DNA of 62,774 nt, counting the filler. It is 4 parts of 4 records of this genome, joined end to end, with 100 filler letters (N's around TTAATTAATTAA, not from the genome) between each part and the next. Parts side by side here need not be neighbours in the genome. Positions count along the whole stretch, not along the records: positions 21,656 to 41,107 come from DRR378314_1746; 3 more parts are not named here. One strand, given 5' to 3'. Positions 1 through 62,774 of the stretch are shown here, piece after piece. The first letter of the stretch is position 1. Each line of letters begins with the position of its first letter. The position numbers were made by a program, and so were the translations under genes. The notes under the pieces are model-generated. The model did not search any database, was not told the DNA's origin, and saw only the letters and a list, made by a program, of their open reading frames with translations.

Positions 1-70
1 CCCGCCGCGGCAAGCCGCGACTCCCCCGAGACATTTAAGGCCAGATGAAGTTTGGGTCCCAGAATTCAAA

Positions 71-107
71 GGGCGGCGTTCGAATTCCGAAGCCGCCCAT
101 TTTCTTT
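71..107. terminator. Probable bidirectional intrinsic terminator downstream of dapA
   Basis: GGGCGGC (71-77) and GCCGCCC (92-98) form a stem with an inner TTCG/CGAA pairing. It is flanked by AAA on the left and ATTTTCTTT on the right, 28 nt past the dapA stop. Confidence 0.65.
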
Positions 108-125
108 GAGTTCATTGAAACAGGT

Positions 126-998
126 TCAGATCAGTCCAGCATGTACCATCGCTGAGTCGATGGCAGCTTTGGTGCTGTCATCCAACTCGGTCAGGGGTGA
201 ACGCACCTCAGTGCTGCACATGCCAAGTTTGCTGAGGGCGTATTTCGCGCCAACCAAACCGGGCTCAATAAAGATCGCTTCGTGAAGTGGCATCAAGCGA
301 TCCTGATAGTCCAGCGCCTTCGCATAATCACCAGCCAGCATTGCCTGCTGAAATTCCGCGCAAAGTTTCGGAGCCACATTCGCCGTAACCGAGATGCAGC
401 CGACACCGCCATGCGCATTGAAGCCTAGCGCGGTCGCGTCTTCCCCGGACAGCTGACAGAAATCGGTGCCACAGCTTGCACGTTGCTGGCTAACGCGCGC
501 CAGATCACCTGTGGCGTCTTTGACACCGATAATGCGCGGCAACTTCGCCAGCTCACCCATCGTTGCGGGTGTCATGTCTACGACCGAGCGCCCCGGGATA
601 TTGTAGATGATGATCGGAATATCGGCACAATCATGTAGGGCGCGGAAATGCGAGAACAGCCCTTTCTGGGATGGCTTGTTGTAGTATGGCGTCACCACAA
701 GCGCCGCGTCCGCACCTACCTTTTGAGCGAATCGCACAAACCGGATCGCCTCGACCGTGTTGTTGGATCCTGCACCGGCAATGACTGGAACCCGCCCTGC
801 GGATGTCTTGACGACCTGTTCCACGACGATCTCGTGCTCTTCATGACTAAGCGTTGGGCTTTCACCCGTGGTCCCAACAGGGACCAACCCCGTCGAGCCC
901 TGCTGAATCTGCCACTCCACCAGATGTTTGAGCGTATCCAGGTCCAACTCGCCGTTGCTGAACGGGGTAACGAGTGCCGGCATAGACCCTGTGAACAT
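126..998 (-). CDS. dapA: 4-hydroxy-tetrahydrodipicolinate synthase
   Basis: 290 aa with [26 protein letters not shown] and the Schiff-base lysine in IIGVKDATG. Confidence 0.96.
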
Positions 999-1133
999 GG
1001 GTGCGCTCCTTCGAGGTGCAGATTGCAGTTTTTACGTCGCGGCCGCCGACAATCGTGGGTTTGTGAGTTGATCCCGGCAGCGCAAGCCTTATCCTGAATG
1101 GCTCTATCCTTGGTTGGTCAGGAAATGCAAGGG

Positions 1134-3107
1134 ATGACACGCTTTCTAACCCTGTTGATGTCGGTGATTGTGATTTCGGCGCTTACGCTTCAGCCTGTGC
1201 GGGCGGATGCGACCGGGAATCTGCGCGCCGGGCTTGATACCATGCGCAAAGGTGACTGGAATCAAGCGCTGAAAGTAGCCGGCACGCGCGGTTCAGTGGC
1301 ACGAGACATCATCGTGTGGCACTGGCTGCGTGAGGGCTTTGGCAGTTCGGGGGATGTGCTCGTATTTCTGGAGCGCCGTCCGGATTGGCCCGGATTGGCC
1401 TGGTTGCGCCGCAAGAGCGAGCCCTCTTTTACCGGGGCCGATCCTGAGCGAGTTCTGAAATTCTATGCCGGGATGCCTCCGCAAACAGCTGAAGGTGCGT
1501 TGAATTATGCCGTAGCCTTAAAGAGCAATGGTCGGAACGGTGATGCTGAAGCCGATATCGTGGCCGCATGGCGAACGATGCCAATGGGGTCAGGCCTGCA
1601 AAAGGATTACCTGGAGAATTTCGGAAGCCTGCTGAAACCACATCACGCGGCGCGGTTGGACCGGATGCTGTGGGACGGGCATCTGGTTAGTGCGGGTCGA
1701 ATGCTCCCTCTGATCGATACCGACTATCGCAAGCTGGCCGAGGCACGCATTGCCCTGCAAAAACGCGAGGACGGTGTGGATGGCAAGGTTGCCGCCGTGC
1801 CAGAATCACAGGCAAAGGACCCCGGTCTGGCCTTTGATCGGTTTGTCTGGCGTGATCGAAAGGAACTGGACGACAGCGCAATCGACCTGATGCTGGCACG
1901 CTCGACCGGGCCAAAGTCGCTGGGTGAACCCGACAAATGGGCAGAAGGACGGCGCAGGCTGGCGCGGCTTGAGATGCGAATGGGCGATGCGGAACGTGCC
2001 TATGCGATCGCTGCCAATCACCACATGACACCTGAAATGGGCTATGGGTATGCCGATCTGGAGTGGCTTTCCGGGTTTCTTGCCCTGCGTAAGTTGAACG
2101 ATCCGGACACCGCGGTGCGTCATTTCCAGAATTTCTCGGGCGCGGTGCAATCACCTATTTCGAAAGGGCGCGGCGGATATTGGCTGGGCCGCGCCTATGC
2201 AGCGCAAGGGGACGCAGACAAAGCGCATGAGGCCTATGCAGAAGGGGCGAACCATCAAACTTCGTTCTACGGATTGCTGGCAGCCGAGCAGATCGGTCGC
2301 CCATTTGACAGCGAGCTGGCCAACCCGCGTCGTGCGCCCCATTGGAAACAGGCTGAATTCGCTGACTCCAGCGTGTTAGAGGCTGGATTGCTGTTGCAGC
2401 GCGCGGGTGAGGATAACTTGTCGGAACGGTTCCTGACCCATCTGGTCGAGAGCCTTGATCAGACACAAGCTGCACAACTGGGCGATCTGGCGCTTGAACT
2501 CAATGAGCCGCATCTGGCGGTGATGATCGCCAAACGCGCGGCGACAACGGGCACCGTCCTGCCCGCCGCCTATTATCCTGTCCACCCGGTTGCCGACATT
2601 GGCTTGCCAATGGCCAAAGAGATGACACTGGCCATTGCCCGGCGTGAAAGTGAGTTTGATCCAGTCGTCATCAGCGGTGCAGGCGCACGGGGATTGATGC
2701 AGGTTATGCCAGCCACCGCCAAGCTGGTGGCGACGGATCTGGGCATTTTGGGTGGCCACAAAACCGCGCGACTGACCTCGGACTGGCAGTATAACGCGAA
2801 ACTGGGGGCGAACTATCTTGCGACACTGGCTGAGGATTTCAACGGAAACGTTGTGATGATGGCTGCCGGATACAATGCCGGACCCAGGCGTCCGATCTCG
2901 TGGATGGAACGCTATGGCGACCCACGCACAGGCGCGGTGGATGTGATCGACTGGATTGAGACCATCCCCTTCAAAGAAACGCGCAACTATGTGATGCGTG
3001 TTGCCGAAAGCCTGCCGGTCTACCGCGCGCGGTTGGGGCAGCCTGCTTTGCCGGTGCCTTTCTCGCAAGAATTGGTCGGCTCAACCCTTGCGTCGTTCGC
3101 GCCATAA
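1134..3107 (+). CDS. Soluble lytic murein transglycosylase (Slt70-like)
   Basis: N-terminal signal-like segment, long helical region and a C-terminal SLT domain (IARRES, GARGLMQVMP, AGYNAGP, IPFKETRNYV). The start could be 1098, 1125 or 1134. Confidence 0.9.
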   Translation: MTRFLTLLMSVIVISALTLQPVRADATGNLRAGLDTMRKGDWNQALKVAGTRGSVARDIIVWHWLREGFGSSGDVLVFLERRPDWPGLAWLRRKSEPSFTGADPERVLKFYAGMPPQTAEGALNYAVALKSNGRNGDAEADIVAAWRTMPMGSGLQKDYLENFGSLLKPHHAARLDRMLWDGHLVSAGRMLPLIDTDYRKLAEARIALQKREDGVDGKVAAVPESQAKDPGLAFDRFVWRDRKELDDSAIDLMLARSTGPKSLGEPDKWAEGRRRLARLEMRMGDAERAYAIAANHHMTPEMGYGYADLEWLSGFLALRKLNDPDTAVRHFQNFSGAVQSPISKGRGGYWLGRAYAAQGDADKAHEAYAEGANHQTSFYGLLAAEQIGRPFDSELANPRRAPHWKQAEFADSSVLEAGLLLQRAGEDNLSERFLTHLVESLDQTQAAQLGDLALELNEPHLAVMIAKRAATTGTVLPAAYYPVHPVADIGLPMAKEMTLAIARRESEFDPVVISGAGARGLMQVMPATAKLVATDLGILGGHKTARLTSDWQYNAKLGANYLATLAEDFNGNVVMMAAGYNAGPRRPISWMERYGDPRTGAVDVIDWIETIPFKETRNYVMRVAESLPVYRARLGQPALPVPFSQELVGSTLASFAP

Positions 3108-3950
3108 GGTGAACAGGCCCGCCGCAATCACCAAAGCTACGCCCAGAACGACCGCCGGGCGCAGTGCCTCATCGAAGATGGTGATGCCCAGAATTGCGCT
3201 CCACATCAGGTGGAAATAGGCAAAGGGTTGCACCGCGCTGGCCTCGGCCATCTCATAGCACTTGATCAGCAGCCAGTGCCCCAGCACGCCGGTGATGCAG
3301 AGCAGACCCATCCAAAGCCAGTCGCTGCTTATCATGGGTTCCCAGAACCATACACCAACAGCCGTCATCGCGACCGCACCCGCCACGCCGGTCCAGAAGA
3401 AACTGGTCGCAGTGCTGTCTTCCCGCGCGACATATCGCGTGAGCAACCCGTAGACGGCGAACATCAGCGCCGAGATCAGCGGGATAACCGCCCATGGGTT
3501 AAACACCCCCACACCAGGCTGAAGGATGATCAATACGCCGATACAGCCAACACCGATGGCCACCCAACGCCGCCAGCCGACTTTCTCGCCCAGAACCGGC
3601 CCGCTAAGGGCGGCGATCAGCAGTGGGTAGCAGATGAACACGGCCTGACTTTCGATCAGCCCGAGGATGGTGAAGCTGAAAACAGCGACACAAATCTCAG
3701 CAGCCAGCAAAAGGCCGCGAAAGATCTGCAGCCCAAGCTGGCGGGTCTGCGCCGCCACCCGCAACCCTCCCGGTGATCTTGCCGCCACGGCGATCACGAA
3801 GGCGGCAAAGAACCAGTACCGGATCATCACAACCATATAGGTGTTGTAGGTGCCCGCCAGATGTCGCGATATTCCGTCCTGCAACGCGAACACGATCGTC
3901 GCTCCGACCATCAGCGCGATACCGGCGTTGACGTTGTTCTTCTGGCTCAT
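3081..3950 (-). CDS. DMT/EamA family transporter
   Basis: About 10 hydrophobic segments, with LGEKVGWRRW and AEASAVQPF motifs. ATG at 3950 overlaps the stop of the upstream methyltransferase. Confidence 0.88.
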   Translation of the reverse strand: MSQKNNVNAGIALMVGATIVFALQDGISRHLAGTYNTYMVVMIRYWFFAAFVIAVAARSPGGLRVAAQTRQLGLQIFRGLLLAAEICVAVFSFTILGLIESQAVFICYPLLIAALSGPVLGEKVGWRRWVAIGVGCIGVLIILQPGVGVFNPWAVIPLISALMFAVYGLLTRYVAREDSTATSFFWTGVAGAVAMTAVGVWFWEPMISSDWLWMGLLCITGVLGHWLLIKCYEMAEASAVQPFAYFHLMWSAILGITIFDEALRPAVVLGVALVIAAGLFTLWRERRKG

Positions 3951-4612
3951 GGCTTCACTGCCCGGGTCATGTGCCGCTTGCGGCCAAAGCCCGGGCTGCG
4001 GGTCACGTTGAACCCTGCATCGGACAACCCCCGACGCACGAAACCGGCGGCGGTATACGTCGCCGCAGTGCCGCCTTTGACCGTGTGATCTGCCACGTGC
4101 TGCATCAGGTCCGAACCCCACAATTCGGGGTTCTTTGCGGGCGAGAATCCATCCAGAAACCATGCATCTGCTGCACCATCCCATGTAGGCAATGTCTGAC
4201 GCGCGTCACCTGTAATGACCTCAAGATGCAAGGTGTCCAACTCGCAATTCTGACCAGTCCAGACACTCAGAAAGCGGTCTGCCCAAGGCGACAGTTCAGG
4301 GAACGCCGCCAAAGCGCGCGCCATATCGTCTGATGCCATCGGATAGGCCTCGAAGCTGATGAAGTGCAGCGGGGTTGTCTGCCCAGAGGTCTCCCACTCT
4401 GACCAGACGGTCAACAGGTTCAGACCAGTGCCAAAACCCAGCTCGGCGATACAAAATCCCGGCGCAAAACGGTTAGGCAGTTCATTGCCTTCCAGAAACA
4501 CATGCCGTGTTTCATCCAGCCCGTTCTGTAACGAATAATAGGGATCATCAAATCGATCCGAGACCGGAATATGATCATCCGTCCAGGTCAGTTTGGCGCG
4601 CTGGTCTGCCAT
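3947..4612 (-). CDS. mnmD: tRNA (mnm5s2U34) methyltransferase, stand-alone MnmC N-terminal (MnmD-like) domain
   Basis: FDDPYYS, ETRHVFL, IAELGFGTGLN, WFLDGFSPAKNPELW and GFGRKRHM motifs. Confidence 0.9.
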   Translation of the reverse strand: MADQRAKLTWTDDHIPVSDRFDDPYYSLQNGLDETRHVFLEGNELPNRFAPGFCIAELGFGTGLNLLTVWSEWETSGQTTPLHFISFEAYPMASDDMARALAAFPELSPWADRFLSVWTGQNCELDTLHLEVITGDARQTLPTWDGAADAWFLDGFSPAKNPELWGSDLMQHVADHTVKGGTAATYTAAGFVRRGLSDAGFNVTRSPGFGRKRHMTRAVKP

Positions 4613-4667
4613 CGGGGAATCCTGTAGCTAAGCGGCGCGACACTGAACAAGGAAAAGGGGATTGGCA

Positions 4668-5702
4668 ATGGTCGATGTGACGGTGCGCGGCGCAGGGATT
4701 TTTGGCCTGTCCATCGCCTGGACCTGCGCAAGACGCGGCGCAAAGGTTCAGATCGTCGATCCCTTCGGTCCCGGAGCGGGATCCAGCGGTGGATTGGTTG
4801 GTGCACTCGCCCCACACGTACCCGAAAACTGGAATGCCAAAAAAGCGTTTCAGTTCGAAAGCCTGATCATGGCCAAACCGTTCTGGACACAGGTCGAGGC
4901 GACAGGCGGTGTATCACCCGGCTACGCGCGGCTTGGACGTTTGCAGCCCATTGCGGACGCGCGAGGGCTGGAGCTGGCCCGAGCACGGGAACAGACGGCG
5001 GCAATTCTCTGGCAAGGACAGGCTGATTGGATCGTCAGGGCTGTGGATCAGATTGGCGCATGGTGTCCGCCCAGCCCCACGGGATTTGTCATCCACGATA
5101 CGCTGAGTGCGCGCATGCACCCCCGGCGCGCCTGTGCAGCATTGGTGGCAGCACTTGCAGTGATGGGGATAGAGGTTACCACCGATGCGCCCGATATAGG
5201 GCAGGTCATTCACGCCACGGGGCTTGCGGGGCTGCAAGAGCTCAGCACTGCGTTTGGCAAGACGGTCGGAAATGGCGTCAAAGGGCAGGCAGCCTTGTTG
5301 CGCTTTGATGCAGGCGCCGTTCCACAACTGTTTGCCGATGCCGTCCACATTGTGCCTCATGCCGACGGAACGCTGGCTATCGGATCGACCTCAGAACGAG
5401 AGTATGACGATCCGAGCAGCACAGATTCTGCTTTGGACGATGTGCTGGATCGGGCCATGCGGGCAGTGCCTGTACTGCATGGGGCCGAAGTGATCGAACG
5501 CTGGGCCGGTATCCGCCCTCGCAGTAAAAGCCGTGCGCCAATGCTGGGCGCGCATCCGTTGCACACAGGGCAGTTCATTGCCAATGGTGGTTTCAAGATC
5601 GGGTTCGGCATGGCGCCGAAGGTGGCCGAAGTCATGGCCGATCTGGTTCTCGACGGGCGCGACGCGATCCCCGAGGATTTCCACCCAAAGGCTTCGCTGT
5701 GA
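4668..5702 (+). CDS. FAD-dependent oxidoreductase (DAO family), probable MnmC C-terminal-like partner
   Basis: GAGIFG FAD motif, VKGQ, IGSTSE and WAGIRPR. Divergent from mnmD. Alternative start is TTG at 4662. Confidence 0.8.
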   Translation: MVDVTVRGAGIFGLSIAWTCARRGAKVQIVDPFGPGAGSSGGLVGALAPHVPENWNAKKAFQFESLIMAKPFWTQVEATGGVSPGYARLGRLQPIADARGLELARAREQTAAILWQGQADWIVRAVDQIGAWCPPSPTGFVIHDTLSARMHPRRACAALVAALAVMGIEVTTDAPDIGQVIHATGLAGLQELSTAFGKTVGNGVKGQAALLRFDAGAVPQLFADAVHIVPHADGTLAIGSTSEREYDDPSSTDSALDDVLDRAMRAVPVLHGAEVIERWAGIRPRSKSRAPMLGAHPLHTGQFIANGGFKIGFGMAPKVAEVMADLVLDGRDAIPEDFHPKASL

Positions 5703-5769
5703 TGCGTCAACGCAAAACTGGCCATCCGGGCTTTGAGTACTCCAAACAGAATGGTGTGTAGCCAGGAGA

Positions 5770-6312
5770 TTAGAACCCGGCTTCGGTTCGCAATTTTTGC
5801 ATCAGCGCCTTCAGCGTGTGTTCATAACGATCATTCGATAACCGCCCGTCGGCATCGAATTCATTCGAACTGTCCGCCAGATGAATTTCAGGCCCCTGTA
5901 GAATGCGCGGCTGGAACGGAACCATGAAAGAACGCAGGATCATCTGAGCCCGCTCACCCCCGGCGCGCCCGGCAGCAGCAGACATTACCGCCACAGGTTT
6001 ATCCATCCACGGCTTACCACTGGTCCGGCTAACCCAGTCCAATGCGTTCTTCAAAACACCCGATGGCCCCTTGTTGTATTCCGGGGTCGAAATAACCACA
6101 GCATGAGCCTGCGCGATCTGATCTGCCAACAGTTGAACCATTTCGGGAACACCCACGTCAGCTTCGTGATCACCGTCATAAAGCGGCAGATTCAGATCAG
6201 CCTCGATGAATGTGCCCGGCTCGAACAGGCGCGCGGCTTCACGTAGCAGTTTGCGATTGGTCGCACCTTTTCGCAGCGAGCCAGAAAGGCCAAGAAGGAT
6301 CGGTTCGGACAT
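5770..6312 (-). CDS. NADPH-dependent FMN reductase
   Basis: GSLRKGATN and STPEYNKGPSGVLKNALDW motifs. Confidence 0.9.
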   Translation of the reverse strand: MSEPILLGLSGSLRKGATNRKLLREAARLFEPGTFIEADLNLPLYDGDHEADVGVPEMVQLLADQIAQAHAVVISTPEYNKGPSGVLKNALDWVSRTSGKPWMDKPVAVMSAAAGRAGGERAQMILRSFMVPFQPRILQGPEIHLADSSNEFDADGRLSNDRYEHTLKALMQKLRTEAGF

Positions 6313-6407
6313 GAAGAAACTCCGCTATGGTGTTTCCCCTAATTAGCCCGAGATACCCCTGAACCAAAGCCCAGGTGACGCGCAGTCACTGTGCGTGAAT
6401 TGCGTCG

Positions 6408-7079
6408 TCAGGCGTTGCCGCTGGGAATAACCACAATTTCGACGCGCCGGTTCTGGGCTTTGCCTTCTGGCGTCAAGTTCGACGCGATTGGGTTGTTTTC
6501 ACCCTGCCCCACCGTGGTGATACGGGAATAGCTGACGCCGTTGGCCTGCAAAATATCGGCCACGGAATTCGCCCGGCGTTCAGACAGGCCAAAGTTGTAT
6601 GACGCTTCTCCATCACTGTCCGTATGGCCGATGATCTGGACGTTCGAGTTCGGATAGTTGACCAGGTTCTGCCCAACTTTTACCAGATCGGCACGCAGGG
6701 CTGGACGTACGGTGGAACTGTCAGTGTCAAATGTGATGTCATTCGGGACCGTAACGATCAGGCGATCACCCGCGTTGACGATTGTAATGCCGTCATTGGC
6801 CAACTGTTGCCGCAGCTCAGCCGCTTGCCGGTCAAGCTGGTTGCCAATCACACCACCGCCTGCGGCACCGATGGCACCACCGGCCAGCGCACCCAGCAAC
6901 GGATCCGAGTCATTTGCGATTGCACCCACACCAGCACCGATCAAACCACCCAGCAATGCGCCTTGCTTGGCATTCTGGTTCGGGTCGTTCTGCACGGTGA
7001 GAGTGCCGGGATCGGTGCACGCCCCCAGAAACAGCGCCGAACACAACCCGGCTGTCAGTACACATTTGGAAATCGTCAT
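6408..7079 (-). CDS. OmpA family lipoprotein (YiaD-like)
   Basis: Lipobox LGAC, a glycine zipper, and an OmpA C-terminal domain (GHTDSDG, NFGLSERRA, NRRVEI). Confidence 0.92.
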   Translation of the reverse strand: MTISKCVLTAGLCSALFLGACTDPGTLTVQNDPNQNAKQGALLGGLIGAGVGAIANDSDPLLGALAGGAIGAAGGGVIGNQLDRQAAELRQQLANDGITIVNAGDRLIVTVPNDITFDTDSSTVRPALRADLVKVGQNLVNYPNSNVQIIGHTDSDGEASYNFGLSERRANSVADILQANGVSYSRITTVGQGENNPIASNLTPEGKAQNRRVEIVVIPSGNA

Positions 7080-7197
7080 GGAATCACCTTCTGCTCACGT
7101 ACCCGTTCGCCGGGCTTGCTTCGTTCCGTGCAGTATAACATGGTGATAACAAAGAGCCTCAAGCAACAATTGAGTGAGATAGGCAAATACCTGCCGT

Positions 7198-7890
7198 TCA
7201 GGCAGCCCCTGCCGTGTCAGCCCAAGTATTCTGCTCTTGCCAGATTGCGCGCAAGGGCTCTCCCTGCCCGCGAAATGAATCCTCGGTCAGTTCACAGGCC
7301 CATATCCGATCAGTGCGAAAGTGGCGAAACCCGTTCCTTAGCTCGCACCATGCTGCAAGCAAAGTGCATTCTATGTGATAGATCAGGGCAACGGGTCGCA
7401 CGGTTCGTTCGGTACGCTCGTCATTCGAATTCACGTAAGTGATGCGTATTTTTCGTTCGGCCCGGATCGCTTCGCGATAGTTCACCACAGGTATGCACCC
7501 TTTATCCGGGTCATCAAGCGGCGCGCCCCATGGTGCAACCTGAAGCCAGTTGGCAGGAGCCCGCAAAGCTTCAATCTTGCGGCACACGCGGTCAGCCGCC
7601 TGCTGCAAAGTACGGTCCCCAGTACGAGCCAGCATTGAAAGGCCAACCCACAGGGCCTCAACCTCTTCAGCATCAAAATTCAGCGGCGGCAAGTCATACC
7701 CGCGCCGCATCAGATACCCGACACCGGCCTCACCTTCGATCGGCGTACGCTGGGCCTGCAAAGCAGCAATATCGCGATAGACAGTACGGACCGAAACTTC
7801 GAGCTTGGTCGCCAGCGCTTCGGCCGTCATGGGGGCCTCTGCAGCACGCAGAATCTGAATGATTTCAAACAGGCGGGTCGAACGGCGCAT
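7198..7890 (-). CDS. YafY-type HTH + WYL domain transcriptional regulator
   Basis: HTH_11 (LEVSVRTVYRDI, GEAGVGY) and a WYL domain (AWCELRNGFRHFRTDRI). AGGAG RBS lies upstream of ATG 7890. Confidence 0.9.
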   Translation of the reverse strand: MRRSTRLFEIIQILRAAEAPMTAEALATKLEVSVRTVYRDIAALQAQRTPIEGEAGVGYLMRRGYDLPPLNFDAEEVEALWVGLSMLARTGDRTLQQAADRVCRKIEALRAPANWLQVAPWGAPLDDPDKGCIPVVNYREAIRAERKIRITYVNSNDERTERTVRPVALIYHIECTLLAAWCELRNGFRHFRTDRIWACELTEDSFRGQGEPLRAIWQEQNTWADTAGAA

Positions 7891-7931
7891 CCGTGTCTCC
7901 TTGTGATCTGCTGACAGCTTAGCACACCCCA

Positions 7932-7949
7932 CTGACAAGGTGGTGTCAG
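7932..7949. promoter_or_regulatory. Palindromic operator CTGACA-N6-TGTCAG, probable WYL regulator site
   Basis: Perfect inverted repeat in the 104-nt gap between divergent genes, plus an extra CTGACA half-site at 7911-7916. Confidence 0.65.
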
Positions 7950-7994
7950 GAGCGTTGGACGAAGATTGGTCAATCACTAATCAGGAGATTGACC

Positions 7995-8186
7995 ATGCCT
8001 TATCTCGACAATCACGTCATGATGACATTGAAGCTGGATCGCTGGTCCCAGGATCATGTTCTGCGCGGCTTTGAGATTGAGCGTGAGCGCGCAGCGGCCC
8101 GTGAGCGGCACGCCGTACGCCCCGCCAAACGAACCAAGCGAATTTCTCTGGGCAACCTGAAAATGCTGTGGACCAGCAACGCCTAG
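7995..8186 (+). CDS. Small hypothetical protein (63 aa) divergent from the WYL regulator
   Basis: AGGAG at 7983-7987 precedes ATG 7995. The ORF fills the gap exactly up to the stop of the pseudouridine synthase gene. Confidence 0.6.
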   Translation: MPYLDNHVMMTLKLDRWSQDHVLRGFEIERERAAARERHAVRPAKRTKRISLGNLKMLWTSNA

Positions 8187-8187
8187 T

Positions 8188-8835
8188 TTAAAACCCAGCC
8201 GGCGCGCGGAACTTCATCGAAATACCGCCTTCGGGGTTCTTCAACCGCAATTCCTCGGAATGCAGCATCAGCCGCGGAAAATCCTGCGCGGCGCCATCGG
8301 CATAAAACGGATCGCCCAGAATCGGGTGCCCCAGCGCCAGCATGTGTACACGCAGCTGATGCGAACGCCCGGTTTTGGGAAACAGACGCACCCGCGTTGT
8401 TTCACCATCATATTTTACCACTCGCCAGTCGGTGACAGCGGGTTTTCCTGTCTCGTGGCAAACCATCTGGCGTGGACGATTTGGCCAGTCGACGATCAGC
8501 GGCAGATCGACGGTTCCCGTTTTTTGTTCGACACGCCCCCAAACGCGCGCGACATAGGTCTTGCGAGTCTGTCTGTTTTCGAATTGCAACCCTAGATGCC
8601 GCTGCGCGTGCGGCGTCTGGGCAAATACCATCACACCGGATGTATCCCGATCCAACCGATGCACCAACAGTGCCTGCGGAAACGCAGCCTGCACGCGGGA
8701 CAGCAGGCAATCGGCCAGATGCGCCCCCCGCCCGGGCACTGACAAAAGGCCCGCGGGCTTGTTCACCACGATCAATTGCGTGTCTTCAAACAGCACATCC
8801 AGCGGCGTTTTGGGAGGATCATAGGTTTCGCTCAT
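8188..8835 (-). CDS. RluA family pseudouridine synthase
   Basis: VNKPAGLLSVPG, catalytic HRLDRDTSG, TGRSHQLRVH and HPILGD. Confidence 0.93.
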   Translation of the reverse strand: MSETYDPPKTPLDVLFEDTQLIVVNKPAGLLSVPGRGAHLADCLLSRVQAAFPQALLVHRLDRDTSGVMVFAQTPHAQRHLGLQFENRQTRKTYVARVWGRVEQKTGTVDLPLIVDWPNRPRQMVCHETGKPAVTDWRVVKYDGETTRVRLFPKTGRSHQLRVHMLALGHPILGDPFYADGAAQDFPRLMLHSEELRLKNPEGGISMKFRAPAGF

Positions 8836-8932
8836 GCGGGCCTGCGTATCTCAGCCCGCCACTTCCCGCAACGTCGTCCTTGCCTGAACGAGACGGTTCA
8901 GCAACTCTTTCACCAACCTGAAGGATGAACGC

Positions 8933-9343
8933 ATGCACCCGACGATCAAAAGAATGCAAGACGTTGTCGCAAAGGGCGATGAAAGTCTGATCCATGAACT
9001 GTTGGCAGAAGATGTGCGGTTTTCGCCACCTACCTATTACAGCACATGGACAGGGCGCGAACCAGTTGCAGCCGTCCTGGGTCATGTGGGCCAGGTATTC
9101 TCAGATTTTCGGTATCGCCGGATTATGGGCGACGGCAACGATTGGGCATTGGAGTTTCAATGCAAAGTCGGCGAGCTGGACGCGGTTGGCGTCGATCTGA
9201 TCACTCTGAGCCAAGATGGGTTGATTCAGGAGTTCGAGGTCGTCATGCGCCCCTACAAAACTGTGGGCGCTTTGCGCGAAGCTATGATGGCGCGGGTCAT
9301 GAAAGATGTCCGCTTTCTCAAGTACAAAGACGCGCTGAGCTGA
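8933..9343 (+). CDS. SnoaL-like / NTF2 family protein
   Basis: LLAEDVRFSPP, GVDLI and EFEVVMRP pattern, with an AAGGA RBS. Confidence 0.8.
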   Translation: MHPTIKRMQDVVAKGDESLIHELLAEDVRFSPPTYYSTWTGREPVAAVLGHVGQVFSDFRYRRIMGDGNDWALEFQCKVGELDAVGVDLITLSQDGLIQEFEVVMRPYKTVGALREAMMARVMKDVRFLKYKDALS

Positions 9344-9345
9344 CG

Positions 9346-10056
9346 ATGCTTTCGTCGATCGGTGCAGATCAGATTCTGCGGGTTCCACTGCTGCCCATAC
9401 TCGCCCTTCAGGGGCTTGTAGTTCGGCGCAAAGCTAAGTTCCTGCCGGAGCCAACTGGCTCCCGCGATGGGCGCGAGGGGCGCGGGCCGCGCCTTCGGCT
9501 GCTGATCGCCGGAGACAGCTCGGCCGCCGGAGTTGGCGCTGGTACACAAAGGCAAGCACTGTCGGGGCAATTGGTCAGTCGTTTGGCAATGCATCACACA
9601 GTTGAATGGAGGCTAGAAGCGACCACCGGACATACCACGCAAGATACGATCAATCGGCTACAAGAGTTGCACGAGCCATTTGACGTGGTTGTGACCGCAC
9701 TTGGCGTGAATGACGTAACTCGTGCCGTGCACAAGCAACGTTTCGAGACACAGCAAAGACAGTTGCTGACTTTGCTGACCGGCCAGATGCGGGCGCAAAA
9801 GGTGATTGTAACGGCAGTGCCTCAGATGGCTCGGTTCCCGGCGCTGCCACAACCCCTGGCCTGGGTTCTGGGGCAGCAGGCCGCCCGGCTGGATCGGGGT
9901 CTGCAAAACGCCGTCGCGGGTTTCCCGCAGGCAACGCATCTTGCTTTGGATCTACCGGATGACCCGGCTCTTGCCGCCATGGACGGGTACCATCCGAGCC
10001 CCAAAACCTATGCAATCTGGGCTGAAGAACTCACCCGGATCATAAATCAGGCCTGA
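9346..10056 (+). CDS. SGNH/GDSL hydrolase
   Basis: GDSSAAG (block I), LGVND (block III) and DGYHP (block V). Confidence 0.88.
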   Translation: MLSSIGADQILRVPLLPILALQGLVVRRKAKFLPEPTGSRDGREGRGPRLRLLIAGDSSAAGVGAGTQRQALSGQLVSRLAMHHTVEWRLEATTGHTTQDTINRLQELHEPFDVVVTALGVNDVTRAVHKQRFETQQRQLLTLLTGQMRAQKVIVTAVPQMARFPALPQPLAWVLGQQAARLDRGLQNAVAGFPQATHLALDLPDDPALAAMDGYHPSPKTYAIWAEELTRIINQA

Positions 10057-10952
10057 GAGCGCATTTGCCGGATCATTGGAACCGAGTATACAACCAAAGC
10101 GGCCCAGATCAGCGGGAATGCGATCATTCTTGCCGGATCAATCTGTTCCCCGAACAGCGTGATCGCGGTGATAAAGATCATCGTAGGTGCAATGTACTGC
10201 AGGATACCCATTGTGGACAGACGCACCAGCTTGGCGCCGTTGGCATAAACCAGCAGCGGCACTGCGGTTACGATACCCGCCCCCGCAAGCAATAAGGTAT
10301 CAGATGCAACCACGCCAAGATGTCCGGTCCCATTTGCACCCAGCCACGTGACATAGGCCAAAGCCGGAATCAGCAGGATTAATACTTCCAGCAAGAAACC
10401 CTGATTTGGCCCGATCGGAAGGGAGCGCTTGAAAAACGCATAAAAGCCCCAACTCAGCATTAGTCCCAATGCGGCCCACGGCAGGGTTCCGGCTTGAAAA
10501 ACCAGCACCAGCACACCCAGCGCAGCCAATCCAATTGCCACCAATTGCGTCCGGTTCAAAGGCTCGCGCAGCAGTATCGCGCCCAGCGCAATACTGAACA
10601 GTGGATTGATGTAATACCCCAACGCCGCATCCAGAGCATGCCCTGAGGAAATCGCCCAAACATAAATCGCCCAGTTCACCGAGATCAGCGCTGCCGTCAG
10701 CGCCGCCATGCCCAGCATCTTCGGATTGCGTAACGCGGCTTTCAAATCCCCGGTGCGCCCGAGTGCAATCAACAACAATCCGGCGACCGGCACCGACCAG
10801 ATAACCCGGTGGGCGACGACCTCAACCGGGCCGATATGCGCGATCGCCTTCATGTAAAGCGGCAGAAATCCCCATAAGACATAGGCCGTCACAGCCAGCG
10901 CCAGCCCTTTGGGCGTGTCTGTGTTGTTGGGCGATACGGGGGTGTCTGCCAC
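10047..10952 (-). CDS. rarD: RarD family EamA transporter
   Basis: YVLWGFLPLY, VAHRVIWS, ALGYYINPL and GILQYIAPT motifs. Confidence 0.9.
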   Translation of the reverse strand: MADTPVSPNNTDTPKGLALAVTAYVLWGFLPLYMKAIAHIGPVEVVAHRVIWSVPVAGLLLIALGRTGDLKAALRNPKMLGMAALTAALISVNWAIYVWAISSGHALDAALGYYINPLFSIALGAILLREPLNRTQLVAIGLAALGVLVLVFQAGTLPWAALGLMLSWGFYAFFKRSLPIGPNQGFLLEVLILLIPALAYVTWLGANGTGHLGVVASDTLLLAGAGIVTAVPLLVYANGAKLVRLSTMGILQYIAPTMIFITAITLFGEQIDPARMIAFPLIWAALVVYSVPMIRQMRSQA

Positions 10953-11112
10953 GGCGGGTCTCCGACTGATACCGTATTTCTCTACGGCAAATCAGACAGG
11001 CTTGGGAACCATCAAATCTGTGAAGCGGGCTATCAAGAATTCTGATATGTCGCGGCAGACTGCGCCAGCCTGCAGAAACGAGCCGGGGCGCCACAGCGCC
11101 CCGTCAATTTGG

Positions 11113-13560
11113 TCACGCTTTGACGCGCTCGGACTTCGGATCATACATCGGTTTCAGCGATGCCTCAGCTTTCACCTTCACGCCGCAAACATCGATCTCG
11201 TAGGTCGAAGACAGCACATCAGCGGCTTTTTCACCTTCACAGGGCACATAGCCCAAACCAAGGGCGCCACCCAACGTGTGACCATAGTTGCCCGAGCTGA
11301 GATACCCCACATATTCGCCATCGCGTACGATCGGCTCATTGTGGAACAACAACGGCTCAGCGTCGGTCAGTTTGAACTGAACCAGACGGTTCTTGGGGCC
11401 ACTTTCCTTGCGTGCGATCACCGCCTCGCGCCCGATGAAATCGCTGCCCTTATCAACTTTGACAGCAAACCCCAGGCCTGCGTCGATCACATGATCTTCG
11501 CTCGTAATGTCGTGTCCAAAATGACGGAATCCTTTTTCGATCCTGCAGCTGTCCATCATGTGCATGCCGCAGAGCTTAAGGCCCATGTCCTGACCAGCCT
11601 CGTGCAGGGTTTCGAAAACATGGCCAGCCATATCGGAGGAAACATAGATCTCCCAACCAAGCTCACCCACATAGGTCACACGATGCACACGGGCGAGGCC
11701 CATTCCAATCTCTATTTCCTGCGCCGTGCCGAACGGGTTGGTGGCATTCGAGAAATCGTTGGGCGAGACCTTCTGAAGCAGTGTCCGGGCATTCGGGCCC
11801 ATGACTGCAAGCACGCCTTCGCCCGCAGTGACATCTGTGATGACCACGTTGAGATCGCCCGCATGGCGGTGCATCCACGTTTGGTCAGCCAGTCGCGTTG
11901 CGGCGGGCGTAACGACCAGATAAACGGTTTCGGCCAGGCGGGTGACGGTCACGTCCGCCTCAACCCCGCCTCTGGAATTCAGGAACTGGGTATAGACGAT
12001 TTTACCCACCGGGACCGACATATCGGCACCGCAGACATGGTTCAGCAGGTGTTGTGCATCCGGCCCTTCGACGCGCAACTTTCCGAAGGAGGACATGTCA
12101 TACATGCCCACATTTTCACGTACGGCGCGGTGTTCTGCAGCCGAATTCTCAAACCAATTCTGACGCTTCCATGTGTATTGATACTCGCGCGGCTGGCCCT
12201 CGTTTGCGAACCAATTGGCGCGCTCCCAGCCTGCCGTTTCGCCAAATACGGCCCCCAACTGTTCGAGTTGCTGATGAAACGGAGTTCTCCGCACGCCACG
12301 GGCGGTGGCTTTCTGGCGATAGGGGAAATGGTCCGCATAGAGCAGGCCCAGCGTTTCCTTTGAGCGTTCAAACAAATAGTGTTTGTTGCCCTGAAACGGC
12401 TGCATCCGGCTGATGTCGACCCCACCCAGATCAAAGGGTTTCTCGCCGGTTTCCATCCACTCGGCCAGCGCTTTGCCCGCGCCCCCGGCAGACTGAATGC
12501 CGATCGAGTTGAAACCCGCCGCCACAAAATAGTTGCGCAGCTCGGGCGCTTCGCCCAGATGATAGGCGTCGTCAGGGGTAAAACTTTCAGGGCCGTTGAA
12601 GAATGTGTGAATGCCTGTCTCGGCAAGCATCGGCATCCGGTTTACAGCCATTTCGAGGATCGGCTCAAAATGGTCGAAATCCTCGGGCAGCTGATCAAAG
12701 CAAAAATCCTCGGAAATGCCGTTCATGCCCCAGGGCTTGGCCTGCGGCTCAAAACATCCCAGCAGGATCTTTCCCGCGTCTTCCTTGAAATAGGCGCATT
12801 CGTCGGGAACCCGCAGCACCGGCAATTCGGTCAATTCGGGGATCGCTTCTGTCACGATGTAGAAATGTTCGCAGGCGTGCAGCGGCACGTTGACGCCCGC
12901 CATACGCCCTACCTCATGCCCCCACATACCGGCGCAATTGACGACATATTCAGCGTCGATATGGCCAGTATCGCCCCCAGAAGACCAATCGACACCGGTA
13001 ACGCGGCCATTGGCCCGGCTGATACCAGTCACCTTCACCTGTTCGCGAATGGTCGCGCCCATCATGCGCGCGCCTTTGGCCAATGCCAGTGCCACATTGG
13101 CCGGATCACCCTGCCCGTCATTGGGCAGATACACGGCTCCAACCACATCACCAATGTTGAGGTGGGGGTACATCTTCTTAGCAGTTTCGGGAGAGATTTC
13201 CTCGACATCCACATCAAAGGCCCGGGCCATGGCGGCAGAGCGGTACAGTTCTTCTTTACGCTCATGCGTAAGCGCCACCGAAATCGAGCCATTGGCCTTG
13301 ATGCCGGTGGAGATGCCGGTTTCGGCCTCGAGCTTTTGATAGAGGTCAGTGGTGTATTTTGCCAGCTTGGTCATGGTGGATGAAGCGCGCAGCTGACCGA
13401 TCAGGCCCGCCGCGTGCCAGGTGGTACCACAAGTCAGTTGCTTGCGTTCAAGCAAGATGATGTCCTTCCAGCCTTGTTTGGCCAGATGATAAGCCACTGA
13501 ACAACCGATGACACCGCCGCCGATGATGACCACTCGGGCCGTGGTGGGAAGATCAACCAT
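11113..13560 (-). CDS. GcvT-family FAD/folate-dependent N-demethylase (sarcosine/dimethylglycine dehydrogenase-like)
   Basis: 815 aa with GGGVIG, TTWHAAG (covalent FAD His), NGPESFTPD, GWER and a GcvT C-terminal domain (YVGELGWEIY, RIEKG). Confidence 0.9.
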   Translation of the reverse strand: MVDLPTTARVVIIGGGVIGCSVAYHLAKQGWKDIILLERKQLTCGTTWHAAGLIGQLRASSTMTKLAKYTTDLYQKLEAETGISTGIKANGSISVALTHERKEELYRSAAMARAFDVDVEEISPETAKKMYPHLNIGDVVGAVYLPNDGQGDPANVALALAKGARMMGATIREQVKVTGISRANGRVTGVDWSSGGDTGHIDAEYVVNCAGMWGHEVGRMAGVNVPLHACEHFYIVTEAIPELTELPVLRVPDECAYFKEDAGKILLGCFEPQAKPWGMNGISEDFCFDQLPEDFDHFEPILEMAVNRMPMLAETGIHTFFNGPESFTPDDAYHLGEAPELRNYFVAAGFNSIGIQSAGGAGKALAEWMETGEKPFDLGGVDISRMQPFQGNKHYLFERSKETLGLLYADHFPYRQKATARGVRRTPFHQQLEQLGAVFGETAGWERANWFANEGQPREYQYTWKRQNWFENSAAEHRAVRENVGMYDMSSFGKLRVEGPDAQHLLNHVCGADMSVPVGKIVYTQFLNSRGGVEADVTVTRLAETVYLVVTPAATRLADQTWMHRHAGDLNVVITDVTAGEGVLAVMGPNARTLLQKVSPNDFSNATNPFGTAQEIEIGMGLARVHRVTYVGELGWEIYVSSDMAGHVFETLHEAGQDMGLKLCGMHMMDSCRIEKGFRHFGHDITSEDHVIDAGLGFAVKVDKGSDFIGREAVIARKESGPKNRLVQFKLTDAEPLLFHNEPIVRDGEYVGYLSSGNYGHTLGGALGLGYVPCEGEKAADVLSSTYEIDVCGVKVKAEASLKPMYDPKSERVKA

Positions 13561-13649
13561 CCTGAATTCTCCGTTGCCTCAGGTTTTCTGCAGGCTGACA
13601 TGAAACATCGACAATAAAAGCATCAAAAACGTCATCTCGATTGCAAAAA

Positions 13650-14630
13650 TCACCGATATTCGACACCTCTTTTTTGGCGTCGCAAAACAAATGGCGTAAT
13701 GCCAAAAAAGCTTTTGTAAACGGATGAGAACCCGTTCGGGAAACCACAAACCAACCCGATTTCCCGCACGCTCATCGTCGTGTTCAAAAGCAGGTTGTTG
13801 GCTTTTGCCAATCGCATTTCACGGTAGAACCCATTCGGCGTGGTTCCAAAAATCGCCCTGAACTTACGTTCAAGCGACCGGTTCGAGACGTGCAACATCT
13901 CAACGATCTGATTAATAGGCAAAGGTTCCTCGATATTCGCCTGCATCAACTTGATACACTGATCCAGCTTCTCATCACCTGTTGCTGTTGTACGGGCACC
14001 CGAAAAGGGTTGCATGGATGAGAAATCCCGGATGCTCTCATGCAGCATGATATCGGCAACCGTCATCTTGGCAGCACCCGAGATGTGCCGCCCAATCACC
14101 GCCAGCGCAACATCTGTCGTAGCCTCCATTCCTGCGCAGGTCACTACCGGGCCCTGTTCAGTAGCGATCGAAAGCTTGGCCTCAAAACGTGCGCCCCGTT
14201 CGCGTAAGAAAGATGCGTTTTCCCAATGAGTTGCCAGGTGGTTCGCGCCGTTTTCATCGATATATCGGCTGGCGGCTTCCGCCAGTAAAAACACCTGTGC
14301 ACCTCGATACGTATAGTCCGACACGACACGCCCCAAAGAAAGCTCTGGCTGATCTGGGTCAGAGTTTCCGATCACAAACAGATAGTCCGCATTGGGTTGC
14401 GACACGACCGCTTCGGTTGTCACGGTTGCGCCACTGCTGCTTTCAATCGGTCCTCCTTTTCGTGACCGATACGCGAATGAGAACGGAGGATGCGCGCACA
14501 CCCGATTGGCCAGGCGCAATACCTCAACCAGTGAGGCCAGCTCCAGCAATACAAAGCCGGGTGCGACCAGAATATCAAAGTGGTGCTGGGCTCGATCTTG
14601 CTGCGGCTCAGGCTTGGTCCGGACCGGCAT
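13650..14630 (-). CDS. GlxA-family AraC regulator (DJ-1-like sensor + HTH)
   Basis: EVLRLAN, ATHWE, MQANIEEPL and RSLERKF, followed by an AraC double HTH. Confidence 0.88.
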   Translation of the reverse strand: MPVRTKPEPQQDRAQHHFDILVAPGFVLLELASLVEVLRLANRVCAHPPFSFAYRSRKGGPIESSSGATVTTEAVVSQPNADYLFVIGNSDPDQPELSLGRVVSDYTYRGAQVFLLAEAASRYIDENGANHLATHWENASFLRERGARFEAKLSIATEQGPVVTCAGMEATTDVALAVIGRHISGAAKMTVADIMLHESIRDFSSMQPFSGARTTATGDEKLDQCIKLMQANIEEPLPINQIVEMLHVSNRSLERKFRAIFGTTPNGFYREMRLAKANNLLLNTTMSVREIGLVCGFPNGFSSVYKSFFGITPFVLRRQKRGVEYR

Positions 14631-14639
14631 GAGGTGCCC

Positions 14640-15533
14640 TCAAACGATTGTGTGCCCGGCCGAACGCAAACTGTCAGCAAGGGCTTTGATGTGGTCCGGT
14701 CCGACTTCGCAGCAGCCCCCGACGATTGTCGCCCCCTGCGCCACCCAGCCCATGGCATGCAGTGCATAGGCATCGGGACCCAGATCATGGCGACTTTCCA
14801 ACGCGTCAACCGTTGGCGCATCCTGCAAGAAGTCGTCTGTAATGCCTGTGAAACCATTCGCGTAAGCGCCGAATGGGCAACCCAGCTTTTCTATGACCTC
14901 CAGTGCCGCTGGGATCGCTTCGGGGCGTGCGCAGTTGATCAGAACTGCTTGGGGGGCGAAGCGTGCCACCAGCGGGGCAATGTCTTCCAACGCTTCACCC
15001 GAGCGTAACCGCGTGCCGTCTTCATCCAGTACCGAAAGGGCCAGCCAGACGGGTTTGCCGCAATTCACGGTTCCGCGCAGCGCACCTTCGGCTTCCAGAA
15101 TCGAGGACACGGTTTCGATCAGAAACAGATCAACCCGGTCCGCCATCATCTCGGCAAGATCGGCAAATTGTCTGGCCGCATCATCTGGGTCGGGATTCAG
15201 GTCGGGCCGATAACTGGCCAATAACGGGCCAAGTGCACCCGCAATTCGCCCACCGGCACTGCGTCGTGCCTGTTCAGCCCGTGACAGCGCCGTGTCGACC
15301 AGGATGGACATCTGATCTTCGATCCCCGCGCGCACCAGACGCGAGCGGTGAATGGCATAGGTATTCGTCGTGGCAATCGTTGCACCGCTGCGGAAATAGG
15401 CGGCGTGCACTTCAGCCAGCAAGTCAGGCTTGTCGATCATGACGCGCGTTGACCACAGCGGCGTTGGCCTATCACCACTGCGTTTCACCAGCTCTTGTCC
15501 AATCGAGCCATCCAATAAAGTAACGTCAGCCAT
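14640..15533 (-). CDS. Homocysteine S-methyltransferase family protein
   Basis: LLDGSIGQEL, ATTNTY, the zinc-ligand motifs INC and GGCCEVGP, and GAYAN. Confidence 0.9.
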   Translation of the reverse strand: MADVTLLDGSIGQELVKRSGDRPTPLWSTRVMIDKPDLLAEVHAAYFRSGATIATTNTYAIHRSRLVRAGIEDQMSILVDTALSRAEQARRSAGGRIAGALGPLLASYRPDLNPDPDDAARQFADLAEMMADRVDLFLIETVSSILEAEGALRGTVNCGKPVWLALSVLDEDGTRLRSGEALEDIAPLVARFAPQAVLINCARPEAIPAALEVIEKLGCPFGAYANGFTGITDDFLQDAPTVDALESRHDLGPDAYALHAMGWVAQGATIVGGCCEVGPDHIKALADSLRSAGHTIV

Positions 15534-15746
15534 TCACTTTACGACCTCCAAAGATTGGTTGGTGCATCCATGGATCGTAATGTCGTGTAAATAGACGTCC
15601 CGCAAGCCTGCACTCGCGATGCGTCCGGCAATTTATTACCAGAAAGCGCAAAAAACTTCCCGCCATTAAACGTCTCTGGCCTGCCGTGGCAGGCCAGATA
15701 TACGCCATGTTTCTGCGGGGTCATTCGCATGCCCTTCCTAGTGCAG

Positions 15747-18197
15747 TCAGGCCCTTAGCCGTTCGTTCGCAGGATCCCAAAGCGGTTGATCCTCCTGCAC
15801 AACGGCGCGGCATTTCCGGCCATAGATTTCAACCTCAAGCTCAGTTCCCGGCACCGCCAGATCGGCGCGCACCATGCCCAGCGCGACCGATGCACCGATA
15901 CGGTATCCCCACGCACCCGACGTGGTCTCACCCACAATCTCATCCTCGCTCCGGATACAGGACATGTAAGGCGCATCGACCTCGCCTGCGTCCACGATCA
16001 GAGTGACAAAGGCCTTTTTAACACCTTGCTGCTTTTCATTCTGAATGGCTGCTTTACCGGTGAAATCTTGCGGCTTGTCGAGCTTTACAAAGCGCTCCAG
16101 CCCCCCTTCGAGCAGCGAGTAATCCGTGCTCAGATCGCCTTTCCAGGCGCGATAACCTTTCTCGATCCGTAACGAGTTCAGCGCGTACATGCCAAAGGGT
16201 TTGGCCCCAGCTGCCAGTACGGCATCGTAAATGGCAGGCATCGCGTCATTTTGGGCATGTATCTCCCAGCCCAGCTCACCCGCGAAGGATACACGGATCA
16301 GGAAAGCTTCTTGGCCGGCGACTGTGGCAAACTGATGCGTCAGCCATCCCTGCTGCAAGTCCGCATCTGTGATGCCCGACAACACAGTCCGTGACATTGG
16401 CCCGGTGACAATCAGAGTGTCGCGCTCGGTTGTGGTTTCGCGAACGGTCACGCCCTCGGGCACCGAATTTCGGATCAACTCGCCATCATGCCATTGCGCC
16501 GTTGCGGCGGTGATCAGGACAAAGTTGTTCTCAGCCAGACGGATACAGGACAGCTCGGTCAGAATGCGCCCTCTCTCATCCGAGACATAGATCAGGTTCA
16601 TACGCCCGGCTTTGGGAATGCCTCCGGTACAGAAACCGCGCAGCCAATCATCTGCCCCGTCGCCTTGTATCCAAAACCGCGAAAACCCCGGCAGGTCGAG
16701 CACGCCGCAGTGATCGCGCACGGCTTCGCATTCTTCTTTGACCCGTTGTTCCCATGGGCCAGAGCGTCCCCAAGTATGAGTTGCCTCAAGTGAGGTATCA
16801 TCACCGGGTTGCGCAAACCAGTTTGCGCGCTCCCAGCCGTTATAGGCCCCCATGACACCACCCAGTTCCTTGACCTTTTCATGGACCGGGGACGTTTTCT
16901 TGTTTCGCGCTGCAGGCCATTCATGATGAGGGAAATGCATGGCGTATTCGTTGCCATAGACCTCCATACCCTTCTGATTGCAGTAATCCTGATCGGTGTA
17001 GTCAGTATAGCGACGCGGATCGACAGCCCACATGTCCCATTCGGTGTGACCATCAACGATCCATTCCGCCAGCACCTTGCCTGCACCACCACCCTGCGCG
17101 ATGCCGAAGGTGAAAGTGTGGGCCTCAAAGGCATTTTTCACGCCCGGCATCGGGCCGATCAGGGGCAGACCATCCGGCGCGTATGGAATTGGACCATTGA
17201 TTACGCGGCCAACACCCGAGGTCGCCATGAGCGGCACGCGCTCCATCGCGTCCATCATGATATCTTCGATACGGTCCAAATCGTCATTCCACAGCTGGAA
17301 CGAAAAATCTTCGGGCATCGGATCGTCTTCTGTCATCCAATGGCCCTTGCAGTTGGGCTCGTATGGGCCGAGGTTGAAGCCGTTCTTCTCCTGCCGAAGG
17401 TAGTAGGAGATATCGACATCACGCAGCAGTGGCAGCTTCTTGCCACCATTTTCTTTCGACCACGCTTCGACCTCAGGAACTTCGTCAGTCAGCAAATACT
17501 GATGGCTCATGACCATTGCCGGAACGGTGCGGCCGCCGAAAGGTTTGAACCAATCACCCACGCGTTGGGCATAGTACCCGGCGGCATTGACCACATAGTC
17601 ACAGGCGATATCACCCTTTTCTGTATGCACCGTCCAAGTGCCGTCATCATGCTGGGTTACATTGGTTGCCGGGCAATATCGGATGATCTTCTGCCCCATA
17701 TCACGCGCGCCCTTAGCCAATGCCTGCGTCAGCTGCGCAGGATCAATGTCCCCGTCTGTCGGGTCGTATAGCACGCCCTCAAGGTCGTGGGTTTCAAGGA
17801 AAGGATAGCGCTCTTTGGCTTCTTCTGGGGTCCACATCTCCATCGGGATGCCCTGATATCGACCCATGGACATGGCATGTTCAAATTCCTGCATCCGTTC
17901 CTTGCTGTGTGCCAAACGGATCGAACCCGAAACGTGGTAGTTCATCGGATAATCAACTTCATCGGCAAGTCGCGAATACAGCTCGGTCGAATAGCGCTGC
18001 ATATTCATGATCGCCCATGAATTCGAAAAGGTCGGCACGTTCCCTGCCGCGTGCCATGTTGACCCGGCAGTCAGCTCGTTCTTTTCCAGCAAAACACATT
18101 CGGTCCAGCCCTTCTTGGCCAGATGATAAAGGGATGAACAGCCGACTACGCCGCCGCCTATGATGACCACGCGGGCCTTGGTTGGAAAATCATTCAT
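15747..18197 (-). CDS. GcvT-family dimethylglycine dehydrogenase-like protein
   Basis: 816 aa with ELTAGSTWHAAG, INGPIPYAPDG, SFAGELGWEIH and SLRIEKGYRAW. Confidence 0.9.
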   Translation of the reverse strand: MNDFPTKARVVIIGGGVVGCSSLYHLAKKGWTECVLLEKNELTAGSTWHAAGNVPTFSNSWAIMNMQRYSTELYSRLADEVDYPMNYHVSGSIRLAHSKERMQEFEHAMSMGRYQGIPMEMWTPEEAKERYPFLETHDLEGVLYDPTDGDIDPAQLTQALAKGARDMGQKIIRYCPATNVTQHDDGTWTVHTEKGDIACDYVVNAAGYYAQRVGDWFKPFGGRTVPAMVMSHQYLLTDEVPEVEAWSKENGGKKLPLLRDVDISYYLRQEKNGFNLGPYEPNCKGHWMTEDDPMPEDFSFQLWNDDLDRIEDIMMDAMERVPLMATSGVGRVINGPIPYAPDGLPLIGPMPGVKNAFEAHTFTFGIAQGGGAGKVLAEWIVDGHTEWDMWAVDPRRYTDYTDQDYCNQKGMEVYGNEYAMHFPHHEWPAARNKKTSPVHEKVKELGGVMGAYNGWERANWFAQPGDDTSLEATHTWGRSGPWEQRVKEECEAVRDHCGVLDLPGFSRFWIQGDGADDWLRGFCTGGIPKAGRMNLIYVSDERGRILTELSCIRLAENNFVLITAATAQWHDGELIRNSVPEGVTVRETTTERDTLIVTGPMSRTVLSGITDADLQQGWLTHQFATVAGQEAFLIRVSFAGELGWEIHAQNDAMPAIYDAVLAAGAKPFGMYALNSLRIEKGYRAWKGDLSTDYSLLEGGLERFVKLDKPQDFTGKAAIQNEKQQGVKKAFVTLIVDAGEVDAPYMSCIRSEDEIVGETTSGAWGYRIGASVALGMVRADLAVPGTELEVEIYGRKCRAVVQEDQPLWDPANERLRA

Positions 18198-18212
18198 GCG
18201 CTTGGTTCCCTG

Positions 18213-18593
18213 TTAGTATGCCCGCTGAGGCAGATCGTCCTGGATGTCGTAATAGTCGCCCTTGTCGGCGACAAATATGTGTTGGGCGAGTTTCAGCCCG
18301 GTCGGCTCATCCAAAGAGCCCACTGAAACCGCTATCGTGTCTTCATCATTATGCTGCCAGAAAAGGAACGAGCCACAAGCACTGCAAAATCCGCGCTTGG
18401 CGATGTCAGAGGCCCGGTACCAACTTAGCATCTCGCTTGAAGTAAAACTCAGATTGTCCTGATGCGTGACGGTCGAGGCCCACAGGTGACCCGACTGTTT
18501 GCGACATTGGCCGCAATGGCATGCATTTGGTGGCGTGAGGTCTCCGTCAATTGCATAAGCGACCGCGCCGCAAAGGCAGGAACCAGTGTGCAT
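18213..18593 (-). CDS. GFA family (CENP-V/glutathione-dependent formaldehyde-activating) protein
   Basis: GSCLCG, CHCGQCRK and RGFCSACGS zinc motifs. Confidence 0.9.
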   Translation of the reverse strand: MHTGSCLCGAVAYAIDGDLTPPNACHCGQCRKQSGHLWASTVTHQDNLSFTSSEMLSWYRASDIAKRGFCSACGSFLFWQHNDEDTIAVSVGSLDEPTGLKLAQHIFVADKGDYYDIQDDLPQRAY

Positions 18594-18597
18594 GTCT

Positions 18598-19221
18598 TTA
18601 TCCTCTCGCTGAAGGCGTTGAGCTGGCGCCCAACAAAACGCCATAGATGATGAAACAGGCCGCCATCACGCGACGCACCCAAATATTGAACACCGCCCCC
18701 AGCGCAGCTTTACCCATCACCGCACCCAGCAGGGTAAATCCGGTATAGCTGAGCGTCGTGATGACCAGCGCGGTGGGCATGATCACCGTCATCTGCTGCC
18801 AGATCGGCACATCTGGCTGCACGAACTGTGAAAACGCGGCGAGATATCCGGCGACGCTTTTTGGATTGATCGTGGCAACCGCCAGCGCGTGAAAGTAGAC
18901 ATGTCGCGCAGGGCGTTCTGATGCCGGGGCTGGTTTTGCTGCATTCATCCAACCACGAACGCCCATCCAGATCAGGAAACCCGCCCCAATCAGCTTTGCG
19001 ACAAAAAACCCCGTGGGCGATGCGGCAATTAATGCCGTGATACCAACTGCCGAGAGGATCAGAAACGCGCTTGCCTGCGTCAGAATAGCCAGCACACCCA
19101 GCATCGCCTTGGAGAGCGGCAGGCTCATTCCGTTTGAGATGCAATTGACCGCATTCGGTCCCGGAGTGGTCACGAACACCACCCAGAACAGAGCGAATAT
19201 GGTCCAGGCCTCGAAACTCAT
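18598..19221 (-). CDS. LysE/RhtB family exporter
   Basis: TPGPN, KLIGAGFLIWMG and INPKS. Start overlaps the stop of the XRE gene. Confidence 0.88.
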   Translation of the reverse strand: MSFEAWTIFALFWVVFVTTPGPNAVNCISNGMSLPLSKAMLGVLAILTQASAFLILSAVGITALIAASPTGFFVAKLIGAGFLIWMGVRGWMNAAKPAPASERPARHVYFHALAVATINPKSVAGYLAAFSQFVQPDVPIWQQMTVIMPTALVITTLSYTGFTLLGAVMGKAALGAVFNIWVRRVMAACFIIYGVLLGASSTPSARG

Positions 19222-19826
19222 CAGTACACCGGCGGGGCGATGACCCAAATGGCCACTGCAGGCTCATCAAACGGGTTGGCCCATTTGTATGGTTCATGCT
19301 TGATCCGGAAGCTGTCACCGGGACCAACCTGAAAGCGACGCGCCCCAATCGTCAGTTCCAGGCGGCCCGACACCATATACCCAACTTCTTGCGTTGGTCG
19401 GTTTGCCGGGGTCTGCATCTGCGAGTGCGGCTCAAACGTGGAATGCACCATTTCGAAATCATCGGTCAGGTCAGGTGAAAGCAGTTCTTCTATAAGCCCC
19501 TCTTCACCGGGCCCCATTGGCCGACGTGATCCGGCGCGCACGACATATCCCTGCTCATCCGCTGGGGCTGCGGAATGGGCAAACAGCATCGACATCGGCA
19601 CGCCCAAACATTCGGCGATCAAGCGTAGGTCTGAAATCGAAGGTTCGGACATATCCCTTTCGACCTGGCTGAGCCACCCGACGGACCGATCCAACCGATT
19701 GGCGATCTCGGTCAACGTCAGCCCGCGCGCCTTGCGCAGCGCGCGTAGGTCGGCACCGAGTGACGCACTGTGAGGGGCCAGAGAGTTCAATTTGCGCTCC
19801 GAGTCGATATGAAAATTATCCTTCAT
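19221..19826 (-). CDS. XRE-family HTH + cupin transcriptional regulator
   Basis: LRALRKARGLTL and WLSQVERDMSEPS, followed by a C-terminal cupin. The start may lie slightly downstream. Confidence 0.88.
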   Translation of the reverse strand: MKDNFHIDSERKLNSLAPHSASLGADLRALRKARGLTLTEIANRLDRSVGWLSQVERDMSEPSISDLRLIAECLGVPMSMLFAHSAAPADEQGYVVRAGSRRPMGPGEEGLIEELLSPDLTDDFEMVHSTFEPHSQMQTPANRPTQEVGYMVSGRLELTIGARRFQVGPGDSFRIKHEPYKWANPFDEPAVAIWVIAPPVY

Positions 19827-19871
19827 TTTTCACGGTGCCTCGAATCAATGAAATTTCCAAGCGTTTTTTCA
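19810..19871. promoter_or_regulatory. Two TGAAA-N13-TTTCA palindromes, probable XRE-cupin operators
   Basis: Copies at 19810-19832 and 19849-19871 have identical geometry and sit at the 5' end of the XRE gene. Confidence 0.55.
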
Positions 19872-19907
19872 CTTGGGCCTGCAGTTCAGGTTAGCTATGC
19901 ACGATCC

Positions 19908-20192
19908 ATGTGGATTGCTGTGATGTATCTTTGGGCCATCAACGCCCTGACTTTGCTCGCCTTTGGCTGGGACAAGCTGCGTGCACGCCGCAGAAAGCGA
20001 CGTGTGCCCGAGCGGCGATTGTTGTGGTTGGCGGCGCTGGGTGGCAGCCTGGCTGCGCTGCTAGGGCGCTGGATATTCGAACATAAGACGCGCAAGCGCG
20101 GGTTCTCGGCATGGCTTTACGCGATCACCGCGTTTCAGGCCGGGCTTTGCTATTTGATTATCTCCAGCGATCTGGGGGCGCTGTTGCGATAG
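19908..20192 (+). CDS. DUF1294 family membrane protein
   Basis: FGWDKLRA, RVPERRL, GGSLAA and HKTRK motifs. Confidence 0.85.
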   Translation: MWIAVMYLWAINALTLLAFGWDKLRARRRKRRVPERRLLWLAALGGSLAALLGRWIFEHKTRKRGFSAWLYAITAFQAGLCYLIISSDLGALLR

Positions 20193-20203
20193 GTGCAAGA
20201 CCT

Positions 20204-20656
20204 CTAGTTCGCAAATACATCCGTGAGGATGAAGCCCAGCGCGATTGCATCATCCTTGGTAAACGCATCAGGCTGATCGCTGTCGATGTCAAAAACCGCG
20301 ATAACGTCTCCGCGTGCGTTGCGGACCGGCAAAACCAGTTCAGAGCGGGTGGACGACGCACAGGCGATATGGCCGGGGAACGCCTCGACATCTGGAATCA
20401 GTTGCACTTGCCCCGTTCGGGCAGCCGCGCCACAAACCCCCCGTTCGAACGGAATCACGAGGCAGCCATGCCCACCCTGATAGGGCCCGATTTTCAATAC
20501 TTCGGGTTCGGTCACGCGGTAAAACCCTGTCCAATCGAAACGGTCATCGGAATGATGCACTTCGCACGCAACCGTGGCCATCAGCGCAACCTCATCCGTT
20601 TCGCCTTCGGTCAGGGCAGCGATGGTTTTGGCAAGTGTGTCGTAATCGGCTGTCAT
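20204..20656 (-). CDS. GAF domain protein, free methionine-R-sulfoxide reductase (MsrC/fRMsr)-like
   Basis: WTGFY, GPYQG, GVCGAAA, FPGHIAC and DIDSD motifs. Confidence 0.88.
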   Translation of the reverse strand: MTADYDTLAKTIAALTEGETDEVALMATVACEVHHSDDRFDWTGFYRVTEPEVLKIGPYQGGHGCLVIPFERGVCGAAARTGQVQLIPDVEAFPGHIACASSTRSELVLPVRNARGDVIAVFDIDSDQPDAFTKDDAIALGFILTDVFAN

Positions 20657-20750
20657 GATGATTGACCTTGCATTCGGTGGGTCAGGGGCGCTGCCCCTCT
20701 TGAACCTGTGGTTCAATTCACCCTCGGAGTATTTGCAAAAAGATAAGGCG

Positions 20751-21555
20751 TCAAATGCGTTCTATCGCGATGGCCGTACCTTCTCCACCGCCGATGCAGA
20801 TTGCTGCGACACCACGCTTGAGGTTTCGTTTTTCCAGCGCGTTCAACAGTGTGACCATGATGCGGGCACCAGAGGCGCCGATCGGATGGCCGAGGGCGCA
20901 GGCCCCGCCATTTACGTTCACGATGTCGCGAGACAAACCCATTTCATGCATGAAAGCCATAGGCACAACTGCAAAGGCTTCGTTCACCTCCCACAGATCG
21001 ACATCTTCTTTCTTCCAGCCGATACGCTCCAACAGTTTCTGTGCGGCCGGAACAGGGGCAGTTGTGAACAGTCCGGGCGCCTGCGCGTGGCTAGCATGAC
21101 CGAGAATTCGCGCGCGCACGGTCAGGTTCAACGCTTGGGCGGCTTCCGCTGATGCAAGGACCAACGCGGCGGCCCCATCCGAGATCGAGGACGAATTGGC
21201 CGCTGTGACCGTACCGTCCTTACGAAAGGCTGGTTTCAGTGTGGGTATCTTATCGGGCCGTGCCGATTTCGGCTGCTCATCTGCGCCTAAAACGACCTCG
21301 CCCTTACGAGACTGAATCGTGATCGGGGCAATTTCTTGATCAAAGGCGCTATTTTCTTGCGCGGACAGGGCATTTGAAAGGGATCGCAGCGCGTATTCGT
21401 CCTGAGCCTCACGCGTGAACTGGTAGGCTTCCGCACAATCTTCGGCGAAGGTTCCCATGAGACGGCCTTTGTCATAGGCGTCCTCGAGCCCGTCCAGAAA
21501 CATATGGTCAACCACCTGCCCGTGACCGATCCGGGCGCCGCCGCGCATTTTGGGC
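20751..21555 (-). CDS. Acetyl-CoA C-acyltransferase (thiolase), 5' end cut by the contig boundary
   Basis: EVNEAFA, GHPIGASGAR and ICIGGGEG. The frame runs into the spacer. Confidence 0.92.
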
Positions 21556-21655
21556 NNNNNNNNNNNNNNNNNNNNNNNNNNNNNNNNNNNNNNNNNNNNT
21601 TAATTAATTAANNNNNNNNNNNNNNNNNNNNNNNNNNNNNNNNNNNNNNNNNNNN
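21556..21655. other. Artificial contig spacer
   Basis: N44-TTAATTAATTAA-N44 gives stops in all six frames. Genes on both sides are truncated. Confidence 0.98.
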
Positions 21656-22057
21656 CCATGTCAGCGTCGGGTAGTTGAAGATCGACGAATATTTCATCCG
21701 CCCGTCCAGCAGCATCTCGGTCATCTCGTCGCGCGAAATACCCAGCGTTTCCGCCGCGCAATAGAGGTAGAGCCCATGGCCCGCCTCGTCCTGCACCTTG
21801 GCCAAGAGGATCGCCTTGCGCTCCAGCGTCGGTGCGCGGGTGATCCAGTTGCCCTCGGGCAGTTGGCCGACAATTTCGGAATGGGCGTGCTGTCCGATCT
21901 GGCGGATCAGCGTTTTGCGGTAGCCGTCGGGCATCCAGTCCTTCGGTTCGATCTTCTCGCCCGCGTCAATACGCTCCTGAAAGGCGCGGTCCTCAGGGCT
22001 CATCTCGTCAAGGGATTGCACTCCCGTGCCGGTCGATTTGACCATCTGCGCGTACAT
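21656..22057 (-). CDS. paaA: Phenylacetyl-CoA epoxidase subunit A, 3' end cut by the contig boundary
   Basis: [40 protein letters not shown] and [12 protein letters not shown]. Confidence 0.95.
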
Positions 22058-22158
22058 GGCTGGCTCCTCCGGTTGTAACCCGAATAACTTGGCAAAGGCC
22101 GGACCTGGATCTGTCCGTCTGTCCTCAATCTAGGCCTCCGTGCGATTCGGCTCAAGTC

Positions 22159-22183
22159 AAATGTAACCGAAATAGTCACATTT
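22159..22183. promoter_or_regulatory. Inverted repeat upstream of paaA, candidate paa repressor operator
   Basis: AAATGTAAC-N7-GTCACATTT (8/9 match) in an AT-rich patch about 100 nt upstream of the paaA start. Confidence 0.5.
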
Positions 22184-22373
22184 GTGAAAATGTGTAACGC
22201 ATGCCTGGGTGGGCACGTCACCCGACCGCTATCACACCGTAAAAGCTGGAAATTTGCAGCGGTTTCGAGACTCGGCCGTGTCGTCTCGGCCATGATGGAA
22301 GACTGGGGGTGAGTCGCGAACGCGCCATGCCCTGTCTGCAATTCTGAGTGGAAGGGGCTGCAAGCTGGCTGAA

Positions 22374-24182
22374 ATGGACAATATTCTGCGTATCGGAGGA
22401 GCTTGTGGCTACTGGGGAGACGACGCACAGGCCACGTCACAGGTGTTGGCGGCAGGTCATCTGGACGTTCTGGTCTATAATTACCTGACTGAGCAAACGA
22501 TGGCACATCTTGCCAGAGCGCGGGCGCGCGAGGCGAAGTCCGGCTATATCGCGGCGTTCATTCACGATGCTCTGAGTCCGAACCTTGCGCAGATTGCCCG
22601 CCAAGGGGTGACGGTCATCGCCAACGCGGGTGGTATGAACCCGCAGGCGTGCGCGGCGGCGGCGGAGGCCGCGATAGACCGTGCGGGCCTCGCCCTCAGG
22701 GTGGCGGTGATCACCGGCGACGACCTGACAGCCCGGGCACAGCAGATGGCAGATGAGGCACCACGTGACATTCACACGGGCGCGCGGTTCCCCTCAATCG
22801 AGACCATCGCCAGCATCACCGCCTACCATGGCGCGCTGCCCATTGTCGCTGCGCTGGAAGAAGGTGCGGATATCGTCATCACCGGCGGCTGCGCGGGCAG
22901 CAGCCTGACGTTGGCGGCGGCGATCCATCACTTCGGCTGGTCCAAGGGGGATCTGAACTACCTCGCGGGTGGCAGCCTCGCCGGGCATGTGCTGGAATGC
23001 GGTGTGCAGGCGACCGGCGGCACCTTCACCGATTGGGAAGAGGTCGCGGACGATATCGAAAGTCTGGGCTATCCGATTGCCGAGATCGCGGGCGACGGCA
23101 GCTTTGTCGTGACCAAGCCCGAGGGGACCGGCGGGCTTGTGAGTTGCGGCACGGTGGGCGAGCAGATCCTCTACCAGATCGGCAACCCCCGGGAGTATGT
23201 GTTGCCGGATGTGATCTGTGATTTCTCCGACGTGAGGCTGGAGCAGATCGGCCCTGACAGGGTGCAGGTGCTGGGCGCGCGTGGTCGGAGTGGACCCAGC
23301 ACCTACAGGACCGGCGTGGCCTGGGCGAATGGGTTTCGCACCGGGGAGTATTTCACCTTTTATGGCGCGGATGCAGAGCGCAAGGCGGAGCGGTTTGCCG
23401 AGGCGACACTGGCCAGAGCCTCCGCCCAGCTTGCGGCGCGCGGCATGGCGCCCTTCACGCAGAGCAGTGTCGAGATCCTTGGCGCCGAGAGCCAGTTCGG
23501 CCTGTTGCGCAGCAGTGAGGCCGCGCGCGAAGTGGTCGCCAAAGTGGCGGTGCGTCATCCGGACGCCGCCGGAGTTCTGACCTTTCACAAGGCCGCCAAC
23601 GGGCTTGGGATGGCTGCGCCGCCGGGCCTCAGCGGGTTTGTCGGGGGCGGTCCGCGCCCTGCGCCAGTGCTGTCGCTGTTTTCCTGCCTGACGCCAAAAT
23701 CTGATGTGCCACTGATGGTCCGGATCGGCACGCAGCTGGAGCGCAAGGTGGTGGTGCCTGCGACTGAGATGGAGCAGAGCGACCAACTGCCCGCGCCCCA
23801 TGCCGCTCCGAAATCACCTGTGAAAAAGGGGCCGGTGGTGACCGTCCCATTGTCCCGGCTGGCCTTTGCGCGCAGTGGCGACAGGGGCGACATGGTCAAT
23901 ATCGGGGTGATCGCCCGCCGTCCTGAACAGTTGCCGTGGATCTGGGACGCGCTGGATAGGGAGCATCTGGAGCGGGTTTTTGGTCACGTGCTGGCGAAGG
24001 GGCAGATCACGCGCTACGTTCTGCCCGGTATGTCGGCAATGAACATCACGCTTACCGGCGTGTTGGAGGGCGGGGCCGTGTCCTCCTTGCGCAATGATCC
24101 GCAGGGCAAGGGATTTGCGCAGCTGCTGCTTGCCGTCCCCATATTGGTAGATTGGTCGCTGCTGGGAGCCGGTGGCGCGTGA
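22374..24182 (+). CDS. AtuA family (acyclic terpene utilisation, DUF1446) protein, divergent
   Basis: GYWGD, NAGGMNP, AGHVLECG, GYPIAEI, ARSGD and DPQGKG in 602 aa. Confidence 0.88.
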   Translation: MDNILRIGGACGYWGDDAQATSQVLAAGHLDVLVYNYLTEQTMAHLARARAREAKSGYIAAFIHDALSPNLAQIARQGVTVIANAGGMNPQACAAAAEAAIDRAGLALRVAVITGDDLTARAQQMADEAPRDIHTGARFPSIETIASITAYHGALPIVAALEEGADIVITGGCAGSSLTLAAAIHHFGWSKGDLNYLAGGSLAGHVLECGVQATGGTFTDWEEVADDIESLGYPIAEIAGDGSFVVTKPEGTGGLVSCGTVGEQILYQIGNPREYVLPDVICDFSDVRLEQIGPDRVQVLGARGRSGPSTYRTGVAWANGFRTGEYFTFYGADAERKAERFAEATLARASAQLAARGMAPFTQSSVEILGAESQFGLLRSSEAAREVVAKVAVRHPDAAGVLTFHKAANGLGMAAPPGLSGFVGGGPRPAPVLSLFSCLTPKSDVPLMVRIGTQLERKVVVPATEMEQSDQLPAPHAAPKSPVKKGPVVTVPLSRLAFARSGDRGDMVNIGVIARRPEQLPWIWDALDREHLERVFGHVLAKGQITRYVLPGMSAMNITLTGVLEGGAVSSLRNDPQGKGFAQLLLAVPILVDWSLLGAGGA

Positions 24183-24400
24183 CACGCGTTGCTTCGACCG
24201 GACGAGAGGCTGGAGACGCCGTCGTCCTGGCGCGCAACTGCCCGGCCGATGCGTGTCTGTCTCGTGACTGATCGGTCCCACAATCAGGCCGTCGTGCCAC
24301 GGTGTCCGCCTGCGCGGTCTTCTGGCCATCCCCTTGCGGCCTGAGTTGCCAAGCCTGTCCTTGCTGCCGTAAGCAGGCACACAGGCAACAGGAGACGGGC

Positions 24401-25051
24401 ATGGCCGGGCAGACGGAGACGCTGATTGCAGCGATCCTCGAGGATATCGACGCCGGGCGGTTGGCGCCGGGACAGGAGATTGACGAGGCGGTGCTGGCCA
24501 GCCGCCATGGCGTGTCGCGCACGCCGATCCGCGAGGCCTATATCCAGCTCGAAGCCTTCGGCCTGATCCGCCGCCTGCCGCGCAAGGGGGCGGTGTTGTT
24601 CAAGCCGACGCTGGAGGAGTTCCTCGCCATCCAAGAGGTGCATGCGCAGCTGGAAGGGCAGGCGGCAGGACTGGCGGCGCGGCGCATTTCGCCTGTGTTG
24701 CGCGCCCGGCTGGAGGCGGCTGTGACCGCCTGCGAGGCGCATGCGGCGGCACAGGGCGACAGCGATCCCGACGGCTATTACCAGCTGAACCTTGTGTTTC
24801 ACGAAACCGTGGCGCTGGGCGCGGCCAATCCGTTTCTGGTCGAAATGATCAAGACCAATGCCCGCAAGCTGATGGCCTATTATCGCGCCCGCTACCGCTA
24901 TCCCGGCGCCATTGCGCAATCGGCGCAAGAGCACCGCGAGATCGCGGCGCTGATCCTGTCGCATGACCGCGATCGTGCCGAGGCCGCGATGCAGGCGCAT
25001 GTGCTGTTCGATCAGGTCACGGTGATGGATCTGCTGGCAGCCCTTGGTTAG
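24401..25051 (+). CDS. GntR family regulator (FCD domain)
   Basis: GVSRTPIREA HTH and an FCD domain (NLVFH, EHREI). AGGAG RBS. Confidence 0.9.
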   Translation: MAGQTETLIAAILEDIDAGRLAPGQEIDEAVLASRHGVSRTPIREAYIQLEAFGLIRRLPRKGAVLFKPTLEEFLAIQEVHAQLEGQAAGLAARRISPVLRARLEAAVTACEAHAAAQGDSDPDGYYQLNLVFHETVALGAANPFLVEMIKTNARKLMAYYRARYRYPGAIAQSAQEHREIAALILSHDRDRAEAAMQAHVLFDQVTVMDLLAALG

Positions 25052-25758
25052 CCGGCGCGCGCAACTTCGAAAAACCGTGCGATGGCTTCTGCCAGTGCGG
25101 GCTGGTCGACCTTCTGCTTCAAGCTCTCCTGCGCGCGGGCGTAGACCTCGGGACCCATGTCCTGCCGCAGCTCCTCGGTCAGCGCGCAGATGAAGTCATG
25201 GGTCATTTCCGGATGGTGCTGGGTGGTGGCGATATTGCGCCCCAGCGTAAAGCCGGTGCCGTGCCCGTCGCGGGTCATCAACGGGTCGGCCCCCTCCGGC
25301 AATTCGTGCACATATTCCACGTGAGAGCCGTAGATTGAGACCACATCCGGCAGCTCAGCTGCCCACTCCGGGCGCGCGATCAGGTGATTCTCCGTGCGGC
25401 CATGCACCCAGCCGTCGGGCAGATCGTCGACGCGTCCGCCCAGGGCGAGGGCAATCGCCTGATGGCCAAAACAGGCTCCGAACAGCGGAATCTTGCGATC
25501 ATGGATCTGCCGGATCAGCGCCAGCAGCCGGTCCACCCAGGGCGCGCCAGAGCGGGTGGAGGCGGGGCTGCCAGTGATCATCACCCCGTCATAACGGCTT
25601 ATATCTTCAGGAAAAATATCGTCCTTCACCGCGAAGACATCACAGGACCAGTGGGGCCGCGCCATCTGCACCAGCGCGGTGAACTTTGCGCCATCCTTCG
25701 GGTGCCTGTGTGCAAAGGCGCTGTCGTCCGTATTGGTCATCAAAATCGCAATGCGCAT
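25048..25758 (-). CDS. Class I glutamine amidotransferase-like hydrolase (probable gamma-glutamyl-amide hydrolase)
   Basis: ITGSPAS, nucleophile GACFGHQ and His-Glu in QHHPE. Confidence 0.88.
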   Translation of the reverse strand: MRIAILMTNTDDSAFAHRHPKDGAKFTALVQMARPHWSCDVFAVKDDIFPEDISRYDGVMITGSPASTRSGAPWVDRLLALIRQIHDRKIPLFGACFGHQAIALALGGRVDDLPDGWVHGRTENHLIARPEWAAELPDVVSIYGSHVEYVHELPEGADPLMTRDGHGTGFTLGRNIATTQHHPEMTHDFICALTEELRQDMGPEVYARAQESLKQKVDQPALAEAIARFFEVARAG

Positions 25759-25831
25759 GTTCAGGCTTCCCATATGCATATTTACAGTGCTTAATAGTAT
25801 ACATGTGAAGCAAGCCAAAGGAAGCCCCGCC

Positions 25832-27091
25832 ATGACGATCTGGACCCCGACCGATGATGGGCACGCGGACCTGTCGAGCCATGACGCCTTTGCCAGCGGT
25901 GCGCCGCATAACACCTTTGCCCGGCTGCGCCGCGAGGATCCACTGCACTGGACCGAATATGCGGACGGGCAGAATTTCTGGTCGGTCACGCGCTATGACG
26001 ACATCACCAGAATGAACAAGAACACGGAGGTGTTTTCCTCGGCGCGCGGCATTCGCATGGAAGACCAGACCTATGAGGAATACCTCGCCCGGCGTACGTT
26101 TCAGGAAACCGATCCGCCCGATCATGCGCAGGTGCGGATGAAACTCCTGAAGGCGTTTTCAAAGACCACCATGGCGCAATATGAGGACGACATTCGCGCC
26201 CTCTGCGCCGAAATTTTGGACGCGGCGCTGGCAAAGGGCAGCTTTGACGCCACCAAGGAGATCGCCCGGCAATTGCCGATGCGGATGCTGGGGCGCGTGG
26301 TGGGTCTGCCGGACGCCGATCTGCCGTGGCTGGTGGAAAAAGGTGATGCGTTGATCGCCAATACCGACCCGGATTTCACTTCGCATGTGCTGGACAAGAT
26401 GGACACGGATGAATTCCGAATGATGCCCTTCAACTCTCCTGCGGGGGCAGAATTATACATCTATGCCAAGGAGTTGATGGAAGCGAAGGAAAAGGCCGGC
26501 GACACCTCGGGCGTGCTCAACATGATCCTGCAGCCAGCCCGCGACGGCTCGGTCATTACCGAGACCGAGTTTCGCAATTTCTTCTGCCTGCTGGTGGCGG
26601 CGGGCAATGACACCACCCGCTATTCCATCGCGGCTGGCATTCAGGCGATGTGCCATCAGCCGGCGCTGCTGGCGCAGATGCAGGCGGGCGGCGATGTCTG
26701 GGAGACGGCGGCGGATGAGATCATCCGCTGGGCCACGCCCGCGCTCTACTTCCGCCGCACCGCGACGCAGGATGTGGAGATGCACGGCAAGATGATCCGC
26801 GAGGGCGACAAGCTGCTCTACTGGTTCATCTCCGCCAATCGCGACGACAGCTATTTTGACGACCCGTTCCGGGTGAACCTGATGCGCAATCCCAACCGGC
26901 ATCTGTCCTTTGGCCAGTTCGGCCCGCATGTCTGCCTTGGCATGTGGCTGGCGCGGCTGGAGGTCACCGTTTTGTTTCAAGAGCTTGCCAAGCGGATCAA
27001 GTCCATCGAGCCAGCCGGTGCCCATAAATTCCTGCGCTCGAATTTCGTCGGCGGCATCAAGGAATTGCCGGTTCGGGTGGAAGCCGCGTAG
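25832..27091 (+). CDS. Cytochrome P450
   Basis: DPPDH, I-helix AAGNDTT, ExxR (EIIR) and heme ligand FGQFGPHVCLG. Confidence 0.95.
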   Translation: MTIWTPTDDGHADLSSHDAFASGAPHNTFARLRREDPLHWTEYADGQNFWSVTRYDDITRMNKNTEVFSSARGIRMEDQTYEEYLARRTFQETDPPDHAQVRMKLLKAFSKTTMAQYEDDIRALCAEILDAALAKGSFDATKEIARQLPMRMLGRVVGLPDADLPWLVEKGDALIANTDPDFTSHVLDKMDTDEFRMMPFNSPAGAELYIYAKELMEAKEKAGDTSGVLNMILQPARDGSVITETEFRNFFCLLVAAGNDTTRYSIAAGIQAMCHQPALLAQMQAGGDVWETAADEIIRWATPALYFRRTATQDVEMHGKMIREGDKLLYWFISANRDDSYFDDPFRVNLMRNPNRHLSFGQFGPHVCLGMWLARLEVTVLFQELAKRIKSIEPAGAHKFLRSNFVGGIKELPVRVEAA

Positions 27092-27257
27092 GCTCAACAA
27101 AAGACCCGTTCGGGCGGTCGCCCGGACAGCGCCCGACCTCCCCCACGGAAGGGCGCATCGCACCCACCCGAGGTCGGCCACTGCCCTCTGTTGGGACCCA
27201 ATCTGGGCCAAGACGCACGCCAAAGATGCGCAGGCCGCCAACAGGAAAGGAAGCCAA

Positions 27258-28547
27258 ATGAAAACCCGCCTGCGTGCGCTTTTCTGCGACCATCTCAGTA
27301 TCATGCGCGGAAAATACCTGCCGCATTCCAAGATCGGCGACGATGACACCCGGTTCTGCCGCTCCGTCTTTGGAACGCACTACGACCGCGATCTGCTGGA
27401 TGCGCCGGGGTCGATGGTGAAACAGGGCCTGCCGGATATGGAGCTGCGCTGGCGCGGCGAGGAGATCCGCGACAGCTGGCATGCCTCGACCAAGATTGTG
27501 CTGGGCGATCTCTATGACGATGCGGGCGAGCGGCTCACGCTGTGTCCGCGGGGCGCGTTGAAGCGCGCGGTGGCGGGCTGGCAGGCCAGGGGGCTCAACC
27601 CCAAGGTGGGGATCGAGCTGGAAGCCTTTGCCCTGCAGCCGGACGACTATGGCCGGTTGGTGCCCTATGACGCGCCGGGCGGCGTGGTCTATGGCACCGG
27701 ACCGTTTGCGGACCCGTTGCGGTTCAATGACCGGATCTGGGCGATGGCGGATGAGATGGGGTTCTCGCTCGACATGATCACCGCCGAGTTCGACAGCCCG
27801 CAGTTCGAATATACGCTGACCTTCGATGATGCGGTGAAGGCGGTCGATGACATCGTGCTGTTCCGTCTGATGGCGCGGGAGATTGCGTTGGAGTATGGCA
27901 TCGTGCTGACCTTCATGCCCAAGCCGGTGGCGCAGGCGGGCGGGTCCGGCATGCATGTGAACTTGTCGTTCACCGATGAGGTCGGCGGCAATGCGCTGTC
28001 GTCCGGGCCGCGCGGCGGGCCGGAGCACATGAATGATCTGGCGCGCGGCTGTCTTGCCGGGTTTCTGCATCACCACAAGGGCTTGGCCGGTCTGATCGCC
28101 CCCACCGCCAACAGCTACATGCGGTTGCAGCCGGGCAGCCTGTCGGGCTTCTGGCAGAACTGGGGTGGCGATCATCGCAACGTCACCACGCGGATCAGCT
28201 CCGAAGGCGGCGCCAAGGCGCGGCTGGAGCACCGGATGGCGGATGCCTCGTCGAACCCCTACACCACGGTGGCCGCGCTGTTGCAGGCGGCGCTTCTTGG
28301 GGTGGATCAGGGCTATGCGCTGGGGCCGATGGAGACTGGCGACGGGTTTGATCGCACGGATACCCGCGAAAGCACCGCAATGACGCTGAAGGGCGCGGTG
28401 GCGGATCTGGAGAAGGACGTCGCGCTGACACAGGCCGTGGGGCCTGATCTGATCGCCAACCACGTCTATATGAAGCAGAAAGAGGTCCGCAAAACCCGCG
28501 ATCTGGAAGGGGATGCGCTGCGCGATTTTTACGTACATTTCGTCTGA
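27258..28547 (+). CDS. Glutamine synthetase-like gamma-glutamylamide ligase (PuuA/IpuC type)
   Basis: GIELE, EFDSPQFE, TFMPKP, GSGMHVN and LEHR. The GS flap GYEAP is replaced by GSLSG. Confidence 0.88.
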   Translation: MKTRLRALFCDHLSIMRGKYLPHSKIGDDDTRFCRSVFGTHYDRDLLDAPGSMVKQGLPDMELRWRGEEIRDSWHASTKIVLGDLYDDAGERLTLCPRGALKRAVAGWQARGLNPKVGIELEAFALQPDDYGRLVPYDAPGGVVYGTGPFADPLRFNDRIWAMADEMGFSLDMITAEFDSPQFEYTLTFDDAVKAVDDIVLFRLMAREIALEYGIVLTFMPKPVAQAGGSGMHVNLSFTDEVGGNALSSGPRGGPEHMNDLARGCLAGFLHHHKGLAGLIAPTANSYMRLQPGSLSGFWQNWGGDHRNVTTRISSEGGAKARLEHRMADASSNPYTTVAALLQAALLGVDQGYALGPMETGDGFDRTDTRESTAMTLKGAVADLEKDVALTQAVGPDLIANHVYMKQKEVRKTRDLEGDALRDFYVHFV

Positions 28548-28672
28548 CGGATTGTCTGAACTGAGACACAGATAGTGGCTCTTGCGCAGGCCCATCGCGG
28601 CCTGCGCTTGCTTTTTCTCGCGCGGCAGCGCCAGAGTGTCGGCACAATCAACTCAGGCGAAATGAGCAGAAC

Positions 28673-29419
28673 ATGTCTGATACAGAAGTGGCGTCGACAG
28701 CGATGACGTCAGATGCAGCCCCGCTGGTGACGCGAGAGGTCGCAGCCACATGCCTTGGCGTGAAGGTGCCGCAGTCTCCCTTCTTGACCGAGACGCGGAT
28801 CGAACGGATCAACGCGGCGCGCTATGAGGGCCAGGAGATCGCCGGAGCTCTGCATGTGGTGCGTGAAGACGACCGGGTGCTGGAGGTCGGCGCGGGCCTT
28901 GGTGTGGTGGGTGCGGTGATCGCGATGAATGCCAGGCCCGAGAAAGTGCTGTCCTTCGAGGCCAATCCGGAGCTGGTGCCGGTGATCACGGCCCTGCACG
29001 AGATGAACGAGCTGGGCGGTCGGGTGGAGCTGCGCAATCAGGTGCTTTTTGCCGGGGCGGACCGCCCAGAGACGATGGAATTCCACTTGCGCAACAGCTT
29101 TCTGGGTTCTTCACTGCTGAACGAGGGGGGGCGTCCCTCGCGGGTGGTTGAGATCCCGACCGTGGATCTGGCCGAGGTGGTGGCAGAGCTACAACCGACC
29201 GTGCTGGTGATGGATATCGAGGGCGGCGAGCTGGCGCTTCTGGAGGCGATGGACCTCAGCCCCTTCCGCGCCATCGTGATCGAATTCCACCCGGAGGCCT
29301 ATGAGGTCAAGGGCATGCGACGCTGCAAGACCATCCTGCGCGAGGGTGGTTTTCAGAAGGTCGAAGACGTCTCCAGCCGCACTGTCTGGACCTGCACTCG
29401 CGAAGGAGCGCCGACCTGA
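28673..29419 (+). CDS. FkbM family SAM-dependent methyltransferase
   Basis: VLEVGAGLG, FEANP, VMDIEGGE and IEFH motifs. Confidence 0.85.
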   Translation: MSDTEVASTAMTSDAAPLVTREVAATCLGVKVPQSPFLTETRIERINAARYEGQEIAGALHVVREDDRVLEVGAGLGVVGAVIAMNARPEKVLSFEANPELVPVITALHEMNELGGRVELRNQVLFAGADRPETMEFHLRNSFLGSSLLNEGGRPSRVVEIPTVDLAEVVAELQPTVLVMDIEGGELALLEAMDLSPFRAIVIEFHPEAYEVKGMRRCKTILREGGFQKVEDVSSRTVWTCTREGAPT

Positions 29420-29463
29420 GCCGCATACGCAACCGCGCCGCGCCAGCGGCGCTACCGAAAGAT

Positions 29464-29537
29464 GCGCGCCCGAAGCCAAAGGCTTCGGGCGCGCCATGGT
29501 ATCCGGTGGCCTCCGCGCCCCAATGGGGCACGGAGGC
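29464..29537. repeat. Two GC-rich hairpins between convergent genes (REP-like or terminator)
   Basis: Perfect 14-bp stem GCGCGCCCGAAGCC-AAA-GGCTTCGGGCGCGC (29464-29494) and a 12/13-bp stem at 29509-29537. Confidence 0.7.
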
Positions 29538-29557
29538 GGTGGCGCCCGGACGCCGTG

Positions 29558-30925
29558 TCAGCTCACCGCCGCAAAGCCTGCATCAAGCGCCGAGAGGATC
29601 TGGCTCACATCCGCCTCGGTCAGCACCAGCGGCGGCGACAAGATGATGTTAGGGCCCGAGACCCGCACCATGGCGCCGTTCTGATAGGCGACCTCCTGAA
29701 TGGTGTTGATGGTCTTCTTGTCAATGGCGGCCTTGGTGGCACGGTCGCTGACCAGCTCCAGCGCATTCATCAGCCCATGGCCACCGCGCACGTCGCCGAT
29801 CAGGCCGTAACGTTCCTGTAGTGCCGCCAGCCCCTGATGCACCTGTGCACCGCGCGCCGCCGCATTTGTGGGCACATCGAGCCGTTTGGTCTCCGCCAGA
29901 CAGGCCAGCGCCGCCGCCGCCCCGACCGGGTGGCCTGAATAGGTGTAACCATGGCCGATGGCGGCCTTGCCACTCTCATCCTTTTCAAACACCTCGACCA
30001 GACGTTCGGAGATCATCAGCGCGCCGAAGGGGAAATAGCCGTTGGTGATCGCTTTCGCCGTGCACATCATGTCCGGCTGCACGCCCCAGTGCCGCGACCC
30101 GCTCCAGGAGCCACAACGGCCAAAGGCGGTGATGACCTCGTCGGCGATCAGCAGGATACCATGCTTGCGGCAGACCTCGGCCACTCCGGGCATGAAGCTC
30201 TCATGCGGCGGGATCACGCCCCCGGCGCCAAGGATCGGCTCCATGATGAAGGCCGCAATCGTGCCGGCGCCCTGAAAGGCGATCTCATCCTCAAGCGCGG
30301 ACAGACAGAGCTGCGCCAGCCGCTCCGGGTCGGTCTCGTTGAAGGGGTTGCGATAGGTATAGGGCGCCGGGATGTGGTGGCATCCCGCCAGCAGCGGCTC
30401 ATAGGCGGTGCGGAAATTGGCGTTACCATTCACCGAGGCGCCGCCAAAATGGGTGCCGTGATAGCCTTTCTTCAGGCTCAGGTATTTCACCCGCGACGGC
30501 TCCCCGCGAACCTTGTGATACTGCCGCGCCAGCCGCAGGGCGGTTTCCACCGAATCGGATCCGCCGGAGGTGAAGAACGCGCGGCTGAGACCGTCGGGCG
30601 CGAAAAAGTCTCGTAGCTCTTCGGCCAGCTGGATGACCTGATCGTTGGTGGTGCCGCGAAAGATCGAATAATAGGGCAGCACATCCAGCTGCGCGGCGAT
30701 CGCGTCCTTCACCGGCTGGCAGGAAAACCCGAGGTTTACGTTCCACAGGCCGCCCACGGCGTCGACCACCTCATGCCCGTCCACATCCTTGATGCGCACG
30801 CCGGAGGCGCCGGTCACGATGGTCGGCGGGTTGGCGAGGCTGTCGCCGGGATGGGCCATCGGGTGCCACAGGCTGCGGGCGTTGTGTTCTTTGAGGAAAT
30901 TGGCGTCGGGCTGATGTGCGGTCAT
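29558..30925 (-). CDS. Class III PLP-dependent (omega-amino acid) aminotransferase
   Basis: GGLWNVNLG, SGGSDSVE, YHGTH, IADEVITAFGR and the PLP lysine in TAKAIT. Confidence 0.93.
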   Translation of the reverse strand: MTAHQPDANFLKEHNARSLWHPMAHPGDSLANPPTIVTGASGVRIKDVDGHEVVDAVGGLWNVNLGFSCQPVKDAIAAQLDVLPYYSIFRGTTNDQVIQLAEELRDFFAPDGLSRAFFTSGGSDSVETALRLARQYHKVRGEPSRVKYLSLKKGYHGTHFGGASVNGNANFRTAYEPLLAGCHHIPAPYTYRNPFNETDPERLAQLCLSALEDEIAFQGAGTIAAFIMEPILGAGGVIPPHESFMPGVAEVCRKHGILLIADEVITAFGRCGSWSGSRHWGVQPDMMCTAKAITNGYFPFGALMISERLVEVFEKDESGKAAIGHGYTYSGHPVGAAAALACLAETKRLDVPTNAAARGAQVHQGLAALQERYGLIGDVRGGHGLMNALELVSDRATKAAIDKKTINTIQEVAYQNGAMVRVSGPNIILSPPLVLTEADVSQILSALDAGFAAVS

Positions 30926-30954
30926 GGGGCAGACTCCTTGTCGCGGCGCGGCCC

Positions 30955-31734
30955 TCAGGCCGCGATGTCGGTGGGAAACTCGGGCGGGCAGGCGCCGCCG
31001 ATACGTTCGGTAAGGGCCAGACCGGCCAGACGCAGGGCGCGGGGAATGGCGGTTTTCTGATCGTCGCTCATGCGGGAGGTCGGCGCGGCCACCGCCAGCG
31101 CCCCCAGCACCACTTGGTCCGGGCCAAAAATTGGCACCGCGTGGGAATGCACCTCCGCCTCGTAGCCGCCGATGGATTGCGCCAGCCCGCTGCGCTGGAC
31201 CGCTGCCAGCTCGGCGCGGATGGCGACCGGGTCGGTTTGGGTCTGGGCGGTGCGCGCCTCCAGTGGTTGCGCCAGCACGGCGTCGACAAAGCTCGGGTCG
31301 GCAAAGGCCAGCACCGCAAGGCCGGAGGCGGTGCCGTGGAAGGTCAGCACCTCGGCGTCCTCCATCATCACCTTGGTGGCATTGCGCGGCGCATAGGCGT
31401 GGCTGAGGGACGCGAGCTGGTCCCCCTGCAACAGCGACAGGTGGGTAGTCTCGCCGGTTTCCTCGGACAATTCCCGCAGCACCCGGCGCGAGGCCGACAG
31501 AATCGGCACGCTGGCCTCGCGCAGTGCTGCCAGCCGCAACACCTGCGGGCCAAGGCGGTAGGCCCGGTCGCCATCGACCTGTTCGACGAATCCCGTCGCC
31601 TGCAATTCGCTCATCAGCCGATAGACCGTCGCCTTGTTCATGCCCGACAGACGCGTGAGGTCGCTCAGCCCGATTACCAGCCGCCCGTGGTTGAAATGGG
31701 TCAGCAAATTCAGTGCTTTGGAGACGGTTCCCAT
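30955..31734 (-). CDS. IclR family transcriptional regulator
   Basis: TVSKALNLL, KATVYRL HTH, ETGETTHL and HGTASG. Confidence 0.92.
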   Translation of the reverse strand: MGTVSKALNLLTHFNHGRLVIGLSDLTRLSGMNKATVYRLMSELQATGFVEQVDGDRAYRLGPQVLRLAALREASVPILSASRRVLRELSEETGETTHLSLLQGDQLASLSHAYAPRNATKVMMEDAEVLTFHGTASGLAVLAFADPSFVDAVLAQPLEARTAQTQTDPVAIRAELAAVQRSGLAQSIGGYEAEVHSHAVPIFGPDQVVLGALAVAAPTSRMSDDQKTAIPRALRLAGLALTERIGGACPPEFPTDIAA

Positions 31735-31808
31735 GGGTGGTCGCAATCCTGATCTGCCAGATTTCTCAGCGCCACTGACCCCGAGTGGAGGGCGCTCTTT
31801 CATTTTTG

Positions 31809-31869
31809 TTGACAGATTGACCCCATGGCTGTCAATCTAAATTCAAACCAGAGGTTCGAATAATGAACC
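31809..31869. promoter_or_regulatory. Cluster of inverted repeats in the iclR/tctC divergent promoter
   Basis: AGATTGAC-N9-GTCAATCT (31814-31838), ATTCAAACC-N3-GGTTCGAAT (31841-31861) and GGTTC-N7-GAACC (31853-31869). TTGACA at 31809. Confidence 0.55.
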
Positions 31870-31962
31870 GACAGCGACGACCACAAGCGAAGATCAACCG
31901 AGCGGCGGACAACGTCGCCATTTGACCAACGGCAACTTGAATGGCGAACAGGGAGACAGCCA

Positions 31963-32907
31963 ATGACCGTGACATCTGTACTCAAGGGATGTGTGGCCGC
32001 AGCGGGCCTTGCACTGACAGCGGGAGCCGCTCTGGCGGAGTATCCCGAAAAACCTGTGAACTTCATCGTGCCCTGGCCGCCCGGCGATCTTGAGGACGTG
32101 CTGACCCGGATGATCGCCGAGGATTTCCAGGAGGAATACGGCGTCGCTGCCGCGGTGGTGAACAAGCCCGGCGGCGGTGGCGGGCCTTTCCCCGGTGCCA
32201 TCGAGGTCGCCAATGCGCCGGCCGATGGCTATACCGTGGGCTCCTTCGTGATCGGCGTGCCGGTGATGGGCCACCAGATCGACATTCCGCCGCTGACGCC
32301 GGAAAAATTCGACCCGCTTGGCATTTTCCTGACCTATCCCTTCGTGATCGCGACCTCGGGCGATGCGCCCTATTCCTCGATGGAGGAGCTGGCAGCGCAT
32401 GCGCAGGACAATGACGTGGTGTTGGGCCATTTCGGCGATGTGCTGACGCCGACGCAGGTCACCAAGGCCTATGCCAAATCGGCAGGCTTTGAATGGGGCG
32501 CGGATGCTGCCTTTGACGCACTGGACTGCAATACGCTGGCGTCGGGCGATGCGGATGTGATCAACACCACGCTGCAGCTGATCCTGCCCTGTCTGGACGA
32601 TGTGAAAGTGCTGGTCTCCATCACCGACACGCGCATCCCGCTGGTGCCCGACGCGCCGACCATTGGCGAATTGAATCCGGATCTGGACATCGCGCTGTGG
32701 AATGGCCTGTTCGTGTCCAAGGACACGCCGCAGGATGTGCGCGACAAGATCGTCGCCGTGGCGCAGAAGACCGTGATGAGCGACCGCGCGCAGGCGGTGG
32801 CGGCGGAAACCGGCGCGTTGGTCTACTGGCAGGATGCGGACACCAGCACCGCCCGCGTGGCCAATGACATCGAGACGATGGCGCGGATCAGTACCGCGCT
32901 GGAGTAA
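31963..32907 (+). CDS. tctC: Tripartite tricarboxylate transporter substrate-binding protein (TctC/Bug)
   Basis: Signal peptide, YPEKPVNFIVPWPPG, VVNKPGGGG, APADGYT and PDAPTIGE. Confidence 0.9.
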   Translation: MTVTSVLKGCVAAAGLALTAGAALAEYPEKPVNFIVPWPPGDLEDVLTRMIAEDFQEEYGVAAAVVNKPGGGGGPFPGAIEVANAPADGYTVGSFVIGVPVMGHQIDIPPLTPEKFDPLGIFLTYPFVIATSGDAPYSSMEELAAHAQDNDVVLGHFGDVLTPTQVTKAYAKSAGFEWGADAAFDALDCNTLASGDADVINTTLQLILPCLDDVKVLVSITDTRIPLVPDAPTIGELNPDLDIALWNGLFVSKDTPQDVRDKIVAVAQKTVMSDRAQAVAAETGALVYWQDADTSTARVANDIETMARISTALE

Positions 32908-32920
32908 CCTCCCCGAGCCT

Positions 32921-32957
32921 TCCGCCGGTGCCATCCCGCATGGTCCGGCGGATTTTT
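32921..32957 (+). terminator. Terminator-like or mRNA-stabilising hairpin after tctC
   Basis: TCCGCCGG...CCGGCGGA stem with an inner CCAT/ATGG pairing, followed by TTTTT. Confidence 0.6.
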
Positions 32958-33011
32958 CGGCCTCATCTTCTGCAGACCTCTGCCCTCACACCTTCCCAGC
33001 CAGAGACCCCA

Positions 33012-33542
33012 ATGCAAAGCGAACGTGAACGCAGATTTGCCGGCCCGCGCCGGGGACAGCTCTTGTTTGTGCTGTCGTTCCTGACCCTGTCGGTGCTGCT
33101 GTTGTCCCAGATCACTCAGCAGACGGCTTGGGTGAACAAGACCGGCCTTTTTGCCCAGCCCCGCTTCTGGCCCGCGGTGGGTGTCGGCGGCATGGTCGTT
33201 TGCACCGCGCTGCACCTGTGGCGGCTGCCGTTCCGCCGTATCGAGCGCGCCGACCTGCGCGAGGCGCTGCGCTGGGTGGCCGCGCTGGAATACGCGCTGT
33301 GGTTCATGGTCTACGTGATGCTGGTGCCGCTGATCGGCTACCTTCCGATGACGCTGATCTTCGTGCCGCTGCTGGCCTGGCGGATGGGCTATCGCAGCCC
33401 GCAGATGATGGCGATCAGCGCCGGGTTTGCGGTGTTTATCGTCCTGTTCTTCAAGGGCGTTCTGGCGGTGCGTATCCCCGGGGCGGTGCTCTATGATTAT
33501 CTGCCGGATGCCTGGCGCAGCTTTGCCATCCTCTATCTCTGA
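33012..33542 (+). CDS. tctB: Tripartite tricarboxylate transporter small membrane subunit (TctB)
   Basis: Four to five TM segments, PRFWP and FKGVLAVRIPG. Lies between tctC and tctA. Confidence 0.82.
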   Translation: MQSERERRFAGPRRGQLLFVLSFLTLSVLLLSQITQQTAWVNKTGLFAQPRFWPAVGVGGMVVCTALHLWRLPFRRIERADLREALRWVAALEYALWFMVYVMLVPLIGYLPMTLIFVPLLAWRMGYRSPQMMAISAGFAVFIVLFFKGVLAVRIPGAVLYDYLPDAWRSFAILYL

Positions 33543-33569
33543 GACTTTTTCCAAGGAAGACGCGCGCGC

Positions 33570-35189
33570 ATGGACCTGATCCTTTCTGCCCTCGACATCC
33601 TGATGCGCTGGGACGTGGCGCTGGCACTGCTGGCGGGGTCGGTCGGCGGCGTGCTGATCGGGGCGATCCCCGGTGTCGGCCCGGCGGTTGCCATCGCGAT
33701 CCTGCTGCCCGCGACCTTCTCGCTTGATCCCATCGTGGGGCTGACGGTGCTGTTGGGCATCTATGGCTCGTCGATGTATGGCGGTGCGATCCCGGCGATC
33801 CTGATCAACACCCCCGGCACCGCCGTCAATGCGCTGACCACCTATGACGGCTATCCGATGACCGCCCGGGGCGAGCCGCGCCGCGCCCTCAGTCTGGCCT
33901 ATTCCGCCAGCTTCTTTGGCGGCGTGTTCTCGGTGATCTGCTTGATCCTGTTTGCGCCCGTGCTGGCGAAAATTGCGCCGCTGTTTGGCGCGCGGGAGAT
34001 CTTCCTCGCCGCGCTGTTGGGTCTGCTGTTGGTGGTGGTGGCCCATCGCGGACAGGCGCTGATCGCGGGGGCGCTGGCCTGCCTCGGGATCTTTCTCAAC
34101 ACCATCGGCATGGAGCCGGTGAAATACACCCAACGCTACACATTCGGAACGGATGCGCTTGGGTCGGGCATCAACCTCATCGTGGTGGTGCTGGGGCTAT
34201 TTGCGATCTCGCAGGCCTTTGTGCTGCTGACCGATGAGGACGAGAAAATCCGCCTCACCAAACTGCGCGGCGGCATGTTCCAAGGTCTGCGCGAGCTGGC
34301 GCGCCACCCACGCGTGGCGACGGTTTCGGCGGGCTTTGGCGTTGTCATGGGCATGCTCCCCGGTGTGGGCGAGTTCACCGCGCAGTTCATGTCTTACACC
34401 TACGCGCAGAAATCCTCGAAACGGCCGCAGGATTTTGGCAATGGCTCTTCCGAGGGGCTGATCGCCGCCGAGACCGCCAACAACGCCGTGCCCGCCGCCG
34501 CCATGGTGCCGCTTCTGGCGCTTGGCATCCCGGGTGAGGCGCTGACGGCGATGATGCTGTCGGTCTTTTACGTGCACAACGTGGTGCCGGGGCCGGGGCT
34601 GTTCCAGAACCAGATGGATTTTGTCGTCGCGCTTTATCTGGCGCTGCTGATCCTCAATGTGCTGGTGCTGATCTTCCTGCTCGGGGCGACCAAATCGCTG
34701 ATTCAGGTGGTGCGCATCCCAAACCGGTTTCTCGGCGTTGGCATCCTGACCCTCAGCTTTGTGGGCGTTTACTCCCTGCGGAACTCTGCCACCGACTGTT
34801 TCATGGCGGCAGGCTTTGGCCTCTTTGGCTTCGTGCTGAAGCGCCTGCAGCTGCCTGCGGTGCCGATCATCCTCGGCATGGTGCTGGGCGGCATCATGGA
34901 GGTGAAGCTGCGCGCGGCCATGGCGCGGGTGAAGACGCCCTTTGATTTCATTGATCGCCCGGTGGCGTTCATCCTGTTTTCCATCATCATCATCGTGCTT
35001 GCGACGCATGTCCTGCGCATCCGCAGGGAAGCGCGCGAGCTGAAGGAGGCCGAATGGCAGACCAAGACCGCATCAACACGCTTCGGCGCACTGCTATTGC
35101 GCCGCAGAACCTCTTTCTTGAAGGAGCATGGACGCAAGGTGAGGGCGCGCCATGCGAAGTTGCTTCGCCGATTGACGGATCTGTTCTGA
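33570..35189 (+). CDS. tctA: Tripartite tricarboxylate transporter large permease (TctA)
   Basis: GAIPGVG, YGGAIPAILINTPG, AAETANNA and LGIPG. The C-terminus overlaps the next gene by 136 nt. Confidence 0.92.
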   Translation: MDLILSALDILMRWDVALALLAGSVGGVLIGAIPGVGPAVAIAILLPATFSLDPIVGLTVLLGIYGSSMYGGAIPAILINTPGTAVNALTTYDGYPMTARGEPRRALSLAYSASFFGGVFSVICLILFAPVLAKIAPLFGAREIFLAALLGLLLVVVAHRGQALIAGALACLGIFLNTIGMEPVKYTQRYTFGTDALGSGINLIVVVLGLFAISQAFVLLTDEDEKIRLTKLRGGMFQGLRELARHPRVATVSAGFGVVMGMLPGVGEFTAQFMSYTYAQKSSKRPQDFGNGSSEGLIAAETANNAVPAAAMVPLLALGIPGEALTAMMLSVFYVHNVVPGPGLFQNQMDFVVALYLALLILNVLVLIFLLGATKSLIQVVRIPNRFLGVGILTLSFVGVYSLRNSATDCFMAAGFGLFGFVLKRLQLPAVPIILGMVLGGIMEVKLRAAMARVKTPFDFIDRPVAFILFSIIIIVLATHVLRIRREARELKEAEWQTKTASTRFGALLLRRRTSFLKEHGRKVRARHAKLLRRLTDLF

Positions 35190-36538
35190 CCACATTGGCC
35201 ACGGCCACGGCAGCCGATGTGGATCGCGCTGTGGCCTCCGGGCGGCGCGCGTTCGAGGATGGCCGCTGGTCAGGGCTGGCTCCGGCGGCGCGTAAGAAAG
35301 TGCTGCACCGGATCGCCGACAGGATCGAGGCCGAGGCGCTGGCGCTCACCGTTCTGGGCGTGCGCGACAATGGCACCGAATTCAACATGGCGCTGAAGGC
35401 CGAGGCGGGATCGGCGGCGGGGACCTTCCGCTACTACGCCGAAGCGCTGGACAAGGTAGCGGGCGAGGTGGCGCCCACGGCCCCGGACGTGCTGGGGTTG
35501 GTGCAGACCGCGCCGGTAGGGGTGGTCGGCGCCATTGTGCCATGGAATTTTCCGCTGATGATCGGCGCGTGGAAGCTGGCGCCGGCTCTGGCGATGGGCA
35601 ATTCCGTGGTGCTGAAACCGGCAGAGACCGCGTCGCTGTCGCTGCTTCGGCTGGCAGAGATCTGTTCGGAATGCGGCCTGCCCGATGGGGTGCTGAATGT
35701 GGTGACCGGCCCCGGTGCCGTGACCGGCGCGGCGCTGTCAGAGCACATGGATGTGGATGTCCTGGTCTTCACCGGCTCTGGTGCCACGGGGCGACGCTTG
35801 CTGGAGGCCTCGGCGCGTTCGAACCTGAAACGCTGCTATCTGGAGCTGGGGGGCAAGTCGCCCAACATCGTCTTTGCGGATGCCAAGGATCTGGATCACG
35901 CGGCCAAGGTCTCGGCCATGGGGATCTTTCGCAACTCCGGCCAGGTCTGTGTGGCGGGCTCGCGCCTGCTGGTCGAGGCGTCGATCCACGATGAGTTTGT
36001 GGCGCGGGTTGTCGAACATGCCGAGGCGCTGAAGGTCGGCGATCCGCTGGATCTGGGCAGTCAGGTCGGGGCGGTGAATTCCGAAACCCAGCTGGCAGCG
36101 AACCTCGATCACGTGGCGCGCGCCGTGACCGAGGGCGGCGATGTGTGCTGTGGCGGCGGGCGTATTCTGGCGGAGACCGGCGGCACCTATATGGCGCCAA
36201 CGGTGGTGACAGGCGTGCGCGAACAGTCGAGCCTGTTCCAGCGCGAGGTCTTCGGGCCGGTTCTGTCGGTGACGGGTTTTGACGGCGAAGAGGAGGCGCT
36301 GCGGCTGGCCAATGCCACCGACTATGGCCTCGCCGCCGGGGTCTGGACGCAGGATCTGTCGCGGGCGCATCGCTGTGTCGCGGGCATTCGGGCGGGCGTG
36401 GTGCATGTGAACACCTATGGCGGGGCCGACAATACGGTGCCCTTGGGCGGGGTTGGTCAGTCCGGCAATGGGCACGACAAATCCCTGCATGCGCTGGAGA
36501 AATACGTCGATCTGAAAACCGCCTGGATACAGCTGTGA
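35054..36538 (+). CDS. Aldehyde dehydrogenase (PuuC-like)
   Basis: IVPWNFP, FTGS, LELGGKSP, catalytic GQVC and EVFGPV. AAGGAGG RBS at 35043-35049. Confidence 0.94.
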   Translation: MADQDRINTLRRTAIAPQNLFLEGAWTQGEGAPCEVASPIDGSVLTTLATATAADVDRAVASGRRAFEDGRWSGLAPAARKKVLHRIADRIEAEALALTVLGVRDNGTEFNMALKAEAGSAAGTFRYYAEALDKVAGEVAPTAPDVLGLVQTAPVGVVGAIVPWNFPLMIGAWKLAPALAMGNSVVLKPAETASLSLLRLAEICSECGLPDGVLNVVTGPGAVTGAALSEHMDVDVLVFTGSGATGRRLLEASARSNLKRCYLELGGKSPNIVFADAKDLDHAAKVSAMGIFRNSGQVCVAGSRLLVEASIHDEFVARVVEHAEALKVGDPLDLGSQVGAVNSETQLAANLDHVARAVTEGGDVCCGGGRILAETGGTYMAPTVVTGVREQSSLFQREVFGPVLSVTGFDGEEEALRLANATDYGLAAGVWTQDLSRAHRCVAGIRAGVVHVNTYGGADNTVPLGGVGQSGNGHDKSLHALEKYVDLKTAWIQL

Positions 36539-36573
36539 CGGGAGCGCGATCCTAGCTGCGCGAGGACCGCGCG

Positions 36574-36605
36574 GCCTCCGGCGGAGGTATTTGAAAAAGA
36601 TGAAG
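36574..36605 (+). repeat. Rhodobacteraceae-type short intergenic repeat
   Basis: GCCTCCGGCGGAGGTATTT-N5-AGATGAAG. A related CTCCCCCGAGACATTT-N6-AGATGAAG occurs at 21-50. Confidence 0.5.
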
Positions 36606-36638
36606 ACGGGCGCGGGAGGCGCCCGAGGGGAGGATGAG

Positions 36639-37871
36639 ATGAGCGGTGAAAAGACGATCCTTGTGGCCGGGACCTGGGACACCAAGGATGATGAGCTGTC
36701 CTATCTGTCGGAGGTGATCCGGGGACAGGGTGGTCAGGTGCTCAGCATGGATGTGAGTGTATTGGGCGACCCCAAGGTGCCGACGGATGTGTCAAAACAT
36801 GAGGTGGCGGATGCGGCGGGCAGCTCCATTCAGGCCGCCATCGACAGCGGGGATGAAAACACCGCGATGCAGATCATGGGGGCGGGCGCGGCCCGGCTGG
36901 CGTTTGACCTGTGGCGCGCGGGGCGCATCCATGGTGTGATCGTGCTGGGCGGGACCATGGGCACCGATCTGGCGCTGGACCTATGTGGTGCGCTGCCGTT
37001 GGGGGTGCCGAAATATGTGGTCTCGACGGTGGCGTTTTCACCGCTTCTGCCGCCGGAGCGGATCCCGGCCGATGTGCAGATGATCCTCTGGGCCGGGGGG
37101 CTTTATGGGCTCAACGACATTTGCAAGGCCTCGCTCAGCCAGGCGGCGGGGGCCGTGCTTGGTGCGGCGCGCGCGGTGGAGGCACCGCGGTTCGAGCGGC
37201 CGATGGTGGGGATGACCTCCTTTGGCAAGACGGTGCTGAGCTACATGGTGACACTGAAGCCGGAGCTGGAAGCACGCGGCTTTGATGTGGCGGTGTTTCA
37301 TGCCACCGGCATGGGCGGACGGGCCTTCGAGAGCCTCGCGGGCGCGGGGGCCTTTGCTGCGGTGATGGATTTTGCACCGCAGGAGGTGAGCAACCATCTG
37401 TTTGGCGGTCTATCGGCGGGCGAGGGGCGGATGACCCATGCGGGCAAGGTTGGCGTGCCGCAGATGGTGGCGCCGGGCTGTTATGATCTGGTGGATTTTG
37501 TCTGCTGGCAGGAGCTGCCTGCTGCATTGCAGGGACGGGAGTGTCATGCGCACAACCGTTTGCTGACCGCGGCCATGCTTGAGGCGGGGGAGCGGCGCAC
37601 GGTGGCGCGCGAGATCTGTGAAAAGCTGGCAGGTGCGACGGGGCCGGTTGCGTTTTTCCTGCCCACCGGGGGCTGCAACGAATGGGATCGGGCTGGCGGA
37701 GAGTTGCATGATGCGGAGGGGCTTGCCGCATTCTGTGACGAGATGCGCCGCGCTGTGCCGGAGACGGTCGAGTTGCAGGAGCTGCCCTGTCACATCAATG
37801 ACAGGGACTTTTGCGAGGCGGTGCTGGCGCAGTTCGACGCCTGGTTGGCGGCTGGCGTGATCTCCCGGTAA
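36639..37871 (+). CDS. Tm-1-like ATP-binding domain protein (UPF0261)
   Basis: GTWDTK, GGTMGT, LPLGVPKYVVST, VFHATGMGGRA and CHINDRDF. Confidence 0.9.
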   Translation: MSGEKTILVAGTWDTKDDELSYLSEVIRGQGGQVLSMDVSVLGDPKVPTDVSKHEVADAAGSSIQAAIDSGDENTAMQIMGAGAARLAFDLWRAGRIHGVIVLGGTMGTDLALDLCGALPLGVPKYVVSTVAFSPLLPPERIPADVQMILWAGGLYGLNDICKASLSQAAGAVLGAARAVEAPRFERPMVGMTSFGKTVLSYMVTLKPELEARGFDVAVFHATGMGGRAFESLAGAGAFAAVMDFAPQEVSNHLFGGLSAGEGRMTHAGKVGVPQMVAPGCYDLVDFVCWQELPAALQGRECHAHNRLLTAAMLEAGERRTVAREICEKLAGATGPVAFFLPTGGCNEWDRAGGELHDAEGLAAFCDEMRRAVPETVELQELPCHINDRDFCEAVLAQFDAWLAAGVISR

Positions 37872-38008
37872 GGGCAGGAGCGCCCGGTCTGGCCATAGAG
37901 GCCACACCGGGCGCGATGTCTTCCCCAATGGGAAGACATCAGGGGCTGGACCTTGCAGGTGGGCTGGGCAACAGTCCCGCCGTGTTTCCGCCATTGAAGG
38001 ACGCCGTG

Positions 38009-38434
38009 ATGGCATTTGATCCAGAGCCGCAAGACCCCCGCCATCGTCTGATATCCGATCCCGGCTGCCAGCAGCTTGTGGGTTACGACACGCGCTTCGA
38101 TGCCACCGGGGCCTGCAGGGTGACGCTGGAGGTGGGGGCACAGCATCTCAATCGCCATGGCATCCTGCATGGCGGTATGGTGGCGACGGTGATGGATGTG
38201 GTCTGCGGCAACACTGCGGCGCAATATTTCGATCCTGAGGGGCACGCGGCAGTGGTGACGGTGGCGCTGAACCTCTCCTACATTGCGGCGACAGGGCCGG
38301 GTCCGGTGACCGCTACCGCCGAGGCGACAGGGGGCGGCAAAAACACCGCCCATGTGACGGGAGAGCTGAAGGATGCCGAAGGGCAGTTGTTAGCAACGGC
38401 AACGGGGATCTTCCGCCGGATCCGCAAGCGTTGA
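38009..38434 (+). CDS. PaaI family hotdog thioesterase
   Basis: HLNRHGILHGG, VMDVVCG and LNLSYI motifs. Confidence 0.88.
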   Translation: MAFDPEPQDPRHRLISDPGCQQLVGYDTRFDATGACRVTLEVGAQHLNRHGILHGGMVATVMDVVCGNTAAQYFDPEGHAAVVTVALNLSYIAATGPGPVTATAEATGGGKNTAHVTGELKDAEGQLLATATGIFRRIRKR

Positions 38435-38584
38435 TGCGCCGGGCCGGATGGCCCGGCGCCCGGCCCAACGGGGCGGCAGGCATTTTTAATGCAGGCCGGA
38501 CGGGCGGGAGCCTCCCCCCCCCCGGCGGGTCAGGCTTGATTGGCCTTTCTCAGTCTGCGGTCAGGACGCGGTTCAGGACACAGT

Positions 38585-39268
38585 TCAGGATCCGGTCGCG
38601 GCGGCGCGGATGTTGCGGATGTTGTCGCCATAGACCTGCGGCGTGTCGACGGAGCCGCCGCGGAACACCGCAGAGCCCGCCACCAGCACATCTGCGCCCG
38701 CCTCGGCCACCAGCGGCGCGGTGGTGGTGTCGACGCCCCCGTCGATCTCGATATGCACCGGGCGGTCGCCGATCATCTGGCGCAGGGCGCGCACCTTGCC
38801 GGTCATGTCGATGAACTTCTGACCGCCAAAGCCCGGGTTCACCGTCATCACACAGATGAGGTCGGTGAGATCCAGAAGATGCGCCACTGCCTCGGCCGGG
38901 GTGCCGGGGTTAAGCGCCACGCCTGCCTTCATGCCGGCACCGCGAATGGCCTGCAGGGTGCGGTGAATATGCGGGCCGGCCTCCACATGGGCGGTGAGCA
39001 CATCTGCCCCTGCTTCGGCATAGGCATCGATATAAGGATCGACCGGCGCGATCATCAGGTGCACGTCCATCACGGTCTTCACATGCGGACGGAACGCTTT
39101 CACCGCGGCCGGGCCAAAGGTGAGGTTGGGCACAAAATGCCCGTCCATCACATCCACATGCACCCAGTCGGCGCCCTGGGCCTCGATGGCTTGGATCTCC
39201 TGGCCGAAATTGGCGAAATCCGCCGACAGGATGGACGGGGCAATCTTGATGGAACGGTCAAAGGTCAT
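38585..39268 (-). CDS. rpe: Ribulose-phosphate 3-epimerase
   Basis: [32 protein letters not shown] and IEIDGG. Confidence 0.97.
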
Positions 39269-39510
39269 CGGCGGGGATCCTTGGCAGGGGAGCAGGGAGG
39301 TGTGAGTCTGTAAAAACTGCGCGCGGTATAGCGCCTAGGGCCGCTGCTGCACAGGGTGAGTCTGCGCCCGCCCGAGCGGATGACCCAGAGCCCCGCGCCA
39401 TCCACGCGATAGAAATGCGGAGCAATGGGGCCAGATGCGCGGCAGGGAAGGCTGGAGGCGCGGATGCGGCTGTCGCCGAGATCTTACCGCTGTGTCACGA
39501 AAATCGGGGC

Positions 39511-39541
39511 AAGTTACAAAAGTTTTATATCGATGACACAA
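39511..39541 (+). promoter_or_regulatory. Putative Pho box upstream of phnC
   Basis: GTTAC (39513), TTTAT (39524) and GACAC (39535) recur at 11-bp spacing with A/T-rich spacers, resembling PhoB GTCAT/C direct repeats. Confidence 0.5.
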
Positions 39542-39591
39542 ATGATTTGGTGATCATGCGTAGGCAGTCGCGGAACCAAAGGGGGCCGCAC

Positions 39592-40410
39592 GTGCTGCGT
39601 ATCAACAAACTGACCAAGAGATTCGGCGACAAAACGGCTGTGGACGCCGCGACGCTCGATATCGACAAACCCTGCATGCTGGGCATCATCGGACGCTCGG
39701 GTGCTGGCAAATCCACTCTGCTGCGGATGCTCAACCGTCTTGGCGATGCGACCGAAGGGTCGATCACCTTTGAAGGCCGCGACATCACCAGGCTGAAGGG
39801 CAAGGACAAGCGCGCCTGGCAGTCGGATTGCGCGATGATCTTTCAGCAGTTCAATCTGGTGCCGCGCATGGATGTGGTGTCGAACGTGTTGCACGGAACG
39901 TTGAACCACCGCTCCACGCTGGCGACCATGTTCAACCTCTATCCGATGTCGGACATCCACAAGGCGATCGACATTCTCGACCGTCTGGGCATCGCCGATC
40001 ATGCACCGAAGCGGGCCGAGGCCCTGTCCGGCGGCCAGCAACAGCGCGTCGCAATTGCCCGCGCCCTGATGCAGGACCCCAAGATCATTCTTGCCGATGA
40101 GCCGATCGCCTCGCTCGACCCGATGAACGCACAAACCGTGATGGAAGCCCTGCGCCGCATCCACGAGGAAGACGGCCGCACCGTGGTTGCAAACCTGCAC
40201 ACGCTGGATACCGCGCGGCGCTACTGCGACCGGGTCGTTGGCATGCGCGACGGTCGCATCGTCTTTGATGGCCTGCCGGAGCAGCTGACCACCGGCGTTG
40301 CCCGCGAAATCTACGGCGCGGGCGCGGATTTCTCCGAGGCCGCCACCTCCACCGCAATCGAAACCCTGGAGCAGACAGAGGCGGTTCGCACCGCCGAAGC
40401 CTACGTCTGA
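39592..40410 (+). CDS. phnC: Phosphonate ABC transporter ATP-binding protein
   Basis: [30 protein letters not shown] and [14 protein letters not shown] start. Confidence 0.93.
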
Positions 40411-40478
40411 CCCTGACCCCTTTCATCATCCCGGGGCCAGTATGGTGTCGGGCCAACCCACAACCGGAGTATTCCACG

Positions 40479-41107
40479 ATGAAACACCTGATCCTTGCCG
40501 CACTGGCCTCCACCGCCCTGACCACACCCGTCATGGCTGACGACATCTCTGAATTTCGCATCGGCATCCTCGGCGGCGAGAACGCCCAGGACCGTCTGAA
40601 CTCCAACGAATGCCTGCGCGCCAAGACCGAAGAACTGCTGGGCGTTGAAACCAAGCTGTTCGCCCCTGCCGACTACAACGGCGTGATCCAGGGTCTGCTG
40701 GGTGGCACCATCGACATGGCATGGCTGGGTGCATCCGGCTACGCAAAGACCTATCTCTCCGACCCCGAAGCGGTTGAGCCGGTTCTGGTCAAGGTCAACG
40801 TAGATGGCGGGTACGGCTACTACTCTGTTGGTTTCGCGCATAAAGACAGCGGCATCGAGGCACTGGAAGACGTCAAGGGCAAGGTCTTCGGCTTCGGTGA
40901 TCCGAACTCCACCTCCGGCTACCTGATCCCCTCCATCGAGATCCCGCAGGCCACCGGCTCCACCATGCAGTCCGGCGACTACTTCGGCGAAGTGAAATTC
41001 ACTGGCGGCCACGAGCAGACCATCGTTGCGGTTGCAAACGGTGACATCGACGCAGGCGTGACCTGGGCCGACGGTCTGGGCAACTGGGAAGACGGCTACA
41101 ACTCCGG
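40479..41107 (+). CDS. phnD: Phosphonate ABC transporter substrate-binding protein, 3' end cut by the contig boundary
   Basis: Signal peptide, ADYNGVIQG, DPNSTSGY and GGHEQ. Follows phnC. Confidence 0.92.
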
Positions 41108-41207
41108 NNNNNNNNNNNNNNNNNNNNNNNNNNNNNNNNNNNNNNNNNNNNTTAATTAATTAANNNNNNNNNNNNNNNNNNNNNNNNNNNNNNNNNNNNN
41201 NNNNNNN
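41108..41207. other. Artificial contig spacer (bacterial to eukaryotic junction)
   Basis: Same N44-TTAATTAATTAA-N44 linker. Confidence 0.98.
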
Positions 41208-44200
41208 CGGCCTTCTTCCGCGGACACCCATGAACCGTCACTCCCACCTGCCTCCCTTAGACGCGCCGCACTTGCCCGCCCGCGCACGCCGTTGCGCGCA
41301 CCTTTCTGTTTGCGGGGCCCACGAAGCGGTTCGTCAGTGTGCTCGGTCTCAGACTCTGACGAATGGTCACTACTGTGGTCGCTGTGCGAGGATTTGCTTG
41401 AGCTGTTCCCGTGATGCACAGAGCGCGGAAGCTCGCCAGCATGCACCTCGTAACCGCTTGAGGCGCTCCGGCCAACGTCCTTGGCCAACTGCACCTCAGC
41501 AGCGCTGGCGCGATCGATACAGAACTCCCCATCAATGCGCGACACAGCATCAAAGACGACGAGAGGGTATTCGCCAGGCTTCAAAAGCACGAGAGGATTA
41601 TGATCGATTGCCGAGTCAAACACCGGCGGAAGAGGCGTTTTCTGGCTCATTCTTTTCGTTTCGCGGGAATACATCGCGTGGATGCGGCATCGCCCTTTCA
41701 GCAATCGCACGCGCACGGCCACGGGGTGCGACTCGCGCGAGAGCCCAGCAATCACAGCGTGAAGAGAGCGCTTGGCGTCCAATGATACATGAAATGCTTC
41801 ACCCACGTGCACTCGCAGCTCTTGCTTCACTTTTGCAGGCAGAATCTCGTGTACGACAACATTACCTGTCGCCTCTGCACTGTCCGTTGAAACCGAGAAA
41901 TGCACCCATTGCGCATCAGAGGGGAGATCGCGCGGCCGGACGAGCAGCCCACTTGCCGCGCTCGCCATTAAAGTGCAGTGCCGCGCTGTTGGTCCACGGT
42001 GTGCTGGATCATAATAAAGCACTACATTTGACAGCGTGCTATTGTTTGGTCCCTCCGATTTTCCACCCGCTTTCCGTGTGAGCAAGCTACGCGCGCGTGG
42101 CTGCGCCGCTGTCCGGCTGGGGAGAGTGCGTGCCGGAGAACACTCAACGCGCAGCGACGCTCCCTGGATGCCGCGATGGAACACGGAGAACGCCAATTGG
42201 CCTTCTTTCGATACGCAAAACGGAATCTCGTGGCCAGTTACTATGGTCCTTGATCCCGCATTCCACACTGCCCTAGCACGGCAGTGCATCGCAGATGTAG
42301 CACGAAGCGACAGGAGCAACGGTGCACAATGGTAGCCGCGCTCACTTTCACCAATCGAAAACGATGGCGATTGCCCGTCAAGAACCCTTTGCCACATGGG
42401 TGTAGAGCTCGAGGATTGCCCATCCACATACTTTGCTTGCAGTGTTACGGATTCTTGGGCGGATGGGAACGACAACTCTAGCAGGAATCCGCCGTGTACA
42501 TCTTCAATATCGGCAACAAGGTCGCAGACGCTCTCGGGCGAAAAATTCAGCAGAGTCCACGCGCCGCACTCCAACTTTCGCGCACTGGCTGCAGTCTGCG
42601 CGGCGGATGTCATAGGGGTAGCATTGCTTTCGATGCGCTCGTCTCCGTTTTCATCGACTTCATACTGCCACTTGTACGAACAGTTATCAAACGCAAAGAT
42701 GGAGACGTATAAAGATCCGTCGAGGGGATTTTCGTCCGAAGCTTGTATCTGAATCTCGCGCGGGCTGTCGACTTGGTACGTCCAAGTTGCGCCGTTGCCG
42801 TTTAGGTTCGGGTGGAACCCGACCCGAGATCCGTTAGCGACACGCCCATCGTGATCATCCTCTTCGCTGCTTACGATATCTTCATCTGGAAATGTGCCAT
42901 CGCGCGATGCGATCACGTCAAGGTCGCCTGAAACTTCAAAGAAGCGCAAGCAGACACTTCGAACTGCGCGGGGAAGAGCCAAGCGGTATAGCGACGTCTC
43001 TGAAGAGCCAGCAACCACGCGGAGCCGCTGCAGCGGGACGACGTTCATAAAAACATCATCGTTCGATGGTGATAGCAGCCTAACATCCTTAGCCTTTGCA
43101 AAGTGACCGCAATTTTGCTCTGTTTCAAAGTATCGTCTCCCAGAAACTTTGCCGTTGTGCTCCCCGACAGGCTGTAGGAGCTCCAGCCCAACCCAGACGA
43201 CATTGTCGCCGCCAAAGTCGGTGGTTCCTACAAAGCGCACAATACCCTTCAGACCTGAGGACGCGTCACACGCAAGAGCGTGCATATTTTCTTGTGTTAC
43301 ATAGCTATGCGAATGAACCAGGAGAGTTTTCGCGGGCGACTTGGGAATGGGGCGTCCCGAGTTCGCGCGAGCGCGAGGCGAGCGCCTGGCCTGCGAGAGA
43401 GCCTGCAGTGCTCCCTGGCGAGACGATGGGGCACCGGTGTCCGCCGTAGCGCGGAGACGCAGCACAGAGTACTCATTTGCCTCAACTTTCACGTATACAC
43501 GTTGACGCGACTGCGATACTTTGTCAAGAGGAACGCGGAATTGGTCGCCGTCTGCTGTGTCCAGAACGTGGCGTCCCTCCGGTGACTGGCCGACGAGCTG
43601 TTCCAAAGACGCAGATACCGTGGGCTCGCCGCCTTGCACAGGTATCGCCTCCACCACAAGGGCTCCAGGTATGCCAGCCTTTTTCTTATTCGGGAGTACA
43701 ATTGTTCGATACTGGGGAATACCCGGCGGAACGTGAATTTCTTCTGCAGGAGCTCCCAAGTCAAGCTGCGGATGGGTTATGCGCGATAGCGGTACAGCGG
43801 AGATTTCCGCTGCCGCAGACTCTCCGTGAGGGCTGAACAGCCCAATCACTGCGGAAACTTCCCTACCACGCGCAGGACCAGCGTTTGGTTCAGATTTCGG
43901 AGTGAGCTGCTTAGAGTCTTGCATTCCAATAGCAACAGGAGTGCTGCGCAGTGCACTACCCGCTTGCACTCCTTCGAGAAGATCGGAAAGAACGAAGAGC
44001 GCCCGCGTGCGCTGCGCTAATGCATACGAGCCGGGGACGTGGCTGCAGAGAAGACGGGCAGCAAGGCAGGAGCTTGTAGATGCAAATGCGACCGCAAATC
44101 GCACGTTATTAGAGGTGACATCAACTACAAGACATATGGGATCGTTTTGGCCTTGGATCGCCGCTGGAATTTCGTACGCTGTGATTTCGTGGGGAGAAAG

Positions 44201-46801
44201 GGTGCACGCCAGAGTGCGGGAAGGCGGGAGTTTTCGCAGTCCCTGGCGCGACGCCCGGTCTAGACATACAGTACTCGGGTGCGCTTCGGTGGAAACCGAC
44301 ACGATCGCGCATGCACGGCCGGTCCAACCCTTTTCTGGTAATAATGAGACGGTGTACGAATTCTTGGACCCCGTTGCAGGCTGCAGTTGCATAGCCAACG
44401 ACTCCGGAACAGGCACGCCAGGCAAGCCAGGAAACACCCCCGGAAAAACGCGGCAGCGAAAGCTCTCTGCACGGAGTTTGCCAGGCTCGTCAACTTCGAC
44501 GCGCAAGGTCTCCGCACCGTTGCCTTGGGTCGATATCCAGACGGGAATTGCAACCGTAGCGCTCTCTTGTCCTTGCGCTTCGCGTTCAAATCGTTGTTGT
44601 GCACTGCGAGATGTACGCATCGCCTGACGGTTGACTCGCTCAGTGCCGATTCGTACAGAGCCCCCTGCTGTTGAAGGCTGTGTCAGACTGCCCCGGTGGC
44701 TTAGCGCGTACTGCAGTTCCGCTGCCACAGCTGAAGATCGCGCGGCGACGCCATGACGCTGCTCTTGACTCGACGCATGAAGTTTATCTTGTGTGATTCG
44801 CAACACGAGAGCCGCCGTGAATCTTGAATCACCAACGGCTCCATGTGCGCTGCCGCCCTCGTCGGTGTTCCCCGCATGGCTGTCTCGTTCTCCGTGCGCG
44901 AGAGAAACAGCAGCGCCGGACGCCGGAAGAGCCACAGACTGCACAAGCTCTAGCTCTCTCTTGGTACTTGCTCGATATATTTGCACATTCCCTCCATGCG
45001 AAATGCGCAACCGCGCTCCGCACAGTAGCGCGAATCGAGGAACCAGCAACGAGACTGCCTGTTCCCGGGTTTGCCCTTGCGCACGGAAAACTGGGATTGG
45101 AGGAGCGTTTGGGACCATCTGGACCACTGCTTCTCCGTCAGTCGCAAAACCGATTCGTAAACAAACATGTTCTTCTTGTGCATCACGTTTCGATGTACCA
45201 TATTCCGGTACCATAGGAACAACGACGGCGAAAAGCTTACGAAACGGAGCAATGTCCCGAACGGCAGTACGGAGGAGCGTCGACTGACCAGGAGAAAGCG
45301 CAATCTTCCCCGTTGCCACTACCCCTTGCATTCTGTTCTCCCGCTCATTTCCTCCGCCATTCTTTAGGAATGATTTCGTAAATGATTTCTCTGGCGGTTT
45401 TGTAAGAAGAGCAACCATGCATTCCTTGATGCGCAGACTGGATGTCCGTTTCCCGCCTTGTCGCGCGTGAGATAACGAGTCCGCACTTTGCTCGGCTGGG
45501 ATGGAGAGCCGCAATACTGCTTCGTCGCCTATGGGCGGAACTTCGGTGCACAGATGCACATCACTGCGCGGTTGCCACATCAGGTTCGATTCCCACCCAA
45601 AAGGCAGGAACTGCACTTCACCATTGAAACGCGCTGAGACGGCCAGCAATGTCTCTGCTGGCGCCACAAGCCGTATGAAAAGCACTCCAGGGGAAAACAA
45701 AGGATCGTCGGCGCGAACGATCAGCGTAGCCCGTGCTTCATCCTGCGCTCGCCACTCGCAGGACTGGTCACTGGGCTCCCGATGGATAAATGACGTAAAT
45801 ACTTGAATCACCGAGTTCGTCTGGGCACGCCTCGTCTGGGAGAGAGACTGATCGTGTGCCTCATTCACGCTTTCGACCAGCAAGCGCAGTCCGGCAGCGG
45901 GCTCGGTGATGTAGGCCCAAAGAGGGAGCGACCCATCAGAGGCAACGCGAAGCACCTGTCGCTGTCCGGGCCATAGCTGAGGACTGCCAGGGCCTAGAAC
46001 CGGAGTAGATTTTTCGATGCGGGCAATGGACGACTCGGCTGTCGTACCGGGAAATCCCTGTTCATTGCAGATGAGAGAGAAACCAATGAAAAAGATCAGA
46101 TAAGTGGAAAAAAGTAGCGAGTAGCTTTGCTACCGCAGCCGCGGGTTCTCTGTCCGGGGAGGGGAAGGACGGACGGCGTTGCCAAGGCGAGTGACACGCG
46201 GCAGCCGAAACGATTCGAATATGCAAGAAAGATTCAACCGAATTCCGCTCTACGGCCGCTCTCGTAAAACATTCATGTGTTACTTATCTTGCGTTTACCA
46301 TCCAGGCGTGCGCAGCAAGTACGTGCGACGATGTGCGGGACAATACCGATGCCCCCCCCCCCGACCTACCAGTCGTACCTGGGAAGGGACGCCACGAATG
46401 CCGTGGCCGGAACTATGGCTGACGTCGCTCGCTTCCGCACTCTCGCCTTCAGACGGACTGTCAAGGTGTTCATCGGAATGGGTCTCGATAAAATCTGTGA
46501 TATCTTCAATTGGACCTAATTTTGAGATCGGAGTTACAGTGGCTACTCGCTGCGCATCGGTGGAGGAAGCCCGAGGGCGCTGTGGTGTAGCGATCGAGGG
46601 ATACTTCAGTGGTTCAGGCGACGCCGAGCCGTCGGAGCTCGCGTGCCCCGAATGGCTGCTCGCGTACCCCTGCAAATGCTCATCGGCTGCCGTCTTACTT
46701 TTATCCGGCGAAGGAGGAATTTCATCCACGACTGTACGCTTCGGAGTGCTATATTCTTCTCGAAGCGAATCGTCCTCAGAAAAATCACTATGAGAATCCA
46801 T
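41208..46801 (-). CDS. Large eukaryotic CAP-Gly domain protein with repeated beta-rich modules, 3' truncated
   Basis: Exon 46801-46379, phase-0 GT-AG intron 46378-46058, then exon 46057 to the contig end in one open frame. CAP-Gly at about 43075-43255 (GIVRFVGTTDFGGDNVVWVGLELLQPVGEHNGKVSGRRYF). Confidence 0.8.
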
Positions 46802-48719
46802 TCCGCACCGCGGCGCTCGCGCACCTGCGCTCTGAGGAACTGCCTCCGTCGGCCGATGTGCGCCCCAGTCTGTAAAAGCACTACAGGAAGATAGTCAATG
46901 CGATAAAACCATGTCAGATACACGCGCTGCCTTTAAGACTCAGAATGTAAGAATGCGTGCGTTCAACTATGTACGCCACAGCCCCCTCCCCTTCACAGTG
47001 AGTTGTTTGCCTTCCTGTGCATCGAGAAAGCAGCAGAGTGCTCAAGGCATACAGCGTAGGAGGAACCTCGTTGCACGTCACGGCGTGAACACCACGTGAA
47101 TTTTCATCCGCACCAAGGTTTTTGAAGCCCTATCCCTCCTTTGCGATCGCTTACCAGACGCACCACTGAACCAACAGAAGGGACATACATACAGTAATAT
47201 GTGAAGGCCGCAATGTGCAACGACCGGGAGAACGAGCACAGCTACACGATCGCCTCGCGCGTCTAAGGATTCATTTTGCTCAGTGAAGTGTCTCTAGTCA
47301 ATTTACAGTGAGACAACAGGCGCGGTTCTCCTCACGTGGATCACTTTCACATTGCAAAGGTGCAGCGCTGTGAGAGAATTTTTTGTGAATCAGGAAAGTG
47401 CAAGATGAGCTATTTTCTTTTCTGAGGAGAGAGCGAGTGAAGAAGTATATTTTCATTCTGTTGAGCACCTCATGTGCAATCCAGCCGGCCCTAAGGTTTT
47501 GGAGCTCGGGAACAGAAGCGGGGTGAAATGCTCGAACGCCACTGCGCTATGAGTGCTTGTGGTAAAGGAAGAGAGCGCGAGTACGCAGGCTTTAGCCCAT
47601 GCTTTACAGGCTACACGCTCATATGGTGAAATTGTACTGCATAATCTGCTTCGTGAGCGCCAAACATCATGATCACAGTCGTTGGCGGAGATAGAGAAGA
47701 AGAAAACCATTGCGTCCGAAAACCAAGGGTCGATTTCTATGTGCATCGTAGGGTTTGTGGCGCCCGACTGGACAAGAAAGCCCATGCCATTGCTATTATC
47801 ACACAACGGCGCTGGCGCTCAGAAGCTTGGAGAAACTGACAACACGTAAAACAAATTTTGTTTGTACCATTATTTCAAATTCAGGAGAACTTGCTCAGCG
47901 TGGAAATACGAGCTCTGTTCATGTGTGTGTGGGGAGGTGTTTTTTCTTTTCGTGGTCGCGAGGTACCCTGCGCTTCCGGAATTCGTATCGAAGTGCCGTC
48001 CACGCGAGCACCGAGCAGAGTGCCAGTTTATAAACGGACAAACAATACGGCACGTATTGAAACAGATGCTTTCCGTGCCCAATACGTTACAAAGTAGCAC
48101 ACTTCTCAGCTGCAAAGCGAATGCGCCAATCAGAAAAAAATCGAAAGGGCGGACTAACCTGACTTAGGGACAGAGCGAAGCACGGACGAGCCTCGGTGTC
48201 GTGAGGCCACTGCGAAGACCGTGGAGTGGGGCACGAGGGGCGCGAACTCGCCGCGCGCGCGGAAACCAGAGTCACACTGGGTATGCGCGCGCGTGCGCGT
48301 AGCAGGCGGGCGCTGGTGCTACGGCTAGGCTCGTAGGGCCTCGATGCCCTGCCGCACGAGCTCCTGCGGCAGTCGCTTGCGCCGGCGCGCTACTGGCAAC
48401 CCGAGGCCGGTAGCGTTCCGATCGCGGACAGCCTGCGCGGCGTCTAACCTCGGGGTGGGAAAAGACGGCACATACGCCTTATAAATACCGCTGTGCTAAG
48501 AATATCATTTCTTTATCGAGGTTTCAGGTGGAGCTTGTTTCGTCACCGACTGCTGGCGAGGGTGCCTTGCACGCCCTAAGCGCGCGCCTCGCTCGCACGA
48601 GCGACGCTCACGAATCGTGTCCGCTCTGCACGTCTTCAGAGTAAACTATAACTGCAACGCACTCGAATTTCCGATACTGAAGATCCTGCGCATTTGTTTT
48701 GCGGATTGACTCGGTGTAC

Positions 48720-51700
48720 ATGGTGATTTTCACAGTACACATTCAGCGTGGACAGCGCTTTCCTCTTCTTGGTCCCAAGAGTGCAGGTACTCCGGTGTAC
48801 ATACGCGCATCCCTTGCCGGGGTCGCACGCGAAACGCACCCGCTCCCATGCAGCCAAGATCCGATTTGGAGACCTGATCAAGGTACTTTGGAATGGAATC
48901 TTACAGAAACCGAGTGGAACGGGGTGCTGAAGTCGACAGTCCCATTGAAGCTCGTTGTATGGCTGGCGGAGCGGCAGCTCGGCTTCTGCCTTGTTGACCT
49001 GCGGCGCGCGCTGCCACAGCGGTCGCACAGCGACTTGTCCAGATGGCAGAAGCTGCAAAGTGCCGTAGGCGTGCGCCCAGTTCCCGAGTTGCTTCTCGAC
49101 GTATCGGTTTCACATAGAAACTCATCGGGCGAGAGGGATAGTGCGCAATTTGAGGCATCTCAGACGAACGAAAAGGTTGAGGAAATTTTTTCGCCAAAGG
49201 ACGGCGCGCTCGAGCCGGTACCGCGTCCGAGGTCTGTGGGGCAAGCTGCGGGAGCTTCCTGGTCGCAAACACAAGGTACGAACATCGAGTGTGACAGACA
49301 CGAGACCCGTGTAATATCGGATTCTCATATTAACCTGACATATTTCTTTGTGTATCTATGACGAGGTTGTAAACTTCCGCGACAAAGCACGAACTCGCGA
49401 TGGGCAGCTCTTAGGACACGTCTTCCCCCACGGCCACCATTGCAACAAGTAGCGCCTCGGGATATCGTGCCCGAAGCTCTACGCGCAATGCAATCACCGC
49501 GACTGCTCTTACGCAGGTATACGGCGGTTCCACTGAACTTGCACAAACATTTTGACAGGAGTTGAAGAAGATTCTGTCCGTTCAGAGGAAGCTGTTTCCG
49601 TGGGGGAACGTGCGCCTCGGAACAGCAGCGGTGGCACCACTCTTGCCGGAGCAGATGTGGATGAACGCGGCGACTTCTTACCTCAAAATGACGACAGTGG
49701 AGCGAAAGCTACCTCTGCATCCCACGTAACAGATCGAAACAAAGTATACAATGGACAAGCTAACGATGAACTGTCTATAGCAGACTCCGCAGAAACTTCG
49801 AATTTAGTAGAGAGAAACGTAAACTCTGGCCCAGACACTGCCGAACATGCTCATGAAGCAGACAGAGAAGCCGATAGCGCTGGCCCTTTCGTAGGAGCCC
49901 TGCGCGTTAGTCTGATAATCCAGCGATTTTTTCTCAGCACTTCGCTATCAACGAAAACCATTCGCATTCGAACCTCCCTGGAACCATTTGCATCGCAATC
50001 GTTCGTCACTGATCCCCCATTGGATGTCTCGGAGCCGTCTATCCTATCGCTGGCGAATGCGAAGATCCAGGCAGTGCGACAGGTGCGCCGGAGCGACATG
50101 GAGTCGTTCCGCTCCCTTACACATGCGAGTGTTGTCGAGCTCATCGGATCTGAGTCTCTCATTCCTATAGCAGCCGGTTCGTTCGACATGATAGCTTCGG
50201 TAAGACCTGTGTTTAGTGTGCCTTTACAAGACAGTGAGCACCGCGCCGTGCTTGCTGTCCCCATATACACGCGGCGCAGCGCTGCCAGCAGCGCTGTGAT
50301 GAATGCGTCTTCCGATGCGCTGTCACAAGCGCATCAACGCACCGAGAACAATGATGCTGGTCTTGAGCAAGCTGGTGAACTACATTTGGAGATTCGGGCT
50401 TCCTTGACGGCGACCAGTACGGACGAGGGTGCAAAGAAACAAGTTATCGTGCCACAAGGACCCGATCACGGTACTTCGGAGGCAACGGTTGGATCTGTGG
50501 TGTTTGCGGCTTCGCCGCCGCCGCCGCTTGCCGCGAATCTCCCCGCTCCTGAGCAGACCCAATTGCAGCCTATTCCTACCGTCAAGGATAATAAAGTGAA
50601 CGCAGAGGGCGATTTGGCTGGCTGGAAGTACGAGCAAGCAGCTCGTTGGGTCAAGCTTGTCGAAGAACGCGAATCCCAGCTCCTTGAAGCGTTTGAAGCC
50701 TGTTGGAGAGCCACCGAGGAAGAAAATGCAAGTCGTGTACACGCGGCTCTGCAAGGTGTAGTGCAGTTAGAAAAGCAGCTCCGCGCTCGAATTCAAGAGC
50801 TTGCTGAACGAGAAGACAAAATTCTTGCAAAGGAAACGGCCCTCGCGCAAGAAATCTCCGAGGTTTCGCGACGTGCGGAGCTTCGAGCCCTCCGAGCGGA
50901 AAGCGATCTCAAAAAGGCAGTCGCCGCCGCCGCCGCGAAAGAGCGAACAGCAGCCTCAGAGGTGTGTTGCGTCGTTGCGAGAATCTCTTCCCACCGATCA
51001 ATCCACGGCTCGCTCCATATCCAAAAGAGCAAACAAAATGAGCGGCGAAAGGTTTTGTATGCAGACTACAGCATCCTATCCACTAGTCCACCCCAGAAGT
51101 GACACGGGGTACGGGCGTAGCGTGTGCACGCGCGTATCTTTCCTGTGCTTTGCCAAGGCATAGCGAAAGCTCTTTGGGAGTATCATCGTTTCCCCTTTTG
51201 ACCTCGCCTCCCACCAGCCGCCAACAGGTTTCCCGATACCTTTGCAGCGATGGTTTACTAGCAGTAGCGCTGTGCTGTTACCTACTCGTTTTCCCTGGCT
51301 TTCAAGGGGCGTGAGATCCTGCTGGTGGTGGTTAAGTCAGGTACTGCGCGAGACACAGGCGAACGGCCACGCAATCGTACACCTCTTCTCGGCGCGCTAC
51401 GGGCACGGCATATTCATTCACTGTACTTTAAACCCTCCTCTGCTTCTGCAATTTCAATGTGATGTCGGTAATTCCTGGCTCCGGCGTGACAGTTGTCCCT
51501 TTGCAAGCGCGAAAGAGATGAAAGCGATCGCTTGTTGCAGAAAACACGAGAGGAACTCGACATGGTGCGCAATGAGCTGTCGTCGCGCCAGTTTCGACTA
51601 CGCGACTCGGAAATGCGAAATCTCGAACAGCAGAATGATAGCCTCAAGCGTTCTATCGACGACAAAACTCGTCAAATTAGTAAACTAGAAAACGAGAAAC

Positions 51701-52354
51701 AGGCACTCAAGGTAAGGCTAATGCATACAGCGCTTGTGGAAGAAGTATGCGGAGCCAGCGGCGCACGCACGCAATTCTTCTTCCTCCAATTCATGTGTCT
51801 GAGTTTCGGCTGCGCACGCACTGCAGGCGCATACGGCTACATCTCGATTGGAGATAAACCGACTCCGAGCGGAGCTCCACAGGATGGAAATCGAGGCGAT
51901 CCGCCTCCAGTATCATCACGCGAGTCTCGGCACTGGCAACAACGTTGGCGTAGGGGGGCGCAAAATCTCTCATCCGCAAGACCGAGCCCCTCTACGCGAG
52001 GAAGCGGAAACAATCGATCTTTGTGCACATGGGACGAGACCGAAAGTGGATTCGAGTTTTCAGCCTGTTTCATCAGCTGGGACGTCAACTCAGCACACGG
52101 GGCGCCCTGGCGTCGCGGGAAGTGACGTTGCAGCCTCCTCGAGCGCAGACCGGCCCGACTTGCCACCCACGCACCCTGCGTCCACAGATGAAAAGGCCAC
52201 ATATAGGAATCGGATAGCCTCTACGAATACGGCCCTGGAAGTCGTGAGGAGGCGAAAAAACGAACTGATTGCGAGTGGAGCGTATTGTGAGGGGGATACT
52301 GCCATTCTCGCCTTGGATGAGCAAATCCAGCTTCTTCAAGCTGCGCAGGACTGA
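48720..52354 (+). CDS. CEP120: CEP120-like centriolar protein (4 exons, about 901 aa)
   Basis: Exons 48720-49275, 49559-50961, 51493-51711 and 51827-52354, all GT-AG with matching phases. N-terminal C2 (TVPLKL, LGFCLVDLR, RWQKL), C2C-like TDPPLDV, a coiled coil starting LAGWKYEQ, and C-terminal LIASGAYCEGDTAILALDEQI resembling the CEP120 tail. Confidence 0.8.
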
Positions 52355-52832
52355 GTCGAGCGCACTGATTCGTTCGCGATTTCGAACGGGAACACACGTC
52401 GCAGGAACAGAGTTTCGCCCCAGAAGATGCCGTGCTTGCTGATCACAAACCTTCTATGCTATGGATCGCATAGGTTTTCGTTGTCATGTGGATGGAAAAA
52501 TGCATGCAGACAGACGATTGAGGCTCTCGCGACTCTGCCGTCGCTCCGCAGAGAAAAGCGCAGCGGGGGAGGGAACGAACAGCAGCGCGGGATCCGGGCG
52601 CCAGCAGGTCGCACGCACAAGGAGCGCACATTATCCCATGGGCTACAATCTATGAAATAACATCGGGCTGCCCCGCGGAAAAGGAAGGCAAAGCTTCTGC
52701 ACTCTGCATAAATATACTGTCCGTGCAAAAAAATGGGGAAGGATTCGTTGTGCGATTCGTTTCCCCGCCCCACCCCAGGTAAACAATATCCATTCATTTT
52801 TTCGCACATGTTACGACAAGGCAGCCGGTCGC

Positions 52833-53933
52833 TCACCCGTCGCCGAGATCCATGCCTGTGGTCACTTTGAATTCAGAACCCGCCCCAGGTATCTGCGAAG
52901 CTAGTTGCGCACTTCCTTCAAATTTTACATCTAAAGTGGAACCATCATCGAGAGTTGAGCTTGCTGAGCGAGTACCGTGTTCCATCGCTGCCGGAGCCGA
53001 GCGAGAGCTGCTCCGTTCACCTGCCGCTTCTACGGGTTCCGCCACTGTGCTCCGAGAATCCGCCTCTGGACCTTCCTTCTCAGTATTCATGCTGCAAACT
53101 GGGATGTTTAGACTGTTGTCACTATGATATTGCTCGCGGTCTCCCTCAATCTCGTTTGCATATAGATCAAAGAGCTCCGCAGCGGAAGCGCAGCGCATGT
53201 GCCCCACGCTTCCAGGAGCGGTCGCCATGTCCGGCCCGTCTCGTACGCTCTTTGCGGGATAGTTTTCGAGCAGACTGATCAGTTCAAGAGCATTGTCAGG
53301 GACACACAAGGGTATTTGGAAATAATTACAATCATGCTGCATCATATCCGAGCGAGTCATTGCGGGAACAGGGCGCGTCTCCACTGCACCAGCTTCATCG
53401 GCGCTCGACGGGGGCTTCGCGGGAGCAGTTCGCGGACGCGGTGCTGCCTTGGTCTCTACCGGTGTTTGCGGCGACACCGTTGTTGTACAGCGGTCTTCGA
53501 GCTCACTTTGCAACTGAATCACGTTAATTTTTGCCTTGAGATCCATGATTTCGGGTTTACGGCCGTATGATGCATCACGATGAAGGCGGCGCTTGATTGT
53601 CGAGTTCCAGCGGTTTTTGATCGCGTTGTCGGTCCGCCCAGGTAGCAGCTTCGACAGGTCTGCCCAGCGATTCCCTAGCGCCAAGTGGGCTTGCACTAAG
53701 ATGCGATCCTCTTCTTCTGTCCACTCGTCCTTTCGGATCGATGGATCTAACTGATTGTGCCAGCGCTCTCGGCACTGTTTGCCAGTTCTTCCCGGGACGG
53801 CAGCCGCAATCAACGACCATCGTTTCGTCCCGTGCTCCTTCACTAGTGACATTACGACGGCATCTTCATCAGGAGTCCACGATCCTTTCACCGGTCGATC
53901 TTTGCCGGAGGCCGCTCCGTCACTCAAATTTTC
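52833..53933 (-). CDS. Two-repeat MYB transcription factor (main exon; gene ends uncertain)
   Basis: KGSWTPDED...WSLIA...[15 protein letters not shown] and WTEEED...GNRWADL...[13 protein letters not shown]. In-frame acceptor at 53934-53936 and a possible donor GTGAGC at 52836. Confidence 0.88.
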
Positions 53934-56267
53934 CTGCGCTCCGATGCACAAAAGCGTTTGAAACATAAGTTTGACAAAATTAGTAGGCGGAGGAACAGTC
54001 GACAGTGTCGCAGGAGCGCCCACGACGAGGCCTTGTGGTTCTGTAGCACAGGCGCAGTTGTCTGCGGGACGCGCACGGCTGCTACCGAGCCCGCACTGCT
54101 TTTTATCACTTTCCTAACTGAACAGATCACAAATTCCATCTCGTTATCGTATTCCACCGATATATCATGTATAGATAACTGAAACATATACCAAGATCTA
54201 CTTTGCCTTGTCTACAACAAATGTGGAGGAAGGCCAAGGCGGCGAGGGCAGCAGCGAGCAAGACCTCGACTCCGTGGGACTGGTGCGGTACGCAGCGATC
54301 ACGACTATCGAGGTGGAAGCAACAAGGAACCACAATCTCCCAATTTTGCACCCCTTGTTGATAATGAATTCTATCAAACAAATCACATATCGATTTCTTT
54401 GTGGGCAACGCATAGCAATCTAGTTGCTGCTGCTGCACCTCGGTTGCGCAGTCTCATGGGAGCACGGGGCGGAAGCGTTGTGCGCGCAGCACTGTAGACC
54501 GGGCGCGCTCTGCAAGCTTTGGTGCAGCGTGCGCTGTCCAAGAGTGCACAAAAAGAATGCTGTGGTGTAAAGCTCCCGCTCTGATTGTCCAGAGAGCCGT
54601 TCTTTGGCTTGCAGGAAGCTGCAAGACCCTATGTTGAAATTGCGTGGTGCACCATTTCGAGAGGCCCCCCACGGGCGCATACGGCGGGAAAACTGCAAAT
54701 TATAAGAACAAAAGCGCCTCTCATGATGCGCTGCATAGATTTCAAGCGTGGCACCAAGAAACTACCCGCGTGTTTTCTTGTATCTTGTACGTGCGGGGCA
54801 CCCTGGTGGAGGATGCGCGGTAACCGGCGCGGGCGTTGCTGCCTCGGGAAACGTGCGGCAACGCTCCACACCAGGAGCGTCCGACGTTCTTTGCTGCCGA
54901 CCGTGCGCTGGGAATTTCACCCATAAAAAAGAATATTTTTACAACCAGAATATTGTTATCTGTTACCAAGGACTTCGTGCGACTACGAGTGCGGAGTAAA
55001 AGCTCGAGATAGCGACGAAAGGCTCCCGCTGGCGACGCAAGACGGCCTCTTCTGTCGTCCTTGGCAGGCCGGGCTGCCCCTGCATTTTATCGGCCCGGCA
55101 CTGGTAAAGAACTTCCCATAGCTTCGCATCGTATGCGCCAGCAATCGCGTCTGTTTCTATTTTCTAATTTACGAATTAGCTACTTTTCTTTCGAATAAAA
55201 CTTCCACTATTCGTGTGATCAAAGATTTTGCTGCGCTGATGTAAACACGGGCGGCGCGTGATGCAACGGTGCGCGCCAAAGGCGCGAAAGGCAAAAGCGG
55301 CCGTGCGCTCAGCGAACTGCGCACCACGAAACCGGTTGCGACGATGGGTTGCCGACGACCGCGCAGAAGCAGTGTGTGCATGTCCAGGACAAGTATGCGT
55401 CTATAAAGACTTTGTCTCATTTTTCTGTTTTCTAAACGTAGTCATGAAGAAGAGAGTGGGGGAAGGGGTATTTGCAGCAAAGCGTTCAATGCGATATCGA
55501 GTTTCTACTTGCGTCGCCCGCAAGCGCGGCGCAACGTGCCAGGGTCGCGACGAACCCCGCGAGCGACGCGAGCAGCGGTTGCGCGCGCGAGGCGGCGCTG
55601 TCGAATAACGACCCTTGCTCTCGCTGGAAACTCTCCCACAGGAAATGAAATTGAAAAATGAAAATGTGCAAAAACATAGCTCTCACACGAATCCTTTTTT
55701 GAAATGAGGAATTTAGCTCTTGCATGGCGAAGATCTAGGTGATATGTGCGCGTGTTGCGGTGGGCCAAGTTCGAAGCTGCTAGCGGGACACTCCGGCGAC
55801 CTCACGGTAGGACGCGTAGAGCGAGCTCGTGCCTTGCGCCCGCTATCCAAGCGCACAGCTGCGAGAGGCTCCCATCCTTTTCACGACGCTTCCCGCATTT
55901 CTGTCCGACTCGCACGCGAGATGCTCTTCACTACACCGTTGTCAAACTAAATTCCTGGTCCGAGGAGCTGTAGCTCCGCGCACGAATGTCACGACGTGCT
56001 TGAGGGTCGACGCTGGAGGGCGGTGCTGCGGCGGCAGCAAGAGAAAGCGCAGCACACTTTGCACGCAACGTACGTGACCACTCATGCATGCGTCTGAATT
56101 CTTCTCTCTCTTTTTCGCTCTTCTCGCAGGTCTTGTGTGTCTCACTGCCGCGGCGCGTCAGCGGGGGAAAAGGGAAGCGGAGTGGTGGCGCTGCCTCTGA
56201 GAACGCCGCCGCTCGCGCTTGTACCGCACAAACCCTACCGGTTGGGCTGAGCGAGCCAGCAAGCACT

Positions 56268-56367
56268 NNNNNNNNNNNNNNNNNNNNNNNNNNNNNNNNN
56301 NNNNNNNNNNNTTAATTAATTAANNNNNNNNNNNNNNNNNNNNNNNNNNNNNNNNNNNNNNNNNNNN
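56268..56367. other. Artificial contig spacer
   Basis: Same N44-TTAATTAATTAA-N44 linker. Confidence 0.98.
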
Positions 56368-56394
56368 AGCAGCAGCAGCAGCAGCAGCAGCAGC
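56368..56394 (+). repeat. (AGC)9 microsatellite at the contig start, read as poly-Ala
   Basis: Nine AGC units directly after the spacer. The GCA frame continues into the downstream exon. Confidence 0.85.
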
Positions 56395-58695
56395 TTCTGC
56401 GGCCGAGGGGTCAAACGGCAATGATGCGGATGCGTCGAAAATGTCCCTGGCGGACGCAAACCGCGTGAGTGTGCGGTTCCGCGACCGCATTCTTGAGTCA
56501 ATCTCGCAGCATGTGCTGTGCGGATTGTTGGGACTGGTCGACAATGCTGAGTCCAAGCTCACGCACGCGAAAGCCGCCACGCTCGTGCGGGAGACGCTCA
56601 AGGGCGCGCAGTGCAAAGAACTTCTCCCTGCTATTATCAAGGTGCGCATGCCGCAAGGCAGCTGCGGTCTCCGCGAACATCTGTGTGAGCCGCGTCTGTT
56701 TTGCGAGGACACCTGCCGACGGCCTTCTCGCGCGGCGCTGCCTTGCGCTTTGCACCTCCGCGCCTCTGAATTGTGAGCGAGAAATATTCCTTGTGCAGAC
56801 CGCGCCTCGAGGCCGCGCGAGTTCTTTTGTGCATGAACCACTGCCGTGCGGAGCCTTCGTAGCGATGCGTATCTCGTGCTTGTGCGGTCCTGCGCCGCAT
56901 CTAGCATATGTCTCACGGCGCGCGCGCGCGCGCGTCTTTGCAATGCGACTCGCTGCAGCCGGAAGAGTGCGAGCGCGTTCGCCAGGAGGGTCCGCAGACG
57001 CATGCGCTCACGGATTCTCTAACGCGCCTCCGCCAACTCGCGTATCTTCTCAAAGTGGAAGACGTGCTGCCCGCGCTGCTGCTGTGCTACGACACCGCTG
57101 CGGTGCGCATTGCGCGCTCGTGCATCGGAACGGCAGCTACGAATTTCGCGCTCCTCGTGCTCACCCGTCGCCAGATCCAGGCAATCTTGGACGCGCTGGC
57201 GGCCAACGGGCGCGTATTCGAGAGTGCGAGCACCTACTTCCAGAAGTGCCGCAGCGCGTGCGAGCGCGCCATCGCGCGCCACCTCGACGAGCACGACACG
57301 CTGACGTCGCAGCAGCTCTTCCAGGGCATCAGCCACCGCTCCGAGGTTCTGTCGACGTTTTGTACAATCACGCTGTGCGAGCTGTTGTCCGCCTCGATGC
57401 AGTATACGGCGACTGAGAATCTGTCCGTGTCGGACATTCTGCGTGCCGACACGATGTCGGTCATCGAGGGCGTGCGCAAGGCTTCCGCGTCGCCCATCTC
57501 GCACGTGCACCGCAATGTGTCCGAAATCTGGAAGGTCCTCACGCAGACGGACTGGACCGATGAGCTGATCGCGTGCTACAGCAACGTCGACACGCTGGTA
57601 ACGGATCTGCTGACTGTGAATTCGGCGATCAGCATTGTATCCGACGACTCGCGCCTCATTTCGCAGCTGGTGCTCTCGTTCGTGCTCGAGATTTTGAGCT
57701 ACGGAGAGACGGAGACGGCGCCGATTCGTCTCGTCGGCATGCTGCTGCAGCGGGGCTTGTTCCCCGTCCTTCTCGGCGTCATGTCAGACGCAGTCGGCTC
57801 CGAGATGCTTTCCAAGGGCGCGCTGTTCGCCGCCAGCATGATCGAGGCGCTGACGGCGTTCGCCTCCACGGAGCAGCTGGAAATCGTCGCGTTGGCGCCG
57901 GGCGGCAAAGCGCGGTCGAGCGGAAAGGAGCAGGCGACTGGCGGGCGCGCGGAGCTCCCGGTGCGGCCGCAGGACGTCGACGTGCTGATGCGCCTCGCGC
58001 GCCTTACTGTACACGGCCGCGATCCGCGCAACGCCTTCCAGTTCAAGACGCGCTGCCTCTCAGCGCTGCGCAATGTTCTCAAGTCTGAGACCGTGTTCTC
58101 GCTCAAGGAAAACGATGAGGCCTTCCACCGCGCCGTCGCTGCGCTGCTCAAGGACCGCGCGGATCCCGCTTTCAATCGCCAGGCGTGGCGCCTGTGGTAC
58201 CAGCTCATCACCCGCCACCGCCGCGCGAAAATGCTCAAGCGGTGGCGCAAGATGGATCTGCTGCAAGAAATGCTGGGCGCAACCGGGTACGGATATGGGA
58301 AGAGCGTGTTCGTGAACTCCGTCCACTACCTCACGAAGCTCGTCGTCCACTTCGATCCGCGGTCGTACGCGGGCGCCAAGGACGCCAAGAAGCTTCGCGA
58401 GGCCGCGGACTCAAACATGCGCGAGCTCGTCGCCTTCTTTTCGTCGACAACACATTTCATTCGCATCCACATGCCGTACAACAACAGCGCGCAGCGCGGC
58501 GAGCTGTACCAGAAACTCGTTGCGTTCTACTACGTCCTCCAGACGCACGAAGTCGCGTCGAAGCTGGCGCAGGCAATTACGCGCGGGAACAACTCGTACG
58601 CGGACGCGTTCGCCACCGTGCGGACGCTGTTTGAGGGCGACCCCGATCTCTTCCGCGGCCAGACGTCGTCGAGGGTGCGTTCACCAGTCGCCTGA
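56369..58695 (+). CDS. Uncharacterised eukaryotic alpha-helical (ARM/HEAT-like) protein, 5' truncated
   Basis: Exon to 56641, phase-0 intron 56642-56958 (GTGCGC...TGCAG), then exon 56959-58695 with strong GC3 bias and Leu/Ala-rich helices. A possible further donor lies at 58675. Confidence 0.7.
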
Positions 58696-59272
58696 GGTGC
58701 ACAGATGTGCAGAGCTTCATCCCCCACCTTCACATTGTATCAGTATTGGCAATCGCGCCGGGGGGGGGCGGAAGCGATTGAGAGGTGTTCGAATGCGCCA
58801 CTTCGCAGTGACACAGAACACCACACGGTCGCGCTTGCGTGATTGCTGTATCTTAACCCTAGTCCCAACCATATAATTCTTGCTGGTGTTCGTGTAGTGC
58901 TCGTTTTGCTGTTGCTGTCTTCCCCTTTTCTTCGCTTGCGTTCTGTCGCCGCGCGTGTGCCATTCTGGTCATTGTCTATCTTTCGGTCTGCTTTCCCCCG
59001 ATGCTGAACGTTCATTGTGGGTCGGCATGTTTTCGTCTGCTGTGGCGCCGTGTATTGTGCGACTGTGCAGGATCCGCACGACCGCTTCATGATGTTCATT
59101 CGCAAGCGCGCTTTGGCATAAAACGTGTGCGCGGGCGCTGCGACGGCGTTGCTGTCCACCGTGTATTCATACATGACCATTGCAAGAGGGCAAGAGCGCA
59201 GCGCAAATGTTTAAACGCGTCTGCGTGCGGGTAGCGCACAACACCGCGCACTTCCGAACTGCATGCGCGCCG

Positions 59273-62200
59273 CTACGCCTGCTGCAGGCGGTAAATCTGG
59301 ACGTACGTCTCCGCCACGGGGATGAGCTGCGGCGCTGCCTCGGCCACGTCGATGTCTTCCATCTCGAACCACTGCCGCAAGCCCTATGGTGAGCGCGCCG
59401 AACGCCAGGCAGTGAAAGATGGAGTCAGATACTGAGCTGCGGCACAGACGGGGCGAGGGCAAGGGAATGCGGTGGCCAAGAAGGGCACTGCAAACCGACG
59501 GCGCCGCCTCCCGCCCCCCTGCAAGAGCGGGAGCCCACAAGGCAGAAAAAGACGTACCTGGTGCAGCACATGGCATTTGAACGATCCAGAATCCGCCCGA
59601 CCCTCGTGGCATATGTTAGCCACCAAGTCGTACTACAAAACGCGAGTGAGTGCAAGCACAGCGACACGCGAGGCTGCGTTAGGCAAAGAAGGGGTAACGC
59701 AGCAAACACCAGGAACGTGGCAAAGGCAGACGGCGGTCCCTGAAATGTCACATATACATGTACGTTATGTTACTGGAGAACGCAAAGTCCTGCGGTTGGA
59801 ATAGAATACTGGGACGGATTCTACACATACAAGCGGTGCTGTTCGACGGCGACACGGAGCCGCACGTGCGTTCAGACGGAACCGGAAGGGTGGCGCCGTC
59901 GAAACCACAGACGGCAGAAACGCAGCTCAAACCAGGGGAACAATCCCTTCCTACATCCCTCCGAGCAGTTTTGTTTTCGCTGTAGCAATACAGAACATTG
60001 TTTAACCCAACACGGTAATGGTGCCATGGGAGTAATCAGGGGCGACTGTTAGCGCTGCTGCATACCTTGGTCGTGCGATGCGCTGCGCGAGTTGTCGGCG
60101 AGAGGTAGTCGCCCATATCCAAGTTCTACAGCACAGGACACAGCAACAACAGCAGCAGCAACTCTGTCAAACAAATACACACTGAACAAATCCTCTTTTC
60201 ACCCATTAAGACAAAATTGAACCCTATAGCACAGCGCTTTGCCGCAGCATCTTGCGCAGCAAACTCGTAACCGGACTGCTGCGGAGCGGATCGGCCGCTC
60301 CAATACCTCGCGAACAGCAGAGCAACGAGCGGAACACTACACGATCTCGTAGCGTCGACTTCTTGCATCGGCGAATCAAACCCACGTCGGCAACTGTCAA
60401 GCCACAATGAATATTTCGGGATTTCATGCAAGTTGTACACATCGGATAACATAACGTATGGTGGAAGACGCAGCTAACATGCGGCGTTCTCGCGCGCAGC
60501 AAAAGCGCAGCTTGGGCGTCGCGCAGAGCTGACGAGCTACCGGGAAAACACCGCACCTTGACTGTAAAGTTCACGATCGTATTATTCTTCTCGACAAAGT
60601 AGTCATTCTTGGAGAAGCGCTTGAAATGCAAGACAAGGAACTCGGGCAGTCTTTTAATCTCAAACCTAAAGAGGTAAGATGAACATTAGGCAAATGCGAG
60701 CGCATGGACAGAAAAATAGCGTGTGATACATCACAGTAAAGAGCGACCACGCCCTGGTGCGCGCGCGGAAAATTCGGCTCCGCTACCCTCTATGAGCAGC
60801 GGATGCTCAAGCCAACCGTACCTGCGCAATGTTCCTGGTACTGGCTCATGCTCGGTTCGACCGTCGTACTTTCGGAGCAGCGAAAAGAGCGGAATCTGCA
60901 ATAGCCGAACAGCAATGGAAGCAATCAGCAGTGCGAGAAAAGAGAGAAAGCAGAAGCACGGGAACGCCTACGGAGCTCCTCTCTCGTCAAAATCAGCGGC
61001 AGACGATTATCCCCCGCGATGTGGAACAAACCAAGTATACCCGACTGCGAAAAAAAAAGAAAATTTAACTGCAATAGCGATGGCCGGCTCAAAACTATAT
61101 GATACTGAAATGAGCGGTCAGAACTGGAGCAGTCCAGGTTCCCAAGCGGATTCGGTAGGCTGGCGTATGGGCGCGCAACCGCGGAAGCTGCGGGTTGTCC
61201 ACGTGAGCGCGACGAGCAAAGCATCACCTGCGGGATCGTCGTGCGCTCCATCGAGTCCTTGAATAGTGGGAGTGCGGGAAGATCCATTCCAAGCATAAGA
61301 AATGGAACACGCTTCGTCGTTGCAGTGATCTCCGGCGCGACGCCGGCCTCTTGGCGGCCGCGCTCGAGTTCGCGGTCGATCTGACCGACGACCTCGGCGC
61401 GCCGCGTGTGAATCTCGAGCTCGCCCTGGAACGCCTTGTGCACGATCGAAGACCCGTTTCGCTTCGTGCCGCCGAGACCACTTCAGCGCCACAGCACCGG
61501 TGAAACGCGCACGATAACATCGGATCATGCATAAGACTGCAGACCATGTAAACCGAGAACTTGCGTTGTTGGGAATAAAGGTGGACGCAGGTGCCAGATC
61601 GGCGACAGCAGGCACAACGCGCCAGTGCTCCCGCTACAAATGCGCAGATAGACAGCCCGCCAACATTGGCGAGCGACCGCGCGCCCAAGCAACTCAAGGG
61701 GAGAACAAGGAGGTGAATACCGGTGGGTAGATTCAGCATACCGATGGAGAGTATTGAGGAGCCATTGGAGAAAGACGACGGGATCAGCCTGTGTCTTCGG
61801 ATTGTACTTTTTGTTGGAGGCCACGCTGACGGCTTGCATGAACTCGTGCGGCGAAACCTGCGCAGGGAGAGAGGGCAAAGTGGTACGCAGGTCTGCAAGT
61901 TAGTAGTGTACACTTTCCCAGGGACGACACAGCGTCTCCTGATGTGAATCTACGTTCATTTCGCCCTGTGTCCAGCGCATTTTGCTCCCAGCGATCCCGC
62001 CCTGGCCAACAACGAGGAGCTACAGCGCTGCGCCGCCTAGGCGGCCCCGCTGGCAAGAGTCACAGCCGGGCCCGAATATGAATGGCGCGCACTTCTCCGC
62101 ACCCCTTGCAGGGAATGCAAGAATCGTGCGGCCGATGAAGCATTGCATGCCATCCACTGCTACGTTTGCAAGAAGATGCAATGTGATGATCGCAACCGTG

Positions 62201-62565
62201 CGCATTGTCTCAAGAGACCTAAAACACCAGGTCCGCTCTGCAATAAGAACACAACATGCGCCCTAACGTGCCGGTCCGCTTGCCTGCAGCTCTCAACTCA
62301 TGGACGGCGTGAGAAGGGCACCAAAAACGTACCAATCCTTTGAAATTTCGCGAGTTCCACATTTTTCGAAAGCACTCCGAGAGTTTGACAGCAACATTCG
62401 CATCTGTGGGTGCATGCGTCAACTTCGCAATGTGCTCAATCTTCGTCTCGTCCATGAGGTGGTTTCGCAGCATCGAGACACGCGCAAGACATTGCACAAT
62501 CGTACCGAGGTAGTCGGTCGAGCCGAGGTTGTTCAGACCGACTGCGCCAGGATAGTATTCCTGCC
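59273..62565 (-). CDS. USP39: U4/U6.U5 tri-snRNP protein USP39/Sad1 (inactive ubiquitin protease), 5' part outside the window
   Basis: Exons 62565-62333, 61857-61742, 61480-61228, 60895-60822, 60665-60557, 60125-60066, 59632-59558 and 59383-59273, all phase-compatible. Motifs: PGAVGLNNLGSTDY, KMWNSRNFKGLVSPHEFMQAV, KRFSKNDYFVEKNNTIVNF, YDLVANICHEG and ETYVQIY. Confidence 0.9.
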
Positions 62566-62774
62566 CTGCAGTTTGAAAAAGAATACAGCGTATGTAGTAT
62601 GTAACATCGCAAATATAGCGTAAGCGCAAAGCGCTTTGTATCCCAGGTCCAGCGCTGCATTCTGCATGGGCGCAGAGTCGAGAAATTCACTTCAGCCAAG
62701 CGGTACTTGCTGTTCCCCACCGCTTTCGCCGCCAACCACCGACGACGGCGGCGGTGCAAGGCGACGCTACACGG

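Follow-up and report, generated by a model that had tools for sequence, protein, structure and literature searches.

A conserved marine roseobacter gene cluster with a predicted glutamylation and cytochrome P450 route for amine catabolism

A single 19.5-kb contig within the window (the whole stretch of DNA analysed, 62,774 nucleotides including filler) carries a gene cluster that, by homology, is conserved across many marine roseobacters. Its core comprises a GntR regulator, a divergent class I amidotransferase-type hydrolase, a cytochrome P450 and a glutamine synthetase (GS)-like ligase, and beside it lies an accessory block encoding a transaminase, a transporter, an aldehyde dehydrogenase (ALDH) and a UPF0261 protein. 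The contig may constitute a two-operon catabolic unit in which a tyramine- or dopamine-type amine is glutamylated, oxidised by the P450, deglutamylated and sent to a ring-opening pathway, a reading to which we give about an even chance. The preliminary description of this DNA knew of no described version with a TTT transporter and a Tm-1-like protein, and a literature search that included R. pomeroyi locus tags likewise found no description of the cluster and no functional study.

Window structure and gene content

The window consists of four contigs joined by N44-linker-N44 spacers at the two joints listed in Table 1 and at 56268-56367, as read from the sequence. Pfam and NCBIfam gene calls place the whole cluster on the contig at 21656-41107, and all of the genes named in the preliminary description were recovered there. 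That description missed the four-contig make-up and the absence of a ferredoxin and ferredoxin reductase, and did not list the FkbM-family methyltransferase gene lying within the span it covered or the AtuA-like gene just beyond it. DNA to the left of the first joint is 98% identical to G001:C6 and DNA to the right is 96% identical to Tritonibacter scottomollicae. A genomic island was considered as the cause of a GC step at 22 kb and rejected, because the window is four contigs with N linkers and the step is the contig joint. The second joint interrupts a phosphonate-binding protein gene.

Table 1. Features of the cluster contig and its edges, with coordinates along the window.
Feature	Coordinates	Strand	Basis or remark
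Artificial contig joint	21556..21655	.	44 N + 12-base stop linker + 44 N; left edge of cluster contig
AtuA-like protein	22374..24182	+	Pfam AtuA + AtuA_ferredoxin
GntR/FCD-family regulator	24401..25051	+	Pfam GntR + FCD
Class I glutamine-amidotransferase-fold hydrolase, 236 aa	25048..25758	-	Pfam GATase, 64.7 bits
Divergent intergenic region	25759..25831	.	Conserved promoter/operator-like motif
Cytochrome P450, 419 aa	25832..27091	+	Pfam p450
GS-like gamma-glutamyl organic-amide synthetase, GoaS type (predicted), 429 aa	27258..28547	+	Pfam Gln-synt_C, 236.9 bits
FkbM-family methyltransferase	28673..29419	+	Pfam + TIGR01444
Class III omega-transaminase (amine or omega-amino acid:pyruvate type)	29558..30925	-	Pfam Aminotran_3
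IclR-family regulator of transporter/ALDH/kinase operon	30955..31803	-	Pfam HTH_IclR + IclR_C
TctC	31963..32907	+	Pfam TctC, above cut-off
TctB	32928..33542	+	Pfam TctB, above cut-off
TctA	33570..35189	+	Pfam TctA, above cut-off
NAD(P)-dependent aldehyde dehydrogenase	35054..36538	+	Pfam Aldedh, 529 bits
UPF0261 (Tm-1-like) protein	36591..37871	+	Both UPF0261 Pfam domains
PaaI-like hotdog thioesterase	38009..38434 (start uncertain: 37916 or 38009)	+	Pfam 4HBT, TIGR00369
Second contig joint	41108..41207	.	Right edge of cluster contig

Conservation of the cluster

We compared 80 loci around ligase homologs of 76–99% identity (median 86%). The hydrolase gene is present and divergent from the P450 gene in 80/80, the P450 in 78/80 (74–97% identity, median 85%) and the GntR regulator in 74/80, or in 71/75 when only loci with 3.5 kb or more of upstream sequence are counted. 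In 78/80 the ligase gene lies next to the P450 gene on the same strand. Counts for the accessory block refer to the 68 loci with enough flank and to a reach of 10 kb; the aminotransferase, TctC, TctA, ALDH and UPF0261 genes are all five within reach in 47, and none is in nine. In a sister clade the transporter genes immediately precede those for the hydrolase, P450 and ligase and share their strand: in 4/4 loci examined TctBAC and these three genes have the same orientation, with UPF0261, ALDH or transaminase genes alongside, so that this clade has TctBAC, hydrolase, P450, ligase, UPF0261, ALDH and transaminase genes in a single co-directional operon. The gene arrangement is far from chance, and because the two blocks are interleaved in one sister-clade operon they probably work together. 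The synteny comparison, which the preliminary description had called for, supports its proposal that the genes belong together.

Several neighbours are variable. The FkbM methyltransferase is a lineage-specific accessory gene (20/68 loci), and relatives carry a 2Fe-2S ferredoxin gene at the same place. The thioesterase had been counted as part of the system; the gene is indeed present, but it is found in only 8/68 loci and, being lineage-specific, is not a core part. The AtuA-like gene (14/80 loci, also lineage-specific) probably adjoins the cluster without belonging to it; at L012 it is followed by two ORFs, read from their N-terminal sequences as acyl-CoA carboxylase subunits, which are missing here. 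Upstream paa genes occur in 24/80 loci, and in the window such genes lie at the contig end.

The ligase, P450 and hydrolase

Public annotation calls the ligase 'glutamine synthetase' or 'type I glutamate--ammonia ligase', and the available part of a proteomics paper (PMC9938194) gives the R. pomeroyi ortholog, SPO0765, as the GS of GS-GOGAT, with no test reported there. An ordinary, ammonium-assimilating GS is nevertheless almost certainly the wrong reading. In an alignment with E. coli GlnA, the ligase retains its metal, ATP and glutamate residues (E129, E131, E212, E220, H269, R321, R339, R344, E357 and R359 are kept), whereas none of the four residues of the ammonium site is conserved (D50C, S53V, Y179V and E327L) and the adenylylation residue Tyr397 is Phe. 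The substitution at E327 corresponds to the 'GSLSG for GYEAP' replacement noted previously, and PuuA and an Ipu-like ligase have the same combination of retained core and lost ammonium site. Because this site is lost, as in PuuA, the ligase is not an ordinary GS, in line with the preliminary description. It falls under all NCBIfam cut-offs, with 156.8 bits against the GlnA model (cut-off 429) and 159.9 bits against the PuuA model (cut-off 650), and across loci it is always paired with the P450 and hydrolase. SPO0765 falls into the same protein cluster as P0045, and P0045 shares 84% identity with the ligase.

The P450 gene appears intact – the heme Cys loop, the I-helix AGxDTT and the ExxR motif are all visible in its translation – and, with a gap of 166 bases here, is predicted to be co-transcribed with the ligase; its role would be oxidation of the glutamylated amine. 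The nearest solved relatives are a CYP125 ancestor (309 bits), then CYP126, CYP268, CYP124, CYP153 and CYP108. A ferredoxin gene follows the ligase in 41/80 loci; none was found in the window or in loci L009-L017, and none of the 80 has a linked ferredoxin reductase gene.

The hydrolase has a GxCxGxQ-type nucleophile and an HPE motif (Cys-His-Glu) and is a candidate gamma-glutamyl-amide hydrolase. It lies outside the C26/PuuD family (only 26% identity to PuuD over 76 aa) and varies among loci (43–97% identity, median 57%). The GntR regulator, whose MAGQTE start matches that of its relatives, probably represses the hydrolase gene on one side and the P450-ligase genes transcribed away from it. 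In the region between these genes, an alignment of 76 distinct sequences contains a TTTACATATTTA-like box and a TAAT/ATACA box, conserved in at least 60–90%.

The accessory block

The transaminase scores 742 bits against NF005683 (cut-off 575); its closest solved relatives are omega-transaminases (444 and 419 bits) and putrescine/polyamine:pyruvate transaminases, and phospho-lyases are absent among the best 60. The IclR gene is present in 54/68 loci. TctCBA forms a tripartite tricarboxylate-type transporter (TTT; 31963..35189, + strand), and carboxylates are the usual ligands of TTT binding proteins. The best NCBIfam match of the ALDH is PuuC (518.6 bits, below the cut-off of 850), ahead of HpaE (424) and phenylacetaldehyde dehydrogenase (411), and its identity to E. 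coli PuuC is 49%. All loci examined lack genes for an alcohol dehydrogenase and for a PuuB-type oxidase.

The UPF0261 protein scores 652 bits against NF002676 (cut-off 556) and is probably an ATP-dependent small-molecule kinase. The view of it as a Tm-1-like protein with no known role is outdated: the available text of PMC12624787 presents MarK (Saro_1862) of Novosphingobium aromaticivorans as a characterised aromatic kinase of this two-domain family. With 173 bits to MarK (9MPY) and 144 bits to Tm-1, the protein is nearer to MarK, and in an alignment it has Lys at the MarK E16K/Tm-1 K20 position, the ATP-site position that activates MarK according to the same text. Substrate-pocket residues Gly195, His219 and His304 are kept, but four of the seven pocket residues are changed (T196K, F283L, I285D and H348W), and the acetovanillone carboxylase genes are absent here.

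Proposed pathway and alternatives

The earlier outline – amine glutamylation, P450 oxidation, deglutamylation, then ALDH and transaminase – is supported in general form, but its piperidine/pyrrolidine or generic alkylamine substrate gives way to arylethylamines entering the homoprotocatechuate pathway, which both gene neighbourhood and genome-wide co-occurrence favour. At sister locus L098 the same strand continues into a CHM-isomerase-like gene, HpaE (775 bits, cut-off 638), HpaD (385 bits, cut-off 321) and a decarboxylase of a type scoring 387 bits to DOPA decarboxylase and more than 300 to tyrosine/aromatic decarboxylases, against only about 110–133 bits to DABA, CSAD and GAD types. Among main-clade loci only 11/80 have AADC, HpaD, HpaE, a CHM-isomerase-like gene or HpaI within 10 kb, and no hpa or AADC gene is present on the cluster contig or elsewhere in the window; in T. 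scottomollicae, which is 96–98% identical to the cluster contig, HpaD lies beside an AADC ortholog elsewhere in the genome. In a sample of one genome per genus (201 genomes, counts ignoring shared ancestry), AADC occurs in 30/34 main-clade carriers versus 56/167 others and HpaD in 37/45 carriers of both clades versus 28/156 non-carriers, whereas the control PcaH (protocatechuate dioxygenase) has no link (25/45 versus 95/156, p = 0.6). HpaB-1 is present in two sister-clade genomes and was not found in 3/3 main-clade genomes tested, leaving room for the P450 as a ring hydroxylase. The aromatic kinase MarK as nearest characterised relative of the UPF0261 protein and the paa genes noted above favour the same aromatic direction.

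In the pathway that we propose, the substrate would be a tyramine/dopamine-type arylethylamine, possibly phenethylamine too, either taken up directly or produced intracellularly when the DOPA-decarboxylase-like enzyme encoded in these genomes acts on L-tyrosine or L-DOPA. The ligase would mask the amine as a gamma-glutamyl amide, and the P450, with electrons from an unlinked ferredoxin and reductase, would hydroxylate the masked amine, most likely on the ring to the catechol level. The hydrolase would then remove the glutamate, the transaminase convert the amine to an arylacetaldehyde and the ALDH yield 3,4-dihydroxyphenylacetate (or phenylacetate) for the HpaD meta-cleavage (or paa) pathway. 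The need for glutamylation and the P450 is one that we infer, because transaminase and ALDH alone could convert an arylethylamine to the acid. Counting against this pathway, the closest solved P450 relatives act on sterol, lipid and alkane termini and not on aromatic rings, and arylethylamines do not have a carboxylate, unlike the usual TTT ligands; the beta-oxidation genes considered next, the absence of a ferredoxin from the window and the lack of a linked reductase point the same way.

In the reading of the preliminary description, the amine would be aliphatic or cyclic (an alkylamine, piperidine, pyrrolidine, diamine or polyamine) and would follow an Ipu/Pip-like route of glutamylation, P450 attack at a terminal or alpha carbon, ALDH conversion to a gamma-glutamyl amino acid and release by the hydrolase of an omega-amino acid, which would be transaminated, oxidised to a dicarboxylate and beta-oxidised. 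We consider this unlikely, notwithstanding the terminal hydroxylases CYP125, CYP124, CYP153 and CYP108 nearest to the P450, the putrescine and polyamine:pyruvate transaminases, PuuC as best named ALDH match, and FadB-like genes after the block in 25/68 loci, joined downstream in Leisingera and Ruegeria by acyl-CoA dehydrogenase, hydratase and CoA-ligase genes. A TTT transporter also suits an omega-amino acid or dicarboxylate. No aliphatic-amine-specific gene is linked, however, the ligase and P450 here are only 26–27% identical to those of an Ipu-like cluster, no locus contributes an alcohol dehydrogenase or PuuB-type oxidase, and it is AADC and the homoprotocatechuate pathway to which both the specific links and the phyletic association point, with PcaH flat.

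Two further explanations separate the parts of the cluster. Glutamylation could serve detoxification or trapping, the ligase and hydrolase buffering a reactive catecholamine or arylamine while the P450 and neighbouring operon have separate jobs. This seems improbable given that the P450 and ligase genes are same-strand neighbours in 78/80 loci and that in the sister clade they share their strand with transporter, transaminase and ring-cleavage genes, as in a catabolic operon. In its favour are the faster evolution of the hydrolase (median 57%, against 86% for the ligase and 85% for the P450), the two regulators, implying two inducers, and the likeness to the GAT-like partner in aniline and 1-naphthylamine systems, where NpaA2 is dispensable and reverses glutamylation according to the available part of PMC11335346. 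It is more doubtful still that two unrelated systems simply adjoin, a GntR-controlled ligase/P450/hydrolase unit and an IclR-controlled operon for import, transamination and oxidation of an omega-amino acid or similar carboxylate. Each block does have its own regulator, in 9/68 loci no gene of the block is found within 10 kb of the core, and G001 carries a paralogous TctBA-ALDH-UPF0261 block (41–70% amino-acid identity by blastp) on a contig that also has aminotransferase and TctC DNA matches, with no ligase or P450 DNA match found; but the blocks are adjacent in 47/68 loci and interleaved in a co-directional operon in 4/4 sister-clade loci.

Comparison with known systems

The cluster resembles the Ipu isopropylamine pathway of Pseudomonas sp. 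KIE171, which has ipu-like counterparts on Arthrobacter/Pseudarthrobacter plasmids. Both logic and part list are the same: the available text of PMC6776027 describes glutamylation of the amine by a GS-like ligase, hydroxylation of the resulting gamma-glutamyl amide by a P450 system and release of the product by an amidotransferase-type hydrolase. An Ipu-like Pseudarthrobacter plasmid cluster has these parts plus an ALDH, a class III aminotransferase and a permease, but is not orthologous (ligase 26%, P450 27%, transaminase 35%, ALDH 40% identity). The roseobacter cluster has no ferredoxin reductase, alcohol dehydrogenase or APC permease (nor, in the window, a ferredoxin), uses a TTT transporter, a UPF0261 protein and GntR plus IclR regulators, and its context suggests aromatic rather than small aliphatic amines. 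The Puu pathway of E. coli for putrescine shares the scheme of glutamylation, oxidation, dehydrogenation, deglutamylation and transamination, the loss of the ammonium site in PuuA and a similar ALDH, but here the ligase is only 31% identical to PuuA and far below that model's cut-off, a P450 stands in place of the PuuB-type oxidase, the hydrolase is not of the PuuD family, and the transaminase is of the pyruvate-dependent omega-transaminase kind, 26% identical to PuuE.

In Pseudomonas, tyramine and dopamine reach 3,4-dihydroxyphenylacetate through an amine oxidase or dehydrogenase, an aldehyde dehydrogenase and HpaBC, followed by HpaD. The proposed start (tyramine/dopamine) and end (homoprotocatechuate, HpaD) are the same, but no amine oxidase is linked to the cluster, and the upper steps would use the ligase, P450, hydrolase and transaminase. 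In aniline and 1-naphthylamine systems, GoaS-class glutamylation by AtdA1/TdnQ/NpaA1 precedes ring oxidation by a Rieske dioxygenase, and the GAT-like AtdA2/NpaA2 hydrolyses the amide (available part of PMC11335346). The cluster likewise pairs a ligase with a GAT-like protein, but it has a P450 instead of the dioxygenase and its ligase scores only 83.6 bits to NpaA1 (8WWU); the nitrogen of the proposed arylethylamine is not on the ring and would therefore be lost later, via the transaminase, not in dioxygenation. Amine gamma-glutamylation also occurs within the same bacterial group: in Phaeobacter sp. MED193, ethanolamine is handled by the EtoXVW TRAP transporter, a gamma-glutamylase, two dehydrogenases and a gamma-glutamylglycine amidohydrolase (PMC10132767), a separate locus that, as far as the available part of that paper describes it, differs in having no P450, a TRAP rather than TTT transporter, an RpiR regulator and dehydrogenase oxidation. 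The proposed glutamate-tag P450 route would be a new variation on the glutamylation theme of the Ipu, Puu and aniline systems.

Organization of the cluster contig

Genes on the second contig of the window were called using GC3 to tell real genes from antisense ORFs, and were then assigned with Pfam and NCBIfam (see table). The preliminary description had listed a glutamine synthetase (GS)-like ligase, a P450, an amidotransferase-fold hydrolase, a transaminase, an aldehyde dehydrogenase (ALDH), TctCBA, a Tm-1-like protein, a thioesterase and two regulators as a single amine catabolic locus, and every gene of that list is present on this contig; the FkbM methyltransferase gene and the contig joints were missing from that description. 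The short interval between the divergent hydrolase and P450 genes (25759–25831) contains boxes that are kept across 76 distinct sequences from several genera, a TTTACATATTTA-like box and a TAAT/ATACA box, and these look like a promoter overlapping a GntR operator.

Table. Features predicted on the cluster contig, with positions along the window.
Feature	Position	Strand	Remarks
AtuA-like	22374–24182	+	
GntR/FCD regulator	24401–25051	+	
Class I amidotransferase-fold hydrolase	25048–25758	-	
P450	25832–27091	+	
GS-like ligase	27258–28547	+	
FkbM methyltransferase	28673–29419	+	
Class III aminotransferase	29558–30925	-	
IclR	30955–31803	-	
TctC, TctB, TctA	31963–35189	+	three consecutive genes, each Pfam family above cut-off
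ALDH	35054–36538	+	
UPF0261	36591–37871	+	
Hotdog thioesterase	end 38434	+	
Ribulose-phosphate epimerase	3′ of thioesterase	-	followed by phosphonate ABC transporter

The cluster is entirely within the second contig (21656–41107), and the three joints, each a 12-base stop linker flanked on both sides by 44 N, are at 21556–21655, 41108–41207 and 56268–56367. Features or composition changes crossing these joints are artefacts. The GC content shifts at about 22 kb from 0.55–0.58 to 0.62–0.65, with another step at about 40 kb, and a GC-rich island or horizontal transfer was rejected as an explanation because the steps coincide with the N-linker joints and correspond to artificial contig boundaries. 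Contig ends also truncate genes (paaA/C-like on the left, a phosphonate-binding protein on the right).

Over 16.9 kb the cluster contig shares 95.8% identity with Tritonibacter scottomollicae DSM 25328, with 98% identity at its right end, and a 1.26-Mb replicon of T. mobilis encodes a ligase 98.8% identical to that of the window. T. scottomollicae served as a stand-in for genome-wide look-ups beyond the window. The first contig (1–21555) is 98% identical to a different roseobacter genome, G001, which has DNA matches to only parts of the cluster contig (68–80%) and in which no DNA match to the ligase or P450 was found; its own paa and rpe genes are merely 80% identical to those of the cluster contig. 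The assembly may be a mix of two roseobacters, or a mosaic strain. Positions 11113–18197 of the first contig hold two DAO/GCV_T fusion dehydrogenases (dimethylglycine/sarcosine dehydrogenase-like), a homocysteine S-methyltransferase and an AraC regulator, in what looks like a betaine-type demethylation cluster.

The ligase lacks the ammonium site of glutamine synthetase

The ligase was aligned with E. coli GlnA, E. coli PuuA, an Ipu-like ligase of Pseudarthrobacter and four orthologs. All of the residues that we take to be the catalytic metal, ATP and glutamate ligands (E129, E131, E212, E220, H269, R321, R339, R344, E357 and R359; we assume the roles and numbering of the E. coli scheme, with positions verified on the E. 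coli sequence) are kept in the window and in the four orthologs, and alignment with GlnA shows that G265 is retained too, with H271 replaced by Asn. Residues of the ammonium site and flap are replaced (D50C, S53V, Y179V and E327L), the adenylylation Tyr397 is Phe, and the same kind of ammonium-site replacement is seen in PuuA and the Pseudarthrobacter ligase. No NCBIfam cut-off is reached, the scores being 156.8 bits for GlnA (TIGR00653; cut-off 429.15), 178 bits for type III GS (cut-off 470) and 160 bits for gamma-glutamylputrescine synthetase (cut-off 650). The preliminary suspicion that this is not an ordinary glutamine synthetase is therefore borne out: the catalytic core is intact, the ammonium site is gone and the GlnA score is below cut-off.

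In pairwise comparisons the ligase is roughly equidistant from the enzymes considered (31% identity to PuuA and 26% to the Ipu-like ligase; 83.6 bits to NpaA1, 92 bits to PA5508, 113 bits to GmaS and 126 bits to GS), with 25–31% identity to the characterised enzymes compared. Because the catalytic core is kept, the ammonium site is lost and these identities are low, the protein fits a separate lineage within the ‘GoaS’ class proposed in PMC11335346, and is a predicted gamma-glutamyl organic-amide synthetase. Existing annotation has it otherwise: the ESM Atlas returned ‘glutamine synthetase family’ clusters only, public records label the orthologs glutamine synthetase, and at least one paper (PMC9938194) counts the Ruegeria pomeroyi ortholog SPO0765 (protein P0123) as the glutamine synthetase of the cell. 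Judged by its residue pattern, SPO0765 is not that enzyme.

Conservation and probable unity of the cluster

A scan of one genome per species gave 130 ligase relatives, of which the best 80 loci (76–99% identity) were retained; their hosts are mostly roseobacters, together with Oricola and Ahrensia. Among these best 80 of 130, every locus has the hydrolase gene, divergent and upstream of the P450; 78 have the P450 itself and 74 have GntR, so the co-occurrence in other genomes on which the earlier reading depended holds for the core genes. The ligase, with a median identity of 86% across loci, is among the best-conserved genes of the neighbourhood. For the second block, counts were restricted to the 68 loci with at least 9.5 kb downstream: 47 have the full set of transaminase, TctC, TctA, ALDH and UPF0261 genes and 9 have none of the five, while 20 have FkbM, 25 have a FadB-like gene and 8 have the thioesterase. 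The AtuA-like gene, solitary in the window, was rejected as a pathway member, being present in 14 of the 80 loci only and trailed elsewhere, at locus L012, by two ORFs that resemble acyl-CoA carboxylase subunits (N-terminal sequences only), neither of which is on this contig.

When one genome per genus was sampled (201 genomes of the family), ligase orthologs were present in 34 (62–85% identity) and a distinct sister group in 11 more (46–50%). All four sister-clade loci examined have the genes on a single strand in the order (IclR, transaminase or ALDH), TctB, TctA, TctC, hydrolase, P450, ligase, and then UPF0261 or further genes. The occurrence of the same partners in two differing gene orders is good evidence that the core and the second block form one functional unit. 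The second block also appears able to stand alone, since G001 carries a paralogous TctBA-ALDH-UPF0261 block (contig C13, 5178–8059 of locus L089) with no ligase or P450 nearby and no DNA match to either; the aminotransferase and TctC genes, too, have DNA matches on that contig. Look-alikes of a luciferase-like monooxygenase and a flavin reductase adjoin this block (N-terminal sequences only).

Contigs of relatives, mostly below 95% identity, were recovered from a seawater RNA-Seq run over the GntR, P450, ligase, FkbM, transaminase and IclR genes (window 24300–33500), including one of 3.2 kb that runs from the 3′ end of the ligase to IclR. These establish neither transcription nor operon structure, because the library may contain DNA.

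The P450, hydrolase, transaminase and UPF0261 proteins

The P450 translation has a heme-thiolate loop, an I-helix acid-alcohol pair and ExxR, which we take to be the defining motifs, and scores 55.9 bits in Pfam (cut-off 22.8). It matches 308 solved P450 chains at E ≤ 1e-20, the closest solved relatives being CYP125, 126, 268, 124, 153 and 108. In the hydrolase, the nucleophile Cys sits within a GxCxGxQ-type motif and His and Glu within HPE, giving the Cys-His-Glu triad of class I glutamine amidotransferases. The protein has a Pfam GATase score of 64.7 bits (cut-off 22.8); it is outside the PuuD family (26% identity to PuuD over 76 aa). A 2Fe-2S ferredoxin gene is directly 3′ of the ligase in 41 of 80 loci and is missing from the window, where no ferredoxin was found at all, and from the Tritonibacter-like loci (L009–L017); the sole ferredoxin homolog of T. 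scottomollicae is 45% identical and unlinked. Neither the window nor the 80 loci have a linked ferredoxin reductase, alcohol dehydrogenase or PuuD-type hydrolase. In the window and in the Tritonibacter-like loci, the FkbM gene fills the slot after the ligase that the ferredoxin has elsewhere.

The first activity for the UPF0261 family, as reported in PMC12624787, is that of MarK, which phosphorylates acetovanillone and related aromatics in an ATP-dependent manner and is activated by the change E16K. The window protein has both UPF0261 domains (NF002676, 652 bits; cut-off 556), scores higher against MarK (173 bits) than against Tm-1 (144 bits), and has a native Lys at the same ATP-site position (MarK 16, Tm-1 K20). 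Three of the seven residues of the MarK acetovanillone pocket (G195, T196, H219, F283, I285, H304 and H348) are kept, namely G195, H219 and H304, by manual count on the HMMER alignment. A role for the transaminase as a phospho-lyase paired with the kinase in an amino-alcohol module was considered and is unsupported, its best 60 solved relatives being transaminases, caprolactam racemase and similar enzymes, with no phospho-lyase.

A possible role in arylethylamine catabolism

Clues to the substrate come from the company that the ligase keeps. At sister-clade locus L098 the operon runs on with a CHM-isomerase-like gene, HpaE (775 bits, cut-off 638), HpaD (385 bits, cut-off 321) and a PLP decarboxylase, of a type nearest to DOPA decarboxylase (387 bits) and tyrosine/aromatic decarboxylases and distant from the DABA, CSAD and GAD types. 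In the main clade, 10 of 80 ligase loci have the decarboxylase within 10 kb; over the same distance the counts are 4 for HpaD, 5 for HpaE and 6 each for the isomerase-like gene and HpaI, and 11 loci have at least one of these genes. On the genome scale, and with ancestry ignored in each Fisher test, the DOPA-decarboxylase-like gene (AADC) is present in 30 of 34 main-clade carriers versus 56 of 167 others (p 3e-9), HpaD in 37 of 45 carriers of both clades (11 of 11 in the sister clade) versus 28 of 156 others (p 3e-15), and the control gene PcaH in 25 of 45 versus 95 of 156 (p 0.6). In 6 of the 34 main-clade genomes and 3 of the 11 from the sister clade, no more than 8 kb separates the ligase from AADC or HpaD; 16 carriers have AADC and HpaD within 3 kb of each other, and in T. 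scottomollicae HpaD adjoins the decarboxylase at a separate locus. Among 4-hydroxyphenylacetate hydroxylase types, a search confined to the HpaB-1 model had no match in three main-clade genomes and did have one in each of two sister-clade genomes.

From the observed gene content, active-site patterns, conservation and associations we infer which substrate is used, what the P450 does, how the steps follow one another and what the TctCBA (TTT) transporter carries. In the route that we propose, and hold to be about as likely as not, an arylethylamine would be glutamylated by the ligase and the glutamylated compound hydroxylated by the P450; the hydrolase would take the glutamate off, and transamination followed by oxidation would give (dihydroxy)phenylacetate for Hpa or Paa catabolism. 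In a bolder and less likely version, roseobacters of the sea would use this ‘protect, oxidise, deprotect’ strategy to break down compounds of the catecholamine type (tyramine, dopamine, or L-DOPA and tyrosine once decarboxylated), the gamma-glutamyl mask letting the P450 build or modify the catechol without cyclisation of the amine. The P450 would then replace HpaBC-type hydroxylases, and the UPF0261 kinase would represent a second, new catalytic role for its family. In 22 of the 80 loci (e.g. L021, 5316–6962) the gene immediately upstream of GntR encodes an arylsulfatase/PehA-like phosphoric/sulfuric ester hydrolase, and such a gene is also near one sister-clade operon (L095, 1292–2938), a neighbour which hints that the natural input may be sulfated or phosphorylated phenolic amines.

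The preliminary description had instead favoured an aliphatic or cyclic amine, of the alkylamine or piperidine/pyrrolidine kind, and set beside the decarboxylase and HpaD associations this substrate seems unlikely. We nonetheless keep it in consideration because the closest relatives of the P450 act on aliphatic termini, beta-oxidation genes are beside the second block in 25 of 68 loci, hpa genes are absent from the cluster contig, and the transaminase and ALDH alone could be sufficient to convert an amine to an acid, all four points counting against the arylethylamine route.

Relationship to known systems

No functional study of the cluster was found in searches of the main text of papers; mention of SPO0765 there is limited to its listing as a predicted sRNA target and, where a proteome is discussed, as ‘GS’. 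Should the catecholamine version be correct, the cluster would encode the first glutamylation pathway with a P450 to act on a natural aromatic amine, and roughly a sixth of the genera sampled from the family, with R. pomeroyi among their members, would carry it. The arylethylamine route, if right, would put a name to the missing upper pathway between an aromatic amino acid decarboxylase and the cleavage of homoprotocatechuate in these abundant marine heterotrophs, and would give the UPF0261 family a second physiological context. The cluster is directly testable, as genetically tractable strains carry it.

A close parallel is the Ipu-type pathway, which likewise has a ligase, a P450 and an amidotransferase-type hydrolase in one locus. 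However, the window lacks a linked ferredoxin and reductase, and the ligase and P450 are just 26–27% identical to those of an ipu-like plasmid cluster (a stand-in for the KIE171 sequences), with no orthology. The Puu pathway differs too: the matches are 31% to PuuA, 26% over 76 aa to PuuD and 26% to PuuE, with none to PuuB, and although the ALDH is 49% identical to PuuC, it scores 518.6 bits against a cut-off of 850. Other related systems are those for aniline and 1-naphthylamine and the ethanolamine route of roseobacters, and to this short list of glutamylation-dependent amine pathways the cluster would add a P450-based variant.
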